Virus record (IMG/VR): IMGVR_UViG_3300036987_000538
Location: 2,877 to 66,876 of that record
DNA length: 64,000 nucleotides
Source of the DNA: a virus
Reading direction: 5' to 3' (one strand)
Shown: positions 1 through 64,000 of the stretch, piece after piece
Layout of the letters: each line of letters starts with the position of its first letter
Position numbering within the stretch: position 1 is the first letter of the stretch
Notes under the pieces: generated by a model
What the model saw: only the letters and a program-made list of their open reading frames with translations
The model's database searches: none
What the model was told of the DNA's origin: nothing
Position numbers and translations under genes: made by a program

Positions 1-45
1 TACAAACGAGAAAGATCAAGCGAGCAAGCAACAGAAGGCCGTCAC

Positions 46-669
46 ATGCTCATCGGGTTCTGCGGAAAGCGCACTGCCGGCAAGTCTGAAGGCGCAAAAC
101 TCCTCGTTGCCGAATACGGCTTCGGCCGTGCGAAATTCGCAGAAGCGATCAAGGGCATCACGAAAGACGCCTATCTCCTCACCGACGAGCACGTAGAGGG
201 CTCGCTCAAAGAGCTTCCTTGCGCAGAGCTGGGCGGAAAGTCGCCCCGTGACGCTATGGAGTGGGTCGGCGAGGGCTCGCGTCAGATGTTCGGCGAGGAC
301 GTTTGGGTGCGTCGCTGGTTCGACGTCCATAACGATGAAGTCCTCGCGGGCACCAATCTCGTTTTCGACGACGTGCGCAACAACGTCGAGGCATCGGCAA
401 TCCGCCGTGCTGGCGGGCGCGTGTTCCGCATCTTCAATGACCGCGCTGACGCTCTGCCCATCCTCCCATCGGAAAAGTATCTCGATACGATCCAATTCGA
501 CATGACGATCGTCAACTTCGAGACGCCAGAGTTTCACGACAACGTGCGGGCGCTGATGCGCGCCTATGACGTTCGTGCAGCTGTGCGCCCGCTTTGGGCG
601 CCCGACGACGTTGAGGCGCCTATTGGGTTCGCCGCCACCGCCAAGGCGCTCAATGGAGAACTCCGTTGA
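46..669 (+). CDS. deoxynucleoside monophosphate kinase (T4 gp1-like dNMP kinase)
   Basis: P-loop GFCGKRTAGKSE; blocks GKSPRDAMEWVGEGSRQMFGEDVWVRRWF and DDVRNNVEASAIRRAGGRVFRI resemble T4 gene 1 dNMP kinase. Confidence 0.65.
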   Translation: MLIGFCGKRTAGKSEGAKLLVAEYGFGRAKFAEAIKGITKDAYLLTDEHVEGSLKELPCAELGGKSPRDAMEWVGEGSRQMFGEDVWVRRWFDVHNDEVLAGTNLVFDDVRNNVEASAIRRAGGRVFRIFNDRADALPILPSEKYLDTIQFDMTIVNFETPEFHDNVRALMRAYDVRAAVRPLWAPDDVEAPIGFAATAKALNGELR

Positions 670-1328
670 GCGAAGTCATCCACCGCCAGCGCCGACCGCT
701 GATTGCGCTGCCACGAGTCGGCAAGCCCGGCGGTGTGCTCTGCTGTTGGGCGTGCGGCCAACCCTGGCCGACGCGCTACGACTTGGTGGTCGATGCTGTC
801 GCCAGCACCGTCCGCATCGACGACTCGCAGCCGCTTGCGCTGTCGCGCAATGAGCTGCACGTGATTAGCGCGCTGATCACGGCGTTTCCTCGCTGGATCA
901 CGCGCACTCAGCTGATCGAGCACGCATGGGACTACAGGCCAGACGGCGACATGCCCGAAGGCACCGTGCTCCCGCCCATCCTCAAGCGCCTTGCAGCGGC
1001 TCTGCAGGGCACTCGCTACACGATTGAGCGCGACATCAAGCACGGCGTTCGGCTTGTCGACGTCGACACGCTCCTGAGAGAGCGCGGCGTCGACGATTAT
1101 TGGGCCAACAAGTGGGCCGCGAGTCTCGCGCAAGGAACGGTCGCAGCGCTCAGCGCAGCGCGCGCCAAAAAGATCGCAGGGGAGCAAAAGATCCCCAACG
1201 TGAAGCTCACCGGAAAACGCAAGGTCGGCACGCGCAATCAGCTCAACGCCGCTGCGCGCGCCGCAGCTCAGCAAGCAATTCACACTGCCGGCCGCAAGCC
1301 GAAGTCACGCAAGAGGAAGAAAGTCTGA
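666..1328 (+). CDS. winged-helix (OmpR/PhoB C-terminal-like) DNA-binding protein, basic C-tail
   Basis: TTG start overlapping the upstream stop; LSRNELHVISALITAFPRWITRTQLIEHAW...YTIERDIKHGVRLV resembles a trans_reg_C wHTH; K/R-rich tail. Confidence 0.45.
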   Translation: MSEVIHRQRRPLIALPRVGKPGGVLCCWACGQPWPTRYDLVVDAVASTVRIDDSQPLALSRNELHVISALITAFPRWITRTQLIEHAWDYRPDGDMPEGTVLPPILKRLAAALQGTRYTIERDIKHGVRLVDVDTLLRERGVDDYWANKWAASLAQGTVAALSAARAKKIAGEQKIPNVKLTGKRKVGTRNQLNAAARAAAQQAIHTAGRKPKSRKRKKV

Positions 1329-2185
1329 TGTTCGATCTGAATAAGCCCAACGTCGGCGCTGCCGGCGTCGCACCCTACTCGATTATCTACGGCCAGAACG
1401 GCATCGGCAAATCGACGTTCGCCGCCATGCCGCCGGGCACCCTGTTCGCTGACATCGAGCGCGGCTTGCCCGAGATGCTTCGCAGCATTCCGCGCTTCCC
1501 CGTCGATACGCTCGGCCAACTGCGGCAGCTGCTGTCTCAGCTGCGCGAGCAGCAGCATCCCTATCACCACATCGTCATCGACTCCGTGTCGGCGCTCAAT
1601 CAGAAGCTCGTTTCCGAGGTTTGCGCGGAACAGAAGTGGCTCCTGCCGGACGGCCGCAACGACATGGGCGAGAAGGGCTTTGGCGCCTTCGGCCGCGGCG
1701 ACAAGGTGATCGCCGAAAAGTACGCCTACATCAACGACGACATTCTCAAGCTCAAAGAGCAGCGCAACATCGCAGTGACGTTGCTCGGACACGTTCGCCC
1801 GCTGCGTGTGAAGCCGCCGGATACCGACGAATATTCGCGCTACGACATCATGCTTCCGGCTCAGGCCATCGAAGTGCTGACGCAGCGCGCCGACATCGTT
1901 GGGTTCATGAGCTACCCGGTGACGGTCATCAAAAAGGAAGGCCAGCGCTCCGGCCCCGGTCAGGCGATCGGCGAGGACGACGCGCGGCTCTATCTCACGA
2001 GCGCAGCGACACACAACGCCAAGAACCGCTTTGGCATGCCGGCGTCGATCATCATTCCGCGCGGCAATCCGCTGCACGGTTTCCAACAGTATGCGTCATT
2101 CATTCCGTACTTTGCGCCGATCTTCGCGCAGGGCGGACCCATCAACGGACAGCACAACGGAGCAGCGGCAGCAGCAGTCCAGTAA
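1328..2185 (+). CDS. Sak4-like RecA-fold ATPase (AAA_24 family) ssDNA annealing/recombination protein
   Basis: ATG at 1328 after AAGAGGAAGAAAG; Walker A YGQNGIGKST; hhhhD VIDSV; LLGHV motif; sits next to the SSB-like gene. Confidence 0.55.
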   Translation: MFDLNKPNVGAAGVAPYSIIYGQNGIGKSTFAAMPPGTLFADIERGLPEMLRSIPRFPVDTLGQLRQLLSQLREQQHPYHHIVIDSVSALNQKLVSEVCAEQKWLLPDGRNDMGEKGFGAFGRGDKVIAEKYAYINDDILKLKEQRNIAVTLLGHVRPLRVKPPDTDEYSRYDIMLPAQAIEVLTQRADIVGFMSYPVTVIKKEGQRSGPGQAIGEDDARLYLTSAATHNAKNRFGMPASIIIPRGNPLHGFQQYASFIPYFAPIFAQGGPINGQHNGAAAAAVQ

Positions 2186-2195
2186 CACGTGTTAC
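2182..2195. repeat. motif A palindrome GTAACACGTGTTAC
   Basis: overlaps the Sak4 stop codon. Confidence 0.9.
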
Positions 2196-2244
2196 CGAGC
2201 GAGTGAGCGAGTAGGCAGAGCAACAGACAGAGAGATAGAGAGAC

Positions 2245-2991
2245 ATGGCAATTGCAGGCGTGAATGTGAATACGGCTGGAGCTGGCGAGGTTGGCGGCTA
2301 CCCGGTGATTCCCAAGGGTAAGTACGAGACGATGGTCCCGAGCTTCGAGATCAAGACAGACAACGGCGTGACGTCGGTTCTGCTTCAGTTCCTCGTCATG
2401 GAAGGCCCCCACAAGGGCCACAAGCTGACCGAGCGGATTTCCCTCAACGGTACGCCTGGCGCGATTGCGTTTGGGCTGCGTATCCTCAACTCGATCGGCA
2501 AGGTGCTGGGTTACCCGCAAGGCGACTGGACTGATGCGATGTTGGCCAACGTCAAGGGCAAGCGCTTCCTGATCGACGTCGACATCGAGGATGCTCGGCC
2601 GAACGGCAAGGGCGGCTTCTTCCAACCGCGCAACCGCGTCAATGGCTATGAGCCGTCCGCGCTCGCCGGTGGCAACCCCAACGCTGGCATGGCGCCCGCT
2701 ACTGCGAATGTTGCGCAGACTGGCTACGCGCCCCAGCAGATGGCAGGCGGTCAGCTCGGCTACCCTCAGCAGCCGCAGCCCAACTTCGCACCACCGCCGC
2801 AGCAGGCCCCTCAGCAGTACGCTCAGGCCCCGCAGCAGGCGTATGGCGCCCCCGCCGGCATGCCGCAGCCCGTTCAGCAGGCGCAGCCGTCGCTGCCGCC
2901 CCAGGCTGGCTACGCAGGCGCCCCGCCGCCCATGGCTGCTCCGCAGCAGGCGACGTCGGCTCCCACGTGGATGGCTGGCGCCACAGGTTAA
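2245..2991 (+). CDS. DUF669-like putative ssDNA-binding protein with Pro/Gln-rich C-terminal tail
   Basis: purine-rich SD AGAGATAGAGAGAC; N-terminal 150 aa globular; C-terminal 100 aa PQQ/AP low complexity; partner position next to Sak4. Confidence 0.4.
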   Translation: MAIAGVNVNTAGAGEVGGYPVIPKGKYETMVPSFEIKTDNGVTSVLLQFLVMEGPHKGHKLTERISLNGTPGAIAFGLRILNSIGKVLGYPQGDWTDAMLANVKGKRFLIDVDIEDARPNGKGGFFQPRNRVNGYEPSALAGGNPNAGMAPATANVAQTGYAPQQMAGGQLGYPQQPQPNFAPPPQQAPQQYAQAPQQAYGAPAGMPQPVQQAQPSLPPQAGYAGAPPPMAAPQQATSAPTWMAGATG

Positions 2992-3026
2992 GTAGCGTCT
3001 AAGTCGCGTGAGTTCAGTGAGTAGGC

Positions 3027-3060
3027 GGGCCGCATGCGTATCTGCGGCCCGTTCTCATAT
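3027..3060 (+). terminator. possible intrinsic terminator/attenuator hairpin
   Basis: GGGCCGCA-N8-TGCGGCCC followed by GTTCTCATAT (weak U-tract). Confidence 0.3.
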
Positions 3061-3076
3061 CCAGCCCGAGCGGAAC

Positions 3077-4024
3077 ATGACCGAGCAGCAGAACTATCAC
3101 GGACGTCGCACCGTCGAAGAAATCGTGGATGCGATTTATAAGTCGTACGAAGCCGACGACGAGGGCGACGGACTCCCGTGGAGCATCCGCCCAAGCTCGA
3201 TCGGCAACGAGTGCGGACGCTCAGTGCAACTCGCGTGGATGTGGGTGACGACGCCAAAGAAATTCGACGGGCGCATGCTCGGGCTATTTGAAGCCGGCAA
3301 GCGAGCCGAGGACGAGCTGATACGCGACCTTAAGCGCATCGGCTGGGAAGTGATCGAGAAAGATCCAGCCAAGCCCACGAAGCAGTGGCAGGCCAAGGTG
3401 CTCGACGGGCACTGCAAGGGCTATCTCGACGGCATCGGCCGCGACCGCGTCGTCAATGGGCCGTGGATGCTGCTCGAAATGAAGTCGCACAACAACAAGA
3501 GCTTCAACAAAACCAAGAAGTACGGCGTAGCAGCGGCGAAGCCCGAGCACTTTGCGCAGATGCAGCTCTACATGCACGTGTTTCAGCTTGAAGTTGCCGT
3601 TTACAGTTTCACGAACAAGGACAGCAGCGAGAAGTGGAAGGAATACGTCGACTACGACGCCAAGTACATCGAGCGCCTGCTTGAGAAGGGCTCGACGATT
3701 CTCGGCAAGCGCGTGTTACTGCCCCGGATCTCGAATAACCCCGACTACTTCATGTGCCGATACTGCGACCACCGCGCCTACTGCCACGAGGGCAAGCCGG
3801 CTGAGCGCAACTGCCGGACGTGCGAGCACTCGCGAGCGCTCGCGGATGGCGCATGGGGTTGCAACAAGCACCAGTGCGCCATCACACGCGAGTTGATGAA
3901 GGCTGGATGCGCCGGCTACCAGCTGAACGAAATGTTGCGCCCTACTGACGAAGCGACCGCATCGTCGCGTCGTTCGCGGACTCCGGCTCAAGCTGAACCG
4001 GCTTCCGAGGCCCTGGAGGCGTAG
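3077..4024 (+). CDS. Cas4/RecB-family PD-(D/E)xK exonuclease with Fe-S cysteine cluster
   Basis: LLEMKSHN (ExK); one N-terminal Cys (IGNECG) plus CRYCDHRAYC (C-x2-C-x5-C) as in Cas4/AddB; follows the Sak4/SSB pair. Confidence 0.55.
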   Translation: MTEQQNYHGRRTVEEIVDAIYKSYEADDEGDGLPWSIRPSSIGNECGRSVQLAWMWVTTPKKFDGRMLGLFEAGKRAEDELIRDLKRIGWEVIEKDPAKPTKQWQAKVLDGHCKGYLDGIGRDRVVNGPWMLLEMKSHNNKSFNKTKKYGVAAAKPEHFAQMQLYMHVFQLEVAVYSFTNKDSSEKWKEYVDYDAKYIERLLEKGSTILGKRVLLPRISNNPDYFMCRYCDHRAYCHEGKPAERNCRTCEHSRALADGAWGCNKHQCAITRELMKAGCAGYQLNEMLRPTDEATASSRRSRTPAQAEPASEALEA

Positions 4025-4484
4025 CCACGGGCACGCCGTTCACCGCCGTTTTGAACTCGGTTGGCAGCACCCCAGGCTTGGTGCTCGGCATGCGAGCTTT
4101 TTCGTAGCTCTTGGCGCCGAAGTAGAAGCCGAGAATCGTCATGATCAGCCACCACATCATTTCGGGCATGACGCCGAGCGCGCGCATTGAGCGCTCGAAC
4201 GACACGGGGTCGTAAGCGCACCACGGGAACAGTCCAACGATGATCAGCACGCAGAGCGGGCGCGGCATCCTGTTGACGCCATCCCAAAAGGAATCCCACT
4301 TCGACCTGTTGGCCGCTTGGTAGCTCCACTCGGACGAATACGCGCCGAAAATCGACGTGTTCTCCTCGTGCTGGTTCGACTCGCGCTCGCGGCGGTTGCC
4401 TACGAAGACTTCCGCGACATCCTTCACCTTGGGCAGTATGTCTACTGCCGCGCCGATCGCCGCGCCTACCGTTCCAATGCCCAT
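3942..4484 (-). CDS. membrane protein, probable holin (3-TM) downstream of endolysin
   Basis: ATGA start/stop overlap with the endolysin gene; hydrophobic helices LCVLIIVGLFPWCAY and MMWWLIMTILGFYFG; 3' end overlaps the convergent nuclease gene by 83 nt. Confidence 0.4.
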   Translation of the reverse strand: MGIGTVGAAIGAAVDILPKVKDVAEVFVGNRRERESNQHEENTSIFGAYSSEWSYQAANRSKWDSFWDGVNRMPRPLCVLIIVGLFPWCAYDPVSFERSMRALGVMPEMMWWLIMTILGFYFGAKSYEKARMPSTKPGVLPTEFKTAVNGVPVATPPGPRKPVQLEPESANDATMRSLRQ

Positions 4485-5050
4485 TACGCCGCCCTCGTGG
4501 TTGCGATCCAGCCGCCCTCAAGCACCTGCTTTTCGAGCTTGTCGACGCGGTTGAGCCACCCCTTGAGGAAGACACTTTGCGTCGGATTGCTGCGAACGAT
4601 GCTGCGGAAAAACTCGCGGCGGATCTCGAAGTACAATTTTAGCACGCTGCCGGCATCATACTTGGCGAGACACGCGTACGACTGGCGCACCGTCTCAGGC
4701 CCGATACCGCCGTCGATGGCGCACTTGAAGCCGAGCTGATTCAGCATCTGCTGCAGCTTCTTAATCGCCCACGTTCCGCTGTTGACGTAGAAGTCGAACA
4801 CCGCTGCCTCAAGCTCGTCGGGCAAGCGCTCGATCTTGGGCCGGTCGTAGTAGGCGTTCTTGTAGATCGCACGCGCCTCGGCTTCCGTGAGGTCACGAAC
4901 GTCCTGCCACGTCGCCCGACCACGCTCTTGCTGCAGGCGCCCGAGCGTGATGCCGAACTTGGTTGGCCCGCCACGGTCGTTCGGATGGTTCTCGTACACG
5001 CGGCCTTCGCGGTCGAGAATGTCCGTGATCATGTCGTCGAGGATGGTCAT
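4484..5050 (-). CDS. endolysin, glycoside hydrolase family 108 + PG_binding_3
   Basis: ILDREGRVYENHPNDRGGPTKFGIT matches the GH108 N-terminal motif; C-terminal peptidoglycan-binding-like region. Confidence 0.75.
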   Translation of the reverse strand: MTILDDMITDILDREGRVYENHPNDRGGPTKFGITLGRLQQERGRATWQDVRDLTEAEARAIYKNAYYDRPKIERLPDELEAAVFDFYVNSGTWAIKKLQQMLNQLGFKCAIDGGIGPETVRQSYACLAKYDAGSVLKLYFEIRREFFRSIVRSNPTQSVFLKGWLNRVDKLEKQVLEGGWIATTRAA

Positions 5051-5081
5051 CTAACTGCTCAAATGTTGTCTCTTGAGGCCA

Positions 5082-5095
5082 GTAACATCTGTTAC
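5082..5095. repeat. motif A GTAACATCTGTTAC
   Basis: between the tail fiber stop and the endolysin start. Confidence 0.9.
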
Positions 5096-5113
5096 CGGCC
5101 AATATATTAGCGC

Positions 5114-6298
5114 TTACGCGATCGTCAGCGTGCTCGGGAAATCCTTGTAGAATCCGAAGCTGTCCGTCAGTCGCAGCGTGATGTTGCGAACGCCGGCCGC
5201 TGCCGGTGTGCCCGTGATCGCGCCGGTGGACGCATTGAGCGTGAGCGCGCTCGGCAGCGCGTCAGAGCCCGGCGCCAGCGACCACGCGAGCGGAGCCTCG
5301 CCGTCTTCGGTTGTTGGCGTGTACGTGTACGCCACGCCGTGTGTGCCGTCCGGCAGCGTCAGTGGGTCGATCAGGAACTCGCGGCCGTAGTAGCGCATCA
5401 GGCGATCAACACCTTCGAGGATGCGGTACGTCTCGGGGTTCACCACGCCAGACTGCGACGTGGTCGCCTCGGGCATCAGCGCGACGATCTGCGCGAGCTG
5501 TGGCCCGGTGAGCAGCTCGACATCAAGGTCGAGCGGGCTCGCTTCGGTGCCGGCTCCGACGAGCGGCGCGACGACAACCGGAAGCACGTTGGGCTTGTCC
5601 AGCAAGTCGTTGTACGAGCCCGAAACGGCGACGGTCTGCAGGCCAAGCAGCGCGCGCACTTCGGTTTCGCTCTTGTAATCGACTTCTCCCGTGGGACTCA
5701 CGTAGAGAAACTTGTTCGGATTGTCGGCTGCGCCAAGCACAGCGCCGTTGATCGCGCTCTGCGTGGCGTCTTGGATGCGATATTCGGTGCCAGTAAAGAG
5801 CACGCGCAAATACTGATTGCCGCGCACATCGCCCGGCACAAACGGCGCACCGGAGCGCGACACAAGAGCCCGGCGCGTGGAGCCGTTGAGTGCGCACGTC
5901 ATGGGGCCGCTGTTGGTGCTCGCGAGGAACGCCACAAATTCATATCCAGCCTCGACCGGCGTCGGAGCAAGGGCGTTGGTAGCGCTGATGTCGTTGACGC
6001 CGAGCGTGGTCTGATCGAACGTGCCGGCGTACTTGAGGTTGGATGCAGCTTGCCGGAGGGTCGCCAGCTCGGTCGCCGTGGCCGCATCCGCGGCGTTGAC
6101 GATCTTGTGGCCATCCATGTTCAAGTTGCTCGCCATAGACACGCTGCCGTCCGCGCGTAGGCCCTCAGACATCGTTGCGGCGACGTCCTCAAGCTGCTGC
6201 ATCATGCGGTCGGCAGTGATGCGCGAAAACGGAGGCCCCGCGGCCTGGTCGGCGCGGAAGTCAAACAGGAGCTTAAAGTTGCCGCCGATCCAAGGCAT
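5114..6298 (-). CDS. tail fiber protein (short), N-terminal anchor shared with the large fiber, C-terminal Ig-like
   Basis: N-terminus MPWIGGNFKLLFDFRADQAAG...DRMMQQLEDVAA parallels the N-terminus of 6309-9521; C-terminal ALTLNASTGAITGTP Ig-like repeat. Confidence 0.6.
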   Translation of the reverse strand: MPWIGGNFKLLFDFRADQAAGPPFSRITADRMMQQLEDVAATMSEGLRADGSVSMASNLNMDGHKIVNAADAATATELATLRQAASNLKYAGTFDQTTLGVNDISATNALAPTPVEAGYEFVAFLASTNSGPMTCALNGSTRRALVSRSGAPFVPGDVRGNQYLRVLFTGTEYRIQDATQSAINGAVLGAADNPNKFLYVSPTGEVDYKSETEVRALLGLQTVAVSGSYNDLLDKPNVLPVVVAPLVGAGTEASPLDLDVELLTGPQLAQIVALMPEATTSQSGVVNPETYRILEGVDRLMRYYGREFLIDPLTLPDGTHGVAYTYTPTTEDGEAPLAWSLAPGSDALPSALTLNASTGAITGTPAAAGVRNITLRLTDSFGFYKDFPSTLTIA

Positions 6299-6308
6299 GG
6301 TGTGATCC

Positions 6309-9300
6309 TTACGAAACTCGTCTGAAATTGCGGTTGATGGAGAGAGGCTGGCCGTCAGTGTCAGTCAGGTTTTGCAGCAACCGCCATTTCTGACCGGCAT
6401 AGGCTGTTCCGAAATTGGCGCTGCTGCCAAACTGCGTTTGTGAACCATTGAGTGCGAAGTAGCCCGTGGACGAGACAACTCGCTCCCAGCCGTTGCCCTC
6501 GCCGCCGTTGGAAACGTAAGTGCAGGACACGGCTTTTTGCGTGCCGATGGCTGGGCCGGCTAGCACTGTCACAGTGTATGTCCGCGTGTTCTGGAAGCCG
6601 TTTTGGTCGGTCGCCCGAACCGTGAACGTGTGATTGCCGCGCGCCGTGGGGGTGCCGCTGAGGACGCCGCTCGAAGTGAACGACATGCCGGTCGGCACAG
6701 CGCCGCTTGAGATGAAAAACGTGTGCGGGGTGGCGCCGCCAGCAGCAGTGATCGTGTATGAGTACGCCTGCGTGTCGTACATCGAGTCAATCGTCGCTGG
6801 CGAGATCTCGATGGTGGGCGACGTCACGGTGACGCTATACGCGCGGTCGCCTGTGAAGCCGTTGGCGTCCGTTGCACGCACAGTGAAGTTGAACGTGCCG
6901 CCCGCGATTACGACTCCCGTGAGCGCGCCCGAGGCTCCATTGAGTACCAGCCCGGTGGGCGCCGCTCCCGTGATGATCGAGTACGTGTACGGCGCGGTTC
7001 CGCCGCTCGCGACGAACGTCGCCGAGTACGAAGCACTACCGACAGGGCTCGTGAGCGTGCTCGGATTCACCACCACGGCGCCCGGCGCAACGAGCACCGA
7101 GTAAGTGCGCACAGCTGCGAAGCCGTTGGCGTCGGTGCCAGCGATTGCGAAGTCAAACGTGCCGGTAAACGTCGGTGTGCCAGAAAGCACGCCCGTCGTA
7201 GCATTAAGCGTCAAACCCGTTGGCAGTGCGCCTGCCACCACGGAGAACGTGTACGGAGCTGTGCCGTTGCCGACAACGCTGAACGTGATGCTCGTCGCCA
7301 CGTTGTGAGCGCGAGGCGAAATGAGCCCCGGCTGCAGCGTGATCGACGGCGTATAAACGACGACAGCGTAGCTGCGCGTTGCGGTGTAGCCGTTTGCATC
7401 CGTCGCGCGGATCGTGAAGTTAAACGTGCCGTTGGACGACGGCGTGCCGGACAGCGCGCCAGTGACGCTATTGAGGCTGAGCCCTGGCGGCAGAGTGCCG
7501 GATGTACGCTCGAACAGATAGGGCGTCGAGCCGTTGCCATCGACGGTGAAGTTGATGGTGGTCGCGATGGTGCGAACGCGATCAGCAATAGACGTGGGGT
7601 TGAGCACCAGCGTCGGTGCGACCACGCCAATCGTGAACGCCTCGTCGGCGTAGTAACCGCCGCGGTCGGTTGCACGGACCGTGAATGTGGTGCCAGTGCC
7701 CGGCGCCCCCGGTGACCCGCTGATCATGCCCGTCGTGGGGTTGAGCGTGAGGCCCGCCGGCAGCGCGCCAGAGGCCAGCGAATAGGTAAGCACAGATGGC
7801 TGATCGCAGAGCCGCACCGAGTGGATGCGAATGCTCGCATCGCCGCCCGCATCAAAGTCGAAGCGCAGCCGGGTGATGGTGCTTGTGATCCAGTCGTCAC
7901 CGCCCACGTTTAGGGCGCCCATGTCCAGCTCGTACACGCGTCGCTCGCCAACGGCGAGGTCGGGGAACGTCTTGTAGTGCGTGCCGGCGAAGGCGTGCCC
8001 GGCCGTCGAGTAGAAAATCGTCCCCTGCCACGTGCCAGTCGTCCGTGCCGACACACGCTCTATGTCGAAGCGCAGATAGCGGCTCGCCGCGCCGTTGATC
8101 GTCAGGCCACTCGGGCTGAGCAGCTGCGGGTCGGCGCCCGCCTGTGCAAACACAGAGCCGTTCACGCCCGCAGTGAGCGAGCCCGCATTGACGGCGAACG
8201 AATGATTATTGTTCTGGAAGTTGTACGTCAGCGAAGGCTCGATGGCCGCGGCGACGGAGTGCATAAACGGCCGGTATGCCGTCGCATCGTGCGACTGCGT
8301 CTCGTCAAACGAGATCGCGGGATCTTCCACCACGATGGTGTAGTCGACGTTCTTGAGCGCCCCACTCGCGTCGCGCACCTGTAGTGTGAAATCGAACTCG
8401 CCGCCCGGGCTGAGTGCAATTCCGGTGAGGCTGGCGGTGCCCGGGTCAAACGAGAGCCCCGGCGGCATGTCCCCGCTGAGCAAGTATATCTCGTAGGGCG
8501 CCTCGCCGCCCGACGCATCCGGCGCAAAGCTGAACTCCGTGCCGCCAGCGATCTCGCCAATGGTGCCTGGTGCCAGCTCTAAGTCGGCGCCGAGGCTGTG
8601 CAGCACCGGCTCGATCTTTCCAAGAACTAGCATATTCGACGGCGTGAGTTTGCCGCGCACGAGGTTGCTGGCGTCGGGGATCGCATCAAAAACGTGGTCG
8701 ATCTCATCGCTGGTCATGTCGCCGAACGCCGCCACGAGCGGCGAGGCCGCGCGGCCGGTGCCAGCAAGCAGCCGCTCGGAGTGCAAGTCGGGGATGCCGC
8801 CAATGAGGCTCGCGTAACTGCCCGTAGTGGCAAGCGTCGCCAGCCCCAGCTGAGTACGCGCCTGCGCGGCCGTCAGGTACGCGATCAAGCCCTCCGCATT
8901 CGTCCGCGGCAGCGTGCTGGGATTAGTCTTGGCCCCGACGAAATTGCCATCAAGCTCGCGGCGCGAAATAGTCTGCAGGCGCCAGCTCGCGACGGTTTCC
9001 TCGCCGATGGTTTCCTCATGGCGAAGCAGGCGTATCAGGTCGCCCGCCTTTATTGCACCGGCGGCAAGTGCGAAGCCGAGGCGGTCCTGAACTGCGCGGG
9101 GTGTGCCGGCGTTGTGCGAATACGTCACCGCTCCCGTGTTGTCGAAGCGGGCATAACCGGCAATCTCGTGTCCGACCGGCAGCGGTGTCGGCGAATACGG
9201 CTGAGTCGCAGCGAGCGCGTTCGCGGTGCCGTTGAATGTGCCGATAGAGATGGCGCTGCCCGCGGCCTGCTTTGCGGTCACGTAGGAGCTGCCCTCGGCG

Positions 9301-9521
9301 GCGTTCCCGGCTCCAATCAGGCGATTGCCCGCGAAGTCTAGGTTGCCGCCTACAGCCTTGCGGCCCGACGACACAAGGAGCGAGTCCAGCGCAGCAGCGA
9401 GATCCTCAAGCTGCAGCATGACGCGATCCGACTCGATGTCGGCAAGCTCGCCACCCGCAGCCAAGTCTGCTCGGAAATCGTAGAGCAGATCGAAGGCGCC
9501 TGTTTCTTCATTCCACGGCAT
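6309..9521 (-). CDS. tail fiber / host-specificity protein with 6+ tandem Ig-like (cadherin-like) repeats
   Basis: 1070 aa; repeated G(T/A)LP(T/P)GL(S/T)LN...TG(A/V)LSGTP...GTFNFT(I/V)RATDANG units; N-terminal anchor like 5114-6298. Confidence 0.65.
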   Translation of the reverse strand: MPWNEETGAFDLLYDFRADLAAGGELADIESDRVMLQLEDLAAALDSLLVSSGRKAVGGNLDFAGNRLIGAGNAAEGSSYVTAKQAAGSAISIGTFNGTANALAATQPYSPTPLPVGHEIAGYARFDNTGAVTYSHNAGTPRAVQDRLGFALAAGAIKAGDLIRLLRHEETIGEETVASWRLQTISRRELDGNFVGAKTNPSTLPRTNAEGLIAYLTAAQARTQLGLATLATTGSYASLIGGIPDLHSERLLAGTGRAASPLVAAFGDMTSDEIDHVFDAIPDASNLVRGKLTPSNMLVLGKIEPVLHSLGADLELAPGTIGEIAGGTEFSFAPDASGGEAPYEIYLLSGDMPPGLSFDPGTASLTGIALSPGGEFDFTLQVRDASGALKNVDYTIVVEDPAISFDETQSHDATAYRPFMHSVAAAIEPSLTYNFQNNNHSFAVNAGSLTAGVNGSVFAQAGADPQLLSPSGLTINGAASRYLRFDIERVSARTTGTWQGTIFYSTAGHAFAGTHYKTFPDLAVGERRVYELDMGALNVGGDDWITSTITRLRFDFDAGGDASIRIHSVRLCDQPSVLTYSLASGALPAGLTLNPTTGMISGSPGAPGTGTTFTVRATDRGGYYADEAFTIGVVAPTLVLNPTSIADRVRTIATTINFTVDGNGSTPYLFERTSGTLPPGLSLNSVTGALSGTPSSNGTFNFTIRATDANGYTATRSYAVVVYTPSITLQPGLISPRAHNVATSITFSVVGNGTAPYTFSVVAGALPTGLTLNATTGVLSGTPTFTGTFDFAIAGTDANGFAAVRTYSVLVAPGAVVVNPSTLTSPVGSASYSATFVASGGTAPYTYSIITGAAPTGLVLNGASGALTGVVIAGGTFNFTVRATDANGFTGDRAYSVTVTSPTIEISPATIDSMYDTQAYSYTITAAGGATPHTFFISSGAVPTGMSFTSSGVLSGTPTARGNHTFTVRATDQNGFQNTRTYTVTVLAGPAIGTQKAVSCTYVSNGGEGNGWERVVSSTGYFALNGSQTQFGSSANFGTAYAGQKWRLLQNLTDTDGQPLSINRNFRRVS

Positions 9522-9532
9522 CGGGAGTCCCG

Positions 9533-9546
9533 GTAACAGATGTTAC
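9533..9546. repeat. motif A GTAACAGATGTTAC
   Basis: 11 nt upstream of the large tail fiber ATG. Confidence 0.9.
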
Positions 9547-9549
9547 TGC

Positions 9550-11973
9550 TCAGAAGGCATAAGGGTCGTAGTCGTCACCGTAGGCGCCGAGCTGGTTTGC
9601 GAGCGCTTGTGCTCGCGCACCAATCTGCCGCGCGACCGCCGGCTGGCGTGCGCGAGTCTCTGCGCGCCGCACCATTTCTTGCCGCACGAGATCAATGCCA
9701 GCGTCGCCGCCATTGAGGGCGATGTCGGCTATTGCTGCGCCGCGTGGCGCCGTGATGCCGCGCATGACGCGCGACCACGTGTTCATGATCGCAACGCTAG
9801 GCGTGAACTTCCACTGCACCGCCATTTTCAGCGCGTTCGCGATGGCATCAGGCGGAAGGTTGTTGCCGTGTGTGCGGGCGTTGAACATGCGCTGCGTGAC
9901 GTCGTGAACATGCCCCTCGCGATCAATCAGCCCCTGAGCGCGAGCGAGCGCGTCGTCGCCGAACAGCTGCCGCATGGTTTCGCGATTTTCGGTGCTGCCA
10001 ACGAGCGCTTGCGGGCGCGCGAACGTGCCTTGGTCGCCAGCAACTTTCGATGCCGCGCCTCCGGCTGCTGCTTGGCGGAATACGCCCTGCTCGCCGGGAG
10101 CGAGATCCTCAAAGCCGCGCATCTGGGTGTCGCGGGCGATGCCCTGGCTATTCCAGATTTTTTCGCCGGCCTGTCCGGCATCGCGATTGCGGAACGCTTG
10201 TGCGTGTTCCGCCTTGCCCGCCAACAGCGCCCGACCCTTGGTCGTCCGGCCGAGTGCCTGCTGCATGGCGCGATGCGCGCTCAGCACGACTTCATCGCCG
10301 CTGTTCGCTGCTTGCGACAGGTAGTGATAAAGCCGCTCAGCCACTGCCGGATGAAGGTTCTGCGTAAGCAGGCGTGGCTTGTCCGACACGCCGCGGGCGG
10401 CGTTCTCGGACGTGCGGTACATGGCGTCCGTGTGGAGCGCCGTATTGCGTGCTTCCTCGAAAGCCTCCTGCGCAGCCTCTATTGCGACGTCATCCTGAGC
10501 CCGCCGAGCGTCGTCGAGTCGCGCCTTCGCGTATGCCAGCTCCTCATCGGCGCGCTTCTTGCTCGCGAACGATTGAGTTCTGCGGTCGAGCAGAGCCCGG
10601 TCGGCCCGAGACACGCCGAGCACGCGCTCCTTATCGGCGGCAGTGAACGCCACGCGAGAGTCGTTCACGACGTCGTCGAGTGCGCTTTCAAGGTGTGGCG
10701 TGATGCGCTCAGGGCTTTCGCTATAGATGCGGTGGAGCCCCTGGATCTGCATGACGCCGGGCTGGCCGTTAATCGAGCCGGAGCGCAGCTCGTCGTTGAA
10801 CGGATCGCGAGCAGTCGTCGCCTCCGTTTCGAGATCCCGCATAAACTGCCGATGGTTGGTCGGCGTGCCGTTCAAGGCTTCGCCAACACCGGCCGAAACG
10901 CGGTCGGTCTGATTGCCGAGATTGCGGCGCGCGAACTCCTCGAAGGGGGCGTTCGGCATCCACGCCTCGGCACCAATTTCCTCGGCAAGCGCAGCGACGT
11001 TCGGGTTGGCGACTGCAAGCGAGTTTTGCACGCCATTGACTGACGTGTTCGCTACGTCGGCGTCGAGTTGCGCAGCGGACAAGCGAGCTTGGTCGCGCGT
11101 CTGCCCATAACGCGGCGTCTTGTGCCCTCCTTCTGCAGTGTCCGCGAGTATGCGCACGCCGGAGCGCGTGGCGTCGCCGCCAGCGGCCTCGTACGCGCGG
11201 CTGGCGATGTCGTCGACCTGCCGGCCGATCCACTTCGCGCCGTTCCAAACCATGCCGCCGCCGTACTCCAGCGCCGGCCCTAGCGCAGCGCCAAGTGCGG
11301 CGCCTCCAGCCATATCGCCAGCGACCTGCGGCAAGTCTGTGAGGTCGTCGGTTTGCCCGAGCCCTGCCGCGGTGCCGAAGCCCGCGCCGGCCGTCATACC
11401 GCCGATTACGCGCCCGCCGTGCTTGGCGACGGTCGGCGCAGCACCGCGTACGCGAAGCCCCCAGCGAGCGAGGTCGCCAACGTACTTCGCGCCTTTGAGG
11501 GCAGCGCCGCCGGGCGTGGCAACGCCACCAACCAGCTCGGCGCTCTGAGAGACAATTGGGTTCTCATCCTCGAACGCGGCCTGGTCGCCGCGGATGCGCT
11601 CCAGCTCCTCGTCATAGGTTTTGTCGGAGAATGCAGAGTGCATCAACGCGCCGACGCGGTCATAGCCGCCGAGCGTCGCGCCCTTCGCGGACGAGCGAAT
11701 AACGCCCTTCACAAAGTCTTCGCGCTCGTCCTCGGGCAACGTGTTCAGGTAGTCGCGGCCGGCGTTGAATACCGCCACGCCGGGCATGACTCCGCTAACG
11801 GCGCGGGAAGCCTTGTCGGCCACCCAGCCGGCGGCGCTGAGCGCGCGGTCCCCAAGCGAGGTTTGCTCGCTGGCGATCGACGATTGCTCGCTGTCCACTG
11901 GAATCAGGTCGTCGAACATGCCCGCGCCGGCTTTCGCCTGCGTCGGCACGAGGTCGTCAAACATCCCAGGCAT
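9550..11973 (-). CDS. large internal virion / DNA-ejection protein
   Basis: 807 aa, Ala/Gly-rich, between the tail fibers and other virion genes; size and position resemble P22 gp16/gp20-class ejection proteins. Confidence 0.35.
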   Translation of the reverse strand: MPGMFDDLVPTQAKAGAGMFDDLIPVDSEQSSIASEQTSLGDRALSAAGWVADKASRAVSGVMPGVAVFNAGRDYLNTLPEDEREDFVKGVIRSSAKGATLGGYDRVGALMHSAFSDKTYDEELERIRGDQAAFEDENPIVSQSAELVGGVATPGGAALKGAKYVGDLARWGLRVRGAAPTVAKHGGRVIGGMTAGAGFGTAAGLGQTDDLTDLPQVAGDMAGGAALGAALGPALEYGGGMVWNGAKWIGRQVDDIASRAYEAAGGDATRSGVRILADTAEGGHKTPRYGQTRDQARLSAAQLDADVANTSVNGVQNSLAVANPNVAALAEEIGAEAWMPNAPFEEFARRNLGNQTDRVSAGVGEALNGTPTNHRQFMRDLETEATTARDPFNDELRSGSINGQPGVMQIQGLHRIYSESPERITPHLESALDDVVNDSRVAFTAADKERVLGVSRADRALLDRRTQSFASKKRADEELAYAKARLDDARRAQDDVAIEAAQEAFEEARNTALHTDAMYRTSENAARGVSDKPRLLTQNLHPAVAERLYHYLSQAANSGDEVVLSAHRAMQQALGRTTKGRALLAGKAEHAQAFRNRDAGQAGEKIWNSQGIARDTQMRGFEDLAPGEQGVFRQAAAGGAASKVAGDQGTFARPQALVGSTENRETMRQLFGDDALARAQGLIDREGHVHDVTQRMFNARTHGNNLPPDAIANALKMAVQWKFTPSVAIMNTWSRVMRGITAPRGAAIADIALNGGDAGIDLVRQEMVRRAETRARQPAVARQIGARAQALANQLGAYGDDYDPYAF

Positions 11974-13874
11974 TACAACCCCGTTGTGTCGATTCCGCTC
12001 TGACGTAGGCGCTCAATCACCTTGTCCCGGGGTGCCCCGCGGGAGATGGCGTCTCGTGCCTGTGCCAACGGGTCCATTGTAGCAGCTGGGGTCTGCTGAC
12101 CGGCTGCAGCAGCTGGCGCATTAGCAGCAGGCGTGGGAGTGCCAGAAAGGCGTGCCTGCGCGGCGGCGCGGTCCTGGCCAAGCCGCTCGCGTGCGGCGCC
12201 CTCGTGCTGCGCCTTGAGCTGCCCAAAGAACATCTGCGCGTCGCGGGGCTTGCCGGCGACGGTGAGGTCGAGCATGCGCTGTGCGTCCGGCGACAGGTAG
12301 GAATCCTTGATGTTCGCCTTGATGTAGCTTTGCAGCCCGTCGTCGAGCAGCGGATCTACGCCCGCCTGCCGCTTTTCTTCGAGGTACTGCTCCGATAGCT
12401 GACGCACGTCCTGTAGGCGCGCGACGCTTGCCTTCATCGTTTCGGCCTTCAGGTAATTCGATATTGGCGTGCCTTCCTTTAGCGACGGCGATGCCTTGAG
12501 GAACATCTGGCCTTCGTAGTTTGACACAGCGCCCGGCCAGCCAGCTTTCTGCAGCTTCGCGAACTGGAACTGAATCGCGTTGCTGACATCAGCCATGGTG
12601 GCATTCTGCGGGTTGATGCCGAACAGCTGGAAGTACGGACCAGCGAACTCAGCAACCGCGATCGGCAGCGGTCCCGGCGACTTGAAATTCATCGCCTCGA
12701 AGGTTTCGAGCAAGCCGTTCGTGCCCGCGACGCTGTCCGTTGAGTCAGACAGCGCCTTTGCGTTCTTCTCATTCATTTTCTGCGCGTGCTTGCGCCGTGC
12801 AGTGTAGTCGTCCGGCGTGGACGCGGATTCGTAGGACGCGTTCAGAGCGATCGGCGACACTGGCGTGCCGTCATCTTTCACGAGGCGGACGCCGCGCTTG
12901 TAAGCGAAATCGCCAGTCTTACCGTCAGCGCTGCGCGCAACGACGGAGGTCGGCCAGTCACCCGCCGCAGCTTCGCGCGGGCGCCGCTGCATGGCAGCGC
13001 CGTCGTTGTCTTCCACCGGGTCAGCAGTCATCGCGTCGAACTGTTCGCCGGACACCGCGTCAGGGCCTTCATGTCCCGGTCCCTTAGCGAAAACGCGCAT
13101 GCCGCCCTGGCCGTCCGGCTCCCAAGTTGTGCCGGTGATCTTGTCGAGCGTCTGCACGACGCCGCCGACGCCGACGCTGCGGACATATCGGCCACCGCCG
13201 CTGCCGGTCCCTCTGTTGGCTGCGCGTGTCTGCCACACCTCCATGGTGTTCTTTTGGTTCTGCGCGCGCACGTCGTCTTCGCGCCGGTAGGTTTCGGTGC
13301 GGTCCTCAAGCTCCTCATCGCGGTTCTGGTAGCGCATGCGTGCAGCCTCAGCGGCGCGCTGCTGCTGATTCTCAAGGTCGTACTGGCGCTGCGTCTGGTC
13401 GCGACCGACTTGAAACTGGTTCTGCCGGTCTGCTGCGCGGTCAGAATGATCGAAGGTGCGAATTTGTGACGCCGTCGACCACTCGTTCTGCTCGCGCGCT
13501 GCATCGCGCCGCTGAGCTTCGAGACGGTCGTCGCGCTCGCGCTGGCGTGCGGCCTCGTCCTTGGTGCGCTGATCCTGAATGACGCTCTGCGCGCCGGCCT
13601 GCGGGTCGATCTCGTTGAGCGCGGCGCGCGCGCCATCGACGTCGCCACTGGCGAGCGCCTCAGACAGCCACTTGCGGCGCTCCTGCTCATCGACGGCGTT
13701 GCGAGCCTCAAGGAAGCCGCCGGTGCCCTTCGCGAACACGTGCGCGAGCCCACCCAGGATGCCCGGGTCAGTGCTCGGTGCCTGCGCGTTCATGAGGTTG
13801 TCGGCCAGGGCCTTCGAGTACGGCGACCGCACAGGAACGCCTGGAATCGAGAGCTTCTTAACGAGGTCAGCCAT
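11973..13874 (-). CDS. internal virion / ejection protein (charged, Q/R/E-rich central region)
   Basis: ATG at 13874 directly after the palindrome at 13877-13890, whose AGGTG can act as SD; 633 aa. Confidence 0.35.
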   Translation of the reverse strand: MADLVKKLSIPGVPVRSPYSKALADNLMNAQAPSTDPGILGGLAHVFAKGTGGFLEARNAVDEQERRKWLSEALASGDVDGARAALNEIDPQAGAQSVIQDQRTKDEAARQRERDDRLEAQRRDAAREQNEWSTASQIRTFDHSDRAADRQNQFQVGRDQTQRQYDLENQQQRAAEAARMRYQNRDEELEDRTETYRREDDVRAQNQKNTMEVWQTRAANRGTGSGGGRYVRSVGVGGVVQTLDKITGTTWEPDGQGGMRVFAKGPGHEGPDAVSGEQFDAMTADPVEDNDGAAMQRRPREAAAGDWPTSVVARSADGKTGDFAYKRGVRLVKDDGTPVSPIALNASYESASTPDDYTARRKHAQKMNEKNAKALSDSTDSVAGTNGLLETFEAMNFKSPGPLPIAVAEFAGPYFQLFGINPQNATMADVSNAIQFQFAKLQKAGWPGAVSNYEGQMFLKASPSLKEGTPISNYLKAETMKASVARLQDVRQLSEQYLEEKRQAGVDPLLDDGLQSYIKANIKDSYLSPDAQRMLDLTVAGKPRDAQMFFGQLKAQHEGAARERLGQDRAAAQARLSGTPTPAANAPAAAAGQQTPAATMDPLAQARDAISRGAPRDKVIERLRQSGIDTTGL

Positions 13875-13876
13875 CA

Positions 13877-13890
13877 GTAACACCTGTTAC
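13877..13890. repeat. motif A GTAACACCTGTTAC
   Basis: 2 nt upstream of the ATG at 13874. Confidence 0.9.
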
Positions 13891-13900
13891 TCAAATTCGA

Positions 13901-14929
13901 TTACGCCAGCTTCCAGATGGAAGCGGCCCCGAGCGCGCCCTGTCCGAGTCCCTGCCACATCGCAGCCTGCTGCTGCGCTTTGGTGTTGGCTGCGGCCTGA
14001 GCGGCGCTGTTGGAAGCGTACGTGTATCCGCCGATGTCAGCGGCCTGCGTATTGTACTGAGGCGTCGCCACCTGATTGGGCGTGCCGAATACGGGCGAGC
14101 CCTGCAGCCAAATGCTGGCCTCGTCGAACGCGCGGTTGCGGTCCTGAATGTCCTCGTTCTGGATCTGGCCGCGGAGCTGCTGCTCAGTGTTGAGCTTGTT
14201 GCTCCAATCGGCGTTCGCCTGGTTGCTGAATGAGAACTGCTCGTTGATCGAGTTCGACCGCAGCTGCTGCTCGGTCTGGATTCGGTCCTGCGCCACCTGG
14301 TGGCCGGTCTGGTACGCCTGGTTCTGCAATTGCAAATACGCGTCGTTCTGGTTGGCCTGCGTATTCTGATTCACCTGACGCGCGGCCTCGCCGTCGATCG
14401 GGAGTCCCCGGTCGTCGAACGTCTGCGCGTTGCGGTCGTTCTGCTGCGCAAAGAGCGGGTCCATGCGCGCCTTACCGGCATTCCAGACGTTGTCCGCCGC
14501 CTGCTGGTCGATCGCCGACACGTCCCCGTAGTTGTTCGGGTTGTAGGCGAAGTCGTCGGCGCCCTTGCTCCAGATGTTCAGCGCTGACGTGTCAACAGCG
14601 CGCGGGTTGTACGGCGCGCTATTTGCCATGCTGTACTGGTCGGTGGGCATACCGCCGAGCGCGGTCTGCGCGCGCTTCGCCAAGTCGAGCCCGATCTGAT
14701 TCTGCGTGTTCAGCGTCTGCTGCGCAGTCGCATCAAGCGTCGTCGTCTGCGACAGCGGCACGCCGGTTTTCGGGTCGCGCTGATACGTGACATTGCCATA
14801 CGGCCCGTACATATCGACGGCGCTGTACTTGGCGTTGTCCTGCGCGGCTTGCGTGTTCGCAGCGGTTTGTGCCTTTGCGGTCGCAACCGGATCTGGAGGC
14901 GTCGGTGTGGTCGAGGAGCCTTTTGCCAT
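13901..14929 (-). CDS. internal virion / ejection protein (Q/N-rich)
   Basis: TAATG overlap with the upstream GNAT gene; 342 aa low-complexity Q/N/A. Confidence 0.3.
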   Translation of the reverse strand: MAKGSSTTPTPPDPVATAKAQTAANTQAAQDNAKYSAVDMYGPYGNVTYQRDPKTGVPLSQTTTLDATAQQTLNTQNQIGLDLAKRAQTALGGMPTDQYSMANSAPYNPRAVDTSALNIWSKGADDFAYNPNNYGDVSAIDQQAADNVWNAGKARMDPLFAQQNDRNAQTFDDRGLPIDGEAARQVNQNTQANQNDAYLQLQNQAYQTGHQVAQDRIQTEQQLRSNSINEQFSFSNQANADWSNKLNTEQQLRGQIQNEDIQDRNRAFDEASIWLQGSPVFGTPNQVATPQYNTQAADIGGYTYASNSAAQAAANTKAQQQAAMWQGLGQGALGAASIWKLA

Positions 14930-15399
14930 TAGAGGTACTTGCACTCCGTCTTGAGCAGCCCGTACACGAGCGCATTCGTCTTTCCGTCCCACCCCTGCCG
15001 GAGCACGCCCTCTTTGCGAAAGCCGAGCTTCTTGCTCACACGTTCGGCGTGTCGATTGCCCTCACGGATAACGAACGTCACGCGCGAGCACTTGAGCTGC
15101 GCGAACGCGTACCCGAATAGGTAGGCGAGGATCTCTTTGCGCGCCCACTTGGCGCCGCTCTCAGCAGCCACTGACACGCGCACGTCGTTTCCGTGCGGCC
15201 CGGGGCGCAGCTCGGTAAACACAAAGCCGGCGACCGGCCGGCCGTCGATGCCGATCCCGATCGCGGAAAACGGGCCAAACGCCGCGGCATCGTCGATGCC
15301 CTCAATGCGCTCTGCCACCCACCCGGCGACTGCCGGTGCCGTGATGATTTCGATCACAGCGGGCCTCCATACTCGTAGATGAATTTTGTCGCCACCCAC
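14929..15399 (-). CDS. GNAT-family N-acetyltransferase embedded in the virion module
   Basis: RVTFVIREGNRHAERVSKKLGFRKEGVLRQ... resembles a GNAT acetyl-CoA binding motif. Confidence 0.5.
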   Translation of the reverse strand: MGGDKIHLRVWRPAVIEIITAPAVAGWVAERIEGIDDAAAFGPFSAIGIGIDGRPVAGFVFTELRPGPHGNDVRVSVAAESGAKWARKEILAYLFGYAFAQLKCSRVTFVIREGNRHAERVSKKLGFRKEGVLRQGWDGKTNALVYGLLKTECKYL

Positions 15400-16904
15400 G
15401 CAACGGGCGCCTTCAGCACCTGTGCGTAGAGACGCATTGCGGACACGCTGCCGATTGTCTCACAGCCGGTGATCATCTGCTGCGTGGTGTCTTCTCGAGT
15501 CCAAAACGCCTCATCCCACTTTGCTGTGCCCCAATACGCGGGGGACTCCTGCTCGCCGAACTCGATCGCAGGACCTACTGCAATAGCGCCATGGTCAGAG
15601 CCCATGGCCACGTGGATGTCGGGCATCTCGACTGAGTTGAGAGTCAGCTGCTGCAGCTTGTGGTGCTTGATGCGCCCGTTGTCGTCGAAGTAGTCCCACG
15701 AGGTCAGCGCGTTGACGATGATAGGCCGGCCGTCGTCGTGGATTCCGTCGAAGCGCTTGATTGCGCCGGCGGTCGTCGCAAGGTGCATGACAGAGCCCTT
15801 GCGTGCCCACGACGATGCGTTCAGGCCCGTGAAGCGGCACCAAGCCTTGGTGTCGAAATTCTGCACATGCTGCACGAACGAGTTGCCCTGCGGCACGTTC
15901 ACGATCAGCATCGCCTGCGACTTGTGGTAGGCGAGCGACCAGCCGTCGTTGGTGTCTACGCGCGACGTCGCGTCGAGCACGACGTCTTGGATGTTGTCGC
16001 TGAGGATCTTGGACTTGGGCGTCGTTTCACCAAACGGAATCGAGACGTTCACGCTCTCGTATCCACGCTCGGTGATCGCGACCACGTCCGCGCCGGTATC
16101 AAGGAAGCCGAAGCGAGAAAGCGGGCGCCCGATGGTGAATTTACCAACCTTGCGGAAGTTGTCGGAGTCGCTCGGGTTGGTGCCCGAGTAAACCATGCAG
16201 TCGCCGGACGAGAACAGGCACACGAGATAGTCGTCAGGGCCGTCGCCGCCGTCGCGCGAGATCGACATCAGGGCGAACAGCGTGCCTTTCATCGAGTCAA
16301 CAGTTGTGAAGTCGAAGCGATATAGATCGCCGCCGATGGTCTGAGGCGAGGCGCCGTACCACATCGTCTGGCTGTTCTTTTCGACGAGATAGACGCGCCC
16401 GCCGTGAACGTGAACGAAATTCATCTTGGTTAGGTCGAGCGTCGCGGCGACACTCGCGTGCTTGGTGTAAGCCGCCGCACTGAGCGTCGTGCCGTCAAAC
16501 TTCTGCACGGCGTCAACGCCGTTCGCCAGCACGAGATGGTGCGAGACTGTGGCTCCGGCCCAATAGTCATTGCCGAAGCCGTCGCCAAGCTCGACTGCGG
16601 AGGCGCCGCTTACGTCGAACAGCTTGCCGTCGCCGGCAGCAATCAGATGCTGCACGGTCAGACGCTCGAACTCGATCAGCCGCTTGACGCTGCCTGTCGT
16701 GCCCGTTTCGCAAGTCGTGGTCGCCCCAGGCCGCGAAACGACGTCGCGATGCCTGGGGTAGAGGTTGTCCAGCTCGATGGCATATCCGACCTGCATCTGC
16801 GCAGACGGATCGCGCGCGTTCCAGCCACGCGTAGGCGCGGGCCGCGTCTTACTCCGCGACACCTGTTGCCCACGCTGTTGCCTGCGCGCTTGCCACAGAG
16901 ACAT
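15354..16904 (-). CDS. virion structural protein (tail/adaptor-like), 516 aa
   Basis: position within the tail gene block; no recognisable catalytic motif. Confidence 0.3.
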   Translation of the reverse strand: MSLWQARRQQRGQQVSRSKTRPAPTRGWNARDPSAQMQVGYAIELDNLYPRHRDVVSRPGATTTCETGTTGSVKRLIEFERLTVQHLIAAGDGKLFDVSGASAVELGDGFGNDYWAGATVSHHLVLANGVDAVQKFDGTTLSAAAYTKHASVAATLDLTKMNFVHVHGGRVYLVEKNSQTMWYGASPQTIGGDLYRFDFTTVDSMKGTLFALMSISRDGGDGPDDYLVCLFSSGDCMVYSGTNPSDSDNFRKVGKFTIGRPLSRFGFLDTGADVVAITERGYESVNVSIPFGETTPKSKILSDNIQDVVLDATSRVDTNDGWSLAYHKSQAMLIVNVPQGNSFVQHVQNFDTKAWCRFTGLNASSWARKGSVMHLATTAGAIKRFDGIHDDGRPIIVNALTSWDYFDDNGRIKHHKLQQLTLNSVEMPDIHVAMGSDHGAIAVGPAIEFGEQESPAYWGTAKWDEAFWTREDTTQQMITGCETIGSVSAMRLYAQVLKAPVAWVATKFIYEYGGPL

Positions 16905-16913
16905 GAGTGCTCC

Positions 16914-17195
16914 TTACGCCGGGGGTGCGCCCGCCGGAGGGGGAGCGCCTGCACCGCCGCCGCCCTGAGCGGCCATGACGGCGTCGATGGCCTGAATGAC
17001 CATGGGGAGGTTTTCGGGGGAGATACCGAGCGACGACAGAAACTGCTGCGCCTGCTCAGGAGGCATCGGAGCGTCGGGAGATGGTGCTCCACCGGGGGCG
17101 CCGCCGGGAGGGGCTCCAGCACCGGGGGGAGGCATCTGCATGGGAGGCGAAGCCCCCAATGCCTGAGACATAGCTGCGCGCTGATTGGGGTCCAT
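16914..17195 (-). CDS. small Pro/Gly/Ala-rich protein
   Basis: 93 aa; central EQAQQFLSSLGISPENLPMVIQAIDAVMAAQ flanked by PPGAGAP repeats. Confidence 0.3.
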   Translation of the reverse strand: MDPNQRAAMSQALGASPPMQMPPPGAGAPPGGAPGGAPSPDAPMPPEQAQQFLSSLGISPENLPMVIQAIDAVMAAQGGGGAGAPPPAGAPPA

Positions 17196-17261
17196 GAATC
17201 ACCAGTGGTTGGCGTTAAAAACGATTTCGCCATTCTAACATGGTGGGTCGCGCAACTTGGC

Positions 17262-17966
17262 TTAGCCGGCGTCGATCTGGATGTTGCCGAGCGAGAAGCC
17301 ACCGGCCGCGGCCGGCGTGTTGAGCGAGATGTCGCCGTGCGGCACGTCGACTTCGCGCAGCTGTTTCGCGTAGCGCAGCCAGTCGTTGAAGTCCTCGCCG
17401 TATTCGAGGCCCTTGGCTTTCTTGAACAGCCAAACGACGCCGCGGGTTAGCGCCTCCTCGTCGAGCAGCACGACGTCGGTGTTGTTTTTGGCGAACGCGG
17501 TGCGCTCGCCGGTGTCCTTGTCGGCGAGCCACGCCTTGGAGTCGTACTCGAACAGGATCTGCTCGCCCGCGACGGTGTTGCCGGGGAGCACGAAATTGTT
17601 GCCGAGCAACCGATAGAGCCCGTTCGGCATGGGTGACGGATTGAGGCGCGCGGCGGTGTGCATGCGAGCGTTAGCGACACGCATCGGCAGGCGCTGCGTC
17701 AGGTTTATTACAGTGTCGGCGTCGATCGAGCGATAGCCGGGCAGCGCGGTCGTAAGACTGAATTGCGTCTCGCCGGCAACGGTCGTGAACTCATGCGGCA
17801 GCTTGAGCGCTCGCCACGTGTGAAATGCAATCAGGTCGGCTGCAGCCTGATAAGTCAGCTGCAGGTATTGCGCCGGCAAGCCGCTGCTCGCGCCGACGAC
17901 GGTGACGGGCTTTTGAAGCCCGATGCGGTAGCAGATAGCCTCTGCGACTTCGAGAATGCTACTCAT
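17262..17966 (-). CDS. virion structural protein (234 aa)
   Basis: ATG at 17966 preceded by the palindrome at 17987-18000 plus GAGGAG. Confidence 0.35.
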   Translation of the reverse strand: MSSILEVAEAICYRIGLQKPVTVVGASSGLPAQYLQLTYQAAADLIAFHTWRALKLPHEFTTVAGETQFSLTTALPGYRSIDADTVINLTQRLPMRVANARMHTAARLNPSPMPNGLYRLLGNNFVLPGNTVAGEQILFEYDSKAWLADKDTGERTAFAKNNTDVVLLDEEALTRGVVWLFKKAKGLEYGEDFNDWLRYAKQLREVDVPHGDISLNTPAAAGGFSLGNIQIDAG

Positions 17967-17986
17967 CGGGCTTCAAATCTCCTCGG

Positions 17987-18000
17987 GTAACAGATGTTAC
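17987..18000. repeat. motif A GTAACAGATGTTAC
   Basis: abuts the stop at 18001; 20 nt upstream of the ATG at 17966. Confidence 0.9.
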
Positions 18001-18795
18001 TTACGCAGCGGCGCGGACAGCCTTGCGGGTTGCCTCGTACTCACTGAGCAGCTTGACCGCTTCCTCGCGGCTGCGCGGGGCAGCTGCGAACTCAAGGCCA
18101 GCACAGATAGACGCCAGCTCCTTGAAGGTCTTGGACTCCCAGCCTTCCGGCAGAGCAGCCTTTTTCTCGACGACAGCGCGCGTGTTGCTCAGCGCGAGAT
18201 CCACGCCAGCTGCAGTCACGTCGCCGCCGCTCTTTTTGATGAAAGCCTCGAACTTGTCGGTGAGGCCCTGGATAGTCTTGGCCATCTCGCCGATCTGAGT
18301 CTTCAGCTGAGCGTTCTCGATGACGAGCTTCTCGGCGTTGCCGCCCTTGGCTGCGGCGTCGATGTAGGCTTTCGCCAAATCGCGCAGCATCATGCCGCCC
18401 ATCCCGAGCTTGCTCAGGTTTGCGTCGGGGCAATTCGCGATGCTCTCGACAGTGAAGAAATTTTGCGCCTTGAGCGAATAGACTTCGCGCGTCGTGAGGC
18501 GGGGCCAGGCGTCAACGGGCGTACCGTCAAACACCATTTCTTCCTCGTTCTTGAAGCGCTGGTAAGCTGCGGCGAAGCGCTCGCGATCGTGGTCCGTGAC
18601 GCGACGGACAGGAGCCGTCTTGTTATCGCCGGGGATGATGATGTGAATCATCTCGATCGTTTCGTAGATGGGACGGCCCTGCTCAGCCGACTTCATCTCG
18701 TTCTTGACGGGCTCGCGAATGAACATCGGGAACACGTCCTGCGCAGCGCTGCTCGTTTCGCCGTAGAAGCTGCGCTGAATGTCACTGTTATCCAT
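18001..18795 (-). CDS. virion structural protein (264 aa)
   Basis: stop TAA abuts the palindrome; gene sits downstream of a strong terminator. Confidence 0.35.
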   Translation of the reverse strand: MDNSDIQRSFYGETSSAAQDVFPMFIREPVKNEMKSAEQGRPIYETIEMIHIIIPGDNKTAPVRRVTDHDRERFAAAYQRFKNEEEMVFDGTPVDAWPRLTTREVYSLKAQNFFTVESIANCPDANLSKLGMGGMMLRDLAKAYIDAAAKGGNAEKLVIENAQLKTQIGEMAKTIQGLTDKFEAFIKKSGGDVTAAGVDLALSNTRAVVEKKAALPEGWESKTFKELASICAGLEFAAAPRSREEAVKLLSEYEATRKAVRAAA

Positions 18796-18847
18796 GGTTC
18801 TCCTTGGAGGTTACGCGTCAGGAGCGGGGCCAAGACGCAAACATGCT

Positions 18848-18878
18848 CCCAAAACAAATACGGCGGCGAGCTGCCGCC
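18848..18878 (-). terminator. rho-independent terminator after the capsid/decoration genes
   Basis: minus strand GGCGGC-AGCTC-GCCGCC followed by GTATTTGTTTTGGG. Confidence 0.65.
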
Positions 18879-18911
18879 CACCGCCGTATTATACGCCACT
18901 CAATCGAGCGC

Positions 18912-19400
18912 TTACGCCTTGGTAGCGCCGACGCGAGTGTCAACGATCGTCGCCAGAGCAAGCCCTGCCGAAGCAGCGCGAGCGGCCTGGAGCACGATGC
19001 CCTCGATCACTTCCGAGCCGGCGGTGCCATCGTCGTCGAGCTGGCCAGCAGTGGCCGTCGAGTTGATGGCTACGTTGGCGGCGCACGATGCAGCGACCTG
19101 CACGTTGGACTCGCCCTTCCAGACGAACCAGCCGTACTCGTTCACGCCGACCGGAGCCTGAGCGACAGCGACGCGAGCGCCGAATGCCGTAGCCGTGGTC
19201 GTGAGCGAAGCGGGGGCGATCGTGAGGTCGGGGGCGACCACGCCGACATAGCCCTCGCCGGCAAACGCAGCGCTTGCCTTGAGATAGACGGCCTCGCCGC
19301 CCTTCTCCAGTTCGACGGTCGTACCAACCGCAACGCGCGGCTTGGTGTCGACCAGTTCGAGATTGGCACCAATCAGGTGCCCGATGGGTTTCGCAACCAT
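18912..19400 (-). CDS. putative head decoration / minor capsid protein
   Basis: 162 aa Ala/Val/Gly-rich beta-type protein directly downstream of the capsid gene. Confidence 0.3.
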   Translation of the reverse strand: MVAKPIGHLIGANLELVDTKPRVAVGTTVELEKGGEAVYLKASAAFAGEGYVGVVAPDLTIAPASLTTTATAFGARVAVAQAPVGVNEYGWFVWKGESNVQVAASCAANVAINSTATAGQLDDDGTAGSEVIEGIVLQAARAASAGLALATIVDTRVGATKA

Positions 19401-19472
19401 GATTTCCGTTCCTGTTTCCTGAGATCTGCGGAGGCACTGGCTAGTGGTTACCCACCGGCCAGTGCATTTCCT

Positions 19473-20471
19473 TTAGGCAACGAGGACGCCGTTCATCCGG
19501 CGGTTGGTCGTGCCCATCGTGCCGGCCCAAGCGATCAGCTTGACCATGGCATCCTGGTTCACGACGTGACGCGTCGGGTTGAGCGGGACCATGTCGCGTT
19601 CCGAGTGAGGCGAATAGAACAGCGTGTCGGTGTTCAGGAAGTACATGCGACCATCCTGGGGACCGTTACCACCGCCGATGCCGCCGTCGAGCACAACGTC
19701 AGCGCCCATGTACTTGAGCGACTGGAAGCCTGCCTGAGCGTCGGTTTCCTTGGTGATGCGCTGGATAGCCTGCAGCGACTCCAGATAGAACGTGAACGCC
19801 GTCTGATCAGCGAGGATCAGGTCCGGGTGCTTGTTGCCGAGCACGAGGCTCAGATACATGCGGTTCATGCCCGACTGGATCGTCGAGGCGCTCATGACGC
19901 CGAGGCCAGAGGTCGACATATCCAGCGCCTTGTTGCGCCAGAACGTCCACGTGCTGGAGTCGATGCCACCAACGGTGCCGAGGCCGGTGTCGGAAACGAG
20001 GAGCTGCAAGCCGCCGAGCTGCTTGCCAGCGTCCGCAGAGCCGTCGCTGAACACGTCGCCGCCGAGGACTTCGATCAGCGACTGCTCGGCGTTCTCGATG
20101 CGCTGCTCAAGCAGGTTGAGCACGGACGAGTCGCCGCTGTTGGTCAGCATTTCGAGGCCGGACATCGTGACGGCCACAGCCATCTGACGGAGGGTGTACT
20201 CCGCAGCGGTCAGGTGGTGCGTCGGACGGATGTCGAGGTTCTCGTAGCCCGAGTAACGCTTGACGGTTTCGTTGGCCTTGTAGCTCAGCTCTTTGACGAG
20301 CGAGCGACCGCCGGACCAAGGCTTACGCATGCCCTTCTTTTCGAGGCGATGCAGAAGCGCGTTCGACTTGGTGAAGTTGTCCGAGATCTTTTTGCTGCGC
20401 TTGCGCAGCGTGGTGGTCGAAATGTCGTCCCAGGCGCTCGCGTCGAGCACAGACTGTCCGGGTACTGCCAT
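19473..20471 (-). CDS. major capsid protein (lambda gpE-like family)
   Basis: AAGGAG SD; 332 aa; GRMYFLNTDTLFY...NPTRHVV and TWTFW blocks resemble lambda E (KKNFLPDNTMVL..., TEWS); followed by a terminator. Confidence 0.5.
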   Translation of the reverse strand: MAVPGQSVLDASAWDDISTTTLRKRSKKISDNFTKSNALLHRLEKKGMRKPWSGGRSLVKELSYKANETVKRYSGYENLDIRPTHHLTAAEYTLRQMAVAVTMSGLEMLTNSGDSSVLNLLEQRIENAEQSLIEVLGGDVFSDGSADAGKQLGGLQLLVSDTGLGTVGGIDSSTWTFWRNKALDMSTSGLGVMSASTIQSGMNRMYLSLVLGNKHPDLILADQTAFTFYLESLQAIQRITKETDAQAGFQSLKYMGADVVLDGGIGGGNGPQDGRMYFLNTDTLFYSPHSERDMVPLNPTRHVVNQDAMVKLIAWAGTMGTTNRRMNGVLVA

Positions 20472-20639
20472 GTGTGAAATCTCCTTGCATGGCTGGTTGA
20501 GATTTGCGCCAGACGGCGCGTTTCTCGACGAGCACTCAGGGAGGGGTCACCCACAGCGGCCGATGGTTGATGTGCGCGGAAGCGGGACACCAACGTGCTG
20601 CTTGGGCACCATGTCTCGCATGGTGTGCAGTGTCGTTGC

Positions 20640-20704
20640 AGGGATTATACAACGGTGAGTCGAATGTTTTTTATGAAACGCAAAACGGCACCCCGAAGGG
20701 TGCC
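20640..20704 (-). promoter_or_regulatory. terminator (GGCACCC-TTCG-GGGTGCC + U-tract) immediately followed by an extended -10 (TGTATAAT) promoter upstream of the capsid gene
   Basis: minus strand hairpin at 20687-20704 plus GTTTTGCGTTTCAT; TGTATAAT at about 20643-20650; 170-nt leader to the capsid ATG. Confidence 0.5.
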
Positions 20705-20734
20705 GCTGAGGTCGACGAAATAGGTTGCGTCGAG

Positions 20735-21376
20735 TTATGCGGATGCGGGCGAGGCGATGACCGCAGCGATGCCGTCGTCTTCGGGTAGCTTCGCGCGCAC
20801 CGGCTTAAAGATCGCGCGGTTGATCGCCATGAATGCCTGCTCGACGTGCGTGCGGCCGACCGCCAGCCAGCGCTTGTCGGTGTCGGGGTGCGCAGCAAGG
20901 TTGTCGAGACGGCGCAGGAGGCGCTCCTCGATCTCTTTGTTGAGGTTCACGTTCTCGACGACGATGCTGGGCTGAGGCGTGTAACCCTTGACCGGCAGCG
21001 GCTGCGCGGCTTCCTTGACCATCGAAAGGCCAAGAGCGCCGGCCATGGCGCGGACGGTCGAGACATAGATGTCGTCTTTGCGCTTCTGCGCGTCGCTCAG
21101 CTCGGCGTAGGGACGCATGCACGGATGCGTCTTGGCCTTGGCGTCCTTAACCTCGCCGTAAGTCCAGCCGGCGGCTTCCTTCTCGGCGAGCCACGACTTG
21201 TGCGACTCCTCGGGGCCGTTGCCGGCAAGCACGCCCTCAACGCCCTTACGCGCGCTCTCGCGCTGCCACTCGGGGGCGTGCTCCCAGGATGCCTGCGAGT
21301 TGTCGCCGATGGCCTCGCAATACGCGCGGTTGGCCTCGTGGGCGGCGCGGGCGCATGCTTCAATACGTGAATCCAT
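20735..21376 (-). CDS. RyR-domain protein (two-domain)
   Basis: KTHPCMRPYAELSDAQKRKDDIYVSTVRAM matches the RyR domain (PF02026) core; SD GGAGAGA after the palindrome; alternative ATG inside the palindrome at 21397. Confidence 0.5.
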   Translation of the reverse strand: MDSRIEACARAAHEANRAYCEAIGDNSQASWEHAPEWQRESARKGVEGVLAGNGPEESHKSWLAEKEAAGWTYGEVKDAKAKTHPCMRPYAELSDAQKRKDDIYVSTVRAMAGALGLSMVKEAAQPLPVKGYTPQPSIVVENVNLNKEIEERLLRRLDNLAAHPDTDKRWLAVGRTHVEQAFMAINRAIFKPVRAKLPEDDGIAAVIASPASA

Positions 21377-21390
21377 TTCCAGTCTCTCCG

Positions 21391-21404
21391 GTAACATCTG
21401 TTAC
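21391..21404. repeat. motif A GTAACATCTGTTAC
   Basis: between the scaffold stop and the RyR gene SD. Confidence 0.9.
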
Positions 21405-21441
21405 TGCTACTTCAATGCAGCACTAGCGCCGCTATTGCTGC

Positions 21442-22605
21442 TTAAACGCGCTGGTTGCTGGCGCTCTGGCGGGCCATCAATGCGGCCTCCAGCGCGGCGC
21501 GAACCGAGCCATCGGCGGCGGCTTCTGCTGGGGCGTCGCGAGTGACTACCGGCCCGCCTGGTGCCAAGCTGCCGCCAGCCTGACGGGCGCGCTTGGCGTC
21601 CTCACGCTGCTTGCGCTCCCACTCACGGCGGCGCTCAACTTCGAGGCTCTCCATGAGGCGCTGGCGCGTCGCCGGGTTGGCATGGACGGCCATGTCGTAC
21701 GCTTCCTTGAGCGTGTTCGCTCGACCGCCGTCGATCAGCAGCTTCATGTCGCCGCGCACTTCGTTGAAGAACGGGTAGCGGGGCTGTCCAGCCTCGTCGA
21801 CCTCGCTCGTAAACGCCGTGATCTCGCTCTGCACATTGGCCTGCAGCGCACGCTGCTCCTGCTGCTGGCGCTGCTGCACCGTCTGGCCAAACTGCCCGAG
21901 CTGCTGCTGCAGACGCTGGTTCTCTGCGCGCAGCTCGGCAAACTGACGTTGCAGCACCGGGTGCAGCTCGATCTGTTCATCGTCGCCGGGGCGAGCGGCC
22001 GGAGCGCCAACCAGCTTGTGCAGGTCGACGTTGCGGATGCCGGCCATCCACTTGATGAACTCGGCTGGATTGTCTTTGGAGAACTTGAAGCCGTCGAGCA
22101 GCTGCTTAAGGCCGGTCGCGTCGCTGATGCCGGCTGCGGTCCACTCCGTGCGGTGCGGCTTGAGGACGGCGTCGATCTCCTCGTATGCCTTACGCGTTGC
22201 AGCCATGCCTTGGAACTGCTGCGTAAACGCGGCTTCCATTGAACGGTTGCGCCCAACGAGAATGCCCTGGATCTTGCGGACGGCTGCAGCCTGCTCCTCG
22301 GGCAAGCCCTCGGTGAGCTTGTCGGCCTCGTCCCATGCGTCCTTGTCTTCCTTCGTCCACTTGACGGGGGCGGCAAGGCGGGTCGTCTTGGGTTTGTCGG
22401 CGGGAGGGGTGCCGTCTTTCGGCGCCTTGTCGGCCGGAGTGTCCGCGGACGCCTCGGGCTTTTTGTCGACCGGGTCTGCAGTCTCGACTTTTGGGGTGTC
22501 CACCACGTCGTCGCTGGTGGTCGGTGCGGGCGTGTCTGCCGCTGACTTGCCACTTGTCTGCGCGGCAAATGCCTCCTCAAGAGAGGCGCGTACGTCGTCG
22601 GACAT
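21442..22605 (-). CDS. putative scaffolding protein (acidic/Pro-rich N-terminus, helical Q/E-rich body)
   Basis: AAGGAGTTACAATG start at 22605; composition and position upstream of the capsid gene. Confidence 0.35.
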   Translation of the reverse strand: MSDDVRASLEEAFAAQTSGKSAADTPAPTTSDDVVDTPKVETADPVDKKPEASADTPADKAPKDGTPPADKPKTTRLAAPVKWTKEDKDAWDEADKLTEGLPEEQAAAVRKIQGILVGRNRSMEAAFTQQFQGMAATRKAYEEIDAVLKPHRTEWTAAGISDATGLKQLLDGFKFSKDNPAEFIKWMAGIRNVDLHKLVGAPAARPGDDEQIELHPVLQRQFAELRAENQRLQQQLGQFGQTVQQRQQQEQRALQANVQSEITAFTSEVDEAGQPRYPFFNEVRGDMKLLIDGGRANTLKEAYDMAVHANPATRQRLMESLEVERRREWERKQREDAKRARQAGGSLAPGGPVVTRDAPAEAAADGSVRAALEAALMARQSASNQRV

Positions 22606-22672
22606 TGTAACTCCTTGTGAGGCGTGTGCAGGGCATAGCGAGCGCACGCATGTTCACTGCTAAACGCGGGTA

Positions 22673-23149
22673 CTACGGAATGATGATGGACGGCTTGTCG
22701 TCGGGCATGGACGCCCGGCTGATGCCGCTCGTGTTGACGCTGTCGAAGCCGGCGCGATCGGCGCCTTCCGCCTTTGGTGCGCGGTAGCCCTGCTGGTGCA
22801 TTTGCATGGCTTCCACGAGGTCGCTCTGCACATCCTTGCGGCGCTGGCGCCGCTTGGTGTCCGCGGCGGCAATCTTGGGCAGCTCGTTACCGACCTCGAC
22901 GCAGCCGTGCCGCTTCAGGTGCTCACGATGCTGCGACCGGGACGTGATGGGTTCCCCGGTGATGGTGGAGCGATACTCCACCTTGTCGGAGATGATCATT
23001 GGGCACGGAAGGTCAGAGCGCGCGGGATGGGGGGTATTACGCTCTGCCTTCCGTGCGTCGCGCCACTCGGGGGAAAGTGGCGGCGAGTTCTTGAGAAAGC
23101 TCAGGTCGAGGCCGTGAAGACTGACGCTTGCCATTAGTCGACCATGCAC
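22673..23149 (-). CDS. hypothetical protein (Cys/His-containing)
   Basis: ORF only; CPMIISDKVEYRSTITGEPITSRSQHREHLKRHGC could be a Zn-binding site. Confidence 0.25.
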   Translation of the reverse strand: MHGRLMASVSLHGLDLSFLKNSPPLSPEWRDARKAERNTPHPARSDLPCPMIISDKVEYRSTITGEPITSRSQHREHLKRHGCVEVGNELPKIAAADTKRRQRRKDVQSDLVEAMQMHQQGYRAPKAEGADRAGFDSVNTSGISRASMPDDKPSIIIP

Positions 23150-23664
23150 ACGAGGGCCTGGAAGCCGAAGATCGACTCGCAGTCACGCTGCAAGAGCGAC
23201 TTCGGCTTGGCTGCGACCTTGCGCTTGATCTTGCGCTCGACGCGCGGCTCCGGCACGGCCGGCACTTCGATCGCGGGCGAGATGTCAGCCGGCTGCAGAG
23301 TCTCGATGTTGATGTCGAGCGGCGGCAGCTCCGGCTCGGGTTCGGGGATTGGGGTTAGCGTGGCCAGCTCGTCGAGCGCGTTCGGCAGCTTGTCCGCGCG
23401 CTTCTCGCGGTTGACCTCGAACACCGGCACTTCGCGCACGGCGACATCGGCTGCGGGGATCACGTCCACGTGGCGCTTGGCAAACCAGACGCCGAGCGAG
23501 ACGACGAGACACACGGCCAGTGCGAGGCACGCAACTGCGGGATAGCGGTTGACGATCTTGAGCATGACACCCCCTGAATTTGTGCAGTAGGTGGGTGACC
23601 ACCTACTGCTGAGGCTCCGAGACGAGACACCTGTTGCGCGGAGCCGAGAAAGGGATTTTATCAC
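23134..23664 (-). CDS. membrane-anchored Pro-rich protein (TonB-like EP/KP spacer)
   Basis: TM helix AVACLALAVCLVVSLGVWF followed by PIPEPEPELPP...KIKRKVAAKPK. Confidence 0.35.
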   Translation of the reverse strand: MIKSLSRLRATGVSSRSLSSRWSPTYCTNSGGVMLKIVNRYPAVACLALAVCLVVSLGVWFAKRHVDVIPAADVAVREVPVFEVNREKRADKLPNALDELATLTPIPEPEPELPPLDINIETLQPADISPAIEVPAVPEPRVERKIKRKVAAKPKSLLQRDCESIFGFQALVCMVD

Positions 23665-23684
23665 GCGGGGTTGAGTGATTTTTC

Positions 23685-24824
23685 TCAGAAGATGATTGAA
23701 GCGCGGAACGTGATGCCGCCGACCTTCGGCGTGTAGCTGAGCCGGATGATTCCTTGAGCGCCCGCGCCGGATGCTGATGAGCTTCTGGCTCCGCTTCCTC
23801 CGCCAGCCCCGTAAAGGCCACCATTGGCGCCGCTCCTGCCGGTACCCTGTCCACCACCACCGCCGCCGCCGCCTGAGCCTGCGGATGATGGAGTGCTCCA
23901 GTTCGCGCCGGCACCCCCTGCGCTACCCGCAGCATTTGGGTTGCCGCCGTTGCCGCCGTTGCCGCCTTGTCCACCACCACCGCCGCTACCGCCTGCGCCT
24001 GGAAAGCCCGCGCTGCCGCCGTTGGCGCCGTTGCCGGAGTTGCCGCCGCCTTCACCACCGCCGCCGGAGCCGCTTCCGCCGCCGCCACCGTTGCCGCCTT
24101 GGCCCCCAGGACCGCCCGCGCCGCCGCCACCGGAGCCGCCGCCGTTTGAGACGTTTGGCGTGCTGCCGCCGTTGCCGCCCGAGAAAGCATTTGCTGATGG
24201 AATGCACGAGGCTGCTGCACCGCCAGCGCCTCCTGCTGCGGTAGCAGATGATTGGTTTGACGCGCCGGCTAAGCCGCCCTTGGCGAGTACGTCGCTAGAT
24301 GAGACGAACCACGTGTCTCCGCCAGCGCTGCCGGCGGCGCCGCCCGCAGCGACCGTGTAGGACGCCGTGCCGCCGGGCGTGAGGGTTACGTTGGCCTTGA
24401 AGACGTACGCGCCACCACCGCCGCCGCCCTTGTTGTTGTTGACGCCGAGGTTGGTGCCGCCGCCTGCGCCGCCGCCGATGCACTCGACGAGGTTGTTGGC
24501 GCTGTCCCAATCGTCGGGTACGGCCCATGAGTTGGCGCCGGTCGTGGTGAGATAGACGAAAACCGAATACGCATAGAGCGGGTTCGGCCGCGTGATGCCG
24601 CCCTGCTCGACCTGCTCGACGACGCGAGCGCCAAACAGTGACTTGGTCGCCTTGTCGTAATGAAGCTCGTACGCAGTCGTCGCAATGCCGAGCAGCGGTC
24701 CAGACGCTGCAGCGGCCGTGACGAGTAGGGTGCGCAGCTTCTTTTTGCCGCCGCGCCAGCGCTTCGCCGGCTTGAGGCCGTGCAGCCGCGCGACGCGCAG
24801 CAGCTCCGCGGATTTCTTGTCCAT
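23685..24824 (-). CDS. glycine-rich protein translationally coupled to the fiber-repeat protein
   Basis: TAACATG coupling with 24826-26964; N-terminal basic/hydrophobic segment; about 250 aa of GGxGG repeats; C-terminal beta strand IIRLSYTP. Confidence 0.4.
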   Translation of the reverse strand: MDKKSAELLRVARLHGLKPAKRWRGGKKKLRTLLVTAAAASGPLLGIATTAYELHYDKATKSLFGARVVEQVEQGGITRPNPLYAYSVFVYLTTTGANSWAVPDDWDSANNLVECIGGGAGGGTNLGVNNNKGGGGGGAYVFKANVTLTPGGTASYTVAAGGAAGSAGGDTWFVSSSDVLAKGGLAGASNQSSATAAGGAGGAAASCIPSANAFSGGNGGSTPNVSNGGGSGGGGAGGPGGQGGNGGGGGSGSGGGGEGGGNSGNGANGGSAGFPGAGGSGGGGGQGGNGGNGGNPNAAGSAGGAGANWSTPSSAGSGGGGGGGGQGTGRSGANGGLYGAGGGSGARSSSASGAGAQGIIRLSYTPKVGGITFRASIIF

Positions 24825-24825
24825 G

Positions 24826-26964
24826 TTACGGCTTCACAAATTTGAGTGAGAGGGTGACTTGCTTGACCGTCGTCGCGGACTCGATCTCGAAGCCAAAGAC
24901 GTCGCCAGCAGCGAACGACGTCGTCCAGCCGGTGAGAGTTGAGCTTGCCGCGTACTGCGCAGAAGAAAGCGTGGGCTTGGCCGAAGCGACGATAGAGTTG
25001 CCGTTTGCCGGAACAGCCGCCGCGTTTTTCCAGACATCCACGACGACAGAGCCCGAGGCATCGCCGATCACCGCCCACGACGTTATTACGCCGTTGAAGT
25101 CGATTGGCAGGAAGCCTTTGACGCCGGTCGTCAGTGCGTTCTGCCCGTCGCCGATGGTCACAGTGATTGTGCCGGTGCGCGAGTTGGCGCTCATGGACAG
25201 CGTGCGGTCAGCAGCGAGTGTGCCGCCGCCGGTCATGCCGTCGCCGGCCGACACAGAGCGACCAATAGCGGCGAATGCGGCGTTGGCGGCAGCGACGCTG
25301 TAAAAGTCCGTGCCGGCCTCAAGATCGAGCAGCGCGCGCATGGCCGCGTAGTTGGCAGCGCCGAGCAGCGACTGCGCGTTCGCCGAGGGCGCAACGCCAG
25401 CAAACGTGGCGAGGTTCGCGCTGTACGCCTGCACGTTGGTGCCGATGGCGAGGCCGAGGTTCGTGCGCGCCGTGGCGGCGTCGCTTGCGCCCGTGCCGCC
25501 ATCAGCAACCGCCACGTCGGTGCCGCCCGGAAAATACTTCGAGAAAGACGATCCCGACTGCTGTATCCACGCGCCCCACGTTCCGTTGTTCTTGACGCGC
25601 GTCCACTCCGTGTTGGTGTTCGCGAAGTCCCAAACCTGCTGCCGGGTCCAGAGTGAGTTGTGAGAAGTCACAAGCCCGATGAACCAGTTTGCGCTGCCAC
25701 CGGGGGCGTTGGTTCCCGAAGACACCATGTACCAGCCGTTTTCGACGGCTAAGTCCCAATCACTGCTGGGCACCGACTTGGCGATGGTGCCAAGGCGACC
25801 GCCGGAAACGATGGGGACAATCAGCGCGTCCATTGCCGACTTGCTGTAGAAGTCAGTTCCGGCTTCGAGGTCGAGCAAGCCGCGCATAGAGGCATAGTTG
25901 GCCGATTGCGTAAGTGACCGGCCGTTCGCGGACATATCGGTGATGTCGGCGACCTGCAGCGTTACGGCGCCAGTCTTGCCGGCGACGCTCAACACTTGGT
26001 CGGTATAGTCCGCCTTGAACCAATTGCCGGCGAACGTCGTGGTCGAAGCGTTGTCGACCTTCGCGATGATGCGGTCGTTCACCGCGAACGCCACGCCATT
26101 GACCGTACCCGCGACGGTCACAAAGTAGGACATGCCGCGCTGTGCGGTGCCGCCGCCGGGGAACACGCCGCTTGATGCGTCCCAATCGCCTTGCAGCACA
26201 ACCGCCGCATCCAGAAACGCGATGCGCTCGCCAAGGTATGCGAGCACGGCCTCGACGGTCGTGCCAGTGAAGTAAGAGCCTGAGTCCTGAACGCCAACGA
26301 GGCTGGCGCCTTTGCCGCTCGCGGTCGACGCATAGTTGGCGACAACACTCGCGATCAACGCGTCGATCTCGCTTTCGGTGTAATAGCGGTCGTCGTGCGT
26401 GTGCCCCACAAGCGACGGCGCGGCGGATGCCTGTTTGATCAGCTTTCCGCTCGTGCCGTCCCACAGAACGGCGCGGCCGTCAGTGACCGCAGCGCCAGGC
26501 CCGAACACATCGCCGAGCAGCCCGGTCAGCTCGGTCACCGCCTCGTTCTCGTCGATGATGCCAATGCGTGTGACGCCGCCGACTTCGCGGGCGAACAGCC
26601 GCACGTACCCGGCAGCTGGCGCATCGGGTACAGACGCCTGCAGCTTGATGTCGTCGTGGACGTCGAGCTTGCGCGTCTGCGCGGCGATGGCGCCCGGTGA
26701 CGTGATGTTACCCGCTGCGTCTACATGCGCGTTAGATGCGCCGATCTCGCCGCCGGTTGTGCCGACGAAATAGGGGATTGCGAACGCGGTTGACTCGGTC
26801 GGCGCCTTGACGCGGTCGGCGTTGATGAAGTCCTGCAGCGCGCCAAGCTCGTAAGTGGCAGGCTCGTCCGCCAGCGTGCCGGGAGCGCCGAACAGGATGT
26901 TGCTGCGCGCGACGTCGTCGGCGCTGTCAACTGGCGTCAGTGATCGCAGATCGCGCTTGGCCAT
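24826..26964 (-). CDS. tail-fiber-repeat protein (fibre/tailspike-like), 712 aa
   Basis: three copies of the phage tail fibre repeat (SANYASMRGLLDLEAGTDFYSKSAMDALI, GAANYAAMRALLDLEAGTDFYSVAA, HTHDDRYYTESEIDALI). Confidence 0.5.
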   Translation of the reverse strand: MAKRDLRSLTPVDSADDVARSNILFGAPGTLADEPATYELGALQDFINADRVKAPTESTAFAIPYFVGTTGGEIGASNAHVDAAGNITSPGAIAAQTRKLDVHDDIKLQASVPDAPAAGYVRLFAREVGGVTRIGIIDENEAVTELTGLLGDVFGPGAAVTDGRAVLWDGTSGKLIKQASAAPSLVGHTHDDRYYTESEIDALIASVVANYASTASGKGASLVGVQDSGSYFTGTTVEAVLAYLGERIAFLDAAVVLQGDWDASSGVFPGGGTAQRGMSYFVTVAGTVNGVAFAVNDRIIAKVDNASTTTFAGNWFKADYTDQVLSVAGKTGAVTLQVADITDMSANGRSLTQSANYASMRGLLDLEAGTDFYSKSAMDALIVPIVSGGRLGTIAKSVPSSDWDLAVENGWYMVSSGTNAPGGSANWFIGLVTSHNSLWTRQQVWDFANTNTEWTRVKNNGTWGAWIQQSGSSFSKYFPGGTDVAVADGGTGASDAATARTNLGLAIGTNVQAYSANLATFAGVAPSANAQSLLGAANYAAMRALLDLEAGTDFYSVAAANAAFAAIGRSVSAGDGMTGGGTLAADRTLSMSANSRTGTITVTIGDGQNALTTGVKGFLPIDFNGVITSWAVIGDASGSVVVDVWKNAAAVPANGNSIVASAKPTLSSAQYAASSTLTGWTTSFAAGDVFGFEIESATTVKQVTLSLKFVKP

Positions 26965-27288
26965 TTAGAATACCCAATCCAAATCGTAATCGCCCCACTC
27001 AAGATCGTTGCCGGCCCACTGGAGCCCGTAAGAGAGTCCGAGTAGTTCGGTGACTTCGTGCCAGGACCGAACGCCGAGCACGTTGGCAAACGCGACCTGC
27101 GCCGTGTTCAGCGACGTGTAGCTCGTGCCGAGCGCGTCGTTGATGTACTGCAGCAGCCGCTCGTCGAACGTGCCGCGATCAACGTCGAGCAGATCCCAAA
27201 GCGAGTGCCAGTCGCCCTCGAATGGGAGGGCGGTTCCGGTTTCGCTTCGGATCGCGCGCTGCAACTCACTTTGATTGGGGCCGGGCAC
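26965..27288 (-). CDS. small acidic protein (107 aa)
   Basis: GTG start 1 nt after the palindrome at 27290-27303, whose AGGTG serves as SD. Confidence 0.3.
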   Translation of the reverse strand: MPGPNQSELQRAIRSETGTALPFEGDWHSLWDLLDVDRGTFDERLLQYINDALGTSYTSLNTAQVAFANVLGVRSWHEVTELLGLSYGLQWAGNDLEWGDYDLDWVF

Positions 27289-27289
27289 A

Positions 27290-27303
27290 GTAACACCTGT
27301 TAC
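27290..27303. repeat. motif A GTAACACCTGTTAC
   Basis: overlaps the portal stop; 1 nt from the next GTG start. Confidence 0.9.
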
Positions 27304-29963
27304 TTCTTAGGCTTGGCAGACTTCGCCTTGGCCTGCGTCGCCTTCACCTTGCGGTCAGCGGCAGCGTTGGCGTTGGCCTGCTTGCGCTCAGCCACGCGCT
27401 CATGGCGATCGAACTCGGATTGCTCAGCCTGAGCTGTGCGGTCATGCACAGCGTCTTCACGAGACGCCGCAAACTCCCGCTCCGCATGCTGTGCGCTGTG
27501 CGCCGCGTCCTGCCGGCCCGCGACAAACTCGCGCTCAGATTGCTGGTGCTGCGTGGCTGCGTCGTCGCGTCCGGCGACAAACTCCTGCTCGCGCATGGCC
27601 TGGTCATGCTGCTGTGCGTGCTGCTCCAGCGCTGCATTTTGCTGCATCTCCTCGGATTGCAGGCTGAGCTGCGCCTGCTGGCCAGCCGCCTGCGTGTCGA
27701 TTTGCTTTTCCTTGAGACGGACGTTCTCGACCGCCTCAAACTCCTTGCGCTCAAGGTCACGATTGCGGCTCTGCGCAGTCGAGTTTTCCTTGCCCTGCAG
27801 GATGCCGAGCTTCTGCTTTTCGAGTTCCAGCTTGAGCTTTTCGATCTCCAGCTTCTGCTGATCGAGCGCCAAGCGCTGCTTCTCGATGTCGTGCTCCATC
27901 TGGTTCATGCCGGCTTCGCTGCCGCCGCCTTCGCCCTGCGGCGTGCCGAGGCCAGTCTTGGCGAGCTGGTCGACCATGCGCTCGATGTCGGCCTCGAGTC
28001 CGCGGCCGACCTTGAACTTGCGCACGGCGAAAAGCATGATCTTGGCGAGCATCGGCCCTGCGAGCGGCGCCTGCTGAATCATCGCAACGCCGTTCTGCAG
28101 GTACGTGCTGAGCACCGTTAGGAACTCGGTCGCTTCCTGCTTGTCGCCGGTGATTGCCTCGTCGGCCAACGTGTCGGTGTCGATCTTGACGGCGAGCAGG
28201 CGCAGCGGTTCATTGCGCAGCAGCGCAAGCGACGCTTGCCAGCGGGCCTCGTCGAACAGGCCGTCAGGCCCAATGAATACGCTCTCGGCGCCCGACATCT
28301 GTTTGATGTTCTCGTCGCTGTAGAGTGTGCAGACGATCTCGGCGATGACGCGCAGAACTTCACGCACGTGCCGAGCGACGACGGTCTGGCGCTCTTTAAG
28401 GCGAGCGTTGGCGAAGTTGCCCTTGAGCTTCTGCGCCGATGCGGTTTCGCGAGGGTCGCTGGCGCCGCGCACGATGTCGCTGATGCCAGTGATCTCGTAA
28501 AGCTCTTGAACGAGCGCCGTACGGACGTTGTAAAGCTCGCGCAGTGTCTTAACGATCGAGTCAAGCGGAAGGTACTCGACGCTCTTGGACAGCCCGCCGC
28601 CCTCTTGGAAGCGCGACCAGTTGCGAACGGGAATCATGATGTTCCCGCGCGTGGAGTCCGTGACTTTCTTCATCTCCTCGCCGGCTTCGGCGTCGTACAC
28701 GCCAGCGACGCGCAGACAGTCAGTCAGCAGCGAGATGCGGAAAGTGACTTCGTCCAGCTCAATGGCGATGTCCTGCCACTGCGTGTAGTCGGGGACCGGC
28801 AGCAGCGTGTCATTGGTCATGGTCCCGTACATCGGCTTGGCGCACGGGAAAAAGCCCTCCAGCTGCAGAGGGTCGTCTTTCGTGTCGAGCACCCTCTCGG
28901 CGTAGTCGGGGCAGATCCAAATCACCTTGCGGGCGACGCGGTCCCAAATTTCATAGATCACGGCGCGCTGGAAGGTGCCGCGGAAGTCGTCGGTATTGCC
29001 GGCCTTGTGCCGCGGGTTCGCGGCCTCACGGCTGCTGAGGGGAATCGCATTCCCGAGCTTCTTGCCGAAGCGCGCGATCAGCTCGCTGCGCAGCATGGGG
29101 ATGCGTCGGGCAACCCACGGCACATGCCGCCAGCGGGTCGCTACGCCGTGCAGGAAGTCCTTTGCGTTGACGGACTCCAAGATCGTGCGCTCGCCGATCT
29201 TGTACTCGTACTTTTCCTTGTAGTAGCGACCTTCCTCGTCGGTGTGCTCCTCGTAGGCCGGGCGCTGGCCGTCATCGTCGGCGTCGGCGTACTCGTCCTC
29301 CGGCGCGGTCTGGCCGTCGCTGAGGCGGGTCTTGGTGTCGGACTCGCGAACGGCGAACTCGGGCATATAGGTGACCCAAGACGTGCCGCGGCCGGCGAGG
29401 ATGTAATCGTCAGTCGTCTCGCTCGTGGCGTCGTAGAACTGATCCGACTGCGCGATCGTCGTCAGGAGGCGCTGCAACACAAGGGCAGCGTCGCGCGCGA
29501 CCGGCGCGTTGTCGTCGTGAATGCGCGAGATGTACGGATTGGGAAACGCCGAGAACAGCAGCGGCTTGAGCGTCTGTTTCATCGACCAAAGCGCGTTGTA
29601 GCGGCGGCTCTGGTTGTTTGCCGCCTTCACGCCATCGTCGCCGGCACTGGCCACGCGCTCGTCGCGGTAGCGCTCGAAAATCTTGTCGATGCGCTCGTGG
29701 TACTTCTCGAACACCTTGTCGGCGTTCTGGATCTCAAGCACCCAGCGGCGCAGCTCTGCGCGCTCGGGTGGCTCGTTGTCCCGGTGGAGATCCGCCTTGG
29801 ACTCCATCTGCAGGGAAGTGTTTTCGCTTTCGAGCACGCCGCGCGCCCCTCGTTTTATGGCCAACTGGCCCATTATACGACAGGCGCTATTTAGTATTTG
29901 ACGACTCGCACAATGCAGCGTAGAACTGGCTTTACTGACGCCGGCTGAAAGGCCGTAGGCCAA
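27300..29963 (-). CDS. portal protein (P22-like) with long Q/E-rich C-terminal helical extension
   Basis: about 650-aa core plus about 230-aa C-terminal Gln/Glu-rich region with three tandem EREFVAGR(D/Q)DAA repeats; true start uncertain (alternative ATGs at 29873 or 29807; an operator/promoter-like motif at 29898-29914 lies inside the longest ORF). Confidence 0.6.
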   Translation of the reverse strand: MAYGLSAGVSKASSTLHCASRQILNSACRIMGQLAIKRGARGVLESENTSLQMESKADLHRDNEPPERAELRRWVLEIQNADKVFEKYHERIDKIFERYRDERVASAGDDGVKAANNQSRRYNALWSMKQTLKPLLFSAFPNPYISRIHDDNAPVARDAALVLQRLLTTIAQSDQFYDATSETTDDYILAGRGTSWVTYMPEFAVRESDTKTRLSDGQTAPEDEYADADDDGQRPAYEEHTDEEGRYYKEKYEYKIGERTILESVNAKDFLHGVATRWRHVPWVARRIPMLRSELIARFGKKLGNAIPLSSREAANPRHKAGNTDDFRGTFQRAVIYEIWDRVARKVIWICPDYAERVLDTKDDPLQLEGFFPCAKPMYGTMTNDTLLPVPDYTQWQDIAIELDEVTFRISLLTDCLRVAGVYDAEAGEEMKKVTDSTRGNIMIPVRNWSRFQEGGGLSKSVEYLPLDSIVKTLRELYNVRTALVQELYEITGISDIVRGASDPRETASAQKLKGNFANARLKERQTVVARHVREVLRVIAEIVCTLYSDENIKQMSGAESVFIGPDGLFDEARWQASLALLRNEPLRLLAVKIDTDTLADEAITGDKQEATEFLTVLSTYLQNGVAMIQQAPLAGPMLAKIMLFAVRKFKVGRGLEADIERMVDQLAKTGLGTPQGEGGGSEAGMNQMEHDIEKQRLALDQQKLEIEKLKLELEKQKLGILQGKENSTAQSRNRDLERKEFEAVENVRLKEKQIDTQAAGQQAQLSLQSEEMQQNAALEQHAQQHDQAMREQEFVAGRDDAATQHQQSEREFVAGRQDAAHSAQHAEREFAASREDAVHDRTAQAEQSEFDRHERVAERKQANANAAADRKVKATQAKAKSAKPKK

Positions 29964-30138
29964 AGTTGCTCAACTGAGGCAGACGCTGAATGTGGTCCCC
30001 ACCACGAGCGAAGCGGCGGCGGTTTGAGCTGGGGTGCGGAGACGCTGACTCTCCAATCCCTCGGACACTGGCACTCCCCCTCGCACATTGCGCCACCGCT
30101 GGCGTCCATGGGCGAGGGGGTCAGTCCAAGGGCAGAAA

Positions 30139-30624
30139 ATGCGCATCTGGTTCGACACAGAATTTATCGAAGACGGCGAGACGATCGACCTGATTTCGAT
30201 CGGCCTCATTCGTGAGGATGGCCGCACCTATTACGCCGAGAGCGCCGAGTGCGCGCTTAGCCTGGCTTGCCCGTGGGTTGAGGCAAATGTGTTTCCCCAC
30301 CTTACCGGCGACCGCAAGAACAAGAGTCGCATCGCCCGAGACATCGTCGAGTTTGCCGGCAGCGATCCCGAGTTTTGGGCGTGGTTCGGCGCTTACGATT
30401 GGGTGTCGCTGTGCCAGCTCTACGGTCGCATGATCGACCTGCCGAAAGATTGGCCCATGTTCGTGCGCGATCTGCGGCAGCACGTGGACGGCACGCCTTG
30501 GCGAGCGCCTGAGCAGCTGAGCATCAAGCATCACGCGCTGAACGACGCCATCTGGACGATGCAGGCGCATGCCGACTTCGACCACCAGTATCTATCGAAA
30601 GTGCTCCGCTCCGGCGTCCGGTAA
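30139..30624 (+). CDS. DEDDh-family 3'-5' exonuclease (DnaQ/oligoribonuclease-like)
   Basis: Exo I motif MRIWFDTEFIEDG; Exo III motif HHALNDAIW. Confidence 0.55.
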   Translation: MRIWFDTEFIEDGETIDLISIGLIREDGRTYYAESAECALSLACPWVEANVFPHLTGDRKNKSRIARDIVEFAGSDPEFWAWFGAYDWVSLCQLYGRMIDLPKDWPMFVRDLRQHVDGTPWRAPEQLSIKHHALNDAIWTMQAHADFDHQYLSKVLRSGVR

Positions 30625-30634
30625 CAGGAGTTAC
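30621..30634. repeat. motif A variant GTAACAGGAGTTAC
   Basis: 4 nt upstream of the ATG at 30639. Confidence 0.7.
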
Positions 30635-30638
30635 TCTG

Positions 30639-31021
30639 ATGGGAGATTCCATGCCGTGGTTTTTGCAGTGGCGCAGACTGCTCTGGATCTATCGCAGCGC
30701 CTCTGGCGGCGTATGTGTTGTCCTCGCTGGCCGATGGTTTCACATCCAGCGGCTGCGGCTCGACGATCCTTTCCGTGTGGCTGCGGTCACCGATCGCCAT
30801 GCTCCGATTTCTCCCCTGGAGCAGTATTTCAATGCAGTGCCTGCCATAGCGTCTATGCAGCCGTCCGCGCTCAACGCGGCGCGCTTGTCTGGATCACCGT
30901 CGACTCCGAAGACGTCGACTTTCACCAGCTGGTGGGTGCGCCTTGCACAGCGTGCAATGGCGAAGGTGTGGCGGGCGAAGACGAATGCGCCACGTGCGCC
31001 GGAACTGGAGTGAAGAAATGA
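30639..31021 (+). pseudogene. zinc-ribbon protein, frameshifted paralogue of 31018-31341
   Basis: N-terminal half in the frame from 30639 (SD AGGAG inside the palindrome) is homologous to the N-terminus of the downstream gene; the C-terminal CTACNGEG...CATCAGTGVKK is in the -1 frame ending at 31021. Confidence 0.4.
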
Positions 31022-31341
31022 GCGACGCCGATAACGCCAGCATGGCCGATAAGGTGCTTGTTATCGACTACACGAACCACCGCGGCGAACGCGGGCGTCG
31101 GCGCATCGTGCCGACTAGGTTCTTTTTTGGGAGCAATATCTATCACCCGGAGCCTCAGTATCTCCTAGAGGCGTACGACCTCGATAAAGCGAGTCCTCGC
31201 TCATTTGCTGTGCTCCAAATCCACTCGTTTGGCCGGATGTGTCCGACGTGCAAGGGCAACGGCGCCAAGACGTGCGAAGTCGACGGCATGGGGCTGCTTT
31301 GCGGCGACTGCGACGCAACGGGAGTGAAGAAAAATGGATAA
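31018..31341 (+). CDS. small zinc-ribbon protein (CPTC...CGDC, C-terminal TGVKK)
   Basis: ATGA overlap with the upstream gene; C-terminal motif conserved with it. Confidence 0.45.
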   Translation: MSDADNASMADKVLVIDYTNHRGERGRRRIVPTRFFFGSNIYHPEPQYLLEAYDLDKASPRSFAVLQIHSFGRMCPTCKGNGAKTCEVDGMGLLCGDCDATGVKKNG

Positions 31342-31516
31342 CGAAATGCGTCTTGTGATCGGCTGCTTTGCGGTCGGCGTTGGCGTCTTGTTCGGCGGCG
31401 TGTTCGTCGGCGGCATGTTCGGCGGCACGGCCGCGGCGGGATTCCTCGCCGCCTCATGCGCCGTCATCGCGTGGCGCTTGCTGGTTGGCAACAACCATAA
31501 AGCGCAGGGGAAGTGA
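31334..31516 (+). CDS. small Gly-rich membrane peptide
   Basis: GCFAVGVGVLFGGVFVGGMFGG TM segment. Confidence 0.35.
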   Translation: MDNEMRLVIGCFAVGVGVLFGGVFVGGMFGGTAAAGFLAASCAVIAWRLLVGNNHKAQGK

Positions 31517-31518
31517 CG

Positions 31519-31845
31519 ATGGCGCGGTTTGAAGTCAAGAGCGACCGCAGCAAGCCGTGGGGGTACGTGATTGTCGACGCTCAGGGTGAGTGGGATGCGG
31601 AGAGCTTCACCAACTACAAGTCGGCCAAGCGCCGGGCGAAGCACTTGAACGAACTGCACGCGGTGCCGGAGGTTCACGAGCCGACAGAGGCAGAACGACT
31701 CAACGCTCGCGTCGCGGAGCTTGAGGAAACGCTGCGGCATATCGTTTCCGCCGCACTTCGCAACAACGGGCCGCTCGCGCGCGATCACGACCACGATCAA
31801 GTGACGACAATCGGCTACGCCGCCGAGAACGCCTTGGAGGGGTGA
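31519..31845 (+). CDS. hypothetical protein
   Basis: SD GGGGAAG before ATG. Confidence 0.35.
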   Translation: MARFEVKSDRSKPWGYVIVDAQGEWDAESFTNYKSAKRRAKHLNELHAVPEVHEPTEAERLNARVAELEETLRHIVSAALRNNGPLARDHDHDQVTTIGYAAENALEG

Positions 31846-31847
31846 CG

Positions 31848-32063
31848 ATGGACGACGGACGCTGCCACATCTGCCGCAGAGTGCCGCACCGGGAATCGGA
31901 GCTGTACGGTATCACGACGTGCGTCGACTGCGACGAGTCGAGGCCGTTGGAGCTGCACTGCCGCGCGATTATCACGGCTGCTCTGCTGACGCCGTTCGTG
32001 ATGGCCGGCGTCGTCGTCGCTATCTTGTTGCTGGCGCTCGCGGTGCAAGCCATCAGCGGCTGA
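31848..32063 (+). CDS. zinc-ribbon protein with C-terminal TM helix
   Basis: CHIC...CVDC plus VMAGVVVAILLLALAV; SD GGAGGGG. Confidence 0.4.
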   Translation: MDDGRCHICRRVPHRESELYGITTCVDCDESRPLELHCRAIITAALLTPFVMAGVVVAILLLALAVQAISG

Positions 32064-32096
32064 ATTTTCCATAACAGCTATTACCGGACGTAAGAA

Positions 32097-32447
32097 ATGA
32101 CGGCCTGCAAGCACCTATATCTCGGCGACTTTGGCTCGTGGGCTGACGTGGCAAAGCAGTTTGAGGCGGACATCGGCGACGAGCCCGAGCTGGCTTACGC
32201 CATCTACGATATAGACGGATACGAGGGTAGCGCGAACGTCGTCTTTCGTCGCGATGGTGTCTGGTACATGGCGAGGGGATCGCACTGCTCGTGCATGGGC
32301 CTAGAGGGGCAATGGGAGCTGGAGTATGCTCCCGTGGGCGATCACTTGCGCGCGCTTGGCGTCGGCAAGTCGATCATCAACTGCTATGCCAACCAAGACT
32401 CCCTCAACTCGTGGCTGCGATGGGCGCTGGAGTTCGCAGACGCATGA
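32097..32447 (+). CDS. hypothetical protein
   Basis: ORF in an operon context. Confidence 0.35.
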   Translation: MTACKHLYLGDFGSWADVAKQFEADIGDEPELAYAIYDIDGYEGSANVVFRRDGVWYMARGSHCSCMGLEGQWELEYAPVGDHLRALGVGKSIINCYANQDSLNSWLRWALEFADA

Positions 32448-32830
32448 GCAGCGCGCTCGTCCAGCTCAACGAGGCATTCATGCGCGGCGTGCGTGGTCGC
32501 ATCATGCCGGACTCCCTCACTGTCTCGCCGGAGCTGTACGCACGCGCGTTCGACGAACAACGCTGGAGCTGCCGCGAACACCACTACTGCGACGCGTTTG
32601 TGCGCAACGGCGAGGAGCGCGAGCACTTCCTATTCAAAGGCGTGCCGGTGTTCCCCGGACGTGTCGACGTCATCGTTCTGATGCACGCGATCTTGCCCGG
32701 CGGTGTGGTGCGCTGGCCTACGTTTCGAGGCGCATGCGAAGCTGACGCGCTGATCGGCGCTTGGCCATGGCTGGCAGCGCGCGGGGCGCGCATCAGTCAT
32801 TGGGAGACGTTTGACGTCGTCGTGGCGTGA
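32444..32830 (+). CDS. hypothetical protein
   Basis: ATGA overlap with the upstream gene. Confidence 0.35.
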   Translation: MSSALVQLNEAFMRGVRGRIMPDSLTVSPELYARAFDEQRWSCREHHYCDAFVRNGEEREHFLFKGVPVFPGRVDVIVLMHAILPGGVVRWPTFRGACEADALIGAWPWLAARGARISHWETFDVVVA

Positions 32831-32842
32831 GCGGGAACATCA

Positions 32843-32856
32843 GTAACAGATGTTAC
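32843..32856. repeat. motif A GTAACAGATGTTAC
   Basis: convergent junction; overlaps the terL stop. Confidence 0.9.
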
Positions 32857-34430
32857 TAGATGCGCTGCGGCGCACCGTTCTGCGCGGCCAGCTCGGCACT
32901 GTGCCGCGCCCACAAGTGATCCATGCTGACGGACTCGATGCCGGCGAGCTGCTTGGGACGCTCGGGCGAGGCGCTCATGTATGGCCGCGACATGCAGAGA
33001 TAACGCAGCGCGTCCGCCCAATGATCCTCGCCGTCCGTGTCGAGATCCTCGGGGTTCAGCCTGTCGTGCTGCAGCGTCGGGATCGTGCGGATGCCGTGGA
33101 TGCAGCTGTCCATGAAAAACAGCATGGGCAGCTTCTTTCCGACTTGCAGCACTTCCTCGCCGCCGAAGCGCGCACGCACGGCATCCCAGCCGCCAAGAGC
33201 ACCGCGGCCGGGCACGCGCTTATTGTCTGCCCTCGCAAAGCCCAACTTGTAGTTGGACGCGCGATAGATGCGCTCGGCGATTGATGGGCCACCATCCGCG
33301 GCGTGCGCCGATGGGTCGATCACGCGGATGCGCACGTTCGGAATCGACTTGTCGACCTCCATGATGTGCGCGGCAACGTCCTCGGCGTACTGGCGCACGC
33401 CCTCGTTCGGCAGGAACTCGCCGTTCTGATCGTTCTTGATGCCGTACAGCTCGCGCTCGATCACGATGGCGCCGCGGGGGATGATGTGACCGTCCGGCGC
33501 CGTCCATGTCTCGCTGGCGATGGCGCCCCAAAGGAAGGCGTAAGGCTTGGCGCTGCCCCAATCGCCGGCACACACGCGAATCCAGTGCTCGGGCAGCTCG
33601 CACTGGCGCACGACGTGGGTGCCCATGTCGAAGCCGTCGAAGAATGCGCCGTCGATGATGTTCCAGTCGCCGTACAGCCACGCCTTTACGAGCGCGTCAC
33701 TGCCCGACTGCGCGATGCGCGCGATGTAGAGCGGGTCAGCTTCGAGCAGCTTCTTATTGTCGAACACGAGGCTCGGGATAAAGATGCGCGTCGAGTCGAG
33801 GCCGGTGTACTTGTCGCGATCGACGATCTTTTTCCAGCCGAGCGGCGCCGGGTCGATGTACCGCTTTTTGACGATGTTATGGCCTGGTCCGCCCGGGTTC
33901 ATCGTCACCGTGAAGCACGTCGGCACGCCCGCGGTGCTGCGCAGCGTCGCCTTGAGCTTCAGCAGCGAGAGGAAATTCGGGAAGTTGGTCCCTTCCTCAA
34001 TGCAGACGTCGGTGAGCGACCAGCCCTGCGTCTTCTCGACGTCGTCCTCTTTGTCGAAGTGACGGAAAATGACTTCGGCACCGTTGTTGAACGTCCACTT
34101 TTTCTTGGAGTCGACGTACTCGGCACCGAGCGGGCCAAAGATCTGCTTGCTGCGCGAGATCACCGGCTCCAGCTGCGGAAGCTCGCGGCGGATAAGCAGC
34201 GCCTTTAGGTCTTTGCCGTAGATCTGCGAGCGGATGGCCAGGCGCCCGAGCTGGGCGTCCGTCTTGCCGCCGCCGCGGGAGCCGCCGTATGCAATCTCCT
34301 CGATCGGGCAATGCACGAACGCGGTCTGACCGCCCGCCTGGGGTGACCAGACGCAATTGGAGTCAGCGGCGAATTTCTCTTTGTCGGTCTGCGTAGTCGA
34401 TTTGCTCATGCACCGTATTTTACGGCACAC
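32856..34430 (-). CDS. terL: terminase large subunit
   Basis: Walker A GGSRGGGKT; nuclease-domain acidic residues (AGDWG); start either GTG at 34430 or ATG at 34409. Confidence 0.85.
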   Translation of the reverse strand: MCRKIRCMSKSTTQTDKEKFAADSNCVWSPQAGGQTAFVHCPIEEIAYGGSRGGGKTDAQLGRLAIRSQIYGKDLKALLIRRELPQLEPVISRSKQIFGPLGAEYVDSKKKWTFNNGAEVIFRHFDKEDDVEKTQGWSLTDVCIEEGTNFPNFLSLLKLKATLRSTAGVPTCFTVTMNPGGPGHNIVKKRYIDPAPLGWKKIVDRDKYTGLDSTRIFIPSLVFDNKKLLEADPLYIARIAQSGSDALVKAWLYGDWNIIDGAFFDGFDMGTHVVRQCELPEHWIRVCAGDWGSAKPYAFLWGAIASETWTAPDGHIIPRGAIVIERELYGIKNDQNGEFLPNEGVRQYAEDVAAHIMEVDKSIPNVRIRVIDPSAHAADGGPSIAERIYRASNYKLGFARADNKRVPGRGALGGWDAVRARFGGEEVLQVGKKLPMLFFMDSCIHGIRTIPTLQHDRLNPEDLDTDGEDHWADALRYLCMSRPYMSASPERPKQLAGIESVSMDHLWARHSAELAAQNGAPQRI

Positions 34431-34446
34431 GCTCGATCGTTTCGGG

Positions 34447-34483
34447 AATCACGAAAAAGGCGGCAGCGCTGAGCGCCACCGCC
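34447..34483 (-). terminator. probable intrinsic terminator just upstream of terL
   Basis: minus strand GGCGGTGGCGC-TCAG-GCGCTGCCGCC (2-nt mismatch) followed by TTTTTCGTG. Confidence 0.45.
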
Positions 34484-34510
34484 AAGTTTGGGAGTGCAGG
34501 CGTTATTGGA

Positions 34511-35028
34511 CTAGTCGGCCTTTGCGCAGAGCATTTCGAGGCGCGCTACGGCTTCGAGGGCCGCAAGGCTGTCCATTGAGACGAGGACGCCCTCGGGCGG
34601 CTCACCGGCGAACGCGTCATGCAGCGCCGTGCGCACGCGGTCGCAGCGGCGCTCGATCTTGCGTAGCGCCCTGCGTTGCCGCCACGTGAGGCGACGCGTG
34701 AAGCCGCCGTTGCGCAGCAGCTCCTCGAAGCGGCGCATCGTGGCGTCAACGGGCGCCGTGGCGGCAGGCGCCGGCTCAGCCTTGGCGTCAGACTTCGCCT
34801 CGGTTTTGGCAGGCTCAGGCTTCGCTGCGGCCTTCTCCTTGGCCTCCCGCTCCTCGCGCTCTTTCTTCTGCTTCTCGATGCGCTCGCGGATCTCACGCTT
34901 GCGCTTGTCGGCCTCGCTCTCGCTTGCGGGCTTCGCCTGCGGAGCTGGCAAGCCCGGCAGCGGCTTCTGTGAGCCGTTCGGGCGCGGCGGGTCGGGCACT
35001 CGGGCTCCGTTTCCGGTCTGCGCCATTA
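34511..35028 (-). CDS. Lys/Glu-rich protein (172 aa)
   Basis: AAGGAG-N8-ATG; TAATG overlap with the upstream gene. Confidence 0.35.
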
Positions 35029-35370
35029 CTCGTTCTCCTTGATCTTTGAAGCGGCCTTGCTGATGTCGGCGGCGACGCGTGCGTCCACCTTCTCGAGTCG
35101 GCCAAGGCAATACTTTGAGCCGTACTTGTCGGGGTCGGGGTAAAACTCCCCGAGCGCCATGCGCAGCTCACGCAAAGCAACCGTGACGCGCGCCTGCAGC
35201 GCATGCAGGCCAGCGCGGGTGTGCGGTAACACGGTGTTACCGACGCCGGCCATCTTGCACTCGTACGTGATGCTCGGGTCGACTTCGACCTCGCGCCCCG
35301 CCGCCTTAAGCCGCCCTACGAAATTCTCAGGCGGGATCAGCGTCCCCATCGTGTCGTTGCTCACCCACAT
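35026..35370 (-). CDS. hypothetical protein containing an in-frame palindrome (GNTVLP)
   Basis: ORF; GTAACACGGTGTTAC at 35226-35240 encodes GNTVLP. Confidence 0.35.
   Translation of the reverse strand: MWVSNDTMGTLIPPENFVGRLKAAGREVEVDPSITYECKMAGVGNTVLPHTRAGLHALQARVTVALRELRMALGEFYPDPDKYGSKYCLGRLEKVDARVAADISKAASKIKENE
35226..35240. repeat. motif A (15-mer) GTAACACGGTGTTAC, intragenic
   Basis: in frame, encodes GNTVLP. Confidence 0.7.
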
Positions 35371-35860
35371 CCCCCGTGGTGGTTACTTCGGAAAATTCGG
35401 CGTCCTCAGCCTCGTCAGCGTCGTCGCCCTTCGGGCCTTCGAGCTTGGGCGCAAAGCGCCGGTGCCACTCGTCGGCGCTCAGCTTGTAGTCGGGCACTGC
35501 GCCAATCACTTTCAGGTTGTGATTGTGCGTGACCTCGACCTCTTTGTTCATCTTGAGCCGGCGTTCCATCATGAACGTCAGCACGCGGCTATCGCCCGCC
35601 AGCGCGCTTGCGTGCGCGGCCTGCCGCAGCTCCAGCTCGCCCGTGCCCTTGGCGCCGTGGTAAGCGTCGCGCACCAGCGGATCGCCCTCGATCGCGGCGC
35701 GCATCCAATCGTCGGACACGCCGAAGAACTCAGCCATCGCCTTGATGGGCGTGCCAACCTGAGCCATGACTTTGAGCTGCTCGACGCCGGCCGGCGACAT
35801 CCGGTAAGCGGTGTTGCCGGCGACCGCGACGACTTCAATGCTGCCTGCGCGCGGGGTCAT
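35327..35860 (-). CDS. putative terminase small subunit / HTH DNA-binding protein
   Basis: HTH-like IKAMAEFFGVSDDWMRAAIEG; acidic C-terminus; sits in the packaging block. Confidence 0.4.
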   Translation of the reverse strand: MTPRAGSIEVVAVAGNTAYRMSPAGVEQLKVMAQVGTPIKAMAEFFGVSDDWMRAAIEGDPLVRDAYHGAKGTGELELRQAAHASALAGDSRVLTFMMERRLKMNKEVEVTHNHNLKVIGAVPDYKLSADEWHRRFAPKLEGPKGDDADEAEDAEFSEVTTTGDVGEQRHDGDADPA

Positions 35861-36176
35861 TAACGAACTCTCGTGTTGGGTTTGAACTCCTGCGCACGCT
35901 GCGCCAACAGCTCAAGCGCGCGCTCGATGCGCTCCAGGCGCTTGTCGATTGTGCCGAAATTGCTGTCCAACACGGCGACGCGGCGGTCGATCTGGCCGAC
36001 GTCGCGCAGCTGCGCTTTCAGCTCGGCGATGTCTTGCGCGCTTCGCTCAACCGTCCCAGCCAGCATGCCGTACGCAATGCTGGCAGCGATGATGGCCGCG
36101 ACCGGCCCGAACAGGCTCAACGCCATGCGGACGTCAAACACGGGCGGATGCGGGCGCATGGACGAAAGGTCGGTCA
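35860..36176 (-). CDS. membrane protein (TM + coiled coil)
   Basis: MALSLFGPVAAIIAASIAYGML TM; start uncertain (the upstream gene's TAA stop lies within an in-frame AAGGAG SD; GTG about 9 nt downstream of it). Confidence 0.3.
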
Positions 36177-36190
36177 CGACGCAGGACTCC

Positions 36191-37993
36191 TTAAGGGTGG
36201 TTGGGGTTGGGTTTGTCGGATGGCGGGGCCGGCGGTACGGCGCCGGTCGAAACAACGCGGTGGCGTGCCGCGGCGCGCTCGGCGAGCAGGGCATCCACAC
36301 GCTTGTCGGTGATGCCGTTAGCGACCGACTGGCGTAGCTGCTTGAGCTGCATGACGGAGTCGGTGACGACGCCCGTCAGCTTGTCGACCGCGGCGCCTAG
36401 TTCCTGCCGGGTCTGCGCATCGGCGTGCCCGAGGGCGGTCGTGGCGGCGACGAGGCCGGCATCAAGGTCGGTAATGTCGTTCGTGTGCTGCGCGCTCGTG
36501 AGAATCAGCCCGCCGATCTGCTGTGATTGATCGCTGACGCTGCGCACCAGTCGACCAAGCACTTCTGCGTTGTTCGTGAGCAATGCGTCAGCTGCGTTCA
36601 CGCGCTCGACGGCGGCGTGCAGCGCGTCAAGGTTGGGTAGTTCGGCCGCAGCGGGGAGTGAGTCGAGGCGACTGATAGCGGATTGGGCTTTGGACTCAAC
36701 TGACGCGATTGCCTCAGCACCGCGGCCTTCGAGCCCCCGGACGTACGAGGAGAGCTGCTCGACCACACGGCTGGATTCGGTGATGCGCGAGCCGAGCACC
36801 TTGGAGACGTCGTCGACCTTCTTACCAATCGCCTCAAGCTCGCGGTCGGAACGCTGGGCGTGAGCTGCGATGTTGCGCGACAGCGCGACTGCCGCAGCGT
36901 CTGCGCCGGTGGCCTTGTCTGCCACAGCCTGCAGCTTGGCTTCCCACGCGCCGGTGGCGCCGCTCAGCGTATTAGCAGCGCGCTGCGCTGCCTCAGCGGC
37001 CTGCATAGCGCGCTCTGCGCCCTCCTGCACGGCGGGCAGCGCGCGATTGACGAGGTCTGCCGCTTCGTACACGCGGTCGATGTTGGCGAGCTTGGAATTG
37101 GCGTCGGCGATCCACTCGTCGACTTGGTTGTAGCTCGCGGCCATCGCAGTCAGGCCACTGTGGGCTGTGTTCACGCGCTCGGCAAGGCGAACAATCTCGG
37201 CGCTGTTTTTGGTGACTACGCCGCTCAGCTGCTGCAGGCGATCAGCCGATGCAGCGTTGGATAGGTGCTGCTGCGCGACGGAAATGTTGCCCTCAGCTGC
37301 TTCGAGGCGCTTGCGCAGCTCAACGACGGCGTCGGTGTTGGTCGCCACGGCTTGGTGCGCCGTCTCGATCTTGTCGTTCAGCTGCTGCGCGGCTGCAGAG
37401 ATCTTTTCGGCAGTATCGACGCGCGACTGCAGTGCGAGAATTGCCTGCTGCACGACTTCAAAAGCGCCCTTGGTGGCGGTCACATTCTCGTCGTGGCGTT
37501 TGACGTGGTCGGAATACGTCCGGCCGTTGTCACGCGCGGCGCCATCCTGCTGCTCAGCGATGCGGTCCATGCGCTCGGCGATTGCCGTTAGCTGTGCCGT
37601 CAGGGCGTTGAACGCCTTGCGAGCGCGGTCGTCGGATTCGGCGATTTCCTCGCGCAGCTGCCGGCGAAGCGACGCCAGCTCAAGCGTCTGGTTGCCGCTC
37701 GTGTCAGTCTCGTTCAAAGCCGAACTCCTGTTGGCCATCGAAAAAGTCTCGCTGCGCATCGCGGTAACCACCTTGGGCAGCGGGTCCGCAGCATCCATTG
37801 CAGGCACTTCGGTCACGCCCGGCGTCCGGCCGGCGCGTTTCAGCGCCATTGCTGCCAAATCGGTCGTGTGCTCGTGACCGCGCTTCATCGCCCGAACCAT
37901 CGAAAGCAGCTCGGCATGACGCTTGGTCATCGCCAAAAAGCCCACAATCGCGCAACCGGCCAACGCGAACGCAATCCATGACGCGTAATCCAT
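36191..37993 (-). CDS. membrane-anchored long coiled-coil protein (600 aa)
   Basis: N-terminal TM WIAFALAGCAIVGFLAM; about 500 aa Ala/Gln/Glu helical heptad-like sequence. Confidence 0.4.
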   Translation of the reverse strand: MDYASWIAFALAGCAIVGFLAMTKRHAELLSMVRAMKRGHEHTTDLAAMALKRAGRTPGVTEVPAMDAADPLPKVVTAMRSETFSMANRSSALNETDTSGNQTLELASLRRQLREEIAESDDRARKAFNALTAQLTAIAERMDRIAEQQDGAARDNGRTYSDHVKRHDENVTATKGAFEVVQQAILALQSRVDTAEKISAAAQQLNDKIETAHQAVATNTDAVVELRKRLEAAEGNISVAQQHLSNAASADRLQQLSGVVTKNSAEIVRLAERVNTAHSGLTAMAASYNQVDEWIADANSKLANIDRVYEAADLVNRALPAVQEGAERAMQAAEAAQRAANTLSGATGAWEAKLQAVADKATGADAAAVALSRNIAAHAQRSDRELEAIGKKVDDVSKVLGSRITESSRVVEQLSSYVRGLEGRGAEAIASVESKAQSAISRLDSLPAAAELPNLDALHAAVERVNAADALLTNNAEVLGRLVRSVSDQSQQIGGLILTSAQHTNDITDLDAGLVAATTALGHADAQTRQELGAAVDKLTGVVTDSVMQLKQLRQSVANGITDKRVDALLAERAAARHRVVSTGAVPPAPPSDKPNPNHP

Positions 37994-38033
37994 GCCTTCA
38001 GTCCCCCATATTCTACACTGTGCGCCTAGCCGT

Positions 38034-38921
38034 TTAGGCGGCGACAGCCGCCGCGCGCGGATGCGCCTTTTCGTACGTTTCCATCAGCCGGTCGGTGGCC
38101 ACGTGCGCGTAAATCGCCGTGGTGCTCACCGACTCGTGGCCGAGCAATTCCTTGATGTCGATCAGCGATGCGCCCGCGTTCAGCAGCTGCGTGGCAAAGC
38201 TATGCCGGAGGCTGTGGGGCGACGCGTCGGCTGGGAGCCCAAGCCGCTTGGCGTAGCTCGCAAAGATGCGCCGCACGTCGCGATCGACCAGCGGCACCAG
38301 ATTTTCGGACACGAAAAGGGGGTGCTCGTCGGCGAGATCCGCGGTCGGCAGCGCCACGAGGTAGGCGTCGATCGCGTCCCAGGCCGCGGGCAGCACCGGC
38401 ACCAGACGTTCCTTGTTGCCCTTGCCCCACACGCGGACCACGTCGCGACGCTCGCCGGCATCGGCGATGGTCAGCTTGAGCGCTTCGCCGACGCGCAGGC
38501 CGGTCGCCCACATAAGCGTGAGCAGCGCCTCGTCACGTTTCCCGAGCCAGCCGTTGCGATGCGAAGCTGCCGCAATCAGCTCAAAGCACTGGTCGATCGT
38601 GAGCGCGCGCGGTAGGCGGGAGTTGGCTTTGACTTTCGGGCCGCGCACGGTGCGCAGGGCCTCGATGGCGGCGCTATCGTTGGCGCACCACTTGTAAAAC
38701 GATTTGAGGGCGGCGAGCAGCACGTTGACGGACTTGTCGCCGAGGCCACGCGTGCGAGCGTGCTTGACGACTGCGCGCACGTCCTTGGCACTCATGACGT
38801 CGGGCGGCAGCAGCAGGTCTGCGACCAGCATAAGCTGCCCGGCGTACGCAGTAACAGATGTTACAGCCAGCAGATCTTGCTGGCGCATGTGCTGCTGCCA
38901 AGCCTCGATCGCGGCGCGCAT
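38034..38921 (-). CDS. XerC/XerD-like tyrosine recombinase
   Basis: ATGLRVGEALKL, HSLRHSFAT, LLGHESVSTTAIYAHV (catalytic Y); N-terminus aligns to the XerD core-binding domain; contains an in-frame palindrome (VTSVT) at 38851-38864. Confidence 0.75.
   Translation of the reverse strand: MRAAIEAWQQHMRQQDLLAVTSVTAYAGQLMLVADLLLPPDVMSAKDVRAVVKHARTRGLGDKSVNVLLAALKSFYKWCANDSAAIEALRTVRGPKVKANSRLPRALTIDQCFELIAAASHRNGWLGKRDEALLTLMWATGLRVGEALKLTIADAGERRDVVRVWGKGNKERLVPVLPAAWDAIDAYLVALPTADLADEHPLFVSENLVPLVDRDVRRIFASYAKRLGLPADASPHSLRHSFATQLLNAGASLIDIKELLGHESVSTTAIYAHVATDRLMETYEKAHPRAAAVAA
38851..38864. repeat. motif A GTAACAGATGTTAC, inside the xerC-like gene
   Basis: in frame, encodes VTSVT. Confidence 0.8.
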
Positions 38922-39535
38922 CAGAAATGCTCCTCAGCGTTGTCACCGTCGATGGGGGTGACGTTGCCGACGAACGCACCGAGGCGCGTGCCCTTGCCTT
39001 GCGCGTCGAGCAGAATATCCACGTATTCGACGTCGTCCCAGGTGATCGTTGTCCCAACCACGACGCCGGTGCATCCGTGATAGTAGGGATGCTCGAAAGT
39101 GTCGTTGATGCGCACGCGGCGCCCGACGAGCGGGTCCGGCCTCTCTGCCTCGTTGCTGGTCACAGCAACCGGCATGTAGTCCTGCACGGTGTACTTGCCG
39201 TACTGCCGCTCGGGGCCGACAGGCACCATTTCCGGCTGCACCAGCTCCGCCCACTGCTCGGGCGCGGCGTCTTGGATCAGCTCGCCGCTCTTGTTGAATG
39301 CGTCGTACGCGGCGAGGCGTGTGAGGCGGTCGAGCAGCGGGTTGTGCTCGGCTATGTTCGCGGCCATTTCCGCGCCGACGATCACACCCTGCATGGTTTT
39401 GTTGCTGGCGACCATAACGCCTTGCCACGCAACCTGCTGTATGGCTCGGTGACGTGCCAGCCAGCGAGGGCGGTAGCGCCACCACGTGGCCCAATCGGCG
39501 AGGAAGCTGGGGAGTGCGCGGGCGATGGCGAGCAT
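38921..39535 (-). CDS. hypothetical protein
   Basis: ORF. Confidence 0.35.
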   Translation of the reverse strand: MLAIARALPSFLADWATWWRYRPRWLARHRAIQQVAWQGVMVASNKTMQGVIVGAEMAANIAEHNPLLDRLTRLAAYDAFNKSGELIQDAAPEQWAELVQPEMVPVGPERQYGKYTVQDYMPVAVTSNEAERPDPLVGRRVRINDTFEHPYYHGCTGVVVGTTITWDDVEYVDILLDAQGKGTRLGAFVGNVTPIDGDNAEEHF

Positions 39536-40236
39536 CAGTCAATCACCTTGCCATGCAGGATTAGGTTGTCGGTGCCGAGCAGGACCGTCGCCGGCTTCGG
39601 GTCGGTGATGATGCGCGGAATGCCGCCTATGTGCTCTTTTTGCCCATGGTTCGTTGAACCATCGGCAGCGGGCGAGAGCGTAGGCAGGGCAAACACCGGG
39701 TGGTCGCGCGAGATGTCCCCCAGCTTTGGAGCGGCGGGCTTGGGCGGATACCAGCCGAGCAGGGCGTCGGCGACCGCGAACGACGGCACGAGAGTGCGCG
39801 GCAGGCCGAGCGCGGCGGTCAACTTGTCGAGCGATGCTGCCAGGGTGGCGCGGACGTCCTCCATGGCCGAGTGGGCGCCCTTTGCCATGGCGACTTCCGC
39901 CAGCGTTCGGCCGGTGTTCGGCTCGACGCCGACAGCGCGATCGTCCCACAGCTCGATCATCGCGTAGTCTTTGACGCAGGTCGCTTCGAGTTCGACGCCG
40001 ATGTGCTTGAGGGTCCATGCTGCGATAGCTGCTGCGACCGCGTCCCGTTCGTGGCGGCTTCCGGTCGACATGCGGGCGGTCATCACGCGGACCTCCGCGC
40101 CCGCGGCCAGCCAGGCGCGGACGCGCTCGACCATGGCCGGTATTGGGTCGCCGATATGGGCCGGGCCTTTCCAGCCATCGTACTTGGCGATCGTGCCGTC
40201 GAGGTCGACGCCGATCCAGCCTTGAGATTTGGTCAC
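39535..40236 (-). CDS. HAD-superfamily phosphatase-like protein
   Basis: HAD motif I IGVDLDGTIA; first gene of the leftward late operon. Confidence 0.45.
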   Translation of the reverse strand: MTKSQGWIGVDLDGTIAKYDGWKGPAHIGDPIPAMVERVRAWLAAGAEVRVMTARMSTGSRHERDAVAAAIAAWTLKHIGVELEATCVKDYAMIELWDDRAVGVEPNTGRTLAEVAMAKGAHSAMEDVRATLAASLDKLTAALGLPRTLVPSFAVADALLGWYPPKPAAPKLGDISRDHPVFALPTLSPAADGSTNHGQKEHIGGIPRIITDPKPATVLLGTDNLILHGKVID

Positions 40237-40754
40237 GTGCGCATTCTCCTATTTGACGATGCACACTAACTCACTTAGTGCGAGTCGTCAAAGGGAAACG
40301 AGTGCCCGGTATTTTTTGGCAAAAAAAATTTTCGGGGAGCTGGTTTTTCGCAGAAACGTGAGTGCGCGGGTATCAGTACCGTCCGCGGGTTCCCATGCAT
40401 GGGACCGTTTCGGGTCGACCGGGGCGGGTGTTGCCGGTGCAATGCACGCAAGGGTACCCAATCGACCGGGCCACCCCTATCGCGTGCGTCGCGCCGCCGC
40501 TCCGTTGCCTATGCCTTGCCCGTGTCCGCTAATAACGATTATGGAAAGTGTATGCGCACCAATGCCTTAGCGTCGCGGGCGGTGTGTGGATATTTCTATT
40601 TGTATGAGCACCTCGCAGTAACAGAATGTTACCGGCCTCGCCGGCATTTGCGATTCATAACTTGTTAGTGCGATTCGTACAATCCTACCTTTGCCGCAGT
40701 AAGTCCGCGGCATTCCGGCCGATAGGCCAAAACGCACCGCAAGGGGGATCTGAG
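40237..40754. promoter_or_regulatory. divergent control region between leftward and rightward operons
   Basis: about 520 bp non-coding; contains TTGACG boxes; operator-like TAGTGCGAGTCGTCAAA (40276-40292), TTTGCGATTCATAA (40647-40660) and TAGTGCGATTCGTACAAT (40666-40683); AT-only inverted repeat at 40316-40347; perfect palindrome TCCCATGCATGGGA at 40391-40404; motif A at 40618-40632. Confidence 0.6.
40618..40632. repeat. motif A (15-mer) GTAACAGAATGTTAC
   Basis: divergent control region. Confidence 0.8.
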
Positions 40755-41039
40755 ATGCAAGTCACAAAATCGCGCAATATCCAACCGGATACAACGCCGC
40801 CACGTCGCCGGCCGGTGGCGGATCATAACAAGGACAGCAATGTTGACCCATCTAGTGGCGCCATGCGCGGCCTTGATTGCACGCCACTAGAGCAGGCGCT
40901 GGTCAACACTCGCGCCGCCATGCGCGCCGCCGGCATGGTGCCACGCGTGGCCAGCGATCTAATCCCACACCCAAACGACTTGCTTATGGCTGAGCTGCGC
41001 AACGTGGAGCGCTATCTAACAATCGCATTGAAGAAATAG
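40755..41039 (+). CDS. hypothetical protein (94 aa)
   Basis: SD AAGGGGGA; first gene of the rightward early operon. Confidence 0.4.
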   Translation: MQVTKSRNIQPDTTPPRRRPVADHNKDSNVDPSSGAMRGLDCTPLEQALVNTRAAMRAAGMVPRVASDLIPHPNDLLMAELRNVERYLTIALKK

Positions 41040-41054
41040 TGCGACTCGCACTAT
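41037..41054. promoter_or_regulatory. motif B operator-like palindrome TAGTGCGACTCGCACTAT
   Basis: perfect 13-bp palindrome GTGCGACTCGCAC. Confidence 0.6.
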
Positions 41055-41087
41055 TGATAGTGGCAGACGCAAACAACGGAGACACTT

Positions 41088-41174
41088 ATGAGCATGACAA
41101 ATGACACCGCAATGGCCATCGCAGTCCTTGCCTTCGTTGTAGGCATTCTGGCGCTTTGCGGATCGCTGCCGTAA
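41088..41174 (+). CDS. tiny hydrophobic peptide (28 aa)
   Basis: ACGGAG SD; AMAIAVLAFVVGILALCG; stop overlaps the palindrome at 41171-41185. Confidence 0.3.
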   Translation: MSMTNDTAMAIAVLAFVVGILALCGSLP

Positions 41175-41185
41175 CAGAGTGTTAC
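41171..41185. repeat. motif A (15-mer) GTAACAGAGTGTTAC
   Basis: overlaps the stop of the 28-aa ORF. Confidence 0.8.
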
Positions 41186-41215
41186 TCGCTTTCTCTCTCT
41201 CAATCTCCCGTGACT

Positions 41216-41246
41216 TGGGCCGGCCTCGCAAGCCGGCCTCTTTTTT
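41216..41246 (+). terminator. rho-independent terminator
   Basis: GGCCGGC-CTCGCAA-GCCGGCC followed by TCTTTTTTTG. Confidence 0.7.
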
Positions 41247-41326
41247 TGTCTCGCCATCTTGTGCGACTCGTAAAACTCTGGCTTATTACGACTCGTCGAA
41301 ACAAACCACCGCAACGGGGAATTACA

Positions 41327-42019
41327 ATGGCCACTGCAACTAATGACGAGCTAGTACAAGGCGCGCGCGCTGCCGGTGCGCACGCCGGCACCGCGACCAA
41401 GATGCTTCAAGACGTGCTGCGCAACGCATACGCCGCCGGTCACACGTCATTTGACGGCCCGGTCATCGTGGCGATGCGTGAGGCTTACCGGGCCGAATGC
41501 GAGGCATCGGGCAAAACCAAAAACGCCGGCAGCGTGCTTTTCTCGCGTTCATGGGACGCGTTGATCGCGGACGGCTTGCCGCTTGAGCCGCGCAAGTCGG
41601 CCGGCAAGGGCCGCAACGCCGGCAAGGCAAAGGCGACCGCCAGCGCTGGCGATGCCGGCGACGGCAGCGAGGACGCGACCGCCAGCGCGACCGTCGACAA
41701 AGGCGCCATCGCTCGCAAGATGTGCGAGGACGCCGGACTCGATGGCGATCTGGTCAAGTTGCTGGCCAAGGCGTTCAAGGGGCTGGAAAAGACACTTAAG
41801 GACAAGACTCACGGCAGCGCCGCAAAAGACGCGCGGTTTGCGCTGCGCAACGCCGCCGGCAAGCTCAACAAGCTGCTAGCCGCTGCCGGTATCGAAGTCA
41901 CGGCAGAGGACGTCAAGGCCGCTGCCGACGCTGCCAAGCCCGCGGCGACGGCTAAGCCGGTCAAGGCCGTGAAAGCATCCAAGGCAACCAAGACGGAGTC
42001 GGCTGGCGCTGCCGCCTAA
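41327..42019 (+). CDS. Ala/Lys-rich protein with histone-H1-like C-tail
   Basis: 230 aa; C-terminal AKPAATAKPVKAVKASKATK; two operator motifs (41257-41273, 41284-41299) upstream. Confidence 0.35.
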   Translation: MATATNDELVQGARAAGAHAGTATKMLQDVLRNAYAAGHTSFDGPVIVAMREAYRAECEASGKTKNAGSVLFSRSWDALIADGLPLEPRKSAGKGRNAGKAKATASAGDAGDGSEDATASATVDKGAIARKMCEDAGLDGDLVKLLAKAFKGLEKTLKDKTHGSAAKDARFALRNAAGKLNKLLAAAGIEVTAEDVKAAADAAKPAATAKPVKAVKASKATKTESAGAAA

Positions 42020-42079
42020 CTCGCAAGCCCGGTGCGCATGGTGCGCATCGGGCACCACCACCCAAACGGAGATTCAGCT

Positions 42080-43264
42080 ATGTCCTACGGAAAAAGCGAT
42101 CCTTACGAGTCACTGCCGGTCATTACCGCGACGGAAGTCGGCGGCATTTTCGACGATTGTTTTAAGGACGGCCGCGACGGCAAGCAAATCGCGGTGCCCA
42201 TGCTTTACGGCGCACCCGGAATCGGCAAGTCGAGCATTATCGCTCAGTATGCCGACTCGCGTGGTTACGCCGTGCTTGACGTTCGACTCGCTCAGGTACA
42301 GCCGGAGTTCATTGCCGGCGTGCAATATCCCGACGACTCCAAGTCGTGCGCTCATACGCTCAAGCCCGACGCAATCGGCCGAGTCGAGCGGCTTTATGCT
42401 GACACCGGCAAGCCCGTGATTCTGCTTTGCGATGAGTTGACTCTCGCGTCGGCTGAGACGCTATCGGCCGCGCTTGAGCTTATTCTGGACAAGCGAGTCG
42501 CCGGCTTCAAGCTGCCGCACGCGACTCGCGTGGTCGCTGCCGGCAATCGCACGACCGACACGTCAAGCGCGGTTATTCTTGATCCGCCGGTGCGCTCGCG
42601 CTTGTGGAGCACGATTCTAGAAACGACTCCGACCGAGGTCGCGGATTACTTGCGCGACGCGTTGCCCGAGTCGCCGCTCGTGAACGCCACGCTCGCATGG
42701 CTGACCGGCAGCAATGCGCGCGCGTGGTTCGCTCGCAATCGCATGGTTGGCGACGAGGCCGTTTTCTTCACGCCACGCGGGCTTGAGCAAGGACTCCGGC
42801 TTGCCGCCGCGTATGTCAAAGGACCGGAGGATATGAAGCCGACCGGGCCGGCAGCGCTGCGCATGGTTGGCAGCGTTGGGCGGCAAGTGTGGGACGGCAT
42901 TTGCGCCTATGCGGCCGTTGCCGCGACCGTGCGCAAGCCGGAGGAAGTGCTGCGCAACCCGACCGAGCACGACGCACCCGGCACGACCGAGGGCTTCATA
43001 GCTCAGATGGGCGCGATTTACCGCCACGTGTCGGCGCTCAAGAGCAAGGCCGATCGTGGCAAAGCTGAAAAGGCTGTGGCGATCTATCTTGAGCATTGCG
43101 CCGCCGCAAATGCCGAAATGGTGCGCGTGTGGGCGACGCAATCGACCGAGGCCGCGCGGGATCTGCTCTGCAGCACAATTGCCGCGCGTCGCGTCTTAAG
43201 CGACGTCGGCGCAATCGGCGCAAACGACTTGGCCGCGCTTGCGCGGGCCGCTCGCAACGTGTAG
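42080..43264 (+). CDS. MoxR-type AAA+ ATPase
   Basis: Walker A GAPGIGKSS; Walker B ILLCDELTLAS; sensor region; AAA_5/CbbQ-like architecture. Confidence 0.6.
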   Translation: MSYGKSDPYESLPVITATEVGGIFDDCFKDGRDGKQIAVPMLYGAPGIGKSSIIAQYADSRGYAVLDVRLAQVQPEFIAGVQYPDDSKSCAHTLKPDAIGRVERLYADTGKPVILLCDELTLASAETLSAALELILDKRVAGFKLPHATRVVAAGNRTTDTSSAVILDPPVRSRLWSTILETTPTEVADYLRDALPESPLVNATLAWLTGSNARAWFARNRMVGDEAVFFTPRGLEQGLRLAAAYVKGPEDMKPTGPAALRMVGSVGRQVWDGICAYAAVAATVRKPEEVLRNPTEHDAPGTTEGFIAQMGAIYRHVSALKSKADRGKAEKAVAIYLEHCAAANAEMVRVWATQSTEAARDLLCSTIAARRVLSDVGAIGANDLAALARAARNV

Positions 43265-43277
43265 GTTGAGAGGCTAA

Positions 43278-43314
43278 TAGTGCGAGTCGCAAAACACCCA
43301 TGCGACTCGCACAA
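43278..43314. promoter_or_regulatory. two tandem motif B sites (TAGTGCGAGTCGCAAAA ; ATGCGACTCGCACAA) upstream of the vWA gene
   Basis: TGCGA-N-TCGCA palindromes 6 bp apart. Confidence 0.6.
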
Positions 43315-43337
43315 CCACCCAAACGGAGCGCACGCCT

Positions 43338-45035
43338 ATGGATATTTTCGACGAAATCGACAACGCACCGCCAGCCGATCCCATGCCGGCAGCGCTGCGC
43401 ACCGCTCGCGCGTTGCTGCCGATGCTTGATCCGTTCATGGGCGCATTTGCCGGCAACATGAAATGGAAGCCCATGACTCGCATTGCGGTTATGGCGACTA
43501 ACTGCCTGGACACGTTTTTTTATAATCCCGAGGCGATCAACAAAAATCCGAAGCTGTGGACTCCGTCGCTCCTCGCTTGCGTCATCGCCCATGAAGTCAT
43601 GCACATCTTGCGCATGGATGGCGAATTTACGCGCGACGCAAAAAACAAGCGCATCGCCAACGTCGCGCTTGATGCCGTGATCAATCGCGACTTGCTCGCT
43701 GCCGGCTGGAAATTTCCGGGGATGGCGTGGCGCGATCCGTACGTTTCTGGCGGCATGTACACCGGCGGCATGGAACATGAGCCGACCGCAATCGCGACCA
43801 AGTATCGCGACGCCACCGCGCGCGCGATTTACGATTATCTGGCGGGCCATTACGCGGCGCCAACCGAGGCCGCTCAAGAAAAGCAAGCGCTAAAGGACGA
43901 GGTCAAGCCACGCGACGAGTCCGGCGAGGACGCGACCGAGGAGTCGACCGAGGCCGGCGAGGACGCGACCGAGGACGCCGCGCGGGATCTTGCCGACAAG
44001 GTGCGCGAGCTTGCCCGCAAGGCAATGCAGGACATGGAAGCAATCAAGGCCGCGAACGAAATTGACGCGACCGAGGACGCGACCGAGGAAGCCGAGTCCA
44101 GCGATGCCGGCGAGGAGTCGAGCGACGCGACCGAGGACGACTCCGACGCTGCCGGCGAGGAAGCCGGCGAGGACGAGTCCGGCGACGCTGGCGACGATGG
44201 CGAGGCCGATGGCGACGAGTCCGGCGAGGGCGAGGACGCTGGCGACTTTTTGAGCGAGGACGATGGACTCGGCGATATGTTTGACGCTGGCGCTGGCGAC
44301 GATGGCGACGCTGCCGGCGAGGCCGATGGCGAGGCCGGCGAGGGAGACGCGAGCGGCGACGCTGGCGAGGCGCCTGCGGGGCCTAGCGTGCCGCAAGCCG
44401 GCGATGGCTGGTCACTTGAGAAAAGCGCCGCACGCGGCGCGCTTGAGGCGCTAGGCGTTTACACTCGCGCGCCTAACATCCGTTTCATGCGTGTGCTCGG
44501 CGCGAAAGTCGCCGGCATTATGCGCGGATGGCCTAAGCGCGGTCGCTCGATGCGCACGCCGCACGCTCTGTCACGCGAGTATGGGCGCCTTATGCCGGGG
44601 CCGCGCAACATCCGGCAATATCACGTTGCGATTGCCATCGACGCGTCCGGCTCAATCTCTCATGAGATCCTGCAAAAGTTTACAGCGGCAGCGCACGCAT
44701 GGGCGCGCAAGTTTGCCCGGCAGTCTGACATCCACATCGCCTACTATGACACCGCGATTATGAAGGCCGGCCCGATTAGCGATTTCATGCGCGACGGGGC
44801 CGTCCCTGAGCCCGGCGGCGGCACGGATTACCGGCCGGCGTTCGACGCTGGCGGATGGCTGGAATCGCTGCCGGTGCGGCCGACTCACGTGCTCCACTTT
44901 ACCGACCTGCATATTCCACAGCACGCGTGGCCGGCTGAGCCCGACCGCATGCACGTAATTCACATTGTGCCGGAGAATTGCGCCTCGTTGTTCTGCCCAT
45001 GGGGCGACGTGGTGCCCATGCCGACCGAGGACTAA
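43338..45035 (+). CDS. vWA (MIDAS) protein with N-terminal HExxH putative metallopeptidase domain (DUF2201-like), partner of the MoxR ATPase
   Basis: HEVMHIL zinc-binding motif; DASGSIS MIDAS; about 180-aa central D/E/G/A low-complexity acidic linker. Confidence 0.55.
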   Translation: MDIFDEIDNAPPADPMPAALRTARALLPMLDPFMGAFAGNMKWKPMTRIAVMATNCLDTFFYNPEAINKNPKLWTPSLLACVIAHEVMHILRMDGEFTRDAKNKRIANVALDAVINRDLLAAGWKFPGMAWRDPYVSGGMYTGGMEHEPTAIATKYRDATARAIYDYLAGHYAAPTEAAQEKQALKDEVKPRDESGEDATEESTEAGEDATEDAARDLADKVRELARKAMQDMEAIKAANEIDATEDATEEAESSDAGEESSDATEDDSDAAGEEAGEDESGDAGDDGEADGDESGEGEDAGDFLSEDDGLGDMFDAGAGDDGDAAGEADGEAGEGDASGDAGEAPAGPSVPQAGDGWSLEKSAARGALEALGVYTRAPNIRFMRVLGAKVAGIMRGWPKRGRSMRTPHALSREYGRLMPGPRNIRQYHVAIAIDASGSISHEILQKFTAAAHAWARKFARQSDIHIAYYDTAIMKAGPISDFMRDGAVPEPGGGTDYRPAFDAGGWLESLPVRPTHVLHFTDLHIPQHAWPAEPDRMHVIHIVPENCASLFCPWGDVVPMPTED

Positions 45036-45077
45036 GCCGCGCTTTTTACCAAACGCAAAACGATAGGACGCAACACA

Positions 45078-45362
45078 ATGTCGATGGAAATAGTCCGCGC
45101 ACTAGGCGCGGTCGCGGCGACACTAGAGAGACTCCGCGACGCGGCAGAAAAGCGCGGCGTCGGTCAAAAGCGATTGATCGCAATCGACGTCGCAGCGCTC
45201 GCACTCTGTGACACCGCGCTAGGCATCGCTGGCGACGTCGCCACGCGTGGCGCGGCGTCGGTCCCGAGCGGCGACATTCGCGGCGCTATCATGCGCGCGG
45301 CCAAGCGCGGCGCTAAGGCCGGCGGCAAGCGCACCAACCCAAAGGGTGCGCGCCATGCTTGA
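45078..45362 (+). CDS. hypothetical protein
   Basis: ORF. Confidence 0.3.
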   Translation: MSMEIVRALGAVAATLERLRDAAEKRGVGQKRLIAIDVAALALCDTALGIAGDVATRGAASVPSGDIRGAIMRAAKRGAKAGGKRTNPKGARHA

Positions 45363-45699
45363 TCTACTTTTTCCGCGCGTCACTCGCCTGACGGCATGCA
45401 ATCCGACGCGCGCGCAATCGCTGGTGCGCCTCGCGTTGTTCACTGCCGGCGGCGTTGGACTCCACGCCGCTAGCGCTGTGGCGCCGCTCGTTCTGCCGGT
45501 CGCGTGCGGGCTTGCTGGCGCGGCGCTTGTCCAGATGTCGCTTAATGCCATCGGCAAGCGCATCGGCCGCGTGCGAGCGGTCCATTATCGCGACAAAGAA
45601 ACGCTATTGCGCGACTTGCGCAAAGTCGACCGCGAGCGAGCACGCGAGCGCATCCTTGACGAAACAATCGGCCGCTGGCCGGCCGGCTTTTCTCAGTAA
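45355..45699 (+). CDS. membrane protein
   Basis: 8-nt overlap with the upstream gene; hydrophobic helices. Confidence 0.35.
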   Translation: MLDLLFPRVTRLTACNPTRAQSLVRLALFTAGGVGLHAASAVAPLVLPVACGLAGAALVQMSLNAIGKRIGRVRAVHYRDKETLLRDLRKVDRERARERILDETIGRWPAGFSQ

Positions 45700-45710
45700 C
45701 AGGCTGTTAC
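45696..45710. repeat. motif A (15-mer) GTAACAGGCTGTTAC
   Basis: overlaps a stop; 21 nt before the next ATG. Confidence 0.8.
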
Positions 45711-45731
45711 TCAAACAACGGAGCAACGTCG

Positions 45732-46004
45732 ATGCTTGCCTATCTACTACCCGTCGCGGCCGTGGTCGCCGCAATGAACGCGGGCCGCGCAATCGACCGG
45801 CACGGATGGCGAAGTCTGACTGCAGGCATAGCGCTAACCGTGCTCGCCTACCTGCTGATTTCCGCTTACGGCGCCGTGCGCACGCGCATGGATGCGCGCA
45901 CCGAGATTGTGATCTGCGTATGGGCGCCGGGCCATGAGGCCGGGCCGATGATCTGCCCGACACCGGACGACCACACGGAACTGCGCGCCAAGTATCCGCA
46001 ATAA
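45732..46004 (+). CDS. small membrane protein (2 TM)
   Basis: AACGGAGCAACGTCGATG leader. Confidence 0.35.
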   Translation: MLAYLLPVAAVVAAMNAGRAIDRHGWRSLTAGIALTVLAYLLISAYGAVRTRMDARTEIVICVWAPGHEAGPMICPTPDDHTELRAKYPQ

Positions 46005-46012
46005 GCGAGCAG

Positions 46013-46032
46013 CCTACCTACCTCAATCAACC
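46013..46032 (+). repeat. conserved 5'-UTR repeat CCTACCTACCTCAATCAACC (copy 1 of 3)
   Basis: follows a stop codon; precedes AACGGAGC-N7-ATG. Confidence 0.7.
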
Positions 46033-46050
46033 CAACAACGGAGCACGACA

Positions 46051-46272
46051 ATGACTCACATCGGCTGGCATCGCGCCGGAATAACTGCAATCGAGGAATT
46101 TTTTACACCAGCTGAGGCGCAGTGCGAATGCGCCAACTGTGACTGGAGCGGTCCACAGCACGACCTGCGGCCAATCAAGCACTACTGGTCGCGCGTCGAC
46201 GAGGCCGACGCCGTCGAGCCGGACGGAGAGTGCCCCGACTGCGGATGCCTCGCGTACGCAATCGAGGACTAA
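46051..46272 (+). CDS. zinc-ribbon protein
   Basis: CECANC...CPDCGC; preceded by the CCTACCTCAATCAACC leader repeat. Confidence 0.4.
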   Translation: MTHIGWHRAGITAIEEFFTPAEAQCECANCDWSGPQHDLRPIKHYWSRVDEADAVEPDGECPDCGCLAYAIED

Positions 46273-46291
46273 CCGCCTACCTCAATCAACC
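46273..46291 (+). repeat. 5'-UTR repeat CCGCCTACCTCAATCAACC (copy 2)
   Basis: same context. Confidence 0.7.
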
Positions 46292-46311
46292 AATGCACCG
46301 GAGCGACGACG

Positions 46312-46701
46312 ATGAAATGGTATCTGCTGAGCGACAAGGCAGCGGACGAGATCCGCGGGGCAATCGAGATCTGCCTCGAACGCGCGATTGACAAAGGTGA
46401 GTATGACTCGCTCGCGCCATTGCGCGGAGCACTCAACGAAATGCGCGATGGCACAACCACGCCGCGCACGTTCGCCGCGCCTGAGCCGGCGGCACCAAGC
46501 GAGCCGGCTGATGACGGCTATCGCGCTGCGTGCATCGCCAGGGGCTGGCGCTGGTACGACAACAACAGCGTGCTGGCGCAGCTGACCGGGCACACGTTCG
46601 GCATCGCGCACGAACCCACGACCGAGGGCGACGCGAACGAGAATGACTCCATCTACGCGACGTGGCGCGACTGCGCACGCGAGGCGCTCGGCGTCGAGTA
46701 A
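46312..46701 (+). CDS. hypothetical protein
   Basis: leader repeat upstream; stop overlaps the palindrome. Confidence 0.35.
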   Translation: MKWYLLSDKAADEIRGAIEICLERAIDKGEYDSLAPLRGALNEMRDGTTTPRTFAAPEPAAPSEPADDGYRAACIARGWRWYDNNSVLAQLTGHTFGIAHEPTTEGDANENDSIYATWRDCAREALGVE

Positions 46702-46712
46702 CACCCTGTTAC
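46698..46712. repeat. motif A (15-mer) GTAACACCCTGTTAC
   Basis: overlaps a stop; 25 nt before the next ATG. Confidence 0.8.
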
Positions 46713-46737
46713 CAACTCAACCAACGGAGCAACGAGT

Positions 46738-46998
46738 ATGAGCACGCGATTCATCGGCAGCGTACGCGGCAGCGGCAAGGACAGCGTCACCGAGGCGCTG
46801 CGACGCGGCAACACCAACGGCGTCACCACGCTGGCAGCATCAGACGCGGGCAGCGTAGTCGTCCACGTCTGGCGCGATACCTCGAACGGTCGCGATAGGT
46901 ACCAAGTCACGCTGGCCGATTGGCCTAGCCGGCGCGAGCGTTGCGTGATTGCGTCAGGCTTTCTCGACGAGGCGGACTCACAGTTGCGAATGCTTTGA
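46738..46998 (+). CDS. hypothetical protein
   Basis: ORF with AACGGAGC SD. Confidence 0.35.
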   Translation: MSTRFIGSVRGSGKDSVTEALRRGNTNGVTTLAASDAGSVVVHVWRDTSNGRDRYQVTLADWPSRRERCVIASGFLDEADSQLRML

Positions 46999-47017
46999 CC
47001 GCCTACCTCATTCAACC
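46999..47017 (+). repeat. 5'-UTR repeat CCGCCTACCTCATTCAACC (copy 3)
   Basis: same context. Confidence 0.7.
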
Positions 47018-47035
47018 CTGAACGGAGACTCGACG

Positions 47036-47200
47036 ATGTGGAAGATAGCGACGGACGGCGGCGGGATGCGCCCCTGGTTCGTGATCAACTTGGACACCAA
47101 CCGGGTGGCTCGCGACAAGGGCGGCAAGGAACGCCGCTGGGGCGATCACAGGAAGGCGCAGGCTCTTGCTGATGCGCTGAACAAGGAGGGCGCGCAGTGA
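47036..47200 (+). CDS. small basic protein (54 aa)
   Basis: leader repeat upstream. Confidence 0.3.
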   Translation: MWKIATDGGGMRPWFVINLDTNRVARDKGGKERRWGDHRKAQALADALNKEGAQ

Positions 47201-47457
47201 AGCTCAAGCCTGGGGAACTGCGCGCGAAGTGGAGTAGGCGCGAGCGAGACGTTGAGGCCGACGCCTCTGGCGCGGGCCGCGCTGACATCTACCTCATTCT
47301 CGACGCGCTTTGCGGCAAGCGGTTCTCACCAAGCCCGAAGGTTATCGGCGCGTATCAGGTTGACCCGTCGCTGCGAGACGAGCTTGAGCGGCGCGGCTAC
47401 GACATCACCACGCTGAAATTCTCAATTCAGAAAAGGGCGCCATCGAATGGCCAGTAA
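47197..47457 (+). CDS. hypothetical protein
   Basis: GTGA overlap with the upstream gene; stop within the palindrome. Confidence 0.3.
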   Translation: MKLKPGELRAKWSRRERDVEADASGAGRADIYLILDALCGKRFSPSPKVIGAYQVDPSLRDELERRGYDITTLKFSIQKRAPSNGQ

Positions 47458-47623
47458 CAACCCGTTACCGCGCTTCGCCATGCTCGTGCTGTGCATGGCG
47501 CTCGTGCAGGCGGCTTGGTTGGTCGCAGCCGCCAAGACCCAGCCGCCTACCTACGCGCTCCTCGTGGGCGATAAGCTGGGCGTGGTGCGCAGCTACTGCT
47601 ACCTCTTGGAGTCAACGCCATGA
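47447..47623 (+). CDS. possible small secreted/membrane peptide (58 aa)
   Basis: ATG...ATGA overlap with the next gene; hydrophobic AMLVLCMALVQAAWLVAAA; below the ORF-track cutoff. Confidence 0.2.
   Translation: MASNNPLPRFAMLVLCMALVQAAWLVAAAKTQPPTYALLVGDKLGVVRSYCYLLESTP
47454..47468. repeat. motif A variant GTAACAACCCGTTAC
   Basis: overlaps the stop of 47197-47457. Confidence 0.6.
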
Positions 47624-47820
47624 GCTACGCTGACGCATCAATGAGAGCACGTGACTCTATCGAGCGGCTGCTCAACCTCTACCGTCGCGACCTCGCTTAC
47701 ATGGAGGCGCGCTACGCCGACGAGAGCACGCGCCTCCCGCACGACGAGAAGAACATCGAGCGCTACAAGCGGCGCATTGCAGAGCTTGAAGCGGCCAAGA
47801 GCGCATGCGTGCTCATCTAG
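47620..47820 (+). CDS. hypothetical protein
   Basis: ORF. Confidence 0.3.
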   Translation: MSYADASMRARDSIERLLNLYRRDLAYMEARYADESTRLPHDEKNIERYKRRIAELEAAKSACVLI

Positions 47821-47830
47821 GCGTTCCCGA

Positions 47831-47867
47831 TTGACGACGCGGGCAATTTAATTTACGATTCGCACAA
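47831..47867 (+). promoter_or_regulatory. sigma70-like promoter (TTGACG-17-TACGAT) overlapped by operator motif TTACGATTCGCACAA
   Basis: -35 at 47831-47836, -10 at 47854-47859; AT-rich spacer; operator-family motif at 47853-47867. Confidence 0.5.
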
Positions 47868-47870
47868 CTG

Positions 47871-47885
47871 GTAACATGGGGTTAC
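47871..47885. repeat. motif A variant GTAACATGGGGTTAC
   Basis: just downstream of the promoter; upstream of the SD/ATG at 47900. Confidence 0.6.
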
Positions 47886-47899
47886 CGATGGGAGACACG

Positions 47900-48157
47900 A
47901 TGACCGGAATACACCCACGCCTGCGCATCGCACGCACACTCGTGCAGTGCGCGAACGCAGAACGTGCCGTCAATGAAATGTTCGAGAAGGTTTACGAGTG
48001 CTGCGCCGAGCTTGAAGTGCTGGGCGTGCATGGCCTCGCTGACCTGCTCGACGCCGCGGCTGAGAAGCTGCGCGACGAGCTGGCCGTGATCGCCACGGCG
48101 GCGAAGTCCGAGCGCGGCCTACCTACTGCGGCTCCAGCGCTGCCGGGCCACGCCTAA
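47900..48157 (+). CDS. hypothetical protein
   Basis: SD GGGAGA; longer alternative start at 47876, an ATG inside the palindrome. Confidence 0.3.
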   Translation: MTGIHPRLRIARTLVQCANAERAVNEMFEKVYECCAELEVLGVHGLADLLDAAAEKLRDELAVIATAAKSERGLPTAAPALPGHA

Positions 48158-48723
48158 TGACTACCTTGCTCGACATGGACACGCCGCGCGATGATGGCGA
48201 CGCCTATGCCGAGCTTGGCAACGGCTTGGCCGTGCGTCTCACGATCGAGCCCGACCAATACGCCGAGGCCAGCTATCCAGGCTCGACGCTCTGGTGGGCG
48301 CACGAAGCCGGCGAGGAACTGGTCGAGGAGTTCGACGAGGAGTTCAGCGACCTACCTTTCAGACACAGGATCGCCATTGGGCAAGTGCGCTTTTACCTGC
48401 CTGTAGATCCGGCCTACCTGCACCGACTCGTAGTCGGGAAGATCCCGGCGGGCGTACCTCGTTTTGTCGTCGCTAGGTGGGCCAGCATGTACGCCGACAG
48501 GATGGACCCTGCCGAGTGCTACGCACAAACATTCGTGGGCGGTCTTTTAAGTGTGAAAATACAAGTTGAGGTTGACGGCTCGCCGCAGGTTGTGCGCTCA
48601 ATTGAGGGATTACCTAGCGGATTCGCCAACTTCGGTTATCTTCAGGCGGCGATCGACGACGCCGTTGCAGAAACGCTGGGACTCTTAGAGGGGGAAGACT
48701 GTGAATATCGCAATCCACATTGA
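48157..48723 (+). CDS. hypothetical protein (188 aa)
   Basis: ORF. Confidence 0.35.
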   Translation: MTTLLDMDTPRDDGDAYAELGNGLAVRLTIEPDQYAEASYPGSTLWWAHEAGEELVEEFDEEFSDLPFRHRIAIGQVRFYLPVDPAYLHRLVVGKIPAGVPRFVVARWASMYADRMDPAECYAQTFVGGLLSVKIQVEVDGSPQVVRSIEGLPSGFANFGYLQAAIDDAVAETLGLLEGEDCEYRNPH

Positions 48724-49069
48724 GGGTGGAGTCGTTCAACGCGTAACTTCCGACAACGCGCTCATTCATGGGGCGACCGTTGCCGTTGTTCACGACGACG
48801 TAGTCGACCGCGCCGTCGCGGTGTCTTACAGCGACGAGCTGCAGGCTCTCATCACTCAGGCGCTCGACAACAGCACGTGCCACGGCATCGGCATCGCATG
48901 CGAGCTTGCGGGCGAGCAGCTGATTGCGCTCAGCCGAACTGCGATCACCGACCCAACGACAATGACGCGTCAGGTTGACGAGGTCATGAGGATGCTGATG
49001 TCGATGGTTGAGCGCGCGCACGCCTCGCCGCTTGCGGTAACAGATGTTACCCCGGACGCGATCGCCTAA
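48701..49069 (+). CDS. hypothetical protein; C-terminus contains an in-frame palindrome (VTDVT)
   Basis: GTG start with GGGGAAG SD. Confidence 0.3.
   Translation: MNIAIHIEGGVVQRVTSDNALIHGATVAVVHDDVVDRAVAVSYSDELQALITQALDNSTCHGIGIACELAGEQLIALSRTAITDPTTMTRQVDEVMRMLMSMVERAHASPLAVTDVTPDAIA
49037..49050. repeat. motif A GTAACAGATGTTAC
   Basis: convergent junction; in frame VTDVT. Confidence 0.85.
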
Positions 49070-49464
49070 CGCGTTAGGACGTCTTTCTCATCAAGCGCGC
49101 CGACAATTCCGAGCAGCTCGTGCTCGACGTCAGACAGGTGATCTCTCACGCCCATGACGTGTGCGCGCAATCCGTCGACCAGCAGCTTGATCCCGTCGCG
49201 TGACAACCTCGGCACGCCAGCACTGGTGACCGTTAGCTGCGTGCGCCAGAATTTATAATCCCGGCCGCAGATCACGGTCAGCCGTTCGTACGGCAGCTTT
49301 TCATTGAACAGCAACACGAGGACGCGCTCGACGCGCCTCCGCAGTTCTTGCCGGCGTTGCATCGCCGTCAGCAACACAACGGGTGACCTACCCCGGCCGG
49401 CGACGCGAGTGTGTCGCGGATCGCGCTGCAGCTCCCTCAAGAGCCGGTCAATCTCTTTCACCAT
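49066..49464 (-). CDS. hypothetical protein
   Basis: ORF, convergent with 48701-49069. Confidence 0.3.
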   Translation of the reverse strand: MVKEIDRLLRELQRDPRHTRVAGRGRSPVVLLTAMQRRQELRRRVERVLVLLFNEKLPYERLTVICGRDYKFWRTQLTVTSAGVPRLSRDGIKLLVDGLRAHVMGVRDHLSDVEHELLGIVGALDEKDVLTR

Positions 49465-49526
49465 GTATCAGTCGCACTTTCTTGCCTGCGTCGCACAAGA
49501 TGTCGGCTACCGCCAAAGTTAGGCGC

Positions 49527-50238
49527 TCAAGTGCTTTGTCGCAGGCCGGCCTCTCGTTCGCTGCCACCAACTCCTCCACTGCAGCGAACGCCACCGCATT
49601 TGACTCCGTCAGGCGCTTGTTCAACTCGCGCAATTGCCGTTCCATCCTCTGTTTGCCTCGATGCGGCCGGTAAGGGCACGATGCCCGTCGATGTAATCGC
49701 CGAGCCCACATCGTAACCGAAACACCGCCAGCCGTCGCGGAGCGCTCGCGCAAATAATTCGATTTTAGTTGATGCCGGATAATGCCGTTCAACTTCATTG
49801 TGCAGAGCATCCGGCTTCGAGCTATGCTTTCGGGTTAGTGGCTTGCCCTCAAAGATCGTGCGGCCCTGCGTGCCTCTTGCTGGCGCACGCGGCTTCCCTT
49901 TTTTGAAAGTGAGTACAATCTCTGAGTTAGCGCGCTTCCAATATCCGAGCCCTAGCCTGGTCTTTTTCCAAGCGCGCCAGGTCACGTACTCCCACCCCCA
50001 GGTTGCACACATAGCAAGCGCGTCGGGTAGCAGGCCGTCTGTGACCCACACGTGGATCACCGCGCAGTTTCCGAGCTGCTGATTGATTGTTGGCCCGAGT
50101 GCCGCAATTTCGTGCAGCTCCATCGTGTCGTACTTGGGACACTTCGTGCGCCCCTTGGTGCTGTACGTCTTGTATGGCCAAGGAAAGTCGATGATCGCCA
50201 CCACCGGCTCGGGGCGGGGCTTCTTAGTTGCCGTCACA
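49527..50238 (-). CDS. MT-A70-family N6-adenine DNA methyltransferase
   Basis: motif IV IIDFPWPY (DPPW-like); SD CAGGAG + GTG start just downstream of the palindrome at 50252-50265; C-terminal 60 aa low complexity and overlapped by another ORF (49448-49645), so possibly frameshifted. Confidence 0.55.
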
Positions 50239-50251
50239 ACGTACTCCTGAG

Positions 50252-50265
50252 TAACGCATGTTACT
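50252..50265. repeat. motif A variant GTAACGCATGTTAC
   Basis: immediately upstream of the SD of the methyltransferase gene. Confidence 0.7.
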
Positions 50266-50833
50266 GCGCGGGTGCATGCTCGGTTGGCATGTCGTCGGTG
50301 AAATCCATCACGGCCTGATCGCCGCCTTTGAACACTGAGCCCATGAGGTAGCAGATGATCACCGGCGCCAGCTCCCAGCGCTTGGCGTGGTGCAGCCACT
50401 GCCCGAGGTTGTGAGCGCAGATGCACTGTGCCATCGGACTGCGCCAGCGCCGGGCACGCTCGATCGCCATCTCGATGTTGGATGTGGCTCGTCGAGCCAC
50501 GGTGTCCCTCGGTAGTCTCATCTTGAGAAAGTAGAGCGCGGCCTCGATGCCCTCCAGCGTCGGGTCGGCCGTCTGCCCGTAGAGCAGTGCAAAACGACCC
50601 AGCGCCTCGTACGTTCGGCGGGACATCGAGCCGCTGTAAGCGTCGGCGTACCGGAGGAAGGCAATAACGGCATCGTCCTCTGCCGCTGAATAGGGCTTTC
50701 CCGCCCCAGATTTGGCGCTACAGCCGTTTTCTTCGGCGTCCGGCTCGGTGATGCCCCTAACGCGCGCCAAGCCAGCCAGACCCCCGCGTGAGAAGGCCGC
50801 GACCTCGAACAGATCCAGCGGCCCTATTTGCAC
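50261..50833 (-). CDS. hypothetical protein
   Basis: ORF. Confidence 0.3.
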   Translation of the reverse strand: MQIGPLDLFEVAAFSRGGLAGLARVRGITEPDAEENGCSAKSGAGKPYSAAEDDAVIAFLRYADAYSGSMSRRTYEALGRFALLYGQTADPTLEGIEAALYFLKMRLPRDTVARRATSNIEMAIERARRWRSPMAQCICAHNLGQWLHHAKRWELAPVIICYLMGSVFKGGDQAVMDFTDDMPTEHAPAQ

Positions 50834-51312
50834 TTCACGACCTCGCTCGCCTTGAGCGCTTTTTCGATCTCAACGCGCAGCTCTGGCAGCATTACTACGT
50901 GCCGCACGTTGGTTAGTACGGTTCGCAAAAGGTTGACGATACTACCCAGCTCGGCTTTGGTGATGGCGGTCGCGCTTTTCTTTTTCGGGACGCGCGGCGC
51001 GGCCAGATACTGCACCCCGGCCGGCTCGATCACATAGACGGATACGCGTGTACCGCGCGGTGCGGCCCGGTCGATCGCGTCACGCCAGCGGGTGCCGATC
51101 ATCCTGCCGGCGATCAGCTTGCGGGCGGTGTTCTCCTGCCAACGGCTCGTCGGCGTGCCCTGCGGCTGGCAAGCCTCCATGAGCAGGCGCATCTGCGTGC
51201 GCGTGTATTCCTGCTTAGCCATATCGCCGAGCCTTTGTGCGTTGCCCCTCGTTGGGTGAGCCGAAGTCGAAGAACGTGCGCTGCAGGACGACGTCGCCGT
51301 AAGAGCATCCAT
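50824..51312 (-). CDS. hypothetical protein
   Basis: ORF; likely internal start MAKQEY. Confidence 0.3.
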   Translation of the reverse strand: MDALTATSSCSARSSTSAHPTRGNAQRLGDMAKQEYTRTQMRLLMEACQPQGTPTSRWQENTARKLIAGRMIGTRWRDAIDRAAPRGTRVSVYVIEPAGVQYLAAPRVPKKKSATAITKAELGSIVNLLRTVLTNVRHVVMLPELRVEIEKALKASEVVKCK

Positions 51313-51697
51313 AGTTGAACAGGTGGCACCACTGCCGGATCTCGTCGCCCGTCAGAAAGCTCACGTCGACCCCAGTGATGGAGCGGCCGGCGCGGAGTAG
51401 CTTGCGGATGGCTGAGCGCTCCTGACGCGCACGAGCCTTCGGGCACGTCCACTCGCGTTCGCGGCGTTCCTTGCGCTGCTCGTCGGTGAGCGCTGCCGTC
51501 TTGGCGCGGGCTTTGGCGAGGATCTCGTCGCGGTGCTTGTCGTAGTAGCGCTTGCTGGCTGCGCGCGCTTTCTCAGGGTGTGTCCGTAGGTAGAGCGCGG
51601 TTGCGTCACTGACCTTCTGGCGATTACGCTCGCGCCAGGCCCGGCGAGCCCTCTTGCGCGCCTCCCTGGTTGTTTCGCTGTAATCGCTCTCGGGCAC
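51215..51697 (-). CDS. hypothetical basic protein
   Basis: GTG start with TGGAG SD downstream of the palindrome at 51721-51734. Confidence 0.3.
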   Translation of the reverse strand: MPESDYSETTREARKRARRAWRERNRQKVSDATALYLRTHPEKARAASKRYYDKHRDEILAKARAKTAALTDEQRKERREREWTCPKARARQERSAIRKLLRAGRSITGVDVSFLTGDEIRQWCHLFNYGCSYGDVVLQRTFFDFGSPNEGQRTKARRYG

Positions 51698-51720
51698 GTC
51701 GCAGCTCCATATCCAACGTG

Positions 51721-51734
51721 GTAACAGATGTTAC
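51721..51734. repeat. motif A GTAACAGATGTTAC
   Basis: 23 nt upstream of the GTG at 51697. Confidence 0.9.
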
Positions 51735-52145
51735 TGACCACGCGTTGGCAGGGGCGCCCTAATCCCACCCACGCCCTTTCAAGGGGCGGATGCGGTAGGT
51801 GAAGCCGGCCCCCGCATCAAGATCGGAGCGCCCCGGCAAACACGTGCTCGGTCTTTCCCGAGTGTCACCGCCTGACCGGCTGCGGTTCCCATGGCACTTC
51901 CGGCATCAACGGCAGCAATAGCGGCCTCGTCCGTTTTCGAGCGCAGCAACCCGCGCACGACTGATTTCGGTGGTCAGCACCACACCCCGGCTACCCGAGG
52001 CAGGACCGTGCGCTGACCTTCGCCAGCACCCGCCATATGAGTTGGCGGCAGTCTCCCGGTTCTCGCGCAGAACTAGCGGTTACCCGCTATGGACGTCCGC
52101 GCGGTATATCCCCCGGCGGGGATCAAACTGGCCTTTCGGCCATAG

Positions 52146-52219
52146 TGGGCGACCGGGCAGGATTTGAACCTGCATTACCTCCACTCCGGGTCGGCGTCCT
52201 ACCGTTAGACGACCAGCCG
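52146..52219 (-). tRNA. tRNA-like gene with encoded CCA; anticodon arm non-canonical
   Basis: minus strand CGGCTGG-TC-GTCT-AACGGTA-GGAC...GCAGG-TTCAAAT-CCTGC-CCGGTCG-C-CCA: acceptor stem (2 G-U), D-arm and T-arm fold cleanly; the putative anticodon stem (CCGAC/GGAGG) has 2 mismatches; followed by hairpins GGCCGAAAGGCC and CCCCGCCGGGG. Confidence 0.5.
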
Positions 52220-52394
52220 CAAACTCTTGGGTGTCCGGCACACATGCCGGCGTTCATTCGCCGCCCCGGCCTCTCGACCGATGCCACCCGTGTGCGTGTG
52301 CCCGCCGGCCCCCGTACCGCTGCTGGTAGTGGTTACCCACTACGTGCAGCAAACCCCGAGAAGGGTAAGGCCCTCCGTCAAGAGCACCATACGC

Positions 52395-52430
52395 AAAACA
52401 ATATTACGACTCGCACTATCTCGTCAACAG
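52395..52430 (-). promoter_or_regulatory. promoter-like TTGACG-N15/16-TAATAT with embedded operator motif, upstream of the tRNA-like gene
   Basis: minus strand TTGACGAGATAGTGCGAGTCGTAATATTG. Confidence 0.4.
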
Positions 52431-52442
52431 CAAATCGTAAAA

Positions 52443-55400
52443 TTAGTTCAGCCGCCACCCCACCCACGTCTGAATGAACTCCAAGCACCCCACATCGTCG
52501 AGCCCGCGCGCGTACTCACGTAACGCTGGCGACTGATTGCACGTCGCCTCGATTAGCCCCCTCACGAGAACCATCGCGTGCCGTCTTATTTGCTGCACCA
52601 TCAACCGCTCTATCTTACTGATCGTCAATCCTGAGCGGCGCCTTATGTCCTCGTCACTGAGCCCACGCCTGATGACTGCCAGCATTCGCTTGCACCTGTT
52701 CTTACGAACCACGTGCAATTCGACGACTTCAAGTGACTGATTTTGCGCATATCCCAATGTGAAACCGGCTAAACCATCCTTATCGGTTCTGAGATATTCG
52801 ACCTCCCTCTTACTTATTAGAGCTAAGGATGGTTTAGCCGTCGAGTGATGCGAGATAAGAGTTGCATCATCAAGAGGGTCAATTTCGAGCCAAGCGCGAA
52901 GCAGAGCGCGGACATAATCCATGCCCACGCGTTGCATGTGGTCCCACCCTGTGGATGCCTCTTTGTAGAGCCCGGCGAACGCGTCGAGTGTTGTCCCCGC
53001 GTCCTCAAATAGCCCGAGCGCGATAAGCGCCACGTCGCCTTCCTCTGGCCGCACGTCAGCGAGCGTGCAGAGCCGCGTCACGGGCAAGCCCACCGGCCAC
53101 TGCCCGAACACCGTCACGTCGCACGGATTGGCGCTGGTGCGGTCGTACGGCCGGATGCGCGCCACGGCCTGCGCCACTTCCGCGTGGCTGATGAGTGCCT
53201 GCAGCGCGCGGGCGTTGGCGTCGGGATGCCCGTCGCACTGGACGTTGATGGTGGTCCCATCGACCATGTGTACTGGCAACGTCTGCTTGCCCCAGCCCTC
53301 GGCATGGGCAATAGGCGCGACGCTGTCGTTTTGTATGAACAATGCTTCTGTGTAGAGTTCGAGCTGGTGGTTATCCAGCGCCGGCCGTCCCACGATGGTT
53401 GCAGATGGCACGTCTTTAAAGTTGTTGAGGCCACGTAAAGCCCCAAAGTGCGCGGTGAGCACGTTGCCCGGTAACCCCATGTTACTGAGCGCTTCGAGAA
53501 CGTCTTTCTGAGCGACCAAGAGCGTCTGCTTGTGCGTGAACGCCTGCTTGAGCACGTGCAGCCAGATGGCGAACACCCTCGAGTCGGCGCGCTTCTTCCG
53601 GTTGACGCGCTTGTGCGTCAGCGCCGTCGCCACTTGCTTGGCCGAGTCTTGGATGCGCGCCGCCTCGTTGGGGTCGTCGAACGCAGCAGCGATCCAGCTG
53701 GCGCGCGACACTGCCGATGCGCGCTCGATCGCCTCGTCGAGATCTTTGTCCGGCTTGGGCAGCAACGCGCTCTTGGCGTACCCGGCGTCGATGACTTGCG
53801 TGATCACCACGTTGCCGGGCGTGGGCGCCACGTCGATCGTCTCGTAATCAAAGGGCGTCCCATCCGGCGAGATCACCGCCCGCCAGATGGCCAGCCCCGG
53901 GTCGAGCTTGGCCGTACCGTCAAGGTGGACCGCGCCGCGTGCCAGGACGTTATCCGGCAGAAACAGCCGTCGCTTGGCGGTCACCCATTTGATGCCTCGG
54001 GCGTGATGCACCCGGATCGCCTTGTAGTGGCTGAGCCGGTGCGAGTCCCGCATGTTGCTGAGCAGCCCGGTCACAAAATTGCTGGTCTTCACGTGAGCGA
54101 GGTCGCGCAGGAATTTGGCCTGCGTGGCGTTGACGAGGTTCTTGCTGAGCGTTTCCCGGTGCGTCTCCTCCAGCGCCAGCATCGCGTCGATGCGTTCGGC
54201 CGTGAGCGTGCTCGGGACCAGTGCCCGCTCGCTCTGGCCGCGCGGCATCGCGGCGTTGAACATCGAGATCAGCTCGGCGCGCGAGTCGCGCAGCTTGATG
54301 AACCCGCCCTGGTAGTTGAGATCTTTGAGTTCGATGTTCTCTTGCGGGTTGCCGGCGAGCGCGCTGCCGACGACGCTCTCGTCGATCAGCGTGATGCTCG
54401 CCCACGAACTGAGGTGGTGATGCTCGTTGAACAGCGCAGCGTGCGGCAGCAGGACTTCGCCGGCACCCGTGTCGTTGTCTTGGGCGAGCCACTTGCAGTC
54501 GCCTCGGTCGGGGCACAGCGCGCAGGCTGATTTCTTCGCTGAGATCCCCAGCTGCTCGGCGCGCTCGGCGATGGCGCCGTACTTGGTGTTGGTGCAAAGC
54601 AGCTTGCGCCCCTTGTGGTGCCGCACCGCCTCGGGGAGATTCACGCCGTAGTGCATTCCGGCCGGCGCCAGGCCAAATGCGTGGTCGCGATGATCCTCGG
54701 CGAGCTGCTCGGCGAGCGCATGCGTCGGGGCCGCGGTCAGCACGCTGTCCGAGCTGAGCACGCCGGCCGTGAGCACGCTGCGGAGCGCGTAGCTCTTGCC
54801 GGCACCCGGCGGGCTGGTCGCAAGTATCTGCTTCGGCTTGCCTTTTAGGATCTCCTCGGCGGCGAGCTTCACACGGTCGGCCAGCTCCTGTCGGGGCGGC
54901 TTGGCGCTCTGTGTTGGAGGTACACACGCAGAGGTTGAGTAAGCATTTGTTACTGCCCGAGCCCGAGCGCGGGCCTTGTCCCATGCCTGCTGCAGCCTGA
55001 ACACGCTCAGGTGCTCGCGTTCGCGGCGAGGGTACTCGTTGGGGTCCATCTCAAGCAGCGTGCGGCGGGCGAGCGCGACGAACGCGCCAAAGTGCTGGGC
55101 TTGCTGGTTGTCGGGGGCCGCGAACGCAGCTGAGCACAGCGCCCGGTGCAGCGGTAACGCCACGTTACCGGGGGCGATCTGCGCCATCCAATCGGTGCGC
55201 TGCCCCGGCACGGTGCCGGCGTACTGCTCGATATACGCGATGTCGCGAGCGTCCAGCCCGGCGACCGCCGCGGCGCGCGTCACGCCTATGTCGGCCTCGT
55301 CGCCGTCGAAGTGCCACGCGATCGGCGTGGGCACGGGACGACCGAGCGCAACTTGCTCGTCGCCGCAGTCAGCAAACAATATCGGCCCGGCGAGTGCCAC

Positions 55401-56051
55401 GAAGCTCTGTGGGCCATAGATCGAGTCGTCGAATAGCTTGCGGCCGGCGCGCTGGTTGGCATAGCGCACGAACGCGCGCTGCGACGCGAGCGTGTGCTCC
55501 TCGGTGGTGACGATAAAGATGCGGACGCGGATCTTGGGCTTGATGCCGGCGCTCGGCGAGAAGCACGCCACGTGGGCGCAGCCGTCCAGCTCGGGGATCT
55601 CGTAAAGCGCGTCGCGGACGGTGTCCGGCGCGTCGCCGATGTCGCCCTCGATTTCGTCGGCGTCGAGCACGAGCAGTTTGCGCGGATAGTCCTCGTAGTT
55701 TTCCTGCTGTCGCCCGAGCACGTCTTTCCAGCCGCTGTCGACTTGGAACTCCGCGCCGGCTCGCAAGCGGCCTTGGATCAAAGCCACGTCCGGCTTGGTT
55801 GCGGCTGTTTCAAGAAACATGCGCAACCCGGTGAGGCCGTTGATCGGTTCCTCGCGGTATCCGTGCAGATACACGCCTTTGCCGACCGCGCCGACTTCAT
55901 CCCATGTACCAGCAACGACATCCGGGGCCTGCGAGCCCCAATTGATGCCGACTGCCGGCCGAAGTCGGTAGGTCTTGGTCAGCGCCTTGTTATAGGCGCG
56001 GATGAGGGCAACGTGCATTAGGCATCCCTGGATTGCCCACCATGCTACCAC
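52443..56051 (-). CDS. replication protein: primase/polymerase-like N-terminal domain + P-loop NTPase/helicase + C-terminal HTH
   Basis: LLVLDADE (AEP-like DxD); Walker A SPPGAGKS; Walker B ITLIDESV; C-terminal LSDEDIRRRSGLTISKIERL sigma-r4-like HTH. Confidence 0.45.
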   Translation of the reverse strand: MVAWWAIQGCLMHVALIRAYNKALTKTYRLRPAVGINWGSQAPDVVAGTWDEVGAVGKGVYLHGYREEPINGLTGLRMFLETAATKPDVALIQGRLRAGAEFQVDSGWKDVLGRQQENYEDYPRKLLVLDADEIEGDIGDAPDTVRDALYEIPELDGCAHVACFSPSAGIKPKIRVRIFIVTTEEHTLASQRAFVRYANQRAGRKLFDDSIYGPQSFVALAGPILFADCGDEQVALGRPVPTPIAWHFDGDEADIGVTRAAAVAGLDARDIAYIEQYAGTVPGQRTDWMAQIAPGNVALPLHRALCSAAFAAPDNQQAQHFGAFVALARRTLLEMDPNEYPRREREHLSVFRLQQAWDKARARARAVTNAYSTSACVPPTQSAKPPRQELADRVKLAAEEILKGKPKQILATSPPGAGKSYALRSVLTAGVLSSDSVLTAAPTHALAEQLAEDHRDHAFGLAPAGMHYGVNLPEAVRHHKGRKLLCTNTKYGAIAERAEQLGISAKKSACALCPDRGDCKWLAQDNDTGAGEVLLPHAALFNEHHHLSSWASITLIDESVVGSALAGNPQENIELKDLNYQGGFIKLRDSRAELISMFNAAMPRGQSERALVPSTLTAERIDAMLALEETHRETLSKNLVNATQAKFLRDLAHVKTSNFVTGLLSNMRDSHRLSHYKAIRVHHARGIKWVTAKRRLFLPDNVLARGAVHLDGTAKLDPGLAIWRAVISPDGTPFDYETIDVAPTPGNVVITQVIDAGYAKSALLPKPDKDLDEAIERASAVSRASWIAAAFDDPNEAARIQDSAKQVATALTHKRVNRKKRADSRVFAIWLHVLKQAFTHKQTLLVAQKDVLEALSNMGLPGNVLTAHFGALRGLNNFKDVPSATIVGRPALDNHQLELYTEALFIQNDSVAPIAHAEGWGKQTLPVHMVDGTTINVQCDGHPDANARALQALISHAEVAQAVARIRPYDRTSANPCDVTVFGQWPVGLPVTRLCTLADVRPEEGDVALIALGLFEDAGTTLDAFAGLYKEASTGWDHMQRVGMDYVRALLRAWLEIDPLDDATLISHHSTAKPSLALISKREVEYLRTDKDGLAGFTLGYAQNQSLEVVELHVVRKNRCKRMLAVIRRGLSDEDIRRRSGLTISKIERLMVQQIRRHAMVLVRGLIEATCNQSPALREYARGLDDVGCLEFIQTWVGWRLN
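53471..53485. repeat. motif A-like degenerate GTAACCCCATGTTAC, intragenic
   Basis: inside the replication gene; encodes SNMGLP. Confidence 0.4.
55154..55168. repeat. motif A-like degenerate GTAACGCCACGTTAC, intragenic
   Basis: inside the replication gene; encodes GNVALP. Confidence 0.4.
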
Positions 56052-56055
56052 CCGA

Positions 56056-56090
56056 GAGTGTGACTCGTCAAAACTGTTTTACGCTTGACG
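56056..56090. promoter_or_regulatory. motif B site (GTGTGACTCGTCAAAA) + TTGACG box in the divergent region between the replication gene and the rightward operon
   Basis: seen directly in sequence. Confidence 0.5.
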
Positions 56091-56143
56091 CTATCTCAGA
56101 GACAAGCTAGTTTTGTGCCCATCGTAAAACATGGGGGACTCAC

Positions 56144-56236
56144 ATGAACGAGCGGACTTGGGGAATCATCGGCACGGCTGTCACCGCGCTGGTCGTAACC
56201 GGCGCGCTCTTTGTGGTGCTGTCTCACCACATCTGA
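56144..56236 (+). CDS. tiny hydrophobic peptide (30 aa)
   Basis: GGGGGA SD; GIIGTAVTALVVTGALFVVL. Confidence 0.3.
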   Translation: MNERTWGIIGTAVTALVVTGALFVVLSHHI

Positions 56237-56244
56237 GGGCCACG

Positions 56245-56709
56245 ATGGCACGCCGTCGCACAACCAAGAAAGCGCCGAAGCTCAAGTCTGACAAGCTGAG
56301 CGAGATTGACCTGCGCACGCTGGCCTACGCTGCCGGCACGTACATCAATCAGGCTGCGGAAATTGTCGAGCTGTTGAACGAACGCTGGTGGCGCAACCCG
56401 AAAACGGGCCGCTTCATGCGCCGCAACTTCGGGGAGCTGATCGCGCTCGGGCACAGCGAGTTGTCGGAAGCGCTCGAAGCTGACCGCAAGGATTTGATGG
56501 ACGACAAGCTGCCGCATCGGCGCGGCGTCGAAGTCGAGCTTGCGGACGAAATCATCCGTGTCCTCGACACGGCGCGCAACTACCACCGCACGAAGCGCAA
56601 GCACAAGCTCAACATCGGCGAAGCGACGATGGAGAAGCTGATTTTCAACCACACGCGGCCGGACCACAAGCCGAAGGCACGACTCGCCAAGGGCGGCAAG
56701 GCTTACTAG
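56245..56709 (+). CDS. hypothetical basic protein
   Basis: SD GAGGG. Confidence 0.35.
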   Translation: MARRRTTKKAPKLKSDKLSEIDLRTLAYAAGTYINQAAEIVELLNERWWRNPKTGRFMRRNFGELIALGHSELSEALEADRKDLMDDKLPHRRGVEVELADEIIRVLDTARNYHRTKRKHKLNIGEATMEKLIFNHTRPDHKPKARLAKGGKAY

Positions 56710-56756
56710 CCGGCGGTTATACGTCGAAACCGAAACTCTTGTATAACGGAGCACTG

Positions 56757-57287
56757 ATGTTTTCTGCGCCCGCGCTACCCATCGACCCTGCTATTCGCGA
56801 CAACATGCGTCGCTGGCTCGCGCACCATAAGCGCTTCCAGTACGTCGAGCTGCCGCCGATCCTGCACACCACGAAGGTTGGTCAGAAAACCCGGGCCGTC
56901 TATGTCCCGCATCTGCGCCGGCACAAGCTGGATCACTGCAAACGCTACACCGGCAAGCTGCTGCGCGCGATTGAGGCTGAGCGCGGTTGCAGCAAGCGGC
57001 GGCGACCGCCGCCACAGCATCAACTGAAAATTGCGCTGCCATGGAAGCAGAGCGACGCGCGCGTTGTCGCGTTCAACATCGAGCGCGACGAAGCCGGCAA
57101 GCCGTTCTTTAGCGACGTGCGGCTGCTGCGCAATGCAGCGTCACGCACGAAGCGCGACAAGCGACTCGAAAATTCACTCACCGATGAGCAGTGGCTGTCG
57201 ATCTACAAGCGAGTTGCGCGTGCCATGTTCCCCGCGACGGACGGAGCGAAGAACACGTGGAAGGATTTTGCCTTTAAGAGCGCTTGA
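56757..57287 (+). CDS. hypothetical protein
   Basis: AACGGAGCACTGATG leader. Confidence 0.35.
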   Translation: MFSAPALPIDPAIRDNMRRWLAHHKRFQYVELPPILHTTKVGQKTRAVYVPHLRRHKLDHCKRYTGKLLRAIEAERGCSKRRRPPPQHQLKIALPWKQSDARVVAFNIERDEAGKPFFSDVRLLRNAASRTKRDKRLENSLTDEQWLSIYKRVARAMFPATDGAKNTWKDFAFKSA

Positions 57288-57292
57288 TTACT

Positions 57293-57309
57293 TTTGCGAT
57301 TCGCACTAA
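57293..57309. promoter_or_regulatory. motif B site TTTGCGATTCGCACTAA
   Basis: intergenic, upstream of 57390. Confidence 0.5.
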
Positions 57310-57389
57310 CAATAGCGTACGAAGCGAAACGAGCGATGCGAGCCATGCGAGCGAATGAGTGAGAGCGATACGAGCGAGCGAGAGAGCCG

Positions 57390-57599
57390 ATGCGAGTGAT
57401 TGCGAAGCTGACCGAGCGAACCGACGAGATCCTGACGCGCAACTTTTCTGACCGAGCCCTGACCGCGACAACCGTCTTCCTCTGCACGTACTTGGCGCTG
57501 GCGTCGGCGGCGTATTTCGCCAGCAGCGCACATACCAAAAACAATCAGTCACCGAGTGCCGCGTGCGCGCAGCTGCAGCTGCGCGGCTCGCTCCAGTAA
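57390..57599 (+). CDS. small membrane protein
   Basis: one TM helix; stop inside the palindrome at 57596-57609. Confidence 0.3.
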   Translation: MRVIAKLTERTDEILTRNFSDRALTATTVFLCTYLALASAAYFASSAHTKNNQSPSAACAQLQLRGSLQ

Positions 57600-57609
57600 C
57601 AAGCGTTAC
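57596..57609. repeat. motif A variant GTAACAAGCGTTAC
   Basis: overlaps the stop of 57390-57599. Confidence 0.7.
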
Positions 57610-57654
57610 CAGCGGCGAGGCCGCACAACATCAACGCCCATGGAGGCAAGCACG

Positions 57655-58737
57655 ATGAATTTTTACTTGAAGTTCGTAGCGACCGCGGCATTCGCCGCGA
57701 TCACGTACGGCGCGGCGGTCCCCGCGATGGTGTCCGCTCGTGACACGATGCTCAACATCGGCGCAGTCGCGCTGGCTGTTCTCGCTGCCCCGATTATCGT
57801 GCTCATGATCGCTTGGATGTGGCGCGACAAGGGCGTGCAGAAGCTGCTCGCCGCCGCCGGCAAGGCGCTGCCAATCATGGCGCTGCTCGCAATCACGCCG
57901 ACGCTCGGCGGTTGCGTGTGGGAGTACCACGCTGTCCCCGCCGGCCACGTGCTCGTTGTCGTCAACAAGTACGGCAGCGGCAAGGGCGTCGATGAAACCG
58001 AAGTGCGCGGCCCTGGTCGCTACTGGCTTGGCTACAATCAGGAAGGCCACCTGTTCAAGACGTCGACGCAGACGGTCACTTGGACGAAGGAATGCGAGGA
58101 AGGCGACTGCACGGACGAGAGCATCAACTTCCAGGCTGACAAGGGTGTGACGGTCAATGCCGACGTGGGCATGTCGTTCAGCATCATCCCGAACAAGGCT
58201 GGCACCGTTTTCGAGAAGTGGCGCGGCAGCATCACGGAGATCACTGACGTCTATCTGCGCCGCATGACGCAGGACGCGTTCGTGCATCACGCCGCCGGCA
58301 TGGCCGTCGAGGCCATCATGGGTCAGGCGAAAAACGACCTGATGTCCGCGGTCGAGAAAGACCTTCGCGAACGCGTTGGCCCGCTCGGCATCAACGTCGA
58401 GGATGTCTATCTCGTCAGCCCCGCCCGCCCGCCGCAGGAAGTGACCGACGCCCTCAACGCCAGCATCAAGGCGACGCAGGTCGCCGTGCAGCGCGAGAAC
58501 GAGGTCAAGGAGTCCGAAGCCAAGGCCAAGAAAGTCGAGGCCGAGGCGCAGGGCGAGGCGAACGCGATCCTTAAGCGTGCTCAGGCTCAGGCTCAGGCGA
58601 ACGAGCTGCTCGCTAAGTCGCTGTCGGCCGAACTCGTCAATTACACGGCGCTCGAAAAGTGGGCCGGCGGCTGCACCAGCATGTGCTCCGGCGACACCAG
58701 CGGATTCGTGCCTTTCGTGAACGCGCCGCGCAAGTAA
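57655..58737 (+). CDS. SPFH/Band-7 (HflK/C-, flotillin-like) membrane protein
   Basis: GGAGG SD; N-terminal TM helices; SPFH core VVVNKYGSGKGVD...; C-terminal coiled coil EAKAKKVEAEAQGEANAILKRAQAQAQ. Confidence 0.55.
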   Translation: MNFYLKFVATAAFAAITYGAAVPAMVSARDTMLNIGAVALAVLAAPIIVLMIAWMWRDKGVQKLLAAAGKALPIMALLAITPTLGGCVWEYHAVPAGHVLVVVNKYGSGKGVDETEVRGPGRYWLGYNQEGHLFKTSTQTVTWTKECEEGDCTDESINFQADKGVTVNADVGMSFSIIPNKAGTVFEKWRGSITEITDVYLRRMTQDAFVHHAAGMAVEAIMGQAKNDLMSAVEKDLRERVGPLGINVEDVYLVSPARPPQEVTDALNASIKATQVAVQRENEVKESEAKAKKVEAEAQGEANAILKRAQAQAQANELLAKSLSAELVNYTALEKWAGGCTSMCSGDTSGFVPFVNAPRK

Positions 58738-58934
58738 TCCCGAGATACGCGCAGCGTGGTGCTGCGCGTGTAGCTGGGGAGAGTCCTATGACGTTCGACC
58801 TCACGTGTACTCGCTGGTGGATGCGTACTCACCTTCCTCCGGGTCACGAGCGACGACTGTGCTGACAACTCCGGCAACCCGGTGCAGCGGGCTCTAAACC
58901 CGCTGCACCACTCCACCCAATAGAGAGCAAAGCC

Positions 58935-59171
58935 ATGAACAACTGCAAGGACTGCACGAAGTGGATACCGGACTCCAACGGCGAAATGGGCACATGCACG
59001 GCGCACGTGCTCACGACGCGGTGCAGCGGCCCTCGCCCAATAGCGACGCACGCAATGGACGGCTGCGTAACGCGCTTCAGCAGCTCGATCGCTCGCGACG
59101 CGCAGAATATCGACGCCGCCTTGAACTCGCTCGAAGCATTCTGCTCGTCGTTGAGCGCCGCCTCGGCGTGA
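58935..59171 (+). CDS. small Cys-rich protein
   Basis: CKDC...CTAH...C. Confidence 0.3.
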   Translation: MNNCKDCTKWIPDSNGEMGTCTAHVLTTRCSGPRPIATHAMDGCVTRFSSSIARDAQNIDAALNSLEAFCSSLSAASA

Positions 59172-59184
59172 AGGCACACGAGCA

Positions 59185-59198
59185 GTAACACCTGTTAC
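59185..59198. repeat. motif A GTAACACCTGTTAC
   Basis: 10 nt upstream of the GGAGGGG-ATG at 59209. Confidence 0.9.
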
Positions 59199-59208
59199 CG
59201 GAGGGGCC

Positions 59209-59568
59209 ATGAGCCGCATGAGCACACTGAGCGAGCACACGTTCGAGATCGAGAACCTTCACGAGCGCATGCAGCAGGCTGAGGAGCTTCTGGAGCAGCT
59301 GCAGATCAGCGAGAGCGACGCCGACCGTCTCGGCCGCGAAGTCGACGACCTGCACGCTCAGATCCGCGCGACACAGACCGCAGTGCTGCGGCTCACACTC
59401 GAAACGGCCCGCGCATGCGACCGCATCCTCGGCATCGTCGAGCAATGCAGCGACGAGATCGGCAAGCTGCAGGCCCGCAAGCCCGAGCAGCTGCGCATAA
59501 CGGGAGAGCCTGTCGAAATCGACGGGCGCCTGCACTTGAGGCAGCACCTATTGGAGTCGGCACGATGA
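59209..59568 (+). CDS. coiled-coil protein
   Basis: GGAGGGG SD after the palindrome. Confidence 0.35.
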   Translation: MSRMSTLSEHTFEIENLHERMQQAEELLEQLQISESDADRLGREVDDLHAQIRATQTAVLRLTLETARACDRILGIVEQCSDEIGKLQARKPEQLRITGEPVEIDGRLHLRQHLLESAR

Positions 59569-59726
59569 ACGTCTGGCTAGTCCGCTGGGGCGGCAGGATT
59601 ACACGCGATAACGGCACGGCGTACGTGCTCGCCTGTGACGAAGTGACGGCCGAAGAAAAATTCATGCAGCGGCACCCGCATCGCCGCGTCGACCGCATCG
59701 AGCTGCTCGGGAGCGTGATCCAGTGA
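59565..59726 (+). CDS. small protein (53 aa)
   Basis: ATGA coupling. Confidence 0.25.
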   Translation: MNVWLVRWGGRITRDNGTAYVLACDEVTAEEKFMQRHPHRRVDRIELLGSVIQ

Positions 59727-61405
59727 CCCAAATCGTACTTCGCCCGCACCAGCAGGAAGCGCACGATGCCGTGCTTGAGCACTGGAAGAACGGCGGCGGT
59801 AACCCGCTGATCGACCACTGCGTTGGCTCTGGCAAGTCGCTCACGCAAGCGGCCATCGCCGCGACCGTCGTGCAGCGTTGGGGCGCCAGCGTGCTCGGGC
59901 TCACGATGACAAAAGAGCTGATCGGCCAGAACTACGACGCCATGCGGGCGTACTGGCCAGACGCACCGGCCGGCATCAACTGCGCCGGCCTCAAGCGCCG
60001 CGACGCCAAGCAGTCGATCGTCTTCGCGCACCCGGCGTCGATCGTGCGTAACGTGAAGTTACTCGGCAAGCGCCACGTCGTCATGATTGACGAAGTCCAG
60101 AACGTCTCGCGCAAAGAGGAAGCAAGCACGTACGGCAAGATCATCACGCAACTGCGCGACGCCGTGCCTGACCTGCGTCTCGTCGGACTGAGCGGCACGT
60201 GCTACCGGCTCGACTCCGGCCTGCTGTGGGAGCCGTGGAAGGGTGCTCAGTCCATATGGGACGAGCCGGTTCACACGTACAACATGCTCGACGGTATCCG
60301 TGACGGCTACCTCGTGCCGATCATCCCGCGCGTCGGTGGTGTCAATCTGTCGTCAGCTGGCGTCGGTACCCGCGGCGGCGAGTACATCGACTCGCAAGTC
60401 CAGAAGGCGGTCGACAAGGACGAGCTGAACAAGGCGATCGTCGCCGACATTATCGCCAAGACGTACGACCGAAACTCGGTCCTCGTGTTCGCGGCCGGCA
60501 TCGAGCACGCCGAGCACTTGCATGCGGAGTTTGTGCAGAGCAGCGCCTCTGCCGTGGTCATTCACGGCGAGCTGAGCGACGCCGAGCGCGACGCACGCAT
60601 CGACTATTTCATGCGTGGCGCAGCGAAATACGCCATCAACGTCGGTATTCTCACCACGGGATTTAATCACCCACCCTGTGACGCTGCAGCGCTGGTCATG
60701 ATGACCAAGAGCAAGGGCAAGCTGGTGCAGATCCTCGGGCGCGTCATGCGCGCTCACCCGGGCAAGGCCAACGCGCTCGCGCTCGATTACGGCGGCAGCA
60801 TTCGCGAGCTGGGCTGCATCGACCAGCTTGTCGGCAGCAAGGTTGCTGGTGAGCCTGGAAAGGCGCCAACCAAGACTTGCCCTGTGTGCGAGACGATCGT
60901 GCCGGCCAGCGCGCTCAAATGCACCAACTGCGATCACGAGTGGGAGAAGCCGGACCCCAAGCTGTCGGCTGAGGCGTTCGACGCTCCAATTCTGAGCACG
61001 CAGCAGGGTGCCGAATGGCACGAAGTCCAGCGCGTGCATTACTCGCTCTACAGCAAGCTCGACCCCGCAACGATGCAGCCGATGCCGAAGTCGCTGCGTG
61101 TGTCCTACTACTGCGGCGGCACCATAAATGCGAACGAGTTTCTCGCGTTCGCGCATCCCAAGCCGGGCGCGCGCAGGCTCGCACAAATGAAGTGGGCTCG
61201 CTACTCGACCGGCTTAGTGGTCCCATCCACCGCAGAGGAAGCGCTCGGCATGGTGGCAGAGCTTCGCAAGCCGGCGCGTATTCAGCTCAGAAAGAACGGC
61301 AAATATTGGGAAGTGATCGCGCACGACTACAGCGTCGAGCAGCGCGACGCCCCAACCAGCAACACGATGACCGCGGCAGAAATCGCCGCAGCGATGGGGG
61401 CGTGA
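59723..61405 (+). CDS. SF2 DNA helicase (ResIII/DEAD-like) with C-terminal zinc ribbon
   Basis: motif I GSGKS; motif II MIDEVQN; CPVCE...CTNC. Confidence 0.6.
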   Translation: MTQIVLRPHQQEAHDAVLEHWKNGGGNPLIDHCVGSGKSLTQAAIAATVVQRWGASVLGLTMTKELIGQNYDAMRAYWPDAPAGINCAGLKRRDAKQSIVFAHPASIVRNVKLLGKRHVVMIDEVQNVSRKEEASTYGKIITQLRDAVPDLRLVGLSGTCYRLDSGLLWEPWKGAQSIWDEPVHTYNMLDGIRDGYLVPIIPRVGGVNLSSAGVGTRGGEYIDSQVQKAVDKDELNKAIVADIIAKTYDRNSVLVFAAGIEHAEHLHAEFVQSSASAVVIHGELSDAERDARIDYFMRGAAKYAINVGILTTGFNHPPCDAAALVMMTKSKGKLVQILGRVMRAHPGKANALALDYGGSIRELGCIDQLVGSKVAGEPGKAPTKTCPVCETIVPASALKCTNCDHEWEKPDPKLSAEAFDAPILSTQQGAEWHEVQRVHYSLYSKLDPATMQPMPKSLRVSYYCGGTINANEFLAFAHPKPGARRLAQMKWARYSTGLVVPSTAEEALGMVAELRKPARIQLRKNGKYWEVIAHDYSVEQRDAPTSNTMTAAEIAAAMGA

Positions 61406-61406
61406 C

Positions 61407-62435
61407 GTGAGCGAACAAGAGAAACCGCCGGCCGACAAAAGCGAGAGCTGGATCGCCGAAAGTGCGAAGCAGGCCGAACTCACGGCTGCGAAGCTGGCCA
61501 TGCAGAAAAAGCTCGACGCGCACATGCAGGACGTGGTCGGCGGCGTGATGACCAGCAACGCCCCAGCGAATCCATACATGCCGACGAAGTCGGGACGCGA
61601 GCTTTACGAGGCAGTACAGCGCCAGCTTGTAGAGAGGAAGTACGCGGGGGTTGATCCCGACCGCCTGTACGTGGACGACTTCAAGCGGCAGTACGTCGGC
61701 CAGTCCACCGTCCGCCCAAGGCGCGCGCCCATGGTGACCGCCTCGGGCATCCCGTTCGACATCCTGAACCCCCACCCCGAGAACGTCGACATCGTCGATG
61801 TTGCGCACCATCTGTCGCGAATCAATCGGTTCACTGGCGCCATCAAGTTTGAGCACTACTCCGTGGCGCAGCACAGCATTCTGTGCGCCAAGGTCATGCG
61901 GATCATGGCGCCGCAGTTCGAGCTGCACGCGCTCCTGCATGACGCACACGAGGCATATATCGGCGACATCTCCACACCCATGAAAAACGCGATCGAGGCG
62001 TATGCTGGGGATGGCTTGATTGCGCGCGTCGAGCAAGACGTCGAGAGCGCCGTTTGGCGCAAGCTCGGGAAAAGCGCGCTGCAGGATAAAAAACTCGTCA
62101 AGACTATCGACCTGTGGGCGTGCTGGCGCGAAAGCCACGACGTGCTCGCAGGCACACGCCCCGACGTGTGGAGGCCGCTCGACGACGAGGTTGCGCGTCG
62201 CATGGGCGGGGAGGACTTGAGCATGCTCGACAAGCAGCTCGGGCACATCACAGCCGGCTGGAGTCCAGACGTAGCAAAAGCCAAATTCCTGCAGGCGTAC
62301 ATCGACGCGGTGAAGCGGTGCAGCGTCACCGCCGTCAAGGCCAGTAACATCGGTTACCGGCCGTTCTTTATGCACCCCCGCCGCGCCGGCAAGTCGGTGC
62401 TGTTCGCTCAGAAGCACAACCTAGACACACCTTGA
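61407..62435 (+). CDS. HD-domain phosphohydrolase
   Basis: YSVAQHS ... HDAHEAYIGD metal-binding motifs. Confidence 0.5.
   Translation: MSEQEKPPADKSESWIAESAKQAELTAAKLAMQKKLDAHMQDVVGGVMTSNAPANPYMPTKSGRELYEAVQRQLVERKYAGVDPDRLYVDDFKRQYVGQSTVRPRRAPMVTASGIPFDILNPHPENVDIVDVAHHLSRINRFTGAIKFEHYSVAQHSILCAKVMRIMAPQFELHALLHDAHEAYIGDISTPMKNAIEAYAGDGLIARVEQDVESAVWRKLGKSALQDKKLVKTIDLWACWRESHDVLAGTRPDVWRPLDDEVARRMGGEDLSMLDKQLGHITAGWSPDVAKAKFLQAYIDAVKRCSVTAVKASNIGYRPFFMHPRRAGKSVLFAQKHNLDTP
62344..62357. repeat. motif A variant GTAACATCGGTTAC, intragenic
   Basis: near the 3' end of the HD hydrolase gene. Confidence 0.5.
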
Positions 62436-62442
62436 GGCTCAG

Positions 62443-62718
62443 ATGTTCGCACAGACAACACCCCGCGCGATCCAAGTCAGCTACGACGAGGCTGACATCG
62501 ACGAAGTGTCGCTGCAGGCTGCGCGGCGCATCGCGCTCGGCGCCCTCGTGAAGCGCGGCGTTCAGGATCTCAACGCGCTGACGCCGGCCGATCTCGACGC
62601 CATGTTCGCGATCTTCAAGCTCGCGTACGAGAATGTACGCGCGTCCCGTGAGCACCAGTTTGGTTCGTTCGCTTGGGCAGCTCATTTCAAGGGGCTCACC
62701 GTCGAGTCAGTCCCGTGA
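62443..62718 (+). CDS. hypothetical protein
   Basis: ORF. Confidence 0.3.
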   Translation: MFAQTTPRAIQVSYDEADIDEVSLQAARRIALGALVKRGVQDLNALTPADLDAMFAIFKLAYENVRASREHQFGSFAWAAHFKGLTVESVP

Positions 62719-63110
62719 CCGCCTATTTTGACCTCAAGACCGCCGCGAAGTTGATGCAAGATAAAGGGCTGCTCGGGCAGACCGTTAGTACGCTGCGCTC
62801 AGCGATTGCCGGCGGGCGCCTCACTGCCGTAAAAGACGGTCGCTCGTGGAGAACCACGATGGACAGTCTGAATAGCTACGAGGCAACACTTTGGCATCGC
62901 CCCCGAAAGTCGTGCTCTACGGCCCCACCACTGCCCATGGTGCCAAGCGGCGGCCGAAGCTCAAGAGGTATATCTGGTATGTCGAGTGGTACGACGAAGC
63001 CGGCACTCGACGCGAGCACTCTCTCCGCGTTGAACGTGGTGACGACTACACTGGCGCGCTTGAGAGCTTCCTCGCGGGACGCCGCGAAGTCCCAGCAGAA
63101 TCAGAACTGA
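62715..63110 (+). CDS. excisionase-like HTH protein (Xis/HTH_17-like); 3' part may be non-genuine
   Basis: N-terminal TVSTLRSAIAGGRLTAVKDGRSWRTT resembles an excisionase wHTH; the C-terminal 70 aa are Ser-rich and overlap the integrase gene. Confidence 0.35.
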   Translation: MTAYFDLKTAAKLMQDKGLLGQTVSTLRSAIAGGRLTAVKDGRSWRTTMDSLNSYEATLWHRPRKSCSTAPPLPMVPSGGRSSRGISGMSSGTTKPALDASTLSALNVVTTTLARLRASSRDAAKSQQNQN

Positions 63111-64000
63111 TCTCTGACGTTCTGGTCCGGTACTGGAACGACCACGGCCAACACACGATAAGCGCGCAGTCGCTCGGCTCTGCCGTCAAGAGGCTGCTTG
63201 AGTCGTTCGACGGCAAGACGCTCGCCGACCTGAGCGAGCAGCTCTGCCGCGATTACGAGAGGTCGCGGCCGTCCAGGGGCACTGCTCGGACGGAGCTGAC
63301 GATACTGTCTGCTGCCATCAAGCACGGCGCAGACCGCGGGAAAAACTCCTACGCGAAGGTTTGGCGCCCCGACCCGCCGCCGGGGCGCGACCGCCTGATG
63401 ACGCGCGACGAGTACGCGAGGATCATCCGTTACTGGAGGCGCGAGGTAAAGAAGGGCGACGTCGCCGTTCGGGTGGTTCGGCAACACCGGACGTACTGCA
63501 TCATTCTTCGCCTCCTGATCTCGACTGGCGCGCGGCTGAACAGCATCGTCACTCTTGGCTTCAAGCCCCGCACCGGCGGCGGGCACATAGACCTCGCCCG
63601 AGGCGTGATCGTTCTGAACCCGCACGGCCGCTCAAAAACCAAGAAAGAAAAGCCGACGATACCAATCCCGAGACATCTCATTCCCGCCTTGAAGCGAGCA
63701 CATGCTCGCAACAATGAGCACCTTTGCGTCGGGCGTCACGGCAAGCCGATCAGCATGTGGGCCTTCGAGCAGGCATGGCGAAAAGCCTGCGCCGAGCTGA
63801 AGATCGTAGGCACTAGCCCGCACTGCGTGAAGCACACGACCGTCACGGACCTTGTCGACGAAAAGCAGGACTTGGCACTGATCTCGCGACTCACCGGAAC
63901 GACGCCCGGGACTTTGTTGAAGAAATACACGCACTTACGGCCCCAATCTGTCGAGCACTTGACTAGAAGACGCCGCCCTCGACCGTTAGAGCAACAGTGA
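62891..64000 (+). CDS. int: phage integrase (tyrosine recombinase)
   Basis: arm-binding-like N-terminus KRYIWYVEWYDEAGTRREHSL; catalytic-region R (ARLNS), HCVKHTT, RLTGTTPGTLLKKYTHL (Y); ends with TGA at the window edge. Confidence 0.7.
   Translation: MASPPKVVLYGPTTAHGAKRRPKLKRYIWYVEWYDEAGTRREHSLRVERGDDYTGALESFLAGRREVPAESELISDVLVRYWNDHGQHTISAQSLGSAVKRLLESFDGKTLADLSEQLCRDYERSRPSRGTARTELTILSAAIKHGADRGKNSYAKVWRPDPPPGRDRLMTRDEYARIIRYWRREVKKGDVAVRVVRQHRTYCIILRLLISTGARLNSIVTLGFKPRTGGGHIDLARGVIVLNPHGRSKTKKEKPTIPIPRHLIPALKRAHARNNEHLCVGRHGKPISMWAFEQAWRKACAELKIVGTSPHCVKHTTVTDLVDEKQDLALISRLTGTTPGTLLKKYTHLRPQSVEHLTRRRRPRPLEQQ

Follow-up and report, generated by a model that had tools for sequence, protein, structure and literature searches.

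Short dyads dispersed through a phage genome have been described before. Invariant 17-bp dyads number more than 30 in Cluster O mycobacteriophages (PMC4351075), and in SPbeta the dispersed element SPBRE is bound by MrpR, a global repressor with a recombinase fold (PMC10516654). A similar family of palindromes is found in the 64-kb stretch of DNA analysed here (the window), which represents most of an uncultivated, metagenomic temperate phage of 68-71 kb. The phage looks temperate, as two integrases are encoded in the window and a CI-like repressor (S24) lies just past its left edge; its host is probably Hyphomicrobium, as the closest relatives are located in a Hyphomicrobium MAG. The GC content of the window is 63%, slightly below the 65% given in the preliminary description of this DNA.

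Twelve perfect copies of GTAACA-NN-TGTTAC (14-mers) and five of GTAACA-NNN-TGTTAC (15-mers) occur in the window, while neither form appeared across 100 dinucleotide-preserving shuffles of it. The relaxed pattern GTAAC-N4/5-GTTAC gives 26 sites, with an analytic chance expectation of about 0.05. This agrees with the preliminary description, which had counted about 25 copies where fewer than one was expected; it missed the site at 60048, and all its coordinates hold the motif, that given as 50252 being really 50251. A 27th site at 54939 follows the more relaxed GTAA-N7-TTAC and has an orthologue in a relative, so that the phage contains about 27 copies in total, each 16-20 bp long. One-mismatch variants of the arms are no commoner than chance (2 observed vs 1.9 expected), and the motif family is therefore sharply bounded. 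All 22 GTAACA hexamers on the plus strand fall within paired sites, and isolated GTWAC pentamers are somewhat depleted (28 observed vs 41.5 +/- 5.5 expected), the depletion indicating that the signal is the pair of arms and not the single arm. Ten positions are fully invariant across the 26 sites, the central C-A..T-G is also conserved, and the information content of the dyad is limited to positions -3 to +5 of each half, with none beyond -3. The GTAA cores are separated by N6 in 16 of the 26 sites, and the 14-mers have a non-palindromic centre with a bias towards GA/TC (8 of 12). In addition, intervals between neighbouring sites vary less than expected at random (CV 0.60 vs 0.95, P = 0.004). 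The motif family is real.

The sites prefer gene junctions (Table 1). While only 9.3% of positions qualify as not lying wholly within a coding sequence, 18 of the 26 sites do (P = 2e-13), including 14 of the 17 perfect copies. The junction preference previously reported thus holds across the window, but the statement that nearly every gene or operon junction carries a copy was too strong, as 18 of 75 junctions (24%) bear a site. Eight sites are intragenic (35226, 38851, 49037, 53471, 55154, 60048, 62344 and, within the first codons of its gene, 47454). As had been proposed, the TAA of a motif arm serves as the stop codon of the upstream gene, which is the case at eight sites, and the purine-rich centre occupies the Shine-Dalgarno position for the next gene at 13877, 27290 and 30621; the suggestion that the centre may also supply an ATG fails, since no called gene starts within CAGATG. 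Three sites coincide with or closely follow sigma-70-like promoter matches, and the motif is absent from the three main divergent promoter regions, namely 29873-30139, 56018-56245 and the region upstream of the S24 repressor gene.

Table 1. Palindromic sites and the recombinase gene, in coordinates of the window; L-numbers denote related phage sequences.
Feature	Coordinates	Strand	Context
GTAACACGTGTTAC	2182..2195	.	Tandem (+) junction; TAA is stop codon of 1328-2185 (AAA_24 protein); 49 nt upstream of 2245
GTAACATCTGTTAC	5082..5095	.	Tandem (-) junction preceding endolysin gene; 6 nt downstream of sigma-70-like CTGACG-16-TATATT match
GTAACAGATGTTAC	9533..9546	.	Tandem (-) junction, 807-aa / 1070-aa tail genes
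GTAACACCTGTTAC	13877..13890	.	Tandem (-) junction; 2 nt upstream of ATG; coding-strand centre AGGTG positioned like Shine-Dalgarno
GTAACAGATGTTAC	17987..18000	.	Tandem (-) junction, 264-aa / 234-aa genes; orthologues L130 10703, L128 21133
GTAACATCTGTTAC	21391..21404	.	Tandem (-) junction after 387-aa gene; orthologue L130 7597; same junction bears a site in L125 (14950)
GTAACACCTGTTAC	27290..27303	.	Portal gene end; TAA is portal stop codon, next GTG start 1 nt after; GTAAC...TTAC columns invariant in L130, L122, L125
GTAACAGGAGTTAC	30621..30634	.	Tandem (+) junction; sixth pair imperfect; stop codon of 30139-30624; 4 nt upstream of 30639
GTAACAGATGTTAC	32843..32856	.	Convergent junction, adjoins TerL stop codon
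GTAACACGGTGTTAC	35226..35240	.	Within 5' part of 35026-35370 (-); encodes GNTVLP, using rare codon TTA
XerD-like tyrosine recombinase gene	38034..38921	-	Speculative candidate site-binding protein
GTAACAGATGTTAC	38851..38864	.	Codons 19-25 of XerD-like recombinase gene; encodes AVTSVTAY via A/T-ending rare codons; same embedded site in L122 orthologue
GTAACAGAATGTTAC	40618..40632	.	626-nt divergent region; 22 nt upstream of sigma-70-like -35 match
GTAACAGAGTGTTAC	41171..41185	.	287-nt gap; canonical terminator 41217-41239 lies 32 nt downstream
GTAACAGGCTGTTAC	45696..45710	.	Tandem (+) junction; stop codon of 45355-45699; directly after terminator-like hairpin 45668-45686
GTAACACCCTGTTAC	46698..46712	.	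Tandem (+) junction; stop codon of 46312-46701
GTAACAACCCGTTAC	47454..47468	.	Overlapping stop/start junction; stop codon of 47197-47457; 7 nt into 47447-47623; orthologue L266 18945 likewise 7 nt into homologous gene
GTAACATGGGGTTAC	47871..47885	.	14 nt upstream of 47900; 12 nt downstream of TTGACG-17-TACGAT match; orthologue L266 18312
GTAACAGATGTTAC	49037..49050	.	Convergent junction; 19 nt before stop of 48701-49069; orthologues at same convergent junction L265 18224, L266 17116
GTAACGCATGTTAC	50251..50264	.	Tandem (-) junction preceding MT-A70 gene; stop codon of 50261-50833; orthologue L266 15964
GTAACAGATGTTAC	51721..51734	.	23 nt upstream of 51215-51697 (-); approximate orthologue L266 14513
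GTAACCCCATGTTAC	53471..53485	.	Intragenic, 1191-aa helicase-like gene; same alignment column as L266 12564; L265 site instead 16 codons upstream
GTAAGCATTTGTTAC (relaxed, GTAA-N7-TTAC)	54939..54953	.	Intragenic, helicase-like gene; same alignment column as L266 11096
GTAACGCCACGTTAC	55154..55168	.	Intragenic, helicase-like gene; encodes PGNVALP, using rare codon TTA
GTAACAAGCGTTAC	57596..57609	.	Tandem (+) junction preceding SPFH gene; stop codon of 57390-57599; orthologue L266 8353
GTAACACCTGTTAC	59185..59198	.	10 nt upstream of 59209; orthologue L266 6742, 11 nt upstream of homologous gene
GTAACGTGAAGTTAC	60048..60062	.	Intragenic, SNF2-type helicase gene 59723-61405
GTAACATCGGTTAC	62344..62357	.	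Intragenic; 78 nt before stop of 61407-62435; coding continues through site (GC3 frame plot)

The core of the motif, GTAA-N6/7-TTAC, is shared with five related lineages whose portals are 53-72% identical, where it occurs 4-12 times per 12-24 kb vs 0.05-0.15 expected, and lineages with more distant portals lack it. The comparison with relatives proposed in the preliminary description finds the site positions conserved at homologous junctions: gene order is collinear, and sites often occupy orthologous places, such as the post-portal junction, a convergent junction and positions within the helicase gene, though the flanking sequence has diverged. The spacer at orthologous sites switches between 6 and 7 bp, the two spacings thus being equivalent, and in the closest relative (the L130/L266 lineage) orthologous sites retain only GTAA/TTAC, while the outer G and C are invariant at every site in all five lineages. 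Within the helicase gene, two to three sites are kept in each of three lineages, some in the same alignment column and others displaced, and one is encoded by an insertion of 8 codons; in the recombinase gene, an embedded site built from rare codons is kept in two phages. Retention of these embedded sites points to selection on the nucleotide sequence, independent of stop or start codons. The motif is clade-specific and kept in position by selection.

The best explanation, to which we give an even chance, is that a sequence-specific, symmetric-dimer protein acting genome-wide recognises the repeats as double-stranded DNA; binding of a protein at the site, its origin from a phage gene and an outcome of silencing or regulation are our inferences. 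The two half-sites have the form (C)(C)R-GTAA(CA), and with 6 or 7 bp between the GTAA cores the core centres lie about one helical turn from each other. Sites along every operon of a temperate phage would let one factor act genome-wide, the sites most likely serving as silencers, as roadblocks to transcription or in global regulation. Their preference for gene junctions would mostly reflect avoidance of coding constraint together with genome compaction, in which genes contracted until they met the site's invariant TAA and purine-rich centre. Among three roles suggested previously, the site for a dimeric regulator is favoured by the bounded dyad, whose 16-20 bp are typical of a dimer operator, and by the conserved positions and even spacing, whereas an RNA stem is disfavoured and a methyltransferase target is not supported (see below). 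Some observations fit a symmetric dimer less well. Rigid helix-turn-helix dimers are usually intolerant of a 1-bp change in spacing, the invariance of 10 positions over 26 sites is more typical of an enzyme site than of graded operators, and the GA/TC bias of the centre is left unexplained. Moreover, no binder was found, most early proteins being without a Pfam or PHROG match. The S24 CI-like repressor is probably not the binder, as its own upstream region and the other main divergent promoters are without the motif and a second palindrome, CGCACTA-N4-TAGTGCG, lies near its gene and near the early region.

It could instead be speculated that the sites are core-type targets of the phage XerD-like recombinase, with inverted GTAA arms around a central region of 6-7 bp, which we regard as unlikely. 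The enzyme, a speculative candidate for the binder, aligns with E. coli XerD along its whole length (E = 7e-31), is predicted to be catalytically intact (motifs R, K, HxxRH and Y) and adjoins the packaging genes in all relatives; the phage has a second integrase available for lysogeny, and in two phages the recombinase gene itself contains a site. Xer enzymes tolerate central regions of 6-8 bp, which fits the equivalence of N6 and N7, and the inner GTAA/TTAC arms are similar to ATAA/TTAT in dif. Recombination between sites may shuffle, invert or exchange gene modules, like the pdif sites proposed to bound modules in Acinetobacter plasmids, and an Acb2-like gene and a 107-aa gene do differ in genome position among relatives, each time beside a site. 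Yet these moved cassettes do not have sites on both flanks, the relatives are collinear, and 27 active sites in essential operons would scramble the genome. Alternatively, the enzyme may only bind the sites as a regulator, for which the recombinase-fold global repressor MrpR at SPBRE offers a precedent (PMC10516654). However, the L129 relative has the recombinase and lacks the motif, the central C-A..T-G is itself conserved, which is unusual for an overlap region, and the conserved arms span just 6-7 bp, without information past -3, compared with 11-13 bp for Xer and Cre. Distinctly unlikely, too, is binding by a global regulator of the alphaproteobacterial host that would couple phage expression to host physiology, in parallel to the CtrA boxes reported for other phages of alphaproteobacteria. 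The CtrA box is TTAA-N7-TTAA, which the N7 form xTAA-N7-TTAx resembles, and the Hyphomicrobium MAG and the failure to find a binder among the phage proteins suit a host factor, as do the lineage-specific changes at inner positions, which could follow differing hosts; but CtrA needs T and A where all sites of the five lineages have the invariant outer G and C, and the N6 form that prevails in the window is not CtrA spacing.

An RNA element, in which a GUAAC-loop-GUUAC hairpin at cistron boundaries, possibly protein-bound, acts as a signal for processing, stability or translational coupling, is quite improbable, even though almost every site is in DNA that is transcribed, either between co-directional genes or where 3' ends converge. 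Many of them abut a stop codon with the next start codon 1-50 nt on, three have the Shine-Dalgarno-like loop, the flanks are weakly oriented to transcription (CA...CGG, about 7:1), and the fifth pair shows a compensatory C:G to G:C change between lineages. In the L130/L266 lineage, though, this pair persists at few sites (2 Watson-Crick and 2 wobble in 16), only 4 bp are kept at orthologous sites, and folding energy is 0 in 14 of 16, so that RNA or single-stranded DNA folding potential is lacking there. The core hairpin of the window sites reaches only -2.5 kcal/mol in surroundings no more structured than the genome background, the loop has no consistent orientation to transcription (AGAT and ATCT both occur), conserved sites lie deep inside the helicase gene without link to stop or start codons, and an Rfam search with the element gave no match. 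Taken together, the flip between N6 and N7, the retention of GTAA/TTAC only and the 14 unfolded sites argue against a hairpin, a terminator or an RNA-processing signal. For intrinsic, possibly bidirectional, terminators or attenuators, which are extremely unlikely, one may cite the two of three convergent junctions in the window with a site within 20 nt, the GGCC...GGCC flanks of the copies at 5082 and 62344, and the copy L126 21149, immediately to the left of the window, with a 9-bp extended stem followed by a T-run. Most copies have neither stem extension nor T-run, however, and termination would be detrimental inside the helicase and recombinase genes; strong canonical GC-rich terminators with T-runs are sited elsewhere (18890-18857, 20707-20684, 34483-34459 and 41217-41239), and the earlier rejection of terminator and simple promoter roles stands. 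Recognition by an enzyme (a methyltransferase, restriction-like nuclease or nickase, e.g., the phage MT-A70 protein on GTWAC) is very improbable. The wholly invariant arms without degenerate copies, the mild depletion of isolated half-sites and the MT-A70 gene immediately after a site would be in keeping with it, but the element is the arm pair, which holds every plus-strand GTAACA, a 16-20 bp target of variable spacing is atypical of methyltransferases or Type II enzymes, the arm is reduced to GTAA in relatives, and a restriction target would be avoided by a phage, not accumulated.

As binding sites of a dimeric protein, the repeats would be like the stoperators of mycobacteriophages, which are repeated sites for a genome-wide factor. 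As dispersed short dyads they parallel the Cluster O repeats and the conserved inverted repeats of phiC31, and with SPBRE of SPbeta they would share the arrangement of a dispersed element serving one global regulator.

The palindrome GTAACA-NN/NNN-TGTTAC is present in perfect form as 12 copies of GTAACANNTGTTAC and five of GTAACANNNTGTTAC, and neither sequence appears in any of 100 dinucleotide-preserving shuffles of the window. When the sixth pair is left free to vary (GTAAC-N4/5-GTTAC), 26 sites are found where about 0.05 would be expected by chance, comprising all 25 positions listed in a preliminary description of the sequence and one more at 60048. Copies with a single mismatch in the 5-bp arms number two against 1.9 expected, one of which, at 54939, is orthologous to a site in a relative. 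With perfect and relaxed copies so far above expectation and one-mismatch copies only at chance level, the motif family is real and sharply bounded. Pooled half-site logos confine the information to positions -3 to +5, and the motif is, as judged by sequence, a dyad of 16–20 bp, a size that fits a dimer operator. The centres of its two halves are 10 or 11 bp apart, and both spacings are presumably tolerated since these values bracket the helical repeat. Outside the paired sites, isolated GTAAC/GTTAC pentamers are depleted over the whole window (28 versus 41.5 ± 5.5 in a synonymous-codon shuffle), and the whole window holds no GTAACA hexamer on the + strand. Another palindrome, CCTAACGCGTTAGG, is unique in the window and is found 15 nt after site 49037, exactly at the overlap of two convergent genes; it has TAAC/GTTA in common with the motif, but its spacer is 2 bp.

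The placement of the sites was assessed using, for 1–55 kb, the contig's stored gene calls and, for 56–64 kb, our own calls based on GC3 and RBS. Coding sequence makes up 92% of the window, yet 18 of the 26 sites do not lie wholly within a gene (P = 2e-13), a share that rises to 14 of 17 among the perfect copies (P = 2e-12). The preliminary description had placed the palindrome at nearly every gene or operon junction; the preference for junctions holds, but "nearly every" does not, as 18 of 75 junctions carry a site. Two of its finer observations are borne out, namely that the TAA of an arm can serve as the stop codon of the upstream gene (eight sites) and that the centre AGGTG or AGGAG can occupy a Shine-Dalgarno-like position (three sites). 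At non-convergent junctions, the median distance from a site to the start codon downstream of it is 14 nt. Of three convergent junctions, two have a site no more than 20 nt away; of three divergent regions, only one has a site. The remaining eight sites are intragenic, including 62344, for which the GC3 frame plot confirms this. Spacing along the genome is more even than under random placement (CV 0.60 versus 0.95, P = 0.004). With respect to transcription, the central bases are found facing either way, and the flanks show only a weak bias.

The window has a GC content of 63% and, as tested by megablast with 42 kb of it, no nucleotide match to GenBank phages. It encodes a portal, large and small terminase, tail proteins, endolysin and holin, and its portal is most similar, at ~31–34% identity, to those of Mx8, Mx9 and a Bradyrhizobium phage. 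By exact look-up, the window falls within two longer contigs, one from Logan (68.5 kb) and one from JGI (71 kb). Since the window contains two tyrosine recombinases, the second an integrase running onward from the right end, and an S24 CI-like repressor gene is located just outside the left edge, the phage is very likely temperate. The closest relatives are located on two contigs of one Hyphomicrobium MAG, suggesting a Hyphomicrobium host, with binning being weak evidence. Additional genes include a tRNA-Ser in the 708-nt gap downstream of a helicase-like gene, as well as a gene with an Acb2-like domain positioned between the scaffold-like and capsid genes. Counterparts of the latter occupy quite different genome positions in relatives, and in the motif-bearing phages the gene adjoins or contains a motif copy. 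Among the small proteins of the clade, the best conserved has 154 amino acids and is 88% identical between the window and its relative L266; its genome position also varies among relatives. By eye, though with no match in Pfam, this protein looks MazG-like, i.e., a nucleotide pyrophosphohydrolase, and on that ground it was set aside as a binder of the sites. Further small proteins conserved between lineages are encoded at 48701-49069, 49066-49464, 50261-50833, 50824-51222 and 56757-57287.

Relatives were traced from portal homologues (53–72% identity) to their contigs, and the helicase-like protein gave access to a second region. Sites were counted per locus of 12–24 kb, where 0.05–0.15 would be expected, and the forms observed (see table) have the core GTAA-N6/7-TTAC in common. 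In each case, the sites are far commoner at junctions than the coding fraction predicts. The motif is absent from L129, a relative with 47% portal identity, and from ~150 more distant loci. The palindromes enriched in the distant loci L223, L231, L148 and L225 are of other kinds, namely protein repeats, tandem arrays or clustered operators of the classical type, and not dispersed dyads. In IMG/VR, a portal-alignment scan returned relatives only at ≤41% identity, none of them with the motif, a portal single-protein scan gave no match, and a scan for the exact 14-mer gave only single chance matches in AT-rich contigs; a helicase single-protein scan of JGI metagenome contigs likewise gave no match. 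The motif-free L129 (an ENA scaffold of 66.5 kb) has a repeat of its own, GTTTAAAC, with seven copies in 22.5 kb versus 0.2 expected, three of the seven at junctions. Next to the recombinase of L129, a protein of the dATP/dGTP pyrophosphohydrolase family is encoded.

Far from being missing at homologous junctions, which the preliminary description would have counted against the motif, the sites keep their positions in relatives. Within the 12 kb common to the window and L130, all three window sites are located at orthologous junctions, and at the junction after the portal gene GTAAC...TTAC is invariant in four phages amid diverged flanks. About nine of the window's sites in the early half are matched by orthologues in L266, including those before the MT-A70, SPFH and 119-aa genes and one 7 nt into a 58-aa gene, while the site at the convergent junction of the 122-aa and 132-aa genes is kept in L266 and also in L265. 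N6 and N7 spacings switch freely at such orthologous positions. Inside the helicase-like gene, two to three sites are found in each of three lineages; two alignment columns are common to the window and L266, and in L265 the sites are displaced by 16 codons. One of these displaced sites lies within an 8-codon insertion (AVTGVTPL) that is essentially the site translated. Similarly, the recombinase genes of the window and of the relative L122 encode AVTSVTAY in A/T-ending rare codons that spell the full site. Together, the orthologous, intragenic and rare-codon sites indicate that what is selected is the nucleotide sequence itself, along with the presence of sites at intervals, rather than stop or start codons. 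Following the capsid gene of L122 is a long palindrome, GCGCTAGC-ta-GTAAC-GCGA-GTTAC-tg-GCTAGCGC, with the motif at its tip, and the site is thus in places built into a strong hairpin.

Forms of the motif in related loci and coordinates of the features discussed. Positions are those of the window or of the named locus; the L126 positions lie left of the window.
Feature	Locus	Position (strand)	Description
Motif, (GC)A-GTAAC-N4/5-GTTAC-T(GC)	L122/L265		6 + 11 sites
Motif, mostly GTAAG-N4-CTTAC	L125		7 sites
Motif, mostly GTAAG-N4-CTTAC	L128		9 sites
Motif, GTAA-N6/7-TTAC	L130/L266		4 + 12 sites
Motif at tip of long palindrome	L122	15968-16009	After capsid gene
Palindrome CCTAACGCGTTAGG	Window	49065-49078	Overlap of two convergent genes
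Repeat GTTTAAAC	L129	656, 1024, 1300, 2013, 4339, 9065, 19544	
Second palindrome	Window	40264-40280, 41049-41062	
Second palindrome	L126	19562-19575, 21024-21037	Pair flanking S24 repressor gene
Second palindrome, isolated half-sites	Window	40666, 43278, 45098, 52412, 57302	
XerD-like recombinase gene	Window	38034-38921 (-)	Tyrosine recombinase
Second integrase gene	Window	62912-64000 (+)	Tyrosine recombinase, right end of window
Acb2-like gene	Window	20735-21376 (-)	Acb2/Tad1-hairpin domain (anti-CBASS sponge-like) fused to RyR domain
Acb2-like gene	L125	4984-5253	
Acb2-like gene	L129	9474-9797	
Acb2-like gene	L265	8820-9863	
154-aa protein gene	Window	56245-56709 (+)	
154-aa protein gene	L266	9307-9771	
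154-aa protein gene	L265	3929-4459	
154-aa protein gene	L125	6713-7099	
154-aa protein gene	L128	9405-9707	
tRNA-Ser (anticodon GGA)	Window	52146-52219 (-)	
dATP/dGTP pyrophosphohydrolase-family gene	L129	3095-3781	Beside recombinase

The 14–15 nt core has a folding energy of only -2.5 kcal/mol, and with 12-nt flanks the sites reach -10.1 versus -9.4 ± 3.7 for random genomic windows, i.e., no extra structure. At the orthologous sites of L130/L266, the fifth pair can form in 4 of 16 and the folding energy is 0 in 14 of 16, so the RNA stem put forward in the preliminary description is not maintained in that lineage. Rfam reported only a tRNA in the window and no match to the motif. GC-rich canonical terminators with T-runs are present at other junctions, and most motif copies have no T-run. 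Weak folding, the lost fifth pair, the occurrence in both orientations, the lack of an Rfam match and the terminators elsewhere thus argue against a hairpin, a terminator or a processing signal. An RNA element is accordingly judged decidedly unlikely, and an intrinsic terminator, dismissed already in the preliminary description, is the least probable reading of all; a copy just left of the window is located within a 9-bp stem followed by a T-run, and individual copies can double as terminators. That the motif is the recognition site of an enzyme, for example a methyltransferase, is highly improbable. A promoter role was rejected, as no -35/-10 is conserved at a constant distance, a dyad would drive transcription in both directions and several sites are only 1–4 nt from a start codon. 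A Chi-like role was discarded since half-sites are never found alone, and cassette boundaries as the main explanation since moved genes do not have sites on both sides.

The motif is real and functional, if less widespread than first claimed, and the reading preferred here, with about even confidence, is that the copies would be recognised as double-stranded DNA by a sequence-specific protein that binds as a dimer and acts genome-wide, with silencing or regulation as its most likely role. Pfam and PHROG scans of ~60 proteins yielded no clear DNA-binding candidate, most early proteins being without a family match, and a sequence search of the PDB returned no more than marginal winged-helix matches for the 220-aa protein encoded at 666-1328 and no match for the S24 repressor. 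Binding by a regulator encoded by the host is unlikely and comes second among the alternatives. The region upstream of the S24 repressor gene is free of the motif. A second, unrelated palindrome, (CG)CACTA-N4 or N7-TAGTG(CG), has four copies, all either adjacent to the gene for the CI-like repressor or within the early regulatory region, which look like classical immunity operators, and the CI-like repressor probably uses CGCACTA-N4(7)-TAGTGCG and not the GTAA motif. More speculatively, a candidate binder of the sites is the XerD-like recombinase. Its gene, beside the packaging genes and conserved in all relatives, aligns with XerD over the whole length (E = 7e-31) including the R, K, HxxRH and Y motifs, and one site is embedded in it. 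The inverted GTAA arms and 6–7 bp spacer also fit an Xer-type layout, and Xer enzymes accept central regions of 6–8 bp. The sites could then be working targets of this enzyme, either in a genome-wide repressor role or as a pdif-like network of mini recombination sites at gene boundaries aiding module exchange among co-infecting relatives. For the repressor role, there is a precedent in the SPbeta prophage, where the 15-bp element SPBRE, dispersed over about ten places, is bound by the tyrosine-recombinase-fold master repressor MrpR (YopR) (PMC10516654). Yet the conserved arms of 6–7 bp are too short for a typical Xer site, with information ending at -3, L129 has the recombinase but not the motif, and relatives are collinear across the sites. 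A role as Xer targets is on the whole unlikely, although it leads the alternatives. If true, either version would give Xer recombinases a new role in a phage, and the repressor version would be an active-enzyme counterpart of SPbeta MrpR/SPBRE.

Dispersed invariant phage repeats are known, but few have an assigned mechanism, and the clade described here is an unusually clean comparative set, in which the same positions are kept over 40–70% protein divergence, inner bases change by lineage, spacings are interchangeable, and sites are pressed into coding sequence through rare codons and even a dedicated insertion. The pair of protein and site could show how one short sequence lets a temperate phage of alphaproteobacteria control or organise its entire genome, and the motif is a signature for spotting this phage group in metagenomes. 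Several familiar elements were rejected as identities. The CtrA box TTAA-N7-TTAA(C) does not agree, as the outer bases of the motif are invariably G and C and 16 of the 26 window sites have N6 spacing. In parS, the half-sites are arranged in reverse order, key bases or spacing differ in the LexA Cheo-box (GAAC-N4-GTTC) and LacI-type operators, and REP-like hairpins fail on a defining feature. Start-associated sequences (SAS) of Cluster K resemble the motif as repeated 13-bp motifs just upstream of many start codons that include the ribosome-binding site. However, SAS are asymmetric and tightly tied to the start codon, whereas the motif is a dyad whose distance to the next start spans 1–230 nt and which is found at convergent junctions and far within genes as well.

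Xer sites (dif, cer, psi and the pdif of Acinetobacter plasmids) are 28 bp long, with 11-bp inverted arms flanking a central region of 6–8 bp, and many pdif copies bound gene modules in Acinetobacter plasmids. We take the inner arm bases of the motif to resemble the ATAA/TTAT of Xer sites, and an Xer-family enzyme with intact catalytic motifs is present; however, only 6–7 bp per arm carry information here, and no rearrangements were seen at the sites among the relatives. The SPBRE/MrpR system offers a circumstantial parallel in that the window encodes a XerD-like protein with a site embedded in its gene. SPBRE is found in promoter regions, whereas the sites here are mostly within operons, and MrpR is without catalytic residues while the recombinase here keeps all catalytic motifs.

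Among mycobacteriophage repeats, the stoperators of Cluster A, sites of the L5 gp71 repressor, are 13–14 bp long and present in two to three dozen copies in the short intergenic gaps all along a temperate phage genome, to which the 26–27 copies here, 18 of them outside coding sequence, and the temperate context correspond. The proposed role of stoperators is prophage silencing through a block to elongation (summarised in PMC4351075). Each stoperator is an asymmetric site that follows the direction of transcription and binds a monomeric repressor, whereas the motif is a perfect dyad with its centre in both orientations; moreover, the stoperator sequence doubles as the early-promoter operator, while the motif is absent from the main divergent promoter regions. 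In anatomy, the closest match is the 17-bp dyad TGTTCGG-NNN-CCGAACA of Cluster O (Corndog and relatives), with >30 invariant copies and no function assigned (PMC4351075). The likeness lies in invariant short dyads dispersed over a phage genome of ~70 kb, mostly intergenic with some at gene 5' ends and about one-third intragenic, with central bases that are biased yet not oriented with transcription, and with positions largely conserved among relatives (PMC4351075). The sequences are unrelated and the phages show no nucleotide match in the GenBank search, Cluster O being siphoviruses of actinobacterial hosts that are not obviously temperate. Its spacing is fixed at 3 bp, whereas here the GTAA cores can be 6 or 7 bp apart interchangeably, and conservation here reaches across lineages with no more than 40–60% protein identity. 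The motif is thus of a known but poorly understood kind of phage repeat, here in an alphaproteobacterial lineage with a Mx8-like portal.

What the first reader, a model, noticed from the sequence alone, without database searches (positions are those of the whole stretch)
29898..57309. Second palindromic family (G)TGCGA-N-TCGCA(C) confined to early and divergent intergenic regions, often paired with TTGACG -35 boxes
About 13 copies were found at 29898, 40276, 40647, 40666, 41037, 41257, 41284, 43278, 43300, 47853, 52404, 56056 and 57293. One of them (41037-41054) is a perfect 13-bp palindrome, GTGCGACTCGCAC. They sit in the two divergent control regions, upstream of the MoxR/vWA genes, upstream of the tRNA-like gene, and next to candidate sigma70 promoters (TTGACG-17-TACGAT at 47831; TTGACG-N15-TAATAT at about 52420 on the minus strand). 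This pattern fits operators for a dimeric HTH repressor or activator overlapping early promoters, i.e. the lysis-lysogeny or early-gene control circuit. No cI/cro-like gene is obvious in the window, so the cognate regulator is unidentified. Candidates are the wHTH protein at 666-1328, small ORFs near 40755-41039, and the C-terminal HTH of the 1202-aa replication protein.
Basis: partly seen in the sequence, partly recalled or inferred. Interest (0 to 1): 0.65.

Follow-up and report, generated by a model that had tools for sequence, protein, structure and literature searches.

The report
Phage repressor operator family at promoters
A 17-base mirror-symmetric DNA word sits on nearly every promoter of this uncultured temperate phage and is most likely the docking site of the phage's own lambda-cI-like repressor, whose gene lies just outside the window; this is a familiar kind of genetic switch.

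Summary
The motif is real. It is a 17-bp dyad, T(A/T)GTGCGA-N-TCGCAC(A/T)A. There are 10 strong and about 6 weaker copies in the window (15 sites >=14 bits vs 0.38 expected) and 6 more in the 4.5 kb of the same contig left of the window. Strong copies lie outside called genes. They overlap the -35, spacer, -10 or +1 of TTGACG-17-TAnnnN promoters heading almost every transcription unit, late operons included. They show no orientation bias and often occur in pairs 20-25 bp apart. A 258-aa XRE-HTH + Peptidase_S24 (cI/LexA-like) gene lies 0.7 kb left of the window. Three weaker sites spaced exactly 21 bp apart span the two facing promoters between it and the lytic genes. Binding is inferred, not shown. 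A syntenic relative carries a related but different motif at the same seven intergenic positions, as expected for heteroimmune phages. Caveats: the 43286/43306 pair also forms a hairpin conserved in relatives, and repressor homologs elsewhere lack this motif. Every strong site carries a CcrM-type GANTC at its centre. That leaves a host GcrA/methylation reading, or a methylation-sensitive operator, open. Verdict: a new member of a known kind, of modest interest.

The parts
29897..29913 (.). Operator-like site TTTGACGA C TCGCACAA (23.0 bits) between the portal operon (-) and the RNase H operon (+). It overlaps TTGACG-17-TAGAAC on + (29898-29926) and lies just upstream of a TATAAT (29872-29877) on -.
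40252..40268 (.). Weak site TTTGACGA T GCACACTA (13.1 bits), 24 bp from the next site. It covers the -10/+1 of the minus-strand promoter.
40276..40292 (.). Site TAGTGCGA G TCGTCAAA (22.7 bits). Its right half is the -35 TTGACG of the minus-strand promoter TTGACG-17-TAGTGT, which heads the operon 40236 -> 32584 (includes the Tyr recombinase and TerL).
40646..40662 (.). Weak site ATTTGCGA T TCATAACT (9.8 bits) over the -35 of the 40654 promoter.
40666..40682 (.). Site TAGTGCGA T TCGTACAA (25.4 bits) over the spacer and -10 of TTCATA-18-TACAAT (40654-40683, +), upstream of the small ORF 40863-41039.
41037..41053 (.). Perfect 8+1+8 palindrome TAGTGCGA C TCGCACTA (24.9 bits), starting at the stop codon of the small ORF.
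41259..41275 (.). Site TTGTGCGA C TCGTAAAA (26.0 bits), just after the terminator at 41217-41250 and upstream of the 230-aa gene (41327).
41284..41300 (.). Site TATTACGA C TCGTCGAA (19.6 bits), 25 bp from the previous site.
43278..43294 (.). Site TAGTGCGA G TCGCAAAA (25.6 bits) between the MoxR-like and VWA genes. Together with the next site it forms a 12-bp-stem hairpin (-23.3 kcal/mol).
43298..43314 (.). Weaker site CCATGCGA C TCGCACAA (14.7 bits), 20 bp from the previous site. It is the second arm of the hairpin.
47851..47867 (.). Site ATTTACGA T TCGCACAA (22.1 bits) over the -10/+1 of TTGACG-17-TACGAT (47831-47859, +).
50914..50930 (.). Possible site TAGTACGG T TCGCAAAA (19.2 bits) inside gene 50824-51222 (-). 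It has no GANTC and its status is uncertain.
52402..52418 (.). Site TATTACGA C TCGCACTA (25.3 bits) in the spacer of the minus-strand promoter starting at TTGACG (52427), upstream of tRNA-Ser (52146-52219) and the operon behind it.
56056..56072 (.). Weaker site GAGTGTGA C TCGTCAAA (14.9 bits) over the -35 of TTGACG-18-TAGCAT (56071-56042, -), the promoter of the 1191-aa helicase-like gene (start 56018).
56113..56129 (.). Weak site TTGTGCCC A TCGTAAAA (14.0 bits) at the +1 of TTGACG-17-TAGTTT (56085-56113, +).
57292..57308 (.). Site TTTTGCGA T TCGCACTA (25.6 bits) upstream of the 57390/57556 genes.
1..6 (+). TACAAA -10 hexamer of a TTGACG-17-TACAAA promoter. Its -35 and an upstream site (TAGTGCGA C GCGTAAAA, L002 centre 4424, 19.2 bits) lie just left of the window. 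Further left on the same contig (L002 coordinates) are three sites 21 bp apart (centres 3771, 3792, 3813), the 258-aa S24 repressor gene (2975-3751, minus strand), and two more sites (2941, 2962).

Best explanation
The copies are operators: DNA sites bound by a dimer of one sequence-specific repressor. The consensus is a 17-bp dyad, T(A/T)GTGCGA-N-TCGCAC(A/T)A. Each copy lies inside the footprint of RNA polymerase on a host sigma70-type promoter (TTGACG-17-TAnnnN), over the -35, the spacer, the -10 or the start site, so bound protein would block initiation. Where a half-site departs from the consensus (TTGACGA, TTTACGAT, TATTACGA), it doubles as a promoter hexamer. Sites heading almost every transcription unit let a single protein silence the whole prophage. 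Neighbours 20-25 bp apart would allow dimers to bind cooperatively. The most likely protein is the phage's 258-aa XRE-HTH + Peptidase_S24 repressor, encoded 0.7 kb left of the window. Between that gene and the divergent RuvC-like gene, two face-to-face promoters are covered by three weaker sites exactly 21 bp apart. The best of these lies over the lytic promoter and the weakest over the repressor's own promoter, a graded arrangement like lambda OR1-OR3. Shown here: the motif, its statistics, its placement, and the repressor's fold. Inferred: that this protein binds these sites, and the direction of regulation.
For: The motif is enriched far above chance. Strong sites lie outside the genes called on the contig. 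6 of 10 strict sigma70-like matches in the contig overlap sites, although sites cover about 0.5% of the DNA. TTGACG boxes with a TAnnnN hexamer 17 bp downstream lie next to the sites. Site position relative to the -35 varies (about +7, +13 to +20, +28 to +37), and the orientation of the asymmetric copies agrees with the downstream gene in only 5 of 9 cases (read). This argues against a promoter element and for a symmetric binder. Eight pairs are spaced 19-25 bp apart against 0.12 expected, and the only triple lies between the repressor gene and the lytic genes. For the repressor: Peptidase_S24 E=1.4e-10; PHROG 'transcriptional repressor' over residues 37-256; AF2 model pLDDT 85 matching full-length lambda repressor 3bdn, LexA, and XRE HTH domains. 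No other DNA-binding domain reached a Pfam cut-off among the roughly 45 other proteins scanned, which cover most but not all genes of the contig. Relative L012 (MoxR 54% identical, synteny confirmed) carries a related motif, TGGACTGYGA-N-TCR. It occupies the same seven intergenic positions, and all 7 TGGACTG copies are intergenic. So position is conserved while the outer half-site bases diverge, as expected for heteroimmune relatives. The other repeat family (GTAAC..GTTAC) keeps its sequence across these relatives.
Against: There are no binding or transcript data. The sites next to the repressor gene are the weakest of the family (15.1, 11.5 and 7.9 bits), and two of the three lack the GANTC core. 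Loci encoding repressor homologs at 35-46% identity (L003, L004, L021, L022, L023) have no clear copies of this motif, even though the putative recognition helix is fairly conserved. Covariation between regulator and motif could therefore not be shown. The repressor of L012 could not be retrieved. The position of the LexA catalytic Lys156 is an invariant Arg in this family, and no conserved Ala-Gly cleavage site exists, so classical RecA-driven induction is doubtful. The 43286/43306 pair coincides with an intercistronic hairpin that four relatives also have, with other sequences, so that pair may act at the RNA level. Every strong site contains a CGANTCG core, which is also the preferred GcrA/CcrM element of Alphaproteobacteria.
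Confidence: 0.55

Rival explanations
1. The sites are operators, but for a different regulator. This could be an unrecognised phage early protein (a Cro-like partner, an activator, or one of the many ORFs with no family match) or a host transcription factor. The S24 protein would then recognise something else.
For: Repressor homologs in five other loci are not accompanied by this motif. The immunity-region copies are weak. Many small early ORFs have no family assignment.
Against: The S24 protein is the only protein in the contig with a confident sequence-specific DNA-binding fold. The only triple of phased sites lies in its control region. The motif is absent from IMG/VR apart from 7 single chance-level hits, so a widespread host regulon is unlikely.
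Confidence: 0.2
2. The conserved core is a host epigenetic promoter element. CGANTCG is a CcrM methylation site (GANTC) in the context that GcrA prefers (YGAKTCK). The phage promoters would be activated by the GcrA-sigma70 complex when methylated, and the flanking T-rich bases would simply be promoter hexamers.
For: All strong sites contain GANTC within CGANTCG. GcrA prefers YGAKTCK (PMC4647560) and acts as a monomer from sites upstream or downstream of the start site (PMC9976885 abstract). The contig is GANTC-depleted (195 observed, 276 +/- 16 expected). Hints of an alphaproteobacterial host: a repressor relative in a Hyphomicrobium MAG; the nearest portal proteins are in Bradyrhizobium, Brucella and Ruegeria phages; GTA-type holin and GH108 lysin.
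Against: Conservation extends symmetrically to positions +/-8 (T at -8 and T at -5 carry 1.5 and 1.2 bits), well beyond a 7-bp monomer site. Family members next to the repressor gene keep the flanks but lack GANTC. Sites come in phased pairs and one triple. The related motif in L012 is defined by its outer TGGACTG, and only some copies have GANTC. The host is not established.
Confidence: 0.12
3. The palindromes act as RNA hairpins (terminators, processing or stability elements) rather than as DNA binding sites.
For: The 43286/43306 pair folds at -23.3 kcal/mol (z = -7.5). L012, L014, L018 and L024 all have an 11-14-bp-stem hairpin of different sequence at the same MoxR-VWA junction. The perfect palindrome folds at -10.7 kcal/mol.
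Against: Most single sites would give only about 5 bp of stem. Several lie over or upstream of -35 boxes and would not be transcribed from those promoters. No U-tracts follow them on the sense strand. This rival is plausible only for the MoxR-VWA pair.
Confidence: 0.05
4. The motif is a promoter for a phage-encoded single-subunit RNA polymerase. Some copies, such as TATTACGACTCG, resemble the T7 promoter TAATACGACTCACTATA.
For: The only support is the superficial similarity of a few copies.
Against: No RNA polymerase domain was found in any large ORF. The motif is dyad-symmetric, and its orientation agrees with the downstream genes in only 5 of 9 asymmetric cases.
Confidence: 0.02

Closest known systems
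Lambda cI/Cro with the OR and OL operators (lambdoid immunity regions)
   Same: Operators are 17 bp with partial two-fold symmetry about a central base pair. Tandem sites sit about two helical turns apart, in a divergent region between the repressor gene and the lytic genes, with graded strength. The repressor has an XRE-type HTH N-domain and an S24 C-domain. The fold match to 3bdn is; the lambda operator details are from established knowledge.
   Different: Lambda has six sites at two loci. Here there are at least 16 sites on at least 11 promoters, including late operons. The two switch promoters face each other rather than standing back to back. No Cro-like gene was identified; the first rightward gene is a RuvC-like resolvase. 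The catalytic Lys is replaced by an invariant Arg, and no Ala-Gly cleavage site is conserved.
Mycobacteriophage L5 gp71 'stoperators' (Cluster A actinophages)
   Same: One phage repressor has about 20-30 copies of its site dispersed over the genome and silences the whole prophage (from memory of the literature).
   Different: Stoperators are asymmetric 13-bp sites, oriented with transcription, often within transcribed regions, and they act by blocking elongation. Here the sites are dyad-symmetric, show no orientation bias and sit on the promoters themselves. The repressors are not of the S24 type.
Streptomyces phage phiC31 c repressor and its conserved inverted repeats (CIRs)
   Same: Many copies of a roughly 17-bp inverted repeat lie next to promoters across the early region and are bound by the phage repressor (from memory of the literature).
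   Different: The repressor family and the host promoter type are unrelated. This comparison was not tested here.
LexA and the SOS boxes of a regulon
   Same: An S24-domain repressor binds palindromic boxes on many promoters. JGI annotated the identical protein as LexA, and the C-domain aligns to LexA.
   Different: The N-domain is an XRE HTH rather than LexA's winged helix. The motif matches none of the LexA boxes I know of (CTGT-N8-ACAG, GAAC-N4-GTTC, GTTC-N7-GTTC; from memory). The gene is phage-borne.
GcrA/CcrM-dependent methylated promoters of Alphaproteobacteria
   Same: A GANTC in the YGAKTCK context lies within sigma70-type promoters at variable positions (PMC4647560, PMC9976885).
   Different: That element is a 7-bp monomer site. 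Here 17 bp are conserved with dyad symmetry and phased tandem copies.

Membership tests
Lambda-cI-type repressor/operator switch | Repressor with an N-terminal XRE-type helix-turn-helix domain | tested here: met
   The AF2 model (pLDDT 85) has helices at residues 9-85. Foldseek matches full-length lambda repressor 3bdn and XRE regulators 5woq and 3f52. Pfam HTH_3 itself did not reach E<=0.01.
Lambda-cI-type repressor/operator switch | C-terminal Peptidase_S24 domain | tested here: met
   PF00717 E=1.4e-10 over residues 135-251. A profile of the family hits LexA C-domains in the PDB.
Lambda-cI-type repressor/operator switch | Ser-Lys catalytic dyad and Ala-Gly cleavage site for RecA-stimulated self-cleavage | tested here: not met
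   The Ser is kept (D-x-S-M). The column aligned to LexA K156 is Arg in all 13 family members, and no conserved Ala-Gly exists in the linker.
Lambda-cI-type repressor/operator switch | Dyad-symmetric operators overlapping promoters, with tandem copies between the repressor gene and the lytic genes | tested here: met
   Sites lie on the -35, spacer, -10 or +1. Three sites 21 bp apart lie between the repressor and RuvC-like genes, but they score only 15.1, 11.5 and 7.9 bits.
Lambda-cI-type repressor/operator switch | The repressor physically binds the operators and represses the promoters | not testable with these tools
   Requires EMSA or footprinting and reporter assays.
Lambda-cI-type repressor/operator switch | Operator sequence changes together with the repressor in related phages | tested here: inconclusive
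   L012 has a related but distinct motif at the same positions, but its repressor could not be retrieved. Loci with repressor homologs (L003, L004, L021, L022, L023) show no clear family of their own within the DNA held.
Stoperator-type repressor sites (L5 gp71) | Asymmetric site with orientation tied to the direction of transcription | tested here: not met
   The motif is dyad-symmetric. Asymmetric copies agree with the downstream gene in 5 of 9 cases.
GcrA/CcrM methylated promoter element | GANTC in the YGAKTCK context inside a sigma70 promoter | tested here: met
   All strong sites have CGANTCG. The motif definition is from PMC4647560.
GcrA/CcrM methylated promoter element | Conservation limited to the roughly 7-bp monomer site | tested here: not met
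   Information content extends symmetrically to +/-8. Copies lacking GANTC keep the flanks.
GcrA/CcrM methylated promoter element | The host encodes CcrM and GcrA and the sites are methylated | not testable with these tools
   The host is unknown. There are only indirect hints of an alphaproteobacterial host.
Single-subunit (T7-like) RNA polymerase promoters | A phage RNA polymerase gene and an oriented motif at a fixed distance from transcript starts | tested here: not met
   No RNA polymerase domain in the large ORFs. No orientation consistency.
Dispersed plasmid-prophage centromere sites (N15 sopC type) | ParA/ParB-type partition genes on the element | tested here: not met
   No ParA or ParB family hit in any Pfam or PHROG scan. 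An integrase is present at 62891-64000.

The most novel reading that the evidence does not exclude
The operators are methylation-sensitive. Each strong site has a CcrM-type GANTC exactly at its dyad centre, in a genome otherwise depleted of GANTC. Binding of the repressor (or competition with host GcrA) would therefore depend on whether the site is fully methylated, hemimethylated or unmethylated. That would couple the phage's lysis-lysogeny switch to host replication or cell-cycle state, or to the phage's own MT-A70 methyltransferase. The Arg-for-Lys S24 domain would be consistent with an induction route other than classical RecA-mediated cleavage.
Probability: 0.15. Interest if true: 0.7.

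Novelty: new member of a known kind. Interest (0 to 1): 0.35.

Why it matters
If correct, this gives a complete, testable wiring diagram for an uncultured temperate phage that probably infects an alphaproteobacterium: one cI-like repressor, about 20 operators, and about a dozen sigma70-type promoters, late operons included. It also shows that related phages keep the positions of their operators while changing the word, a clean example of how immunity specificity evolves. The GANTC at every operator centre, and the Arg that replaces the catalytic Lys in the repressor family, are cheap to test. They could reveal an epigenetic or non-SOS input into prophage induction. In itself, a repressor with repeated palindromic operators is textbook biology.

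Tried and rejected
- T7-like promoter reading: rejected. No RNA polymerase gene was found and orientation is inconsistent.
- Rfam on the whole window found only the tRNA. A permissive scan of 40230-41330 found nothing above any family's threshold.
- Megablast and tblastn against GenBank phages found no close relative.
- IMG/VR searches with MoxR, the repressor alignment and the MoxR alignment found nothing.
- An exact-pattern scan of IMG/VR for TWGTGCGANTCGCACWA gave 7 contigs with one site each and no further copies, which is chance level.
- The repressor family is rare: 13 full-length representatives among 1.8 billion proteins.
- The genome scan gave one Hyphomicrobium MAG locus and the metagenome scan one 1.7-kb contig. 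Neither carries the motif.
- Loci obtained through RuvC-like homologs (L019, L021, L022, L023) gave no clear motif family. L022 has one similar site just beyond the repressor stop codon.
- The 71-kb JGI contig carrying the identical repressor could not be fetched.
- A literature search for the motif strings returned only primers.
- The partition-site idea was rejected for lack of ParA/ParB genes.
- Weak PWM hits at 20677 and 45052 share AACGCAAAACG and look like ribosome-binding-site context, not family members.

Full report
**What the window is.** The window is 64 kb of a 68,536-bp metagenomic contig (Logan SRR11844784_1157). It is 63% G+C and encodes a phage.
- Structural genes: portal 27300-29819 (-), large terminase 32856-34430 (-), tail and lysis genes.
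- Recombinases: a Tyr recombinase at 38034-38921 (-) and an integrase at the right edge, 62891-64000.
- Recombination module at the left end.
- A MoxR-like ATPase and its VWA partner at 42080-45035.
- An MT-A70 methyltransferase, a 1191-aa helicase-like protein at 52443-56018 (-), and one tRNA-Ser.

No close relative exists in GenBank phages or IMG/VR.

Reading the 13 coordinates shows one word, T(A/T)GTGCGA-N-TCGCAC(A/T)A. It has 8-bp half-sites around a central base, with half-site variants TTTTRCGA and TTGACGA.
- The exact core occurs 4 times against 0.27 expected.
- A half-site matrix finds 15 sites >=14 bits against 0.38 expected.
- A matrix built from only the four exact copies retrieves 19 sites >=12 bits against 2.8 expected.
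- The ten strongest sites (19.6-26 bits) have centres 29905, 40284, 40674, 41045, 41267, 41292, 43286, 47859, 52410 and 57300.
- Weaker sites have centres 43306, 56064, 56121, 40260 and 40654.
- Centre 50922 lies inside a gene.
- The 'perfect 13-bp palindrome' is in fact a perfect 8+1+8 palindrome of 17 bp.

**Placement relative to promoters.** The generic promoter scan finds ten strict sigma70-like matches in the whole contig. Six of them (five promoters) overlap a site, although the sites cover about 0.5% of the DNA. Thirteen TTGAC[GT] hexamers lie within 45 bp of sites, and nine have a TAnnnN hexamer exactly 17 bp downstream.

The site centre falls at about +7 from the first base of the -35 when TTGACGA itself is a half-site. 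Otherwise it falls at +13 to +20 (spacer) or +28 to +37 (-10/+1). So the 'asymmetric' half-sites are those that double as promoter hexamers.

Taking the asymmetric copies as oriented elements, orientation agrees with the downstream gene in only 5 of 9 cases. With the gene tables, nearly every transcription unit of the phage starts at a site:
- the portal and RNase H operons (29905);
- the operon running from 40236 down through the terminase gene (40260/40284);
- the small ORF (40654/40674);
- the 230-aa/MoxR operon (41267/41292);
- the 47900 operon (47859);
- the tRNA-led minus-strand operon (52410);
- the helicase-like gene (56064);
- the 56145 operon (56121);
- the 57390 operon (57300).

Variable position within the polymerase footprint, dyad symmetry and lack of orientation are what repressor operators look like, not promoter elements.

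**Phasing.** Among the 35 positions scoring >=7.9 bits, eight neighbour pairs are 19-25 bp apart against 0.12 expected under uniform placement. There is exactly one triple.

**The missing regulator.** Fetching the contig beyond the left edge (L002) reveals a 258-aa gene on the minus strand (L002 2975-3751, i.e. 709-1485 bp left of window position 1).
- It has a Peptidase_S24 domain and a full-length match to the PHROG 'transcriptional repressor'.
- An AlphaFold model built with 13 family members (pLDDT 85) matches full-length lambda repressor, LexA, and XRE-family HTH domains.
- It is divergent from a RuvC-like resolvase gene.

The 78-bp gap between the two genes holds two facing promoters: TTGACT-16-TAAAGT running rightward and TTGACG-17-TACGCT running leftward. 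It also holds the one triple of sites, with centres at L002 3771, 3792 and 3813, exactly 21 bp apart and scoring 15.1, 11.5 and 7.9 bits. The best site lies over the lytic promoter and the weakest over the repressor's own promoter. Two more sites 21 bp apart lie just beyond the repressor's stop codon, and one sits upstream of the promoter whose -10 is window 1-6.

No other protein scanned has a DNA-binding domain above a Pfam cut-off. The scans covered most, but not all, genes of the contig. The small ORF flanked by the two best operators models as a two-helix hairpin.

**Comparative evidence.** MoxR homologs led to syntenic relatives.

L012 is 54% identical in MoxR and shares 13 homologous genes in the same order. 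It has none of our motif. Instead it has its own family, TGGACTG(C/T)GA-N-TC(G/A). It shares the inner TGCGA-N-TCG core with ours and differs at the outer positions. All seven TGGACTG copies are intergenic. They occupy the same seven places as ours:
- the head of the minus-strand operon;
- upstream of the small ORF;
- at the small ORF's stop codon;
- upstream of the 230-aa gene;
- the MoxR-VWA junction;
- upstream of the 81/85-aa operon;
- between the helicase gene and the minus-strand operon.

Conserved position with a diverged word is what heteroimmune relatives show. In contrast, the other repeat family of this phage, GTAACA-N2-3-TGTTAC (29 matches to a looser GTAAC-N1-9-GTTAC search), keeps its sequence in L012, L018 and L024.

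**Limits of the comparison.**
- The repressor family is rare.
- Loci with homologs at 35-46% identity (L003 from a Hyphomicrobium MAG, L004, L021, L022, L023) keep the repressor/RuvC-like divergent arrangement and the two promoters. They show no clear copies of this motif.
- The repressor of L012 could not be retrieved.

So the link between this protein and this motif rests on location and on exclusion, not on covariation.

**A caveat for one locus.** The pair 43286/43306 forms a 12-bp-stem hairpin (-23.3 kcal/mol, z = -7.5). L012, L014, L018 and L024 each have an 11-14-bp-stem hairpin of different sequence at the same MoxR-VWA junction. That pair may therefore act, or also act, at the RNA level.

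**An unexpected feature.** Every strong site has CGANTCG at its centre. GANTC is the target of the alphaproteobacterial methyltransferase CcrM. CGA(G/T)TCG fits YGAKTCK, the context preferred by the sigma70 cofactor GcrA (PMC4647560). GcrA acts as a monomer from variable positions (PMC9976885 abstract). The contig as a whole is depleted in GANTC: 195 observed, 276 +/- 16 expected.

The hints about the host point to Alphaproteobacteria. This makes a GcrA/CcrM element a serious rival. It does not explain:
- the symmetric conservation out to +/-8;
- the copies that keep the flanks but lack GANTC;
- the phased pairs and the triple;
- the outer-defined motif in L012.

It does leave open that the operators are methylation-sensitive.

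**The repressor's S24 domain.** It keeps the catalytic Ser. The position of LexA Lys156 is Arg in all 13 family members, and there is no conserved Ala-Gly. Classical RecA-stimulated self-cleavage is therefore uncertain.

**Verdict.** The finding is real and the operator interpretation is the best explanation (about 0.75 for 'operators of a dimeric regulator', about 0.55 for 'of this cI-like protein'). It is a new member of a well-known kind of system, closest to lambda-type immunity regions. It differs in having operators on essentially all promoters, as with L5 stoperators or phiC31 CIRs. The GANTC centres and the Arg-for-Lys S24 domain are the only features that could lift it above ordinary.

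Noticed in passing
whole contig; e.g. window 2182, 5082, 9533, 13877, 17987, 21391, 27290, 32843, 40618, 41171, 45696, 47871, 51721, 59185: A separate palindromic family, (R)GTAACA-N2-3-TGTTAC(Y). A looser search (GTAAC-N1-9-GTTAC) gives 29 matches, mostly at gene junctions on both strands, including the late structural operon. Unlike the finding's motif, its sequence is conserved in relatives L012, L018 and L024. Function unknown; it could be an RNA hairpin or the site of a conserved factor.
   Followed up: partly
centres of all strong sites; whole contig: Each strong operator has a CcrM-type GANTC (CGANTCG, the GcrA-preferred context) at its dyad centre. The contig is about 30% depleted in GANTC (195 vs 276 +/- 16), while GATC is slightly enriched (352 vs 295). 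The phage encodes an MT-A70 methyltransferase at 49527-50237 (-).
   Followed up: partly
L002 2975-3751 (minus strand), 709-1485 bp left of window position 1: The cI/LexA-like repressor family (13 representatives) keeps the S24 catalytic Ser. It has an invariant Arg where LexA has the catalytic Lys156, and it lacks a conserved Ala-Gly cleavage site.
   Followed up: partly
window 43278-43314; L012 11192-11225; L018 1418-1459; L024 1251-1286; L014 11154-11183: A stable hairpin (stem 11-14 bp, -21 to -26 kcal/mol) is conserved in position, but not in sequence, between the MoxR-like and VWA genes of five related phages. No U-tract follows it.
   Followed up: partly
window 40300-40630: A 330-bp G+C-rich block with no convincing ORF lies between two operator clusters. 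It is preceded by an A/T run and a possible TTGACG-17-TAGTGC promoter. It has no Rfam match and its folding z-score is only -1.0. Relatives L012 and L014 have a similar noncoding block at the same place. It could be attP or a noncoding RNA.
   Followed up: partly
L002 2815-2978 (minus strand), left of the window: A TTGACG-17-TATATC promoter overlapped by two operator-like sites reads away from the repressor's 3' end toward a terminator hairpin about 110 nt downstream. This may be a small repressor-controlled transcript. L022 has a similar site just beyond its repressor's stop codon.
   Followed up: no
window 62891-64000 and 38034-38921: The phage has two tyrosine recombinases: a 369+-aa integrase cut by the right edge of the window, and a 295-aa XerC/D-like protein inside the packaging-side operon.
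   Followed up: no
window 41327-42019: A 230-aa protein with a Lys/Ala-rich, histone-H1-like C-terminal tail, conserved in L012 and L014. It is the first gene of the MoxR operon and has no family match.
   Followed up: no
window 57314-57396; L012 20925-21012: Short degenerate tandem repeats (9-bp and 23-bp periods) directly follow site 57300. L012 has a clearer array of roughly 12-bp GGTAGCTGGTYG repeats next to its helicase gene. These could be iterons of a replication origin.
   Followed up: no
window 41070-41088, 43320-43337, 45712-45731, 46720-46737: Many early genes share the upstream context AAACAACGGAG(C/A) before the start codon, an extended ribosome-binding region. It produces weak false matches to the operator matrix at 20677 and 45052.
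   Followed up: no
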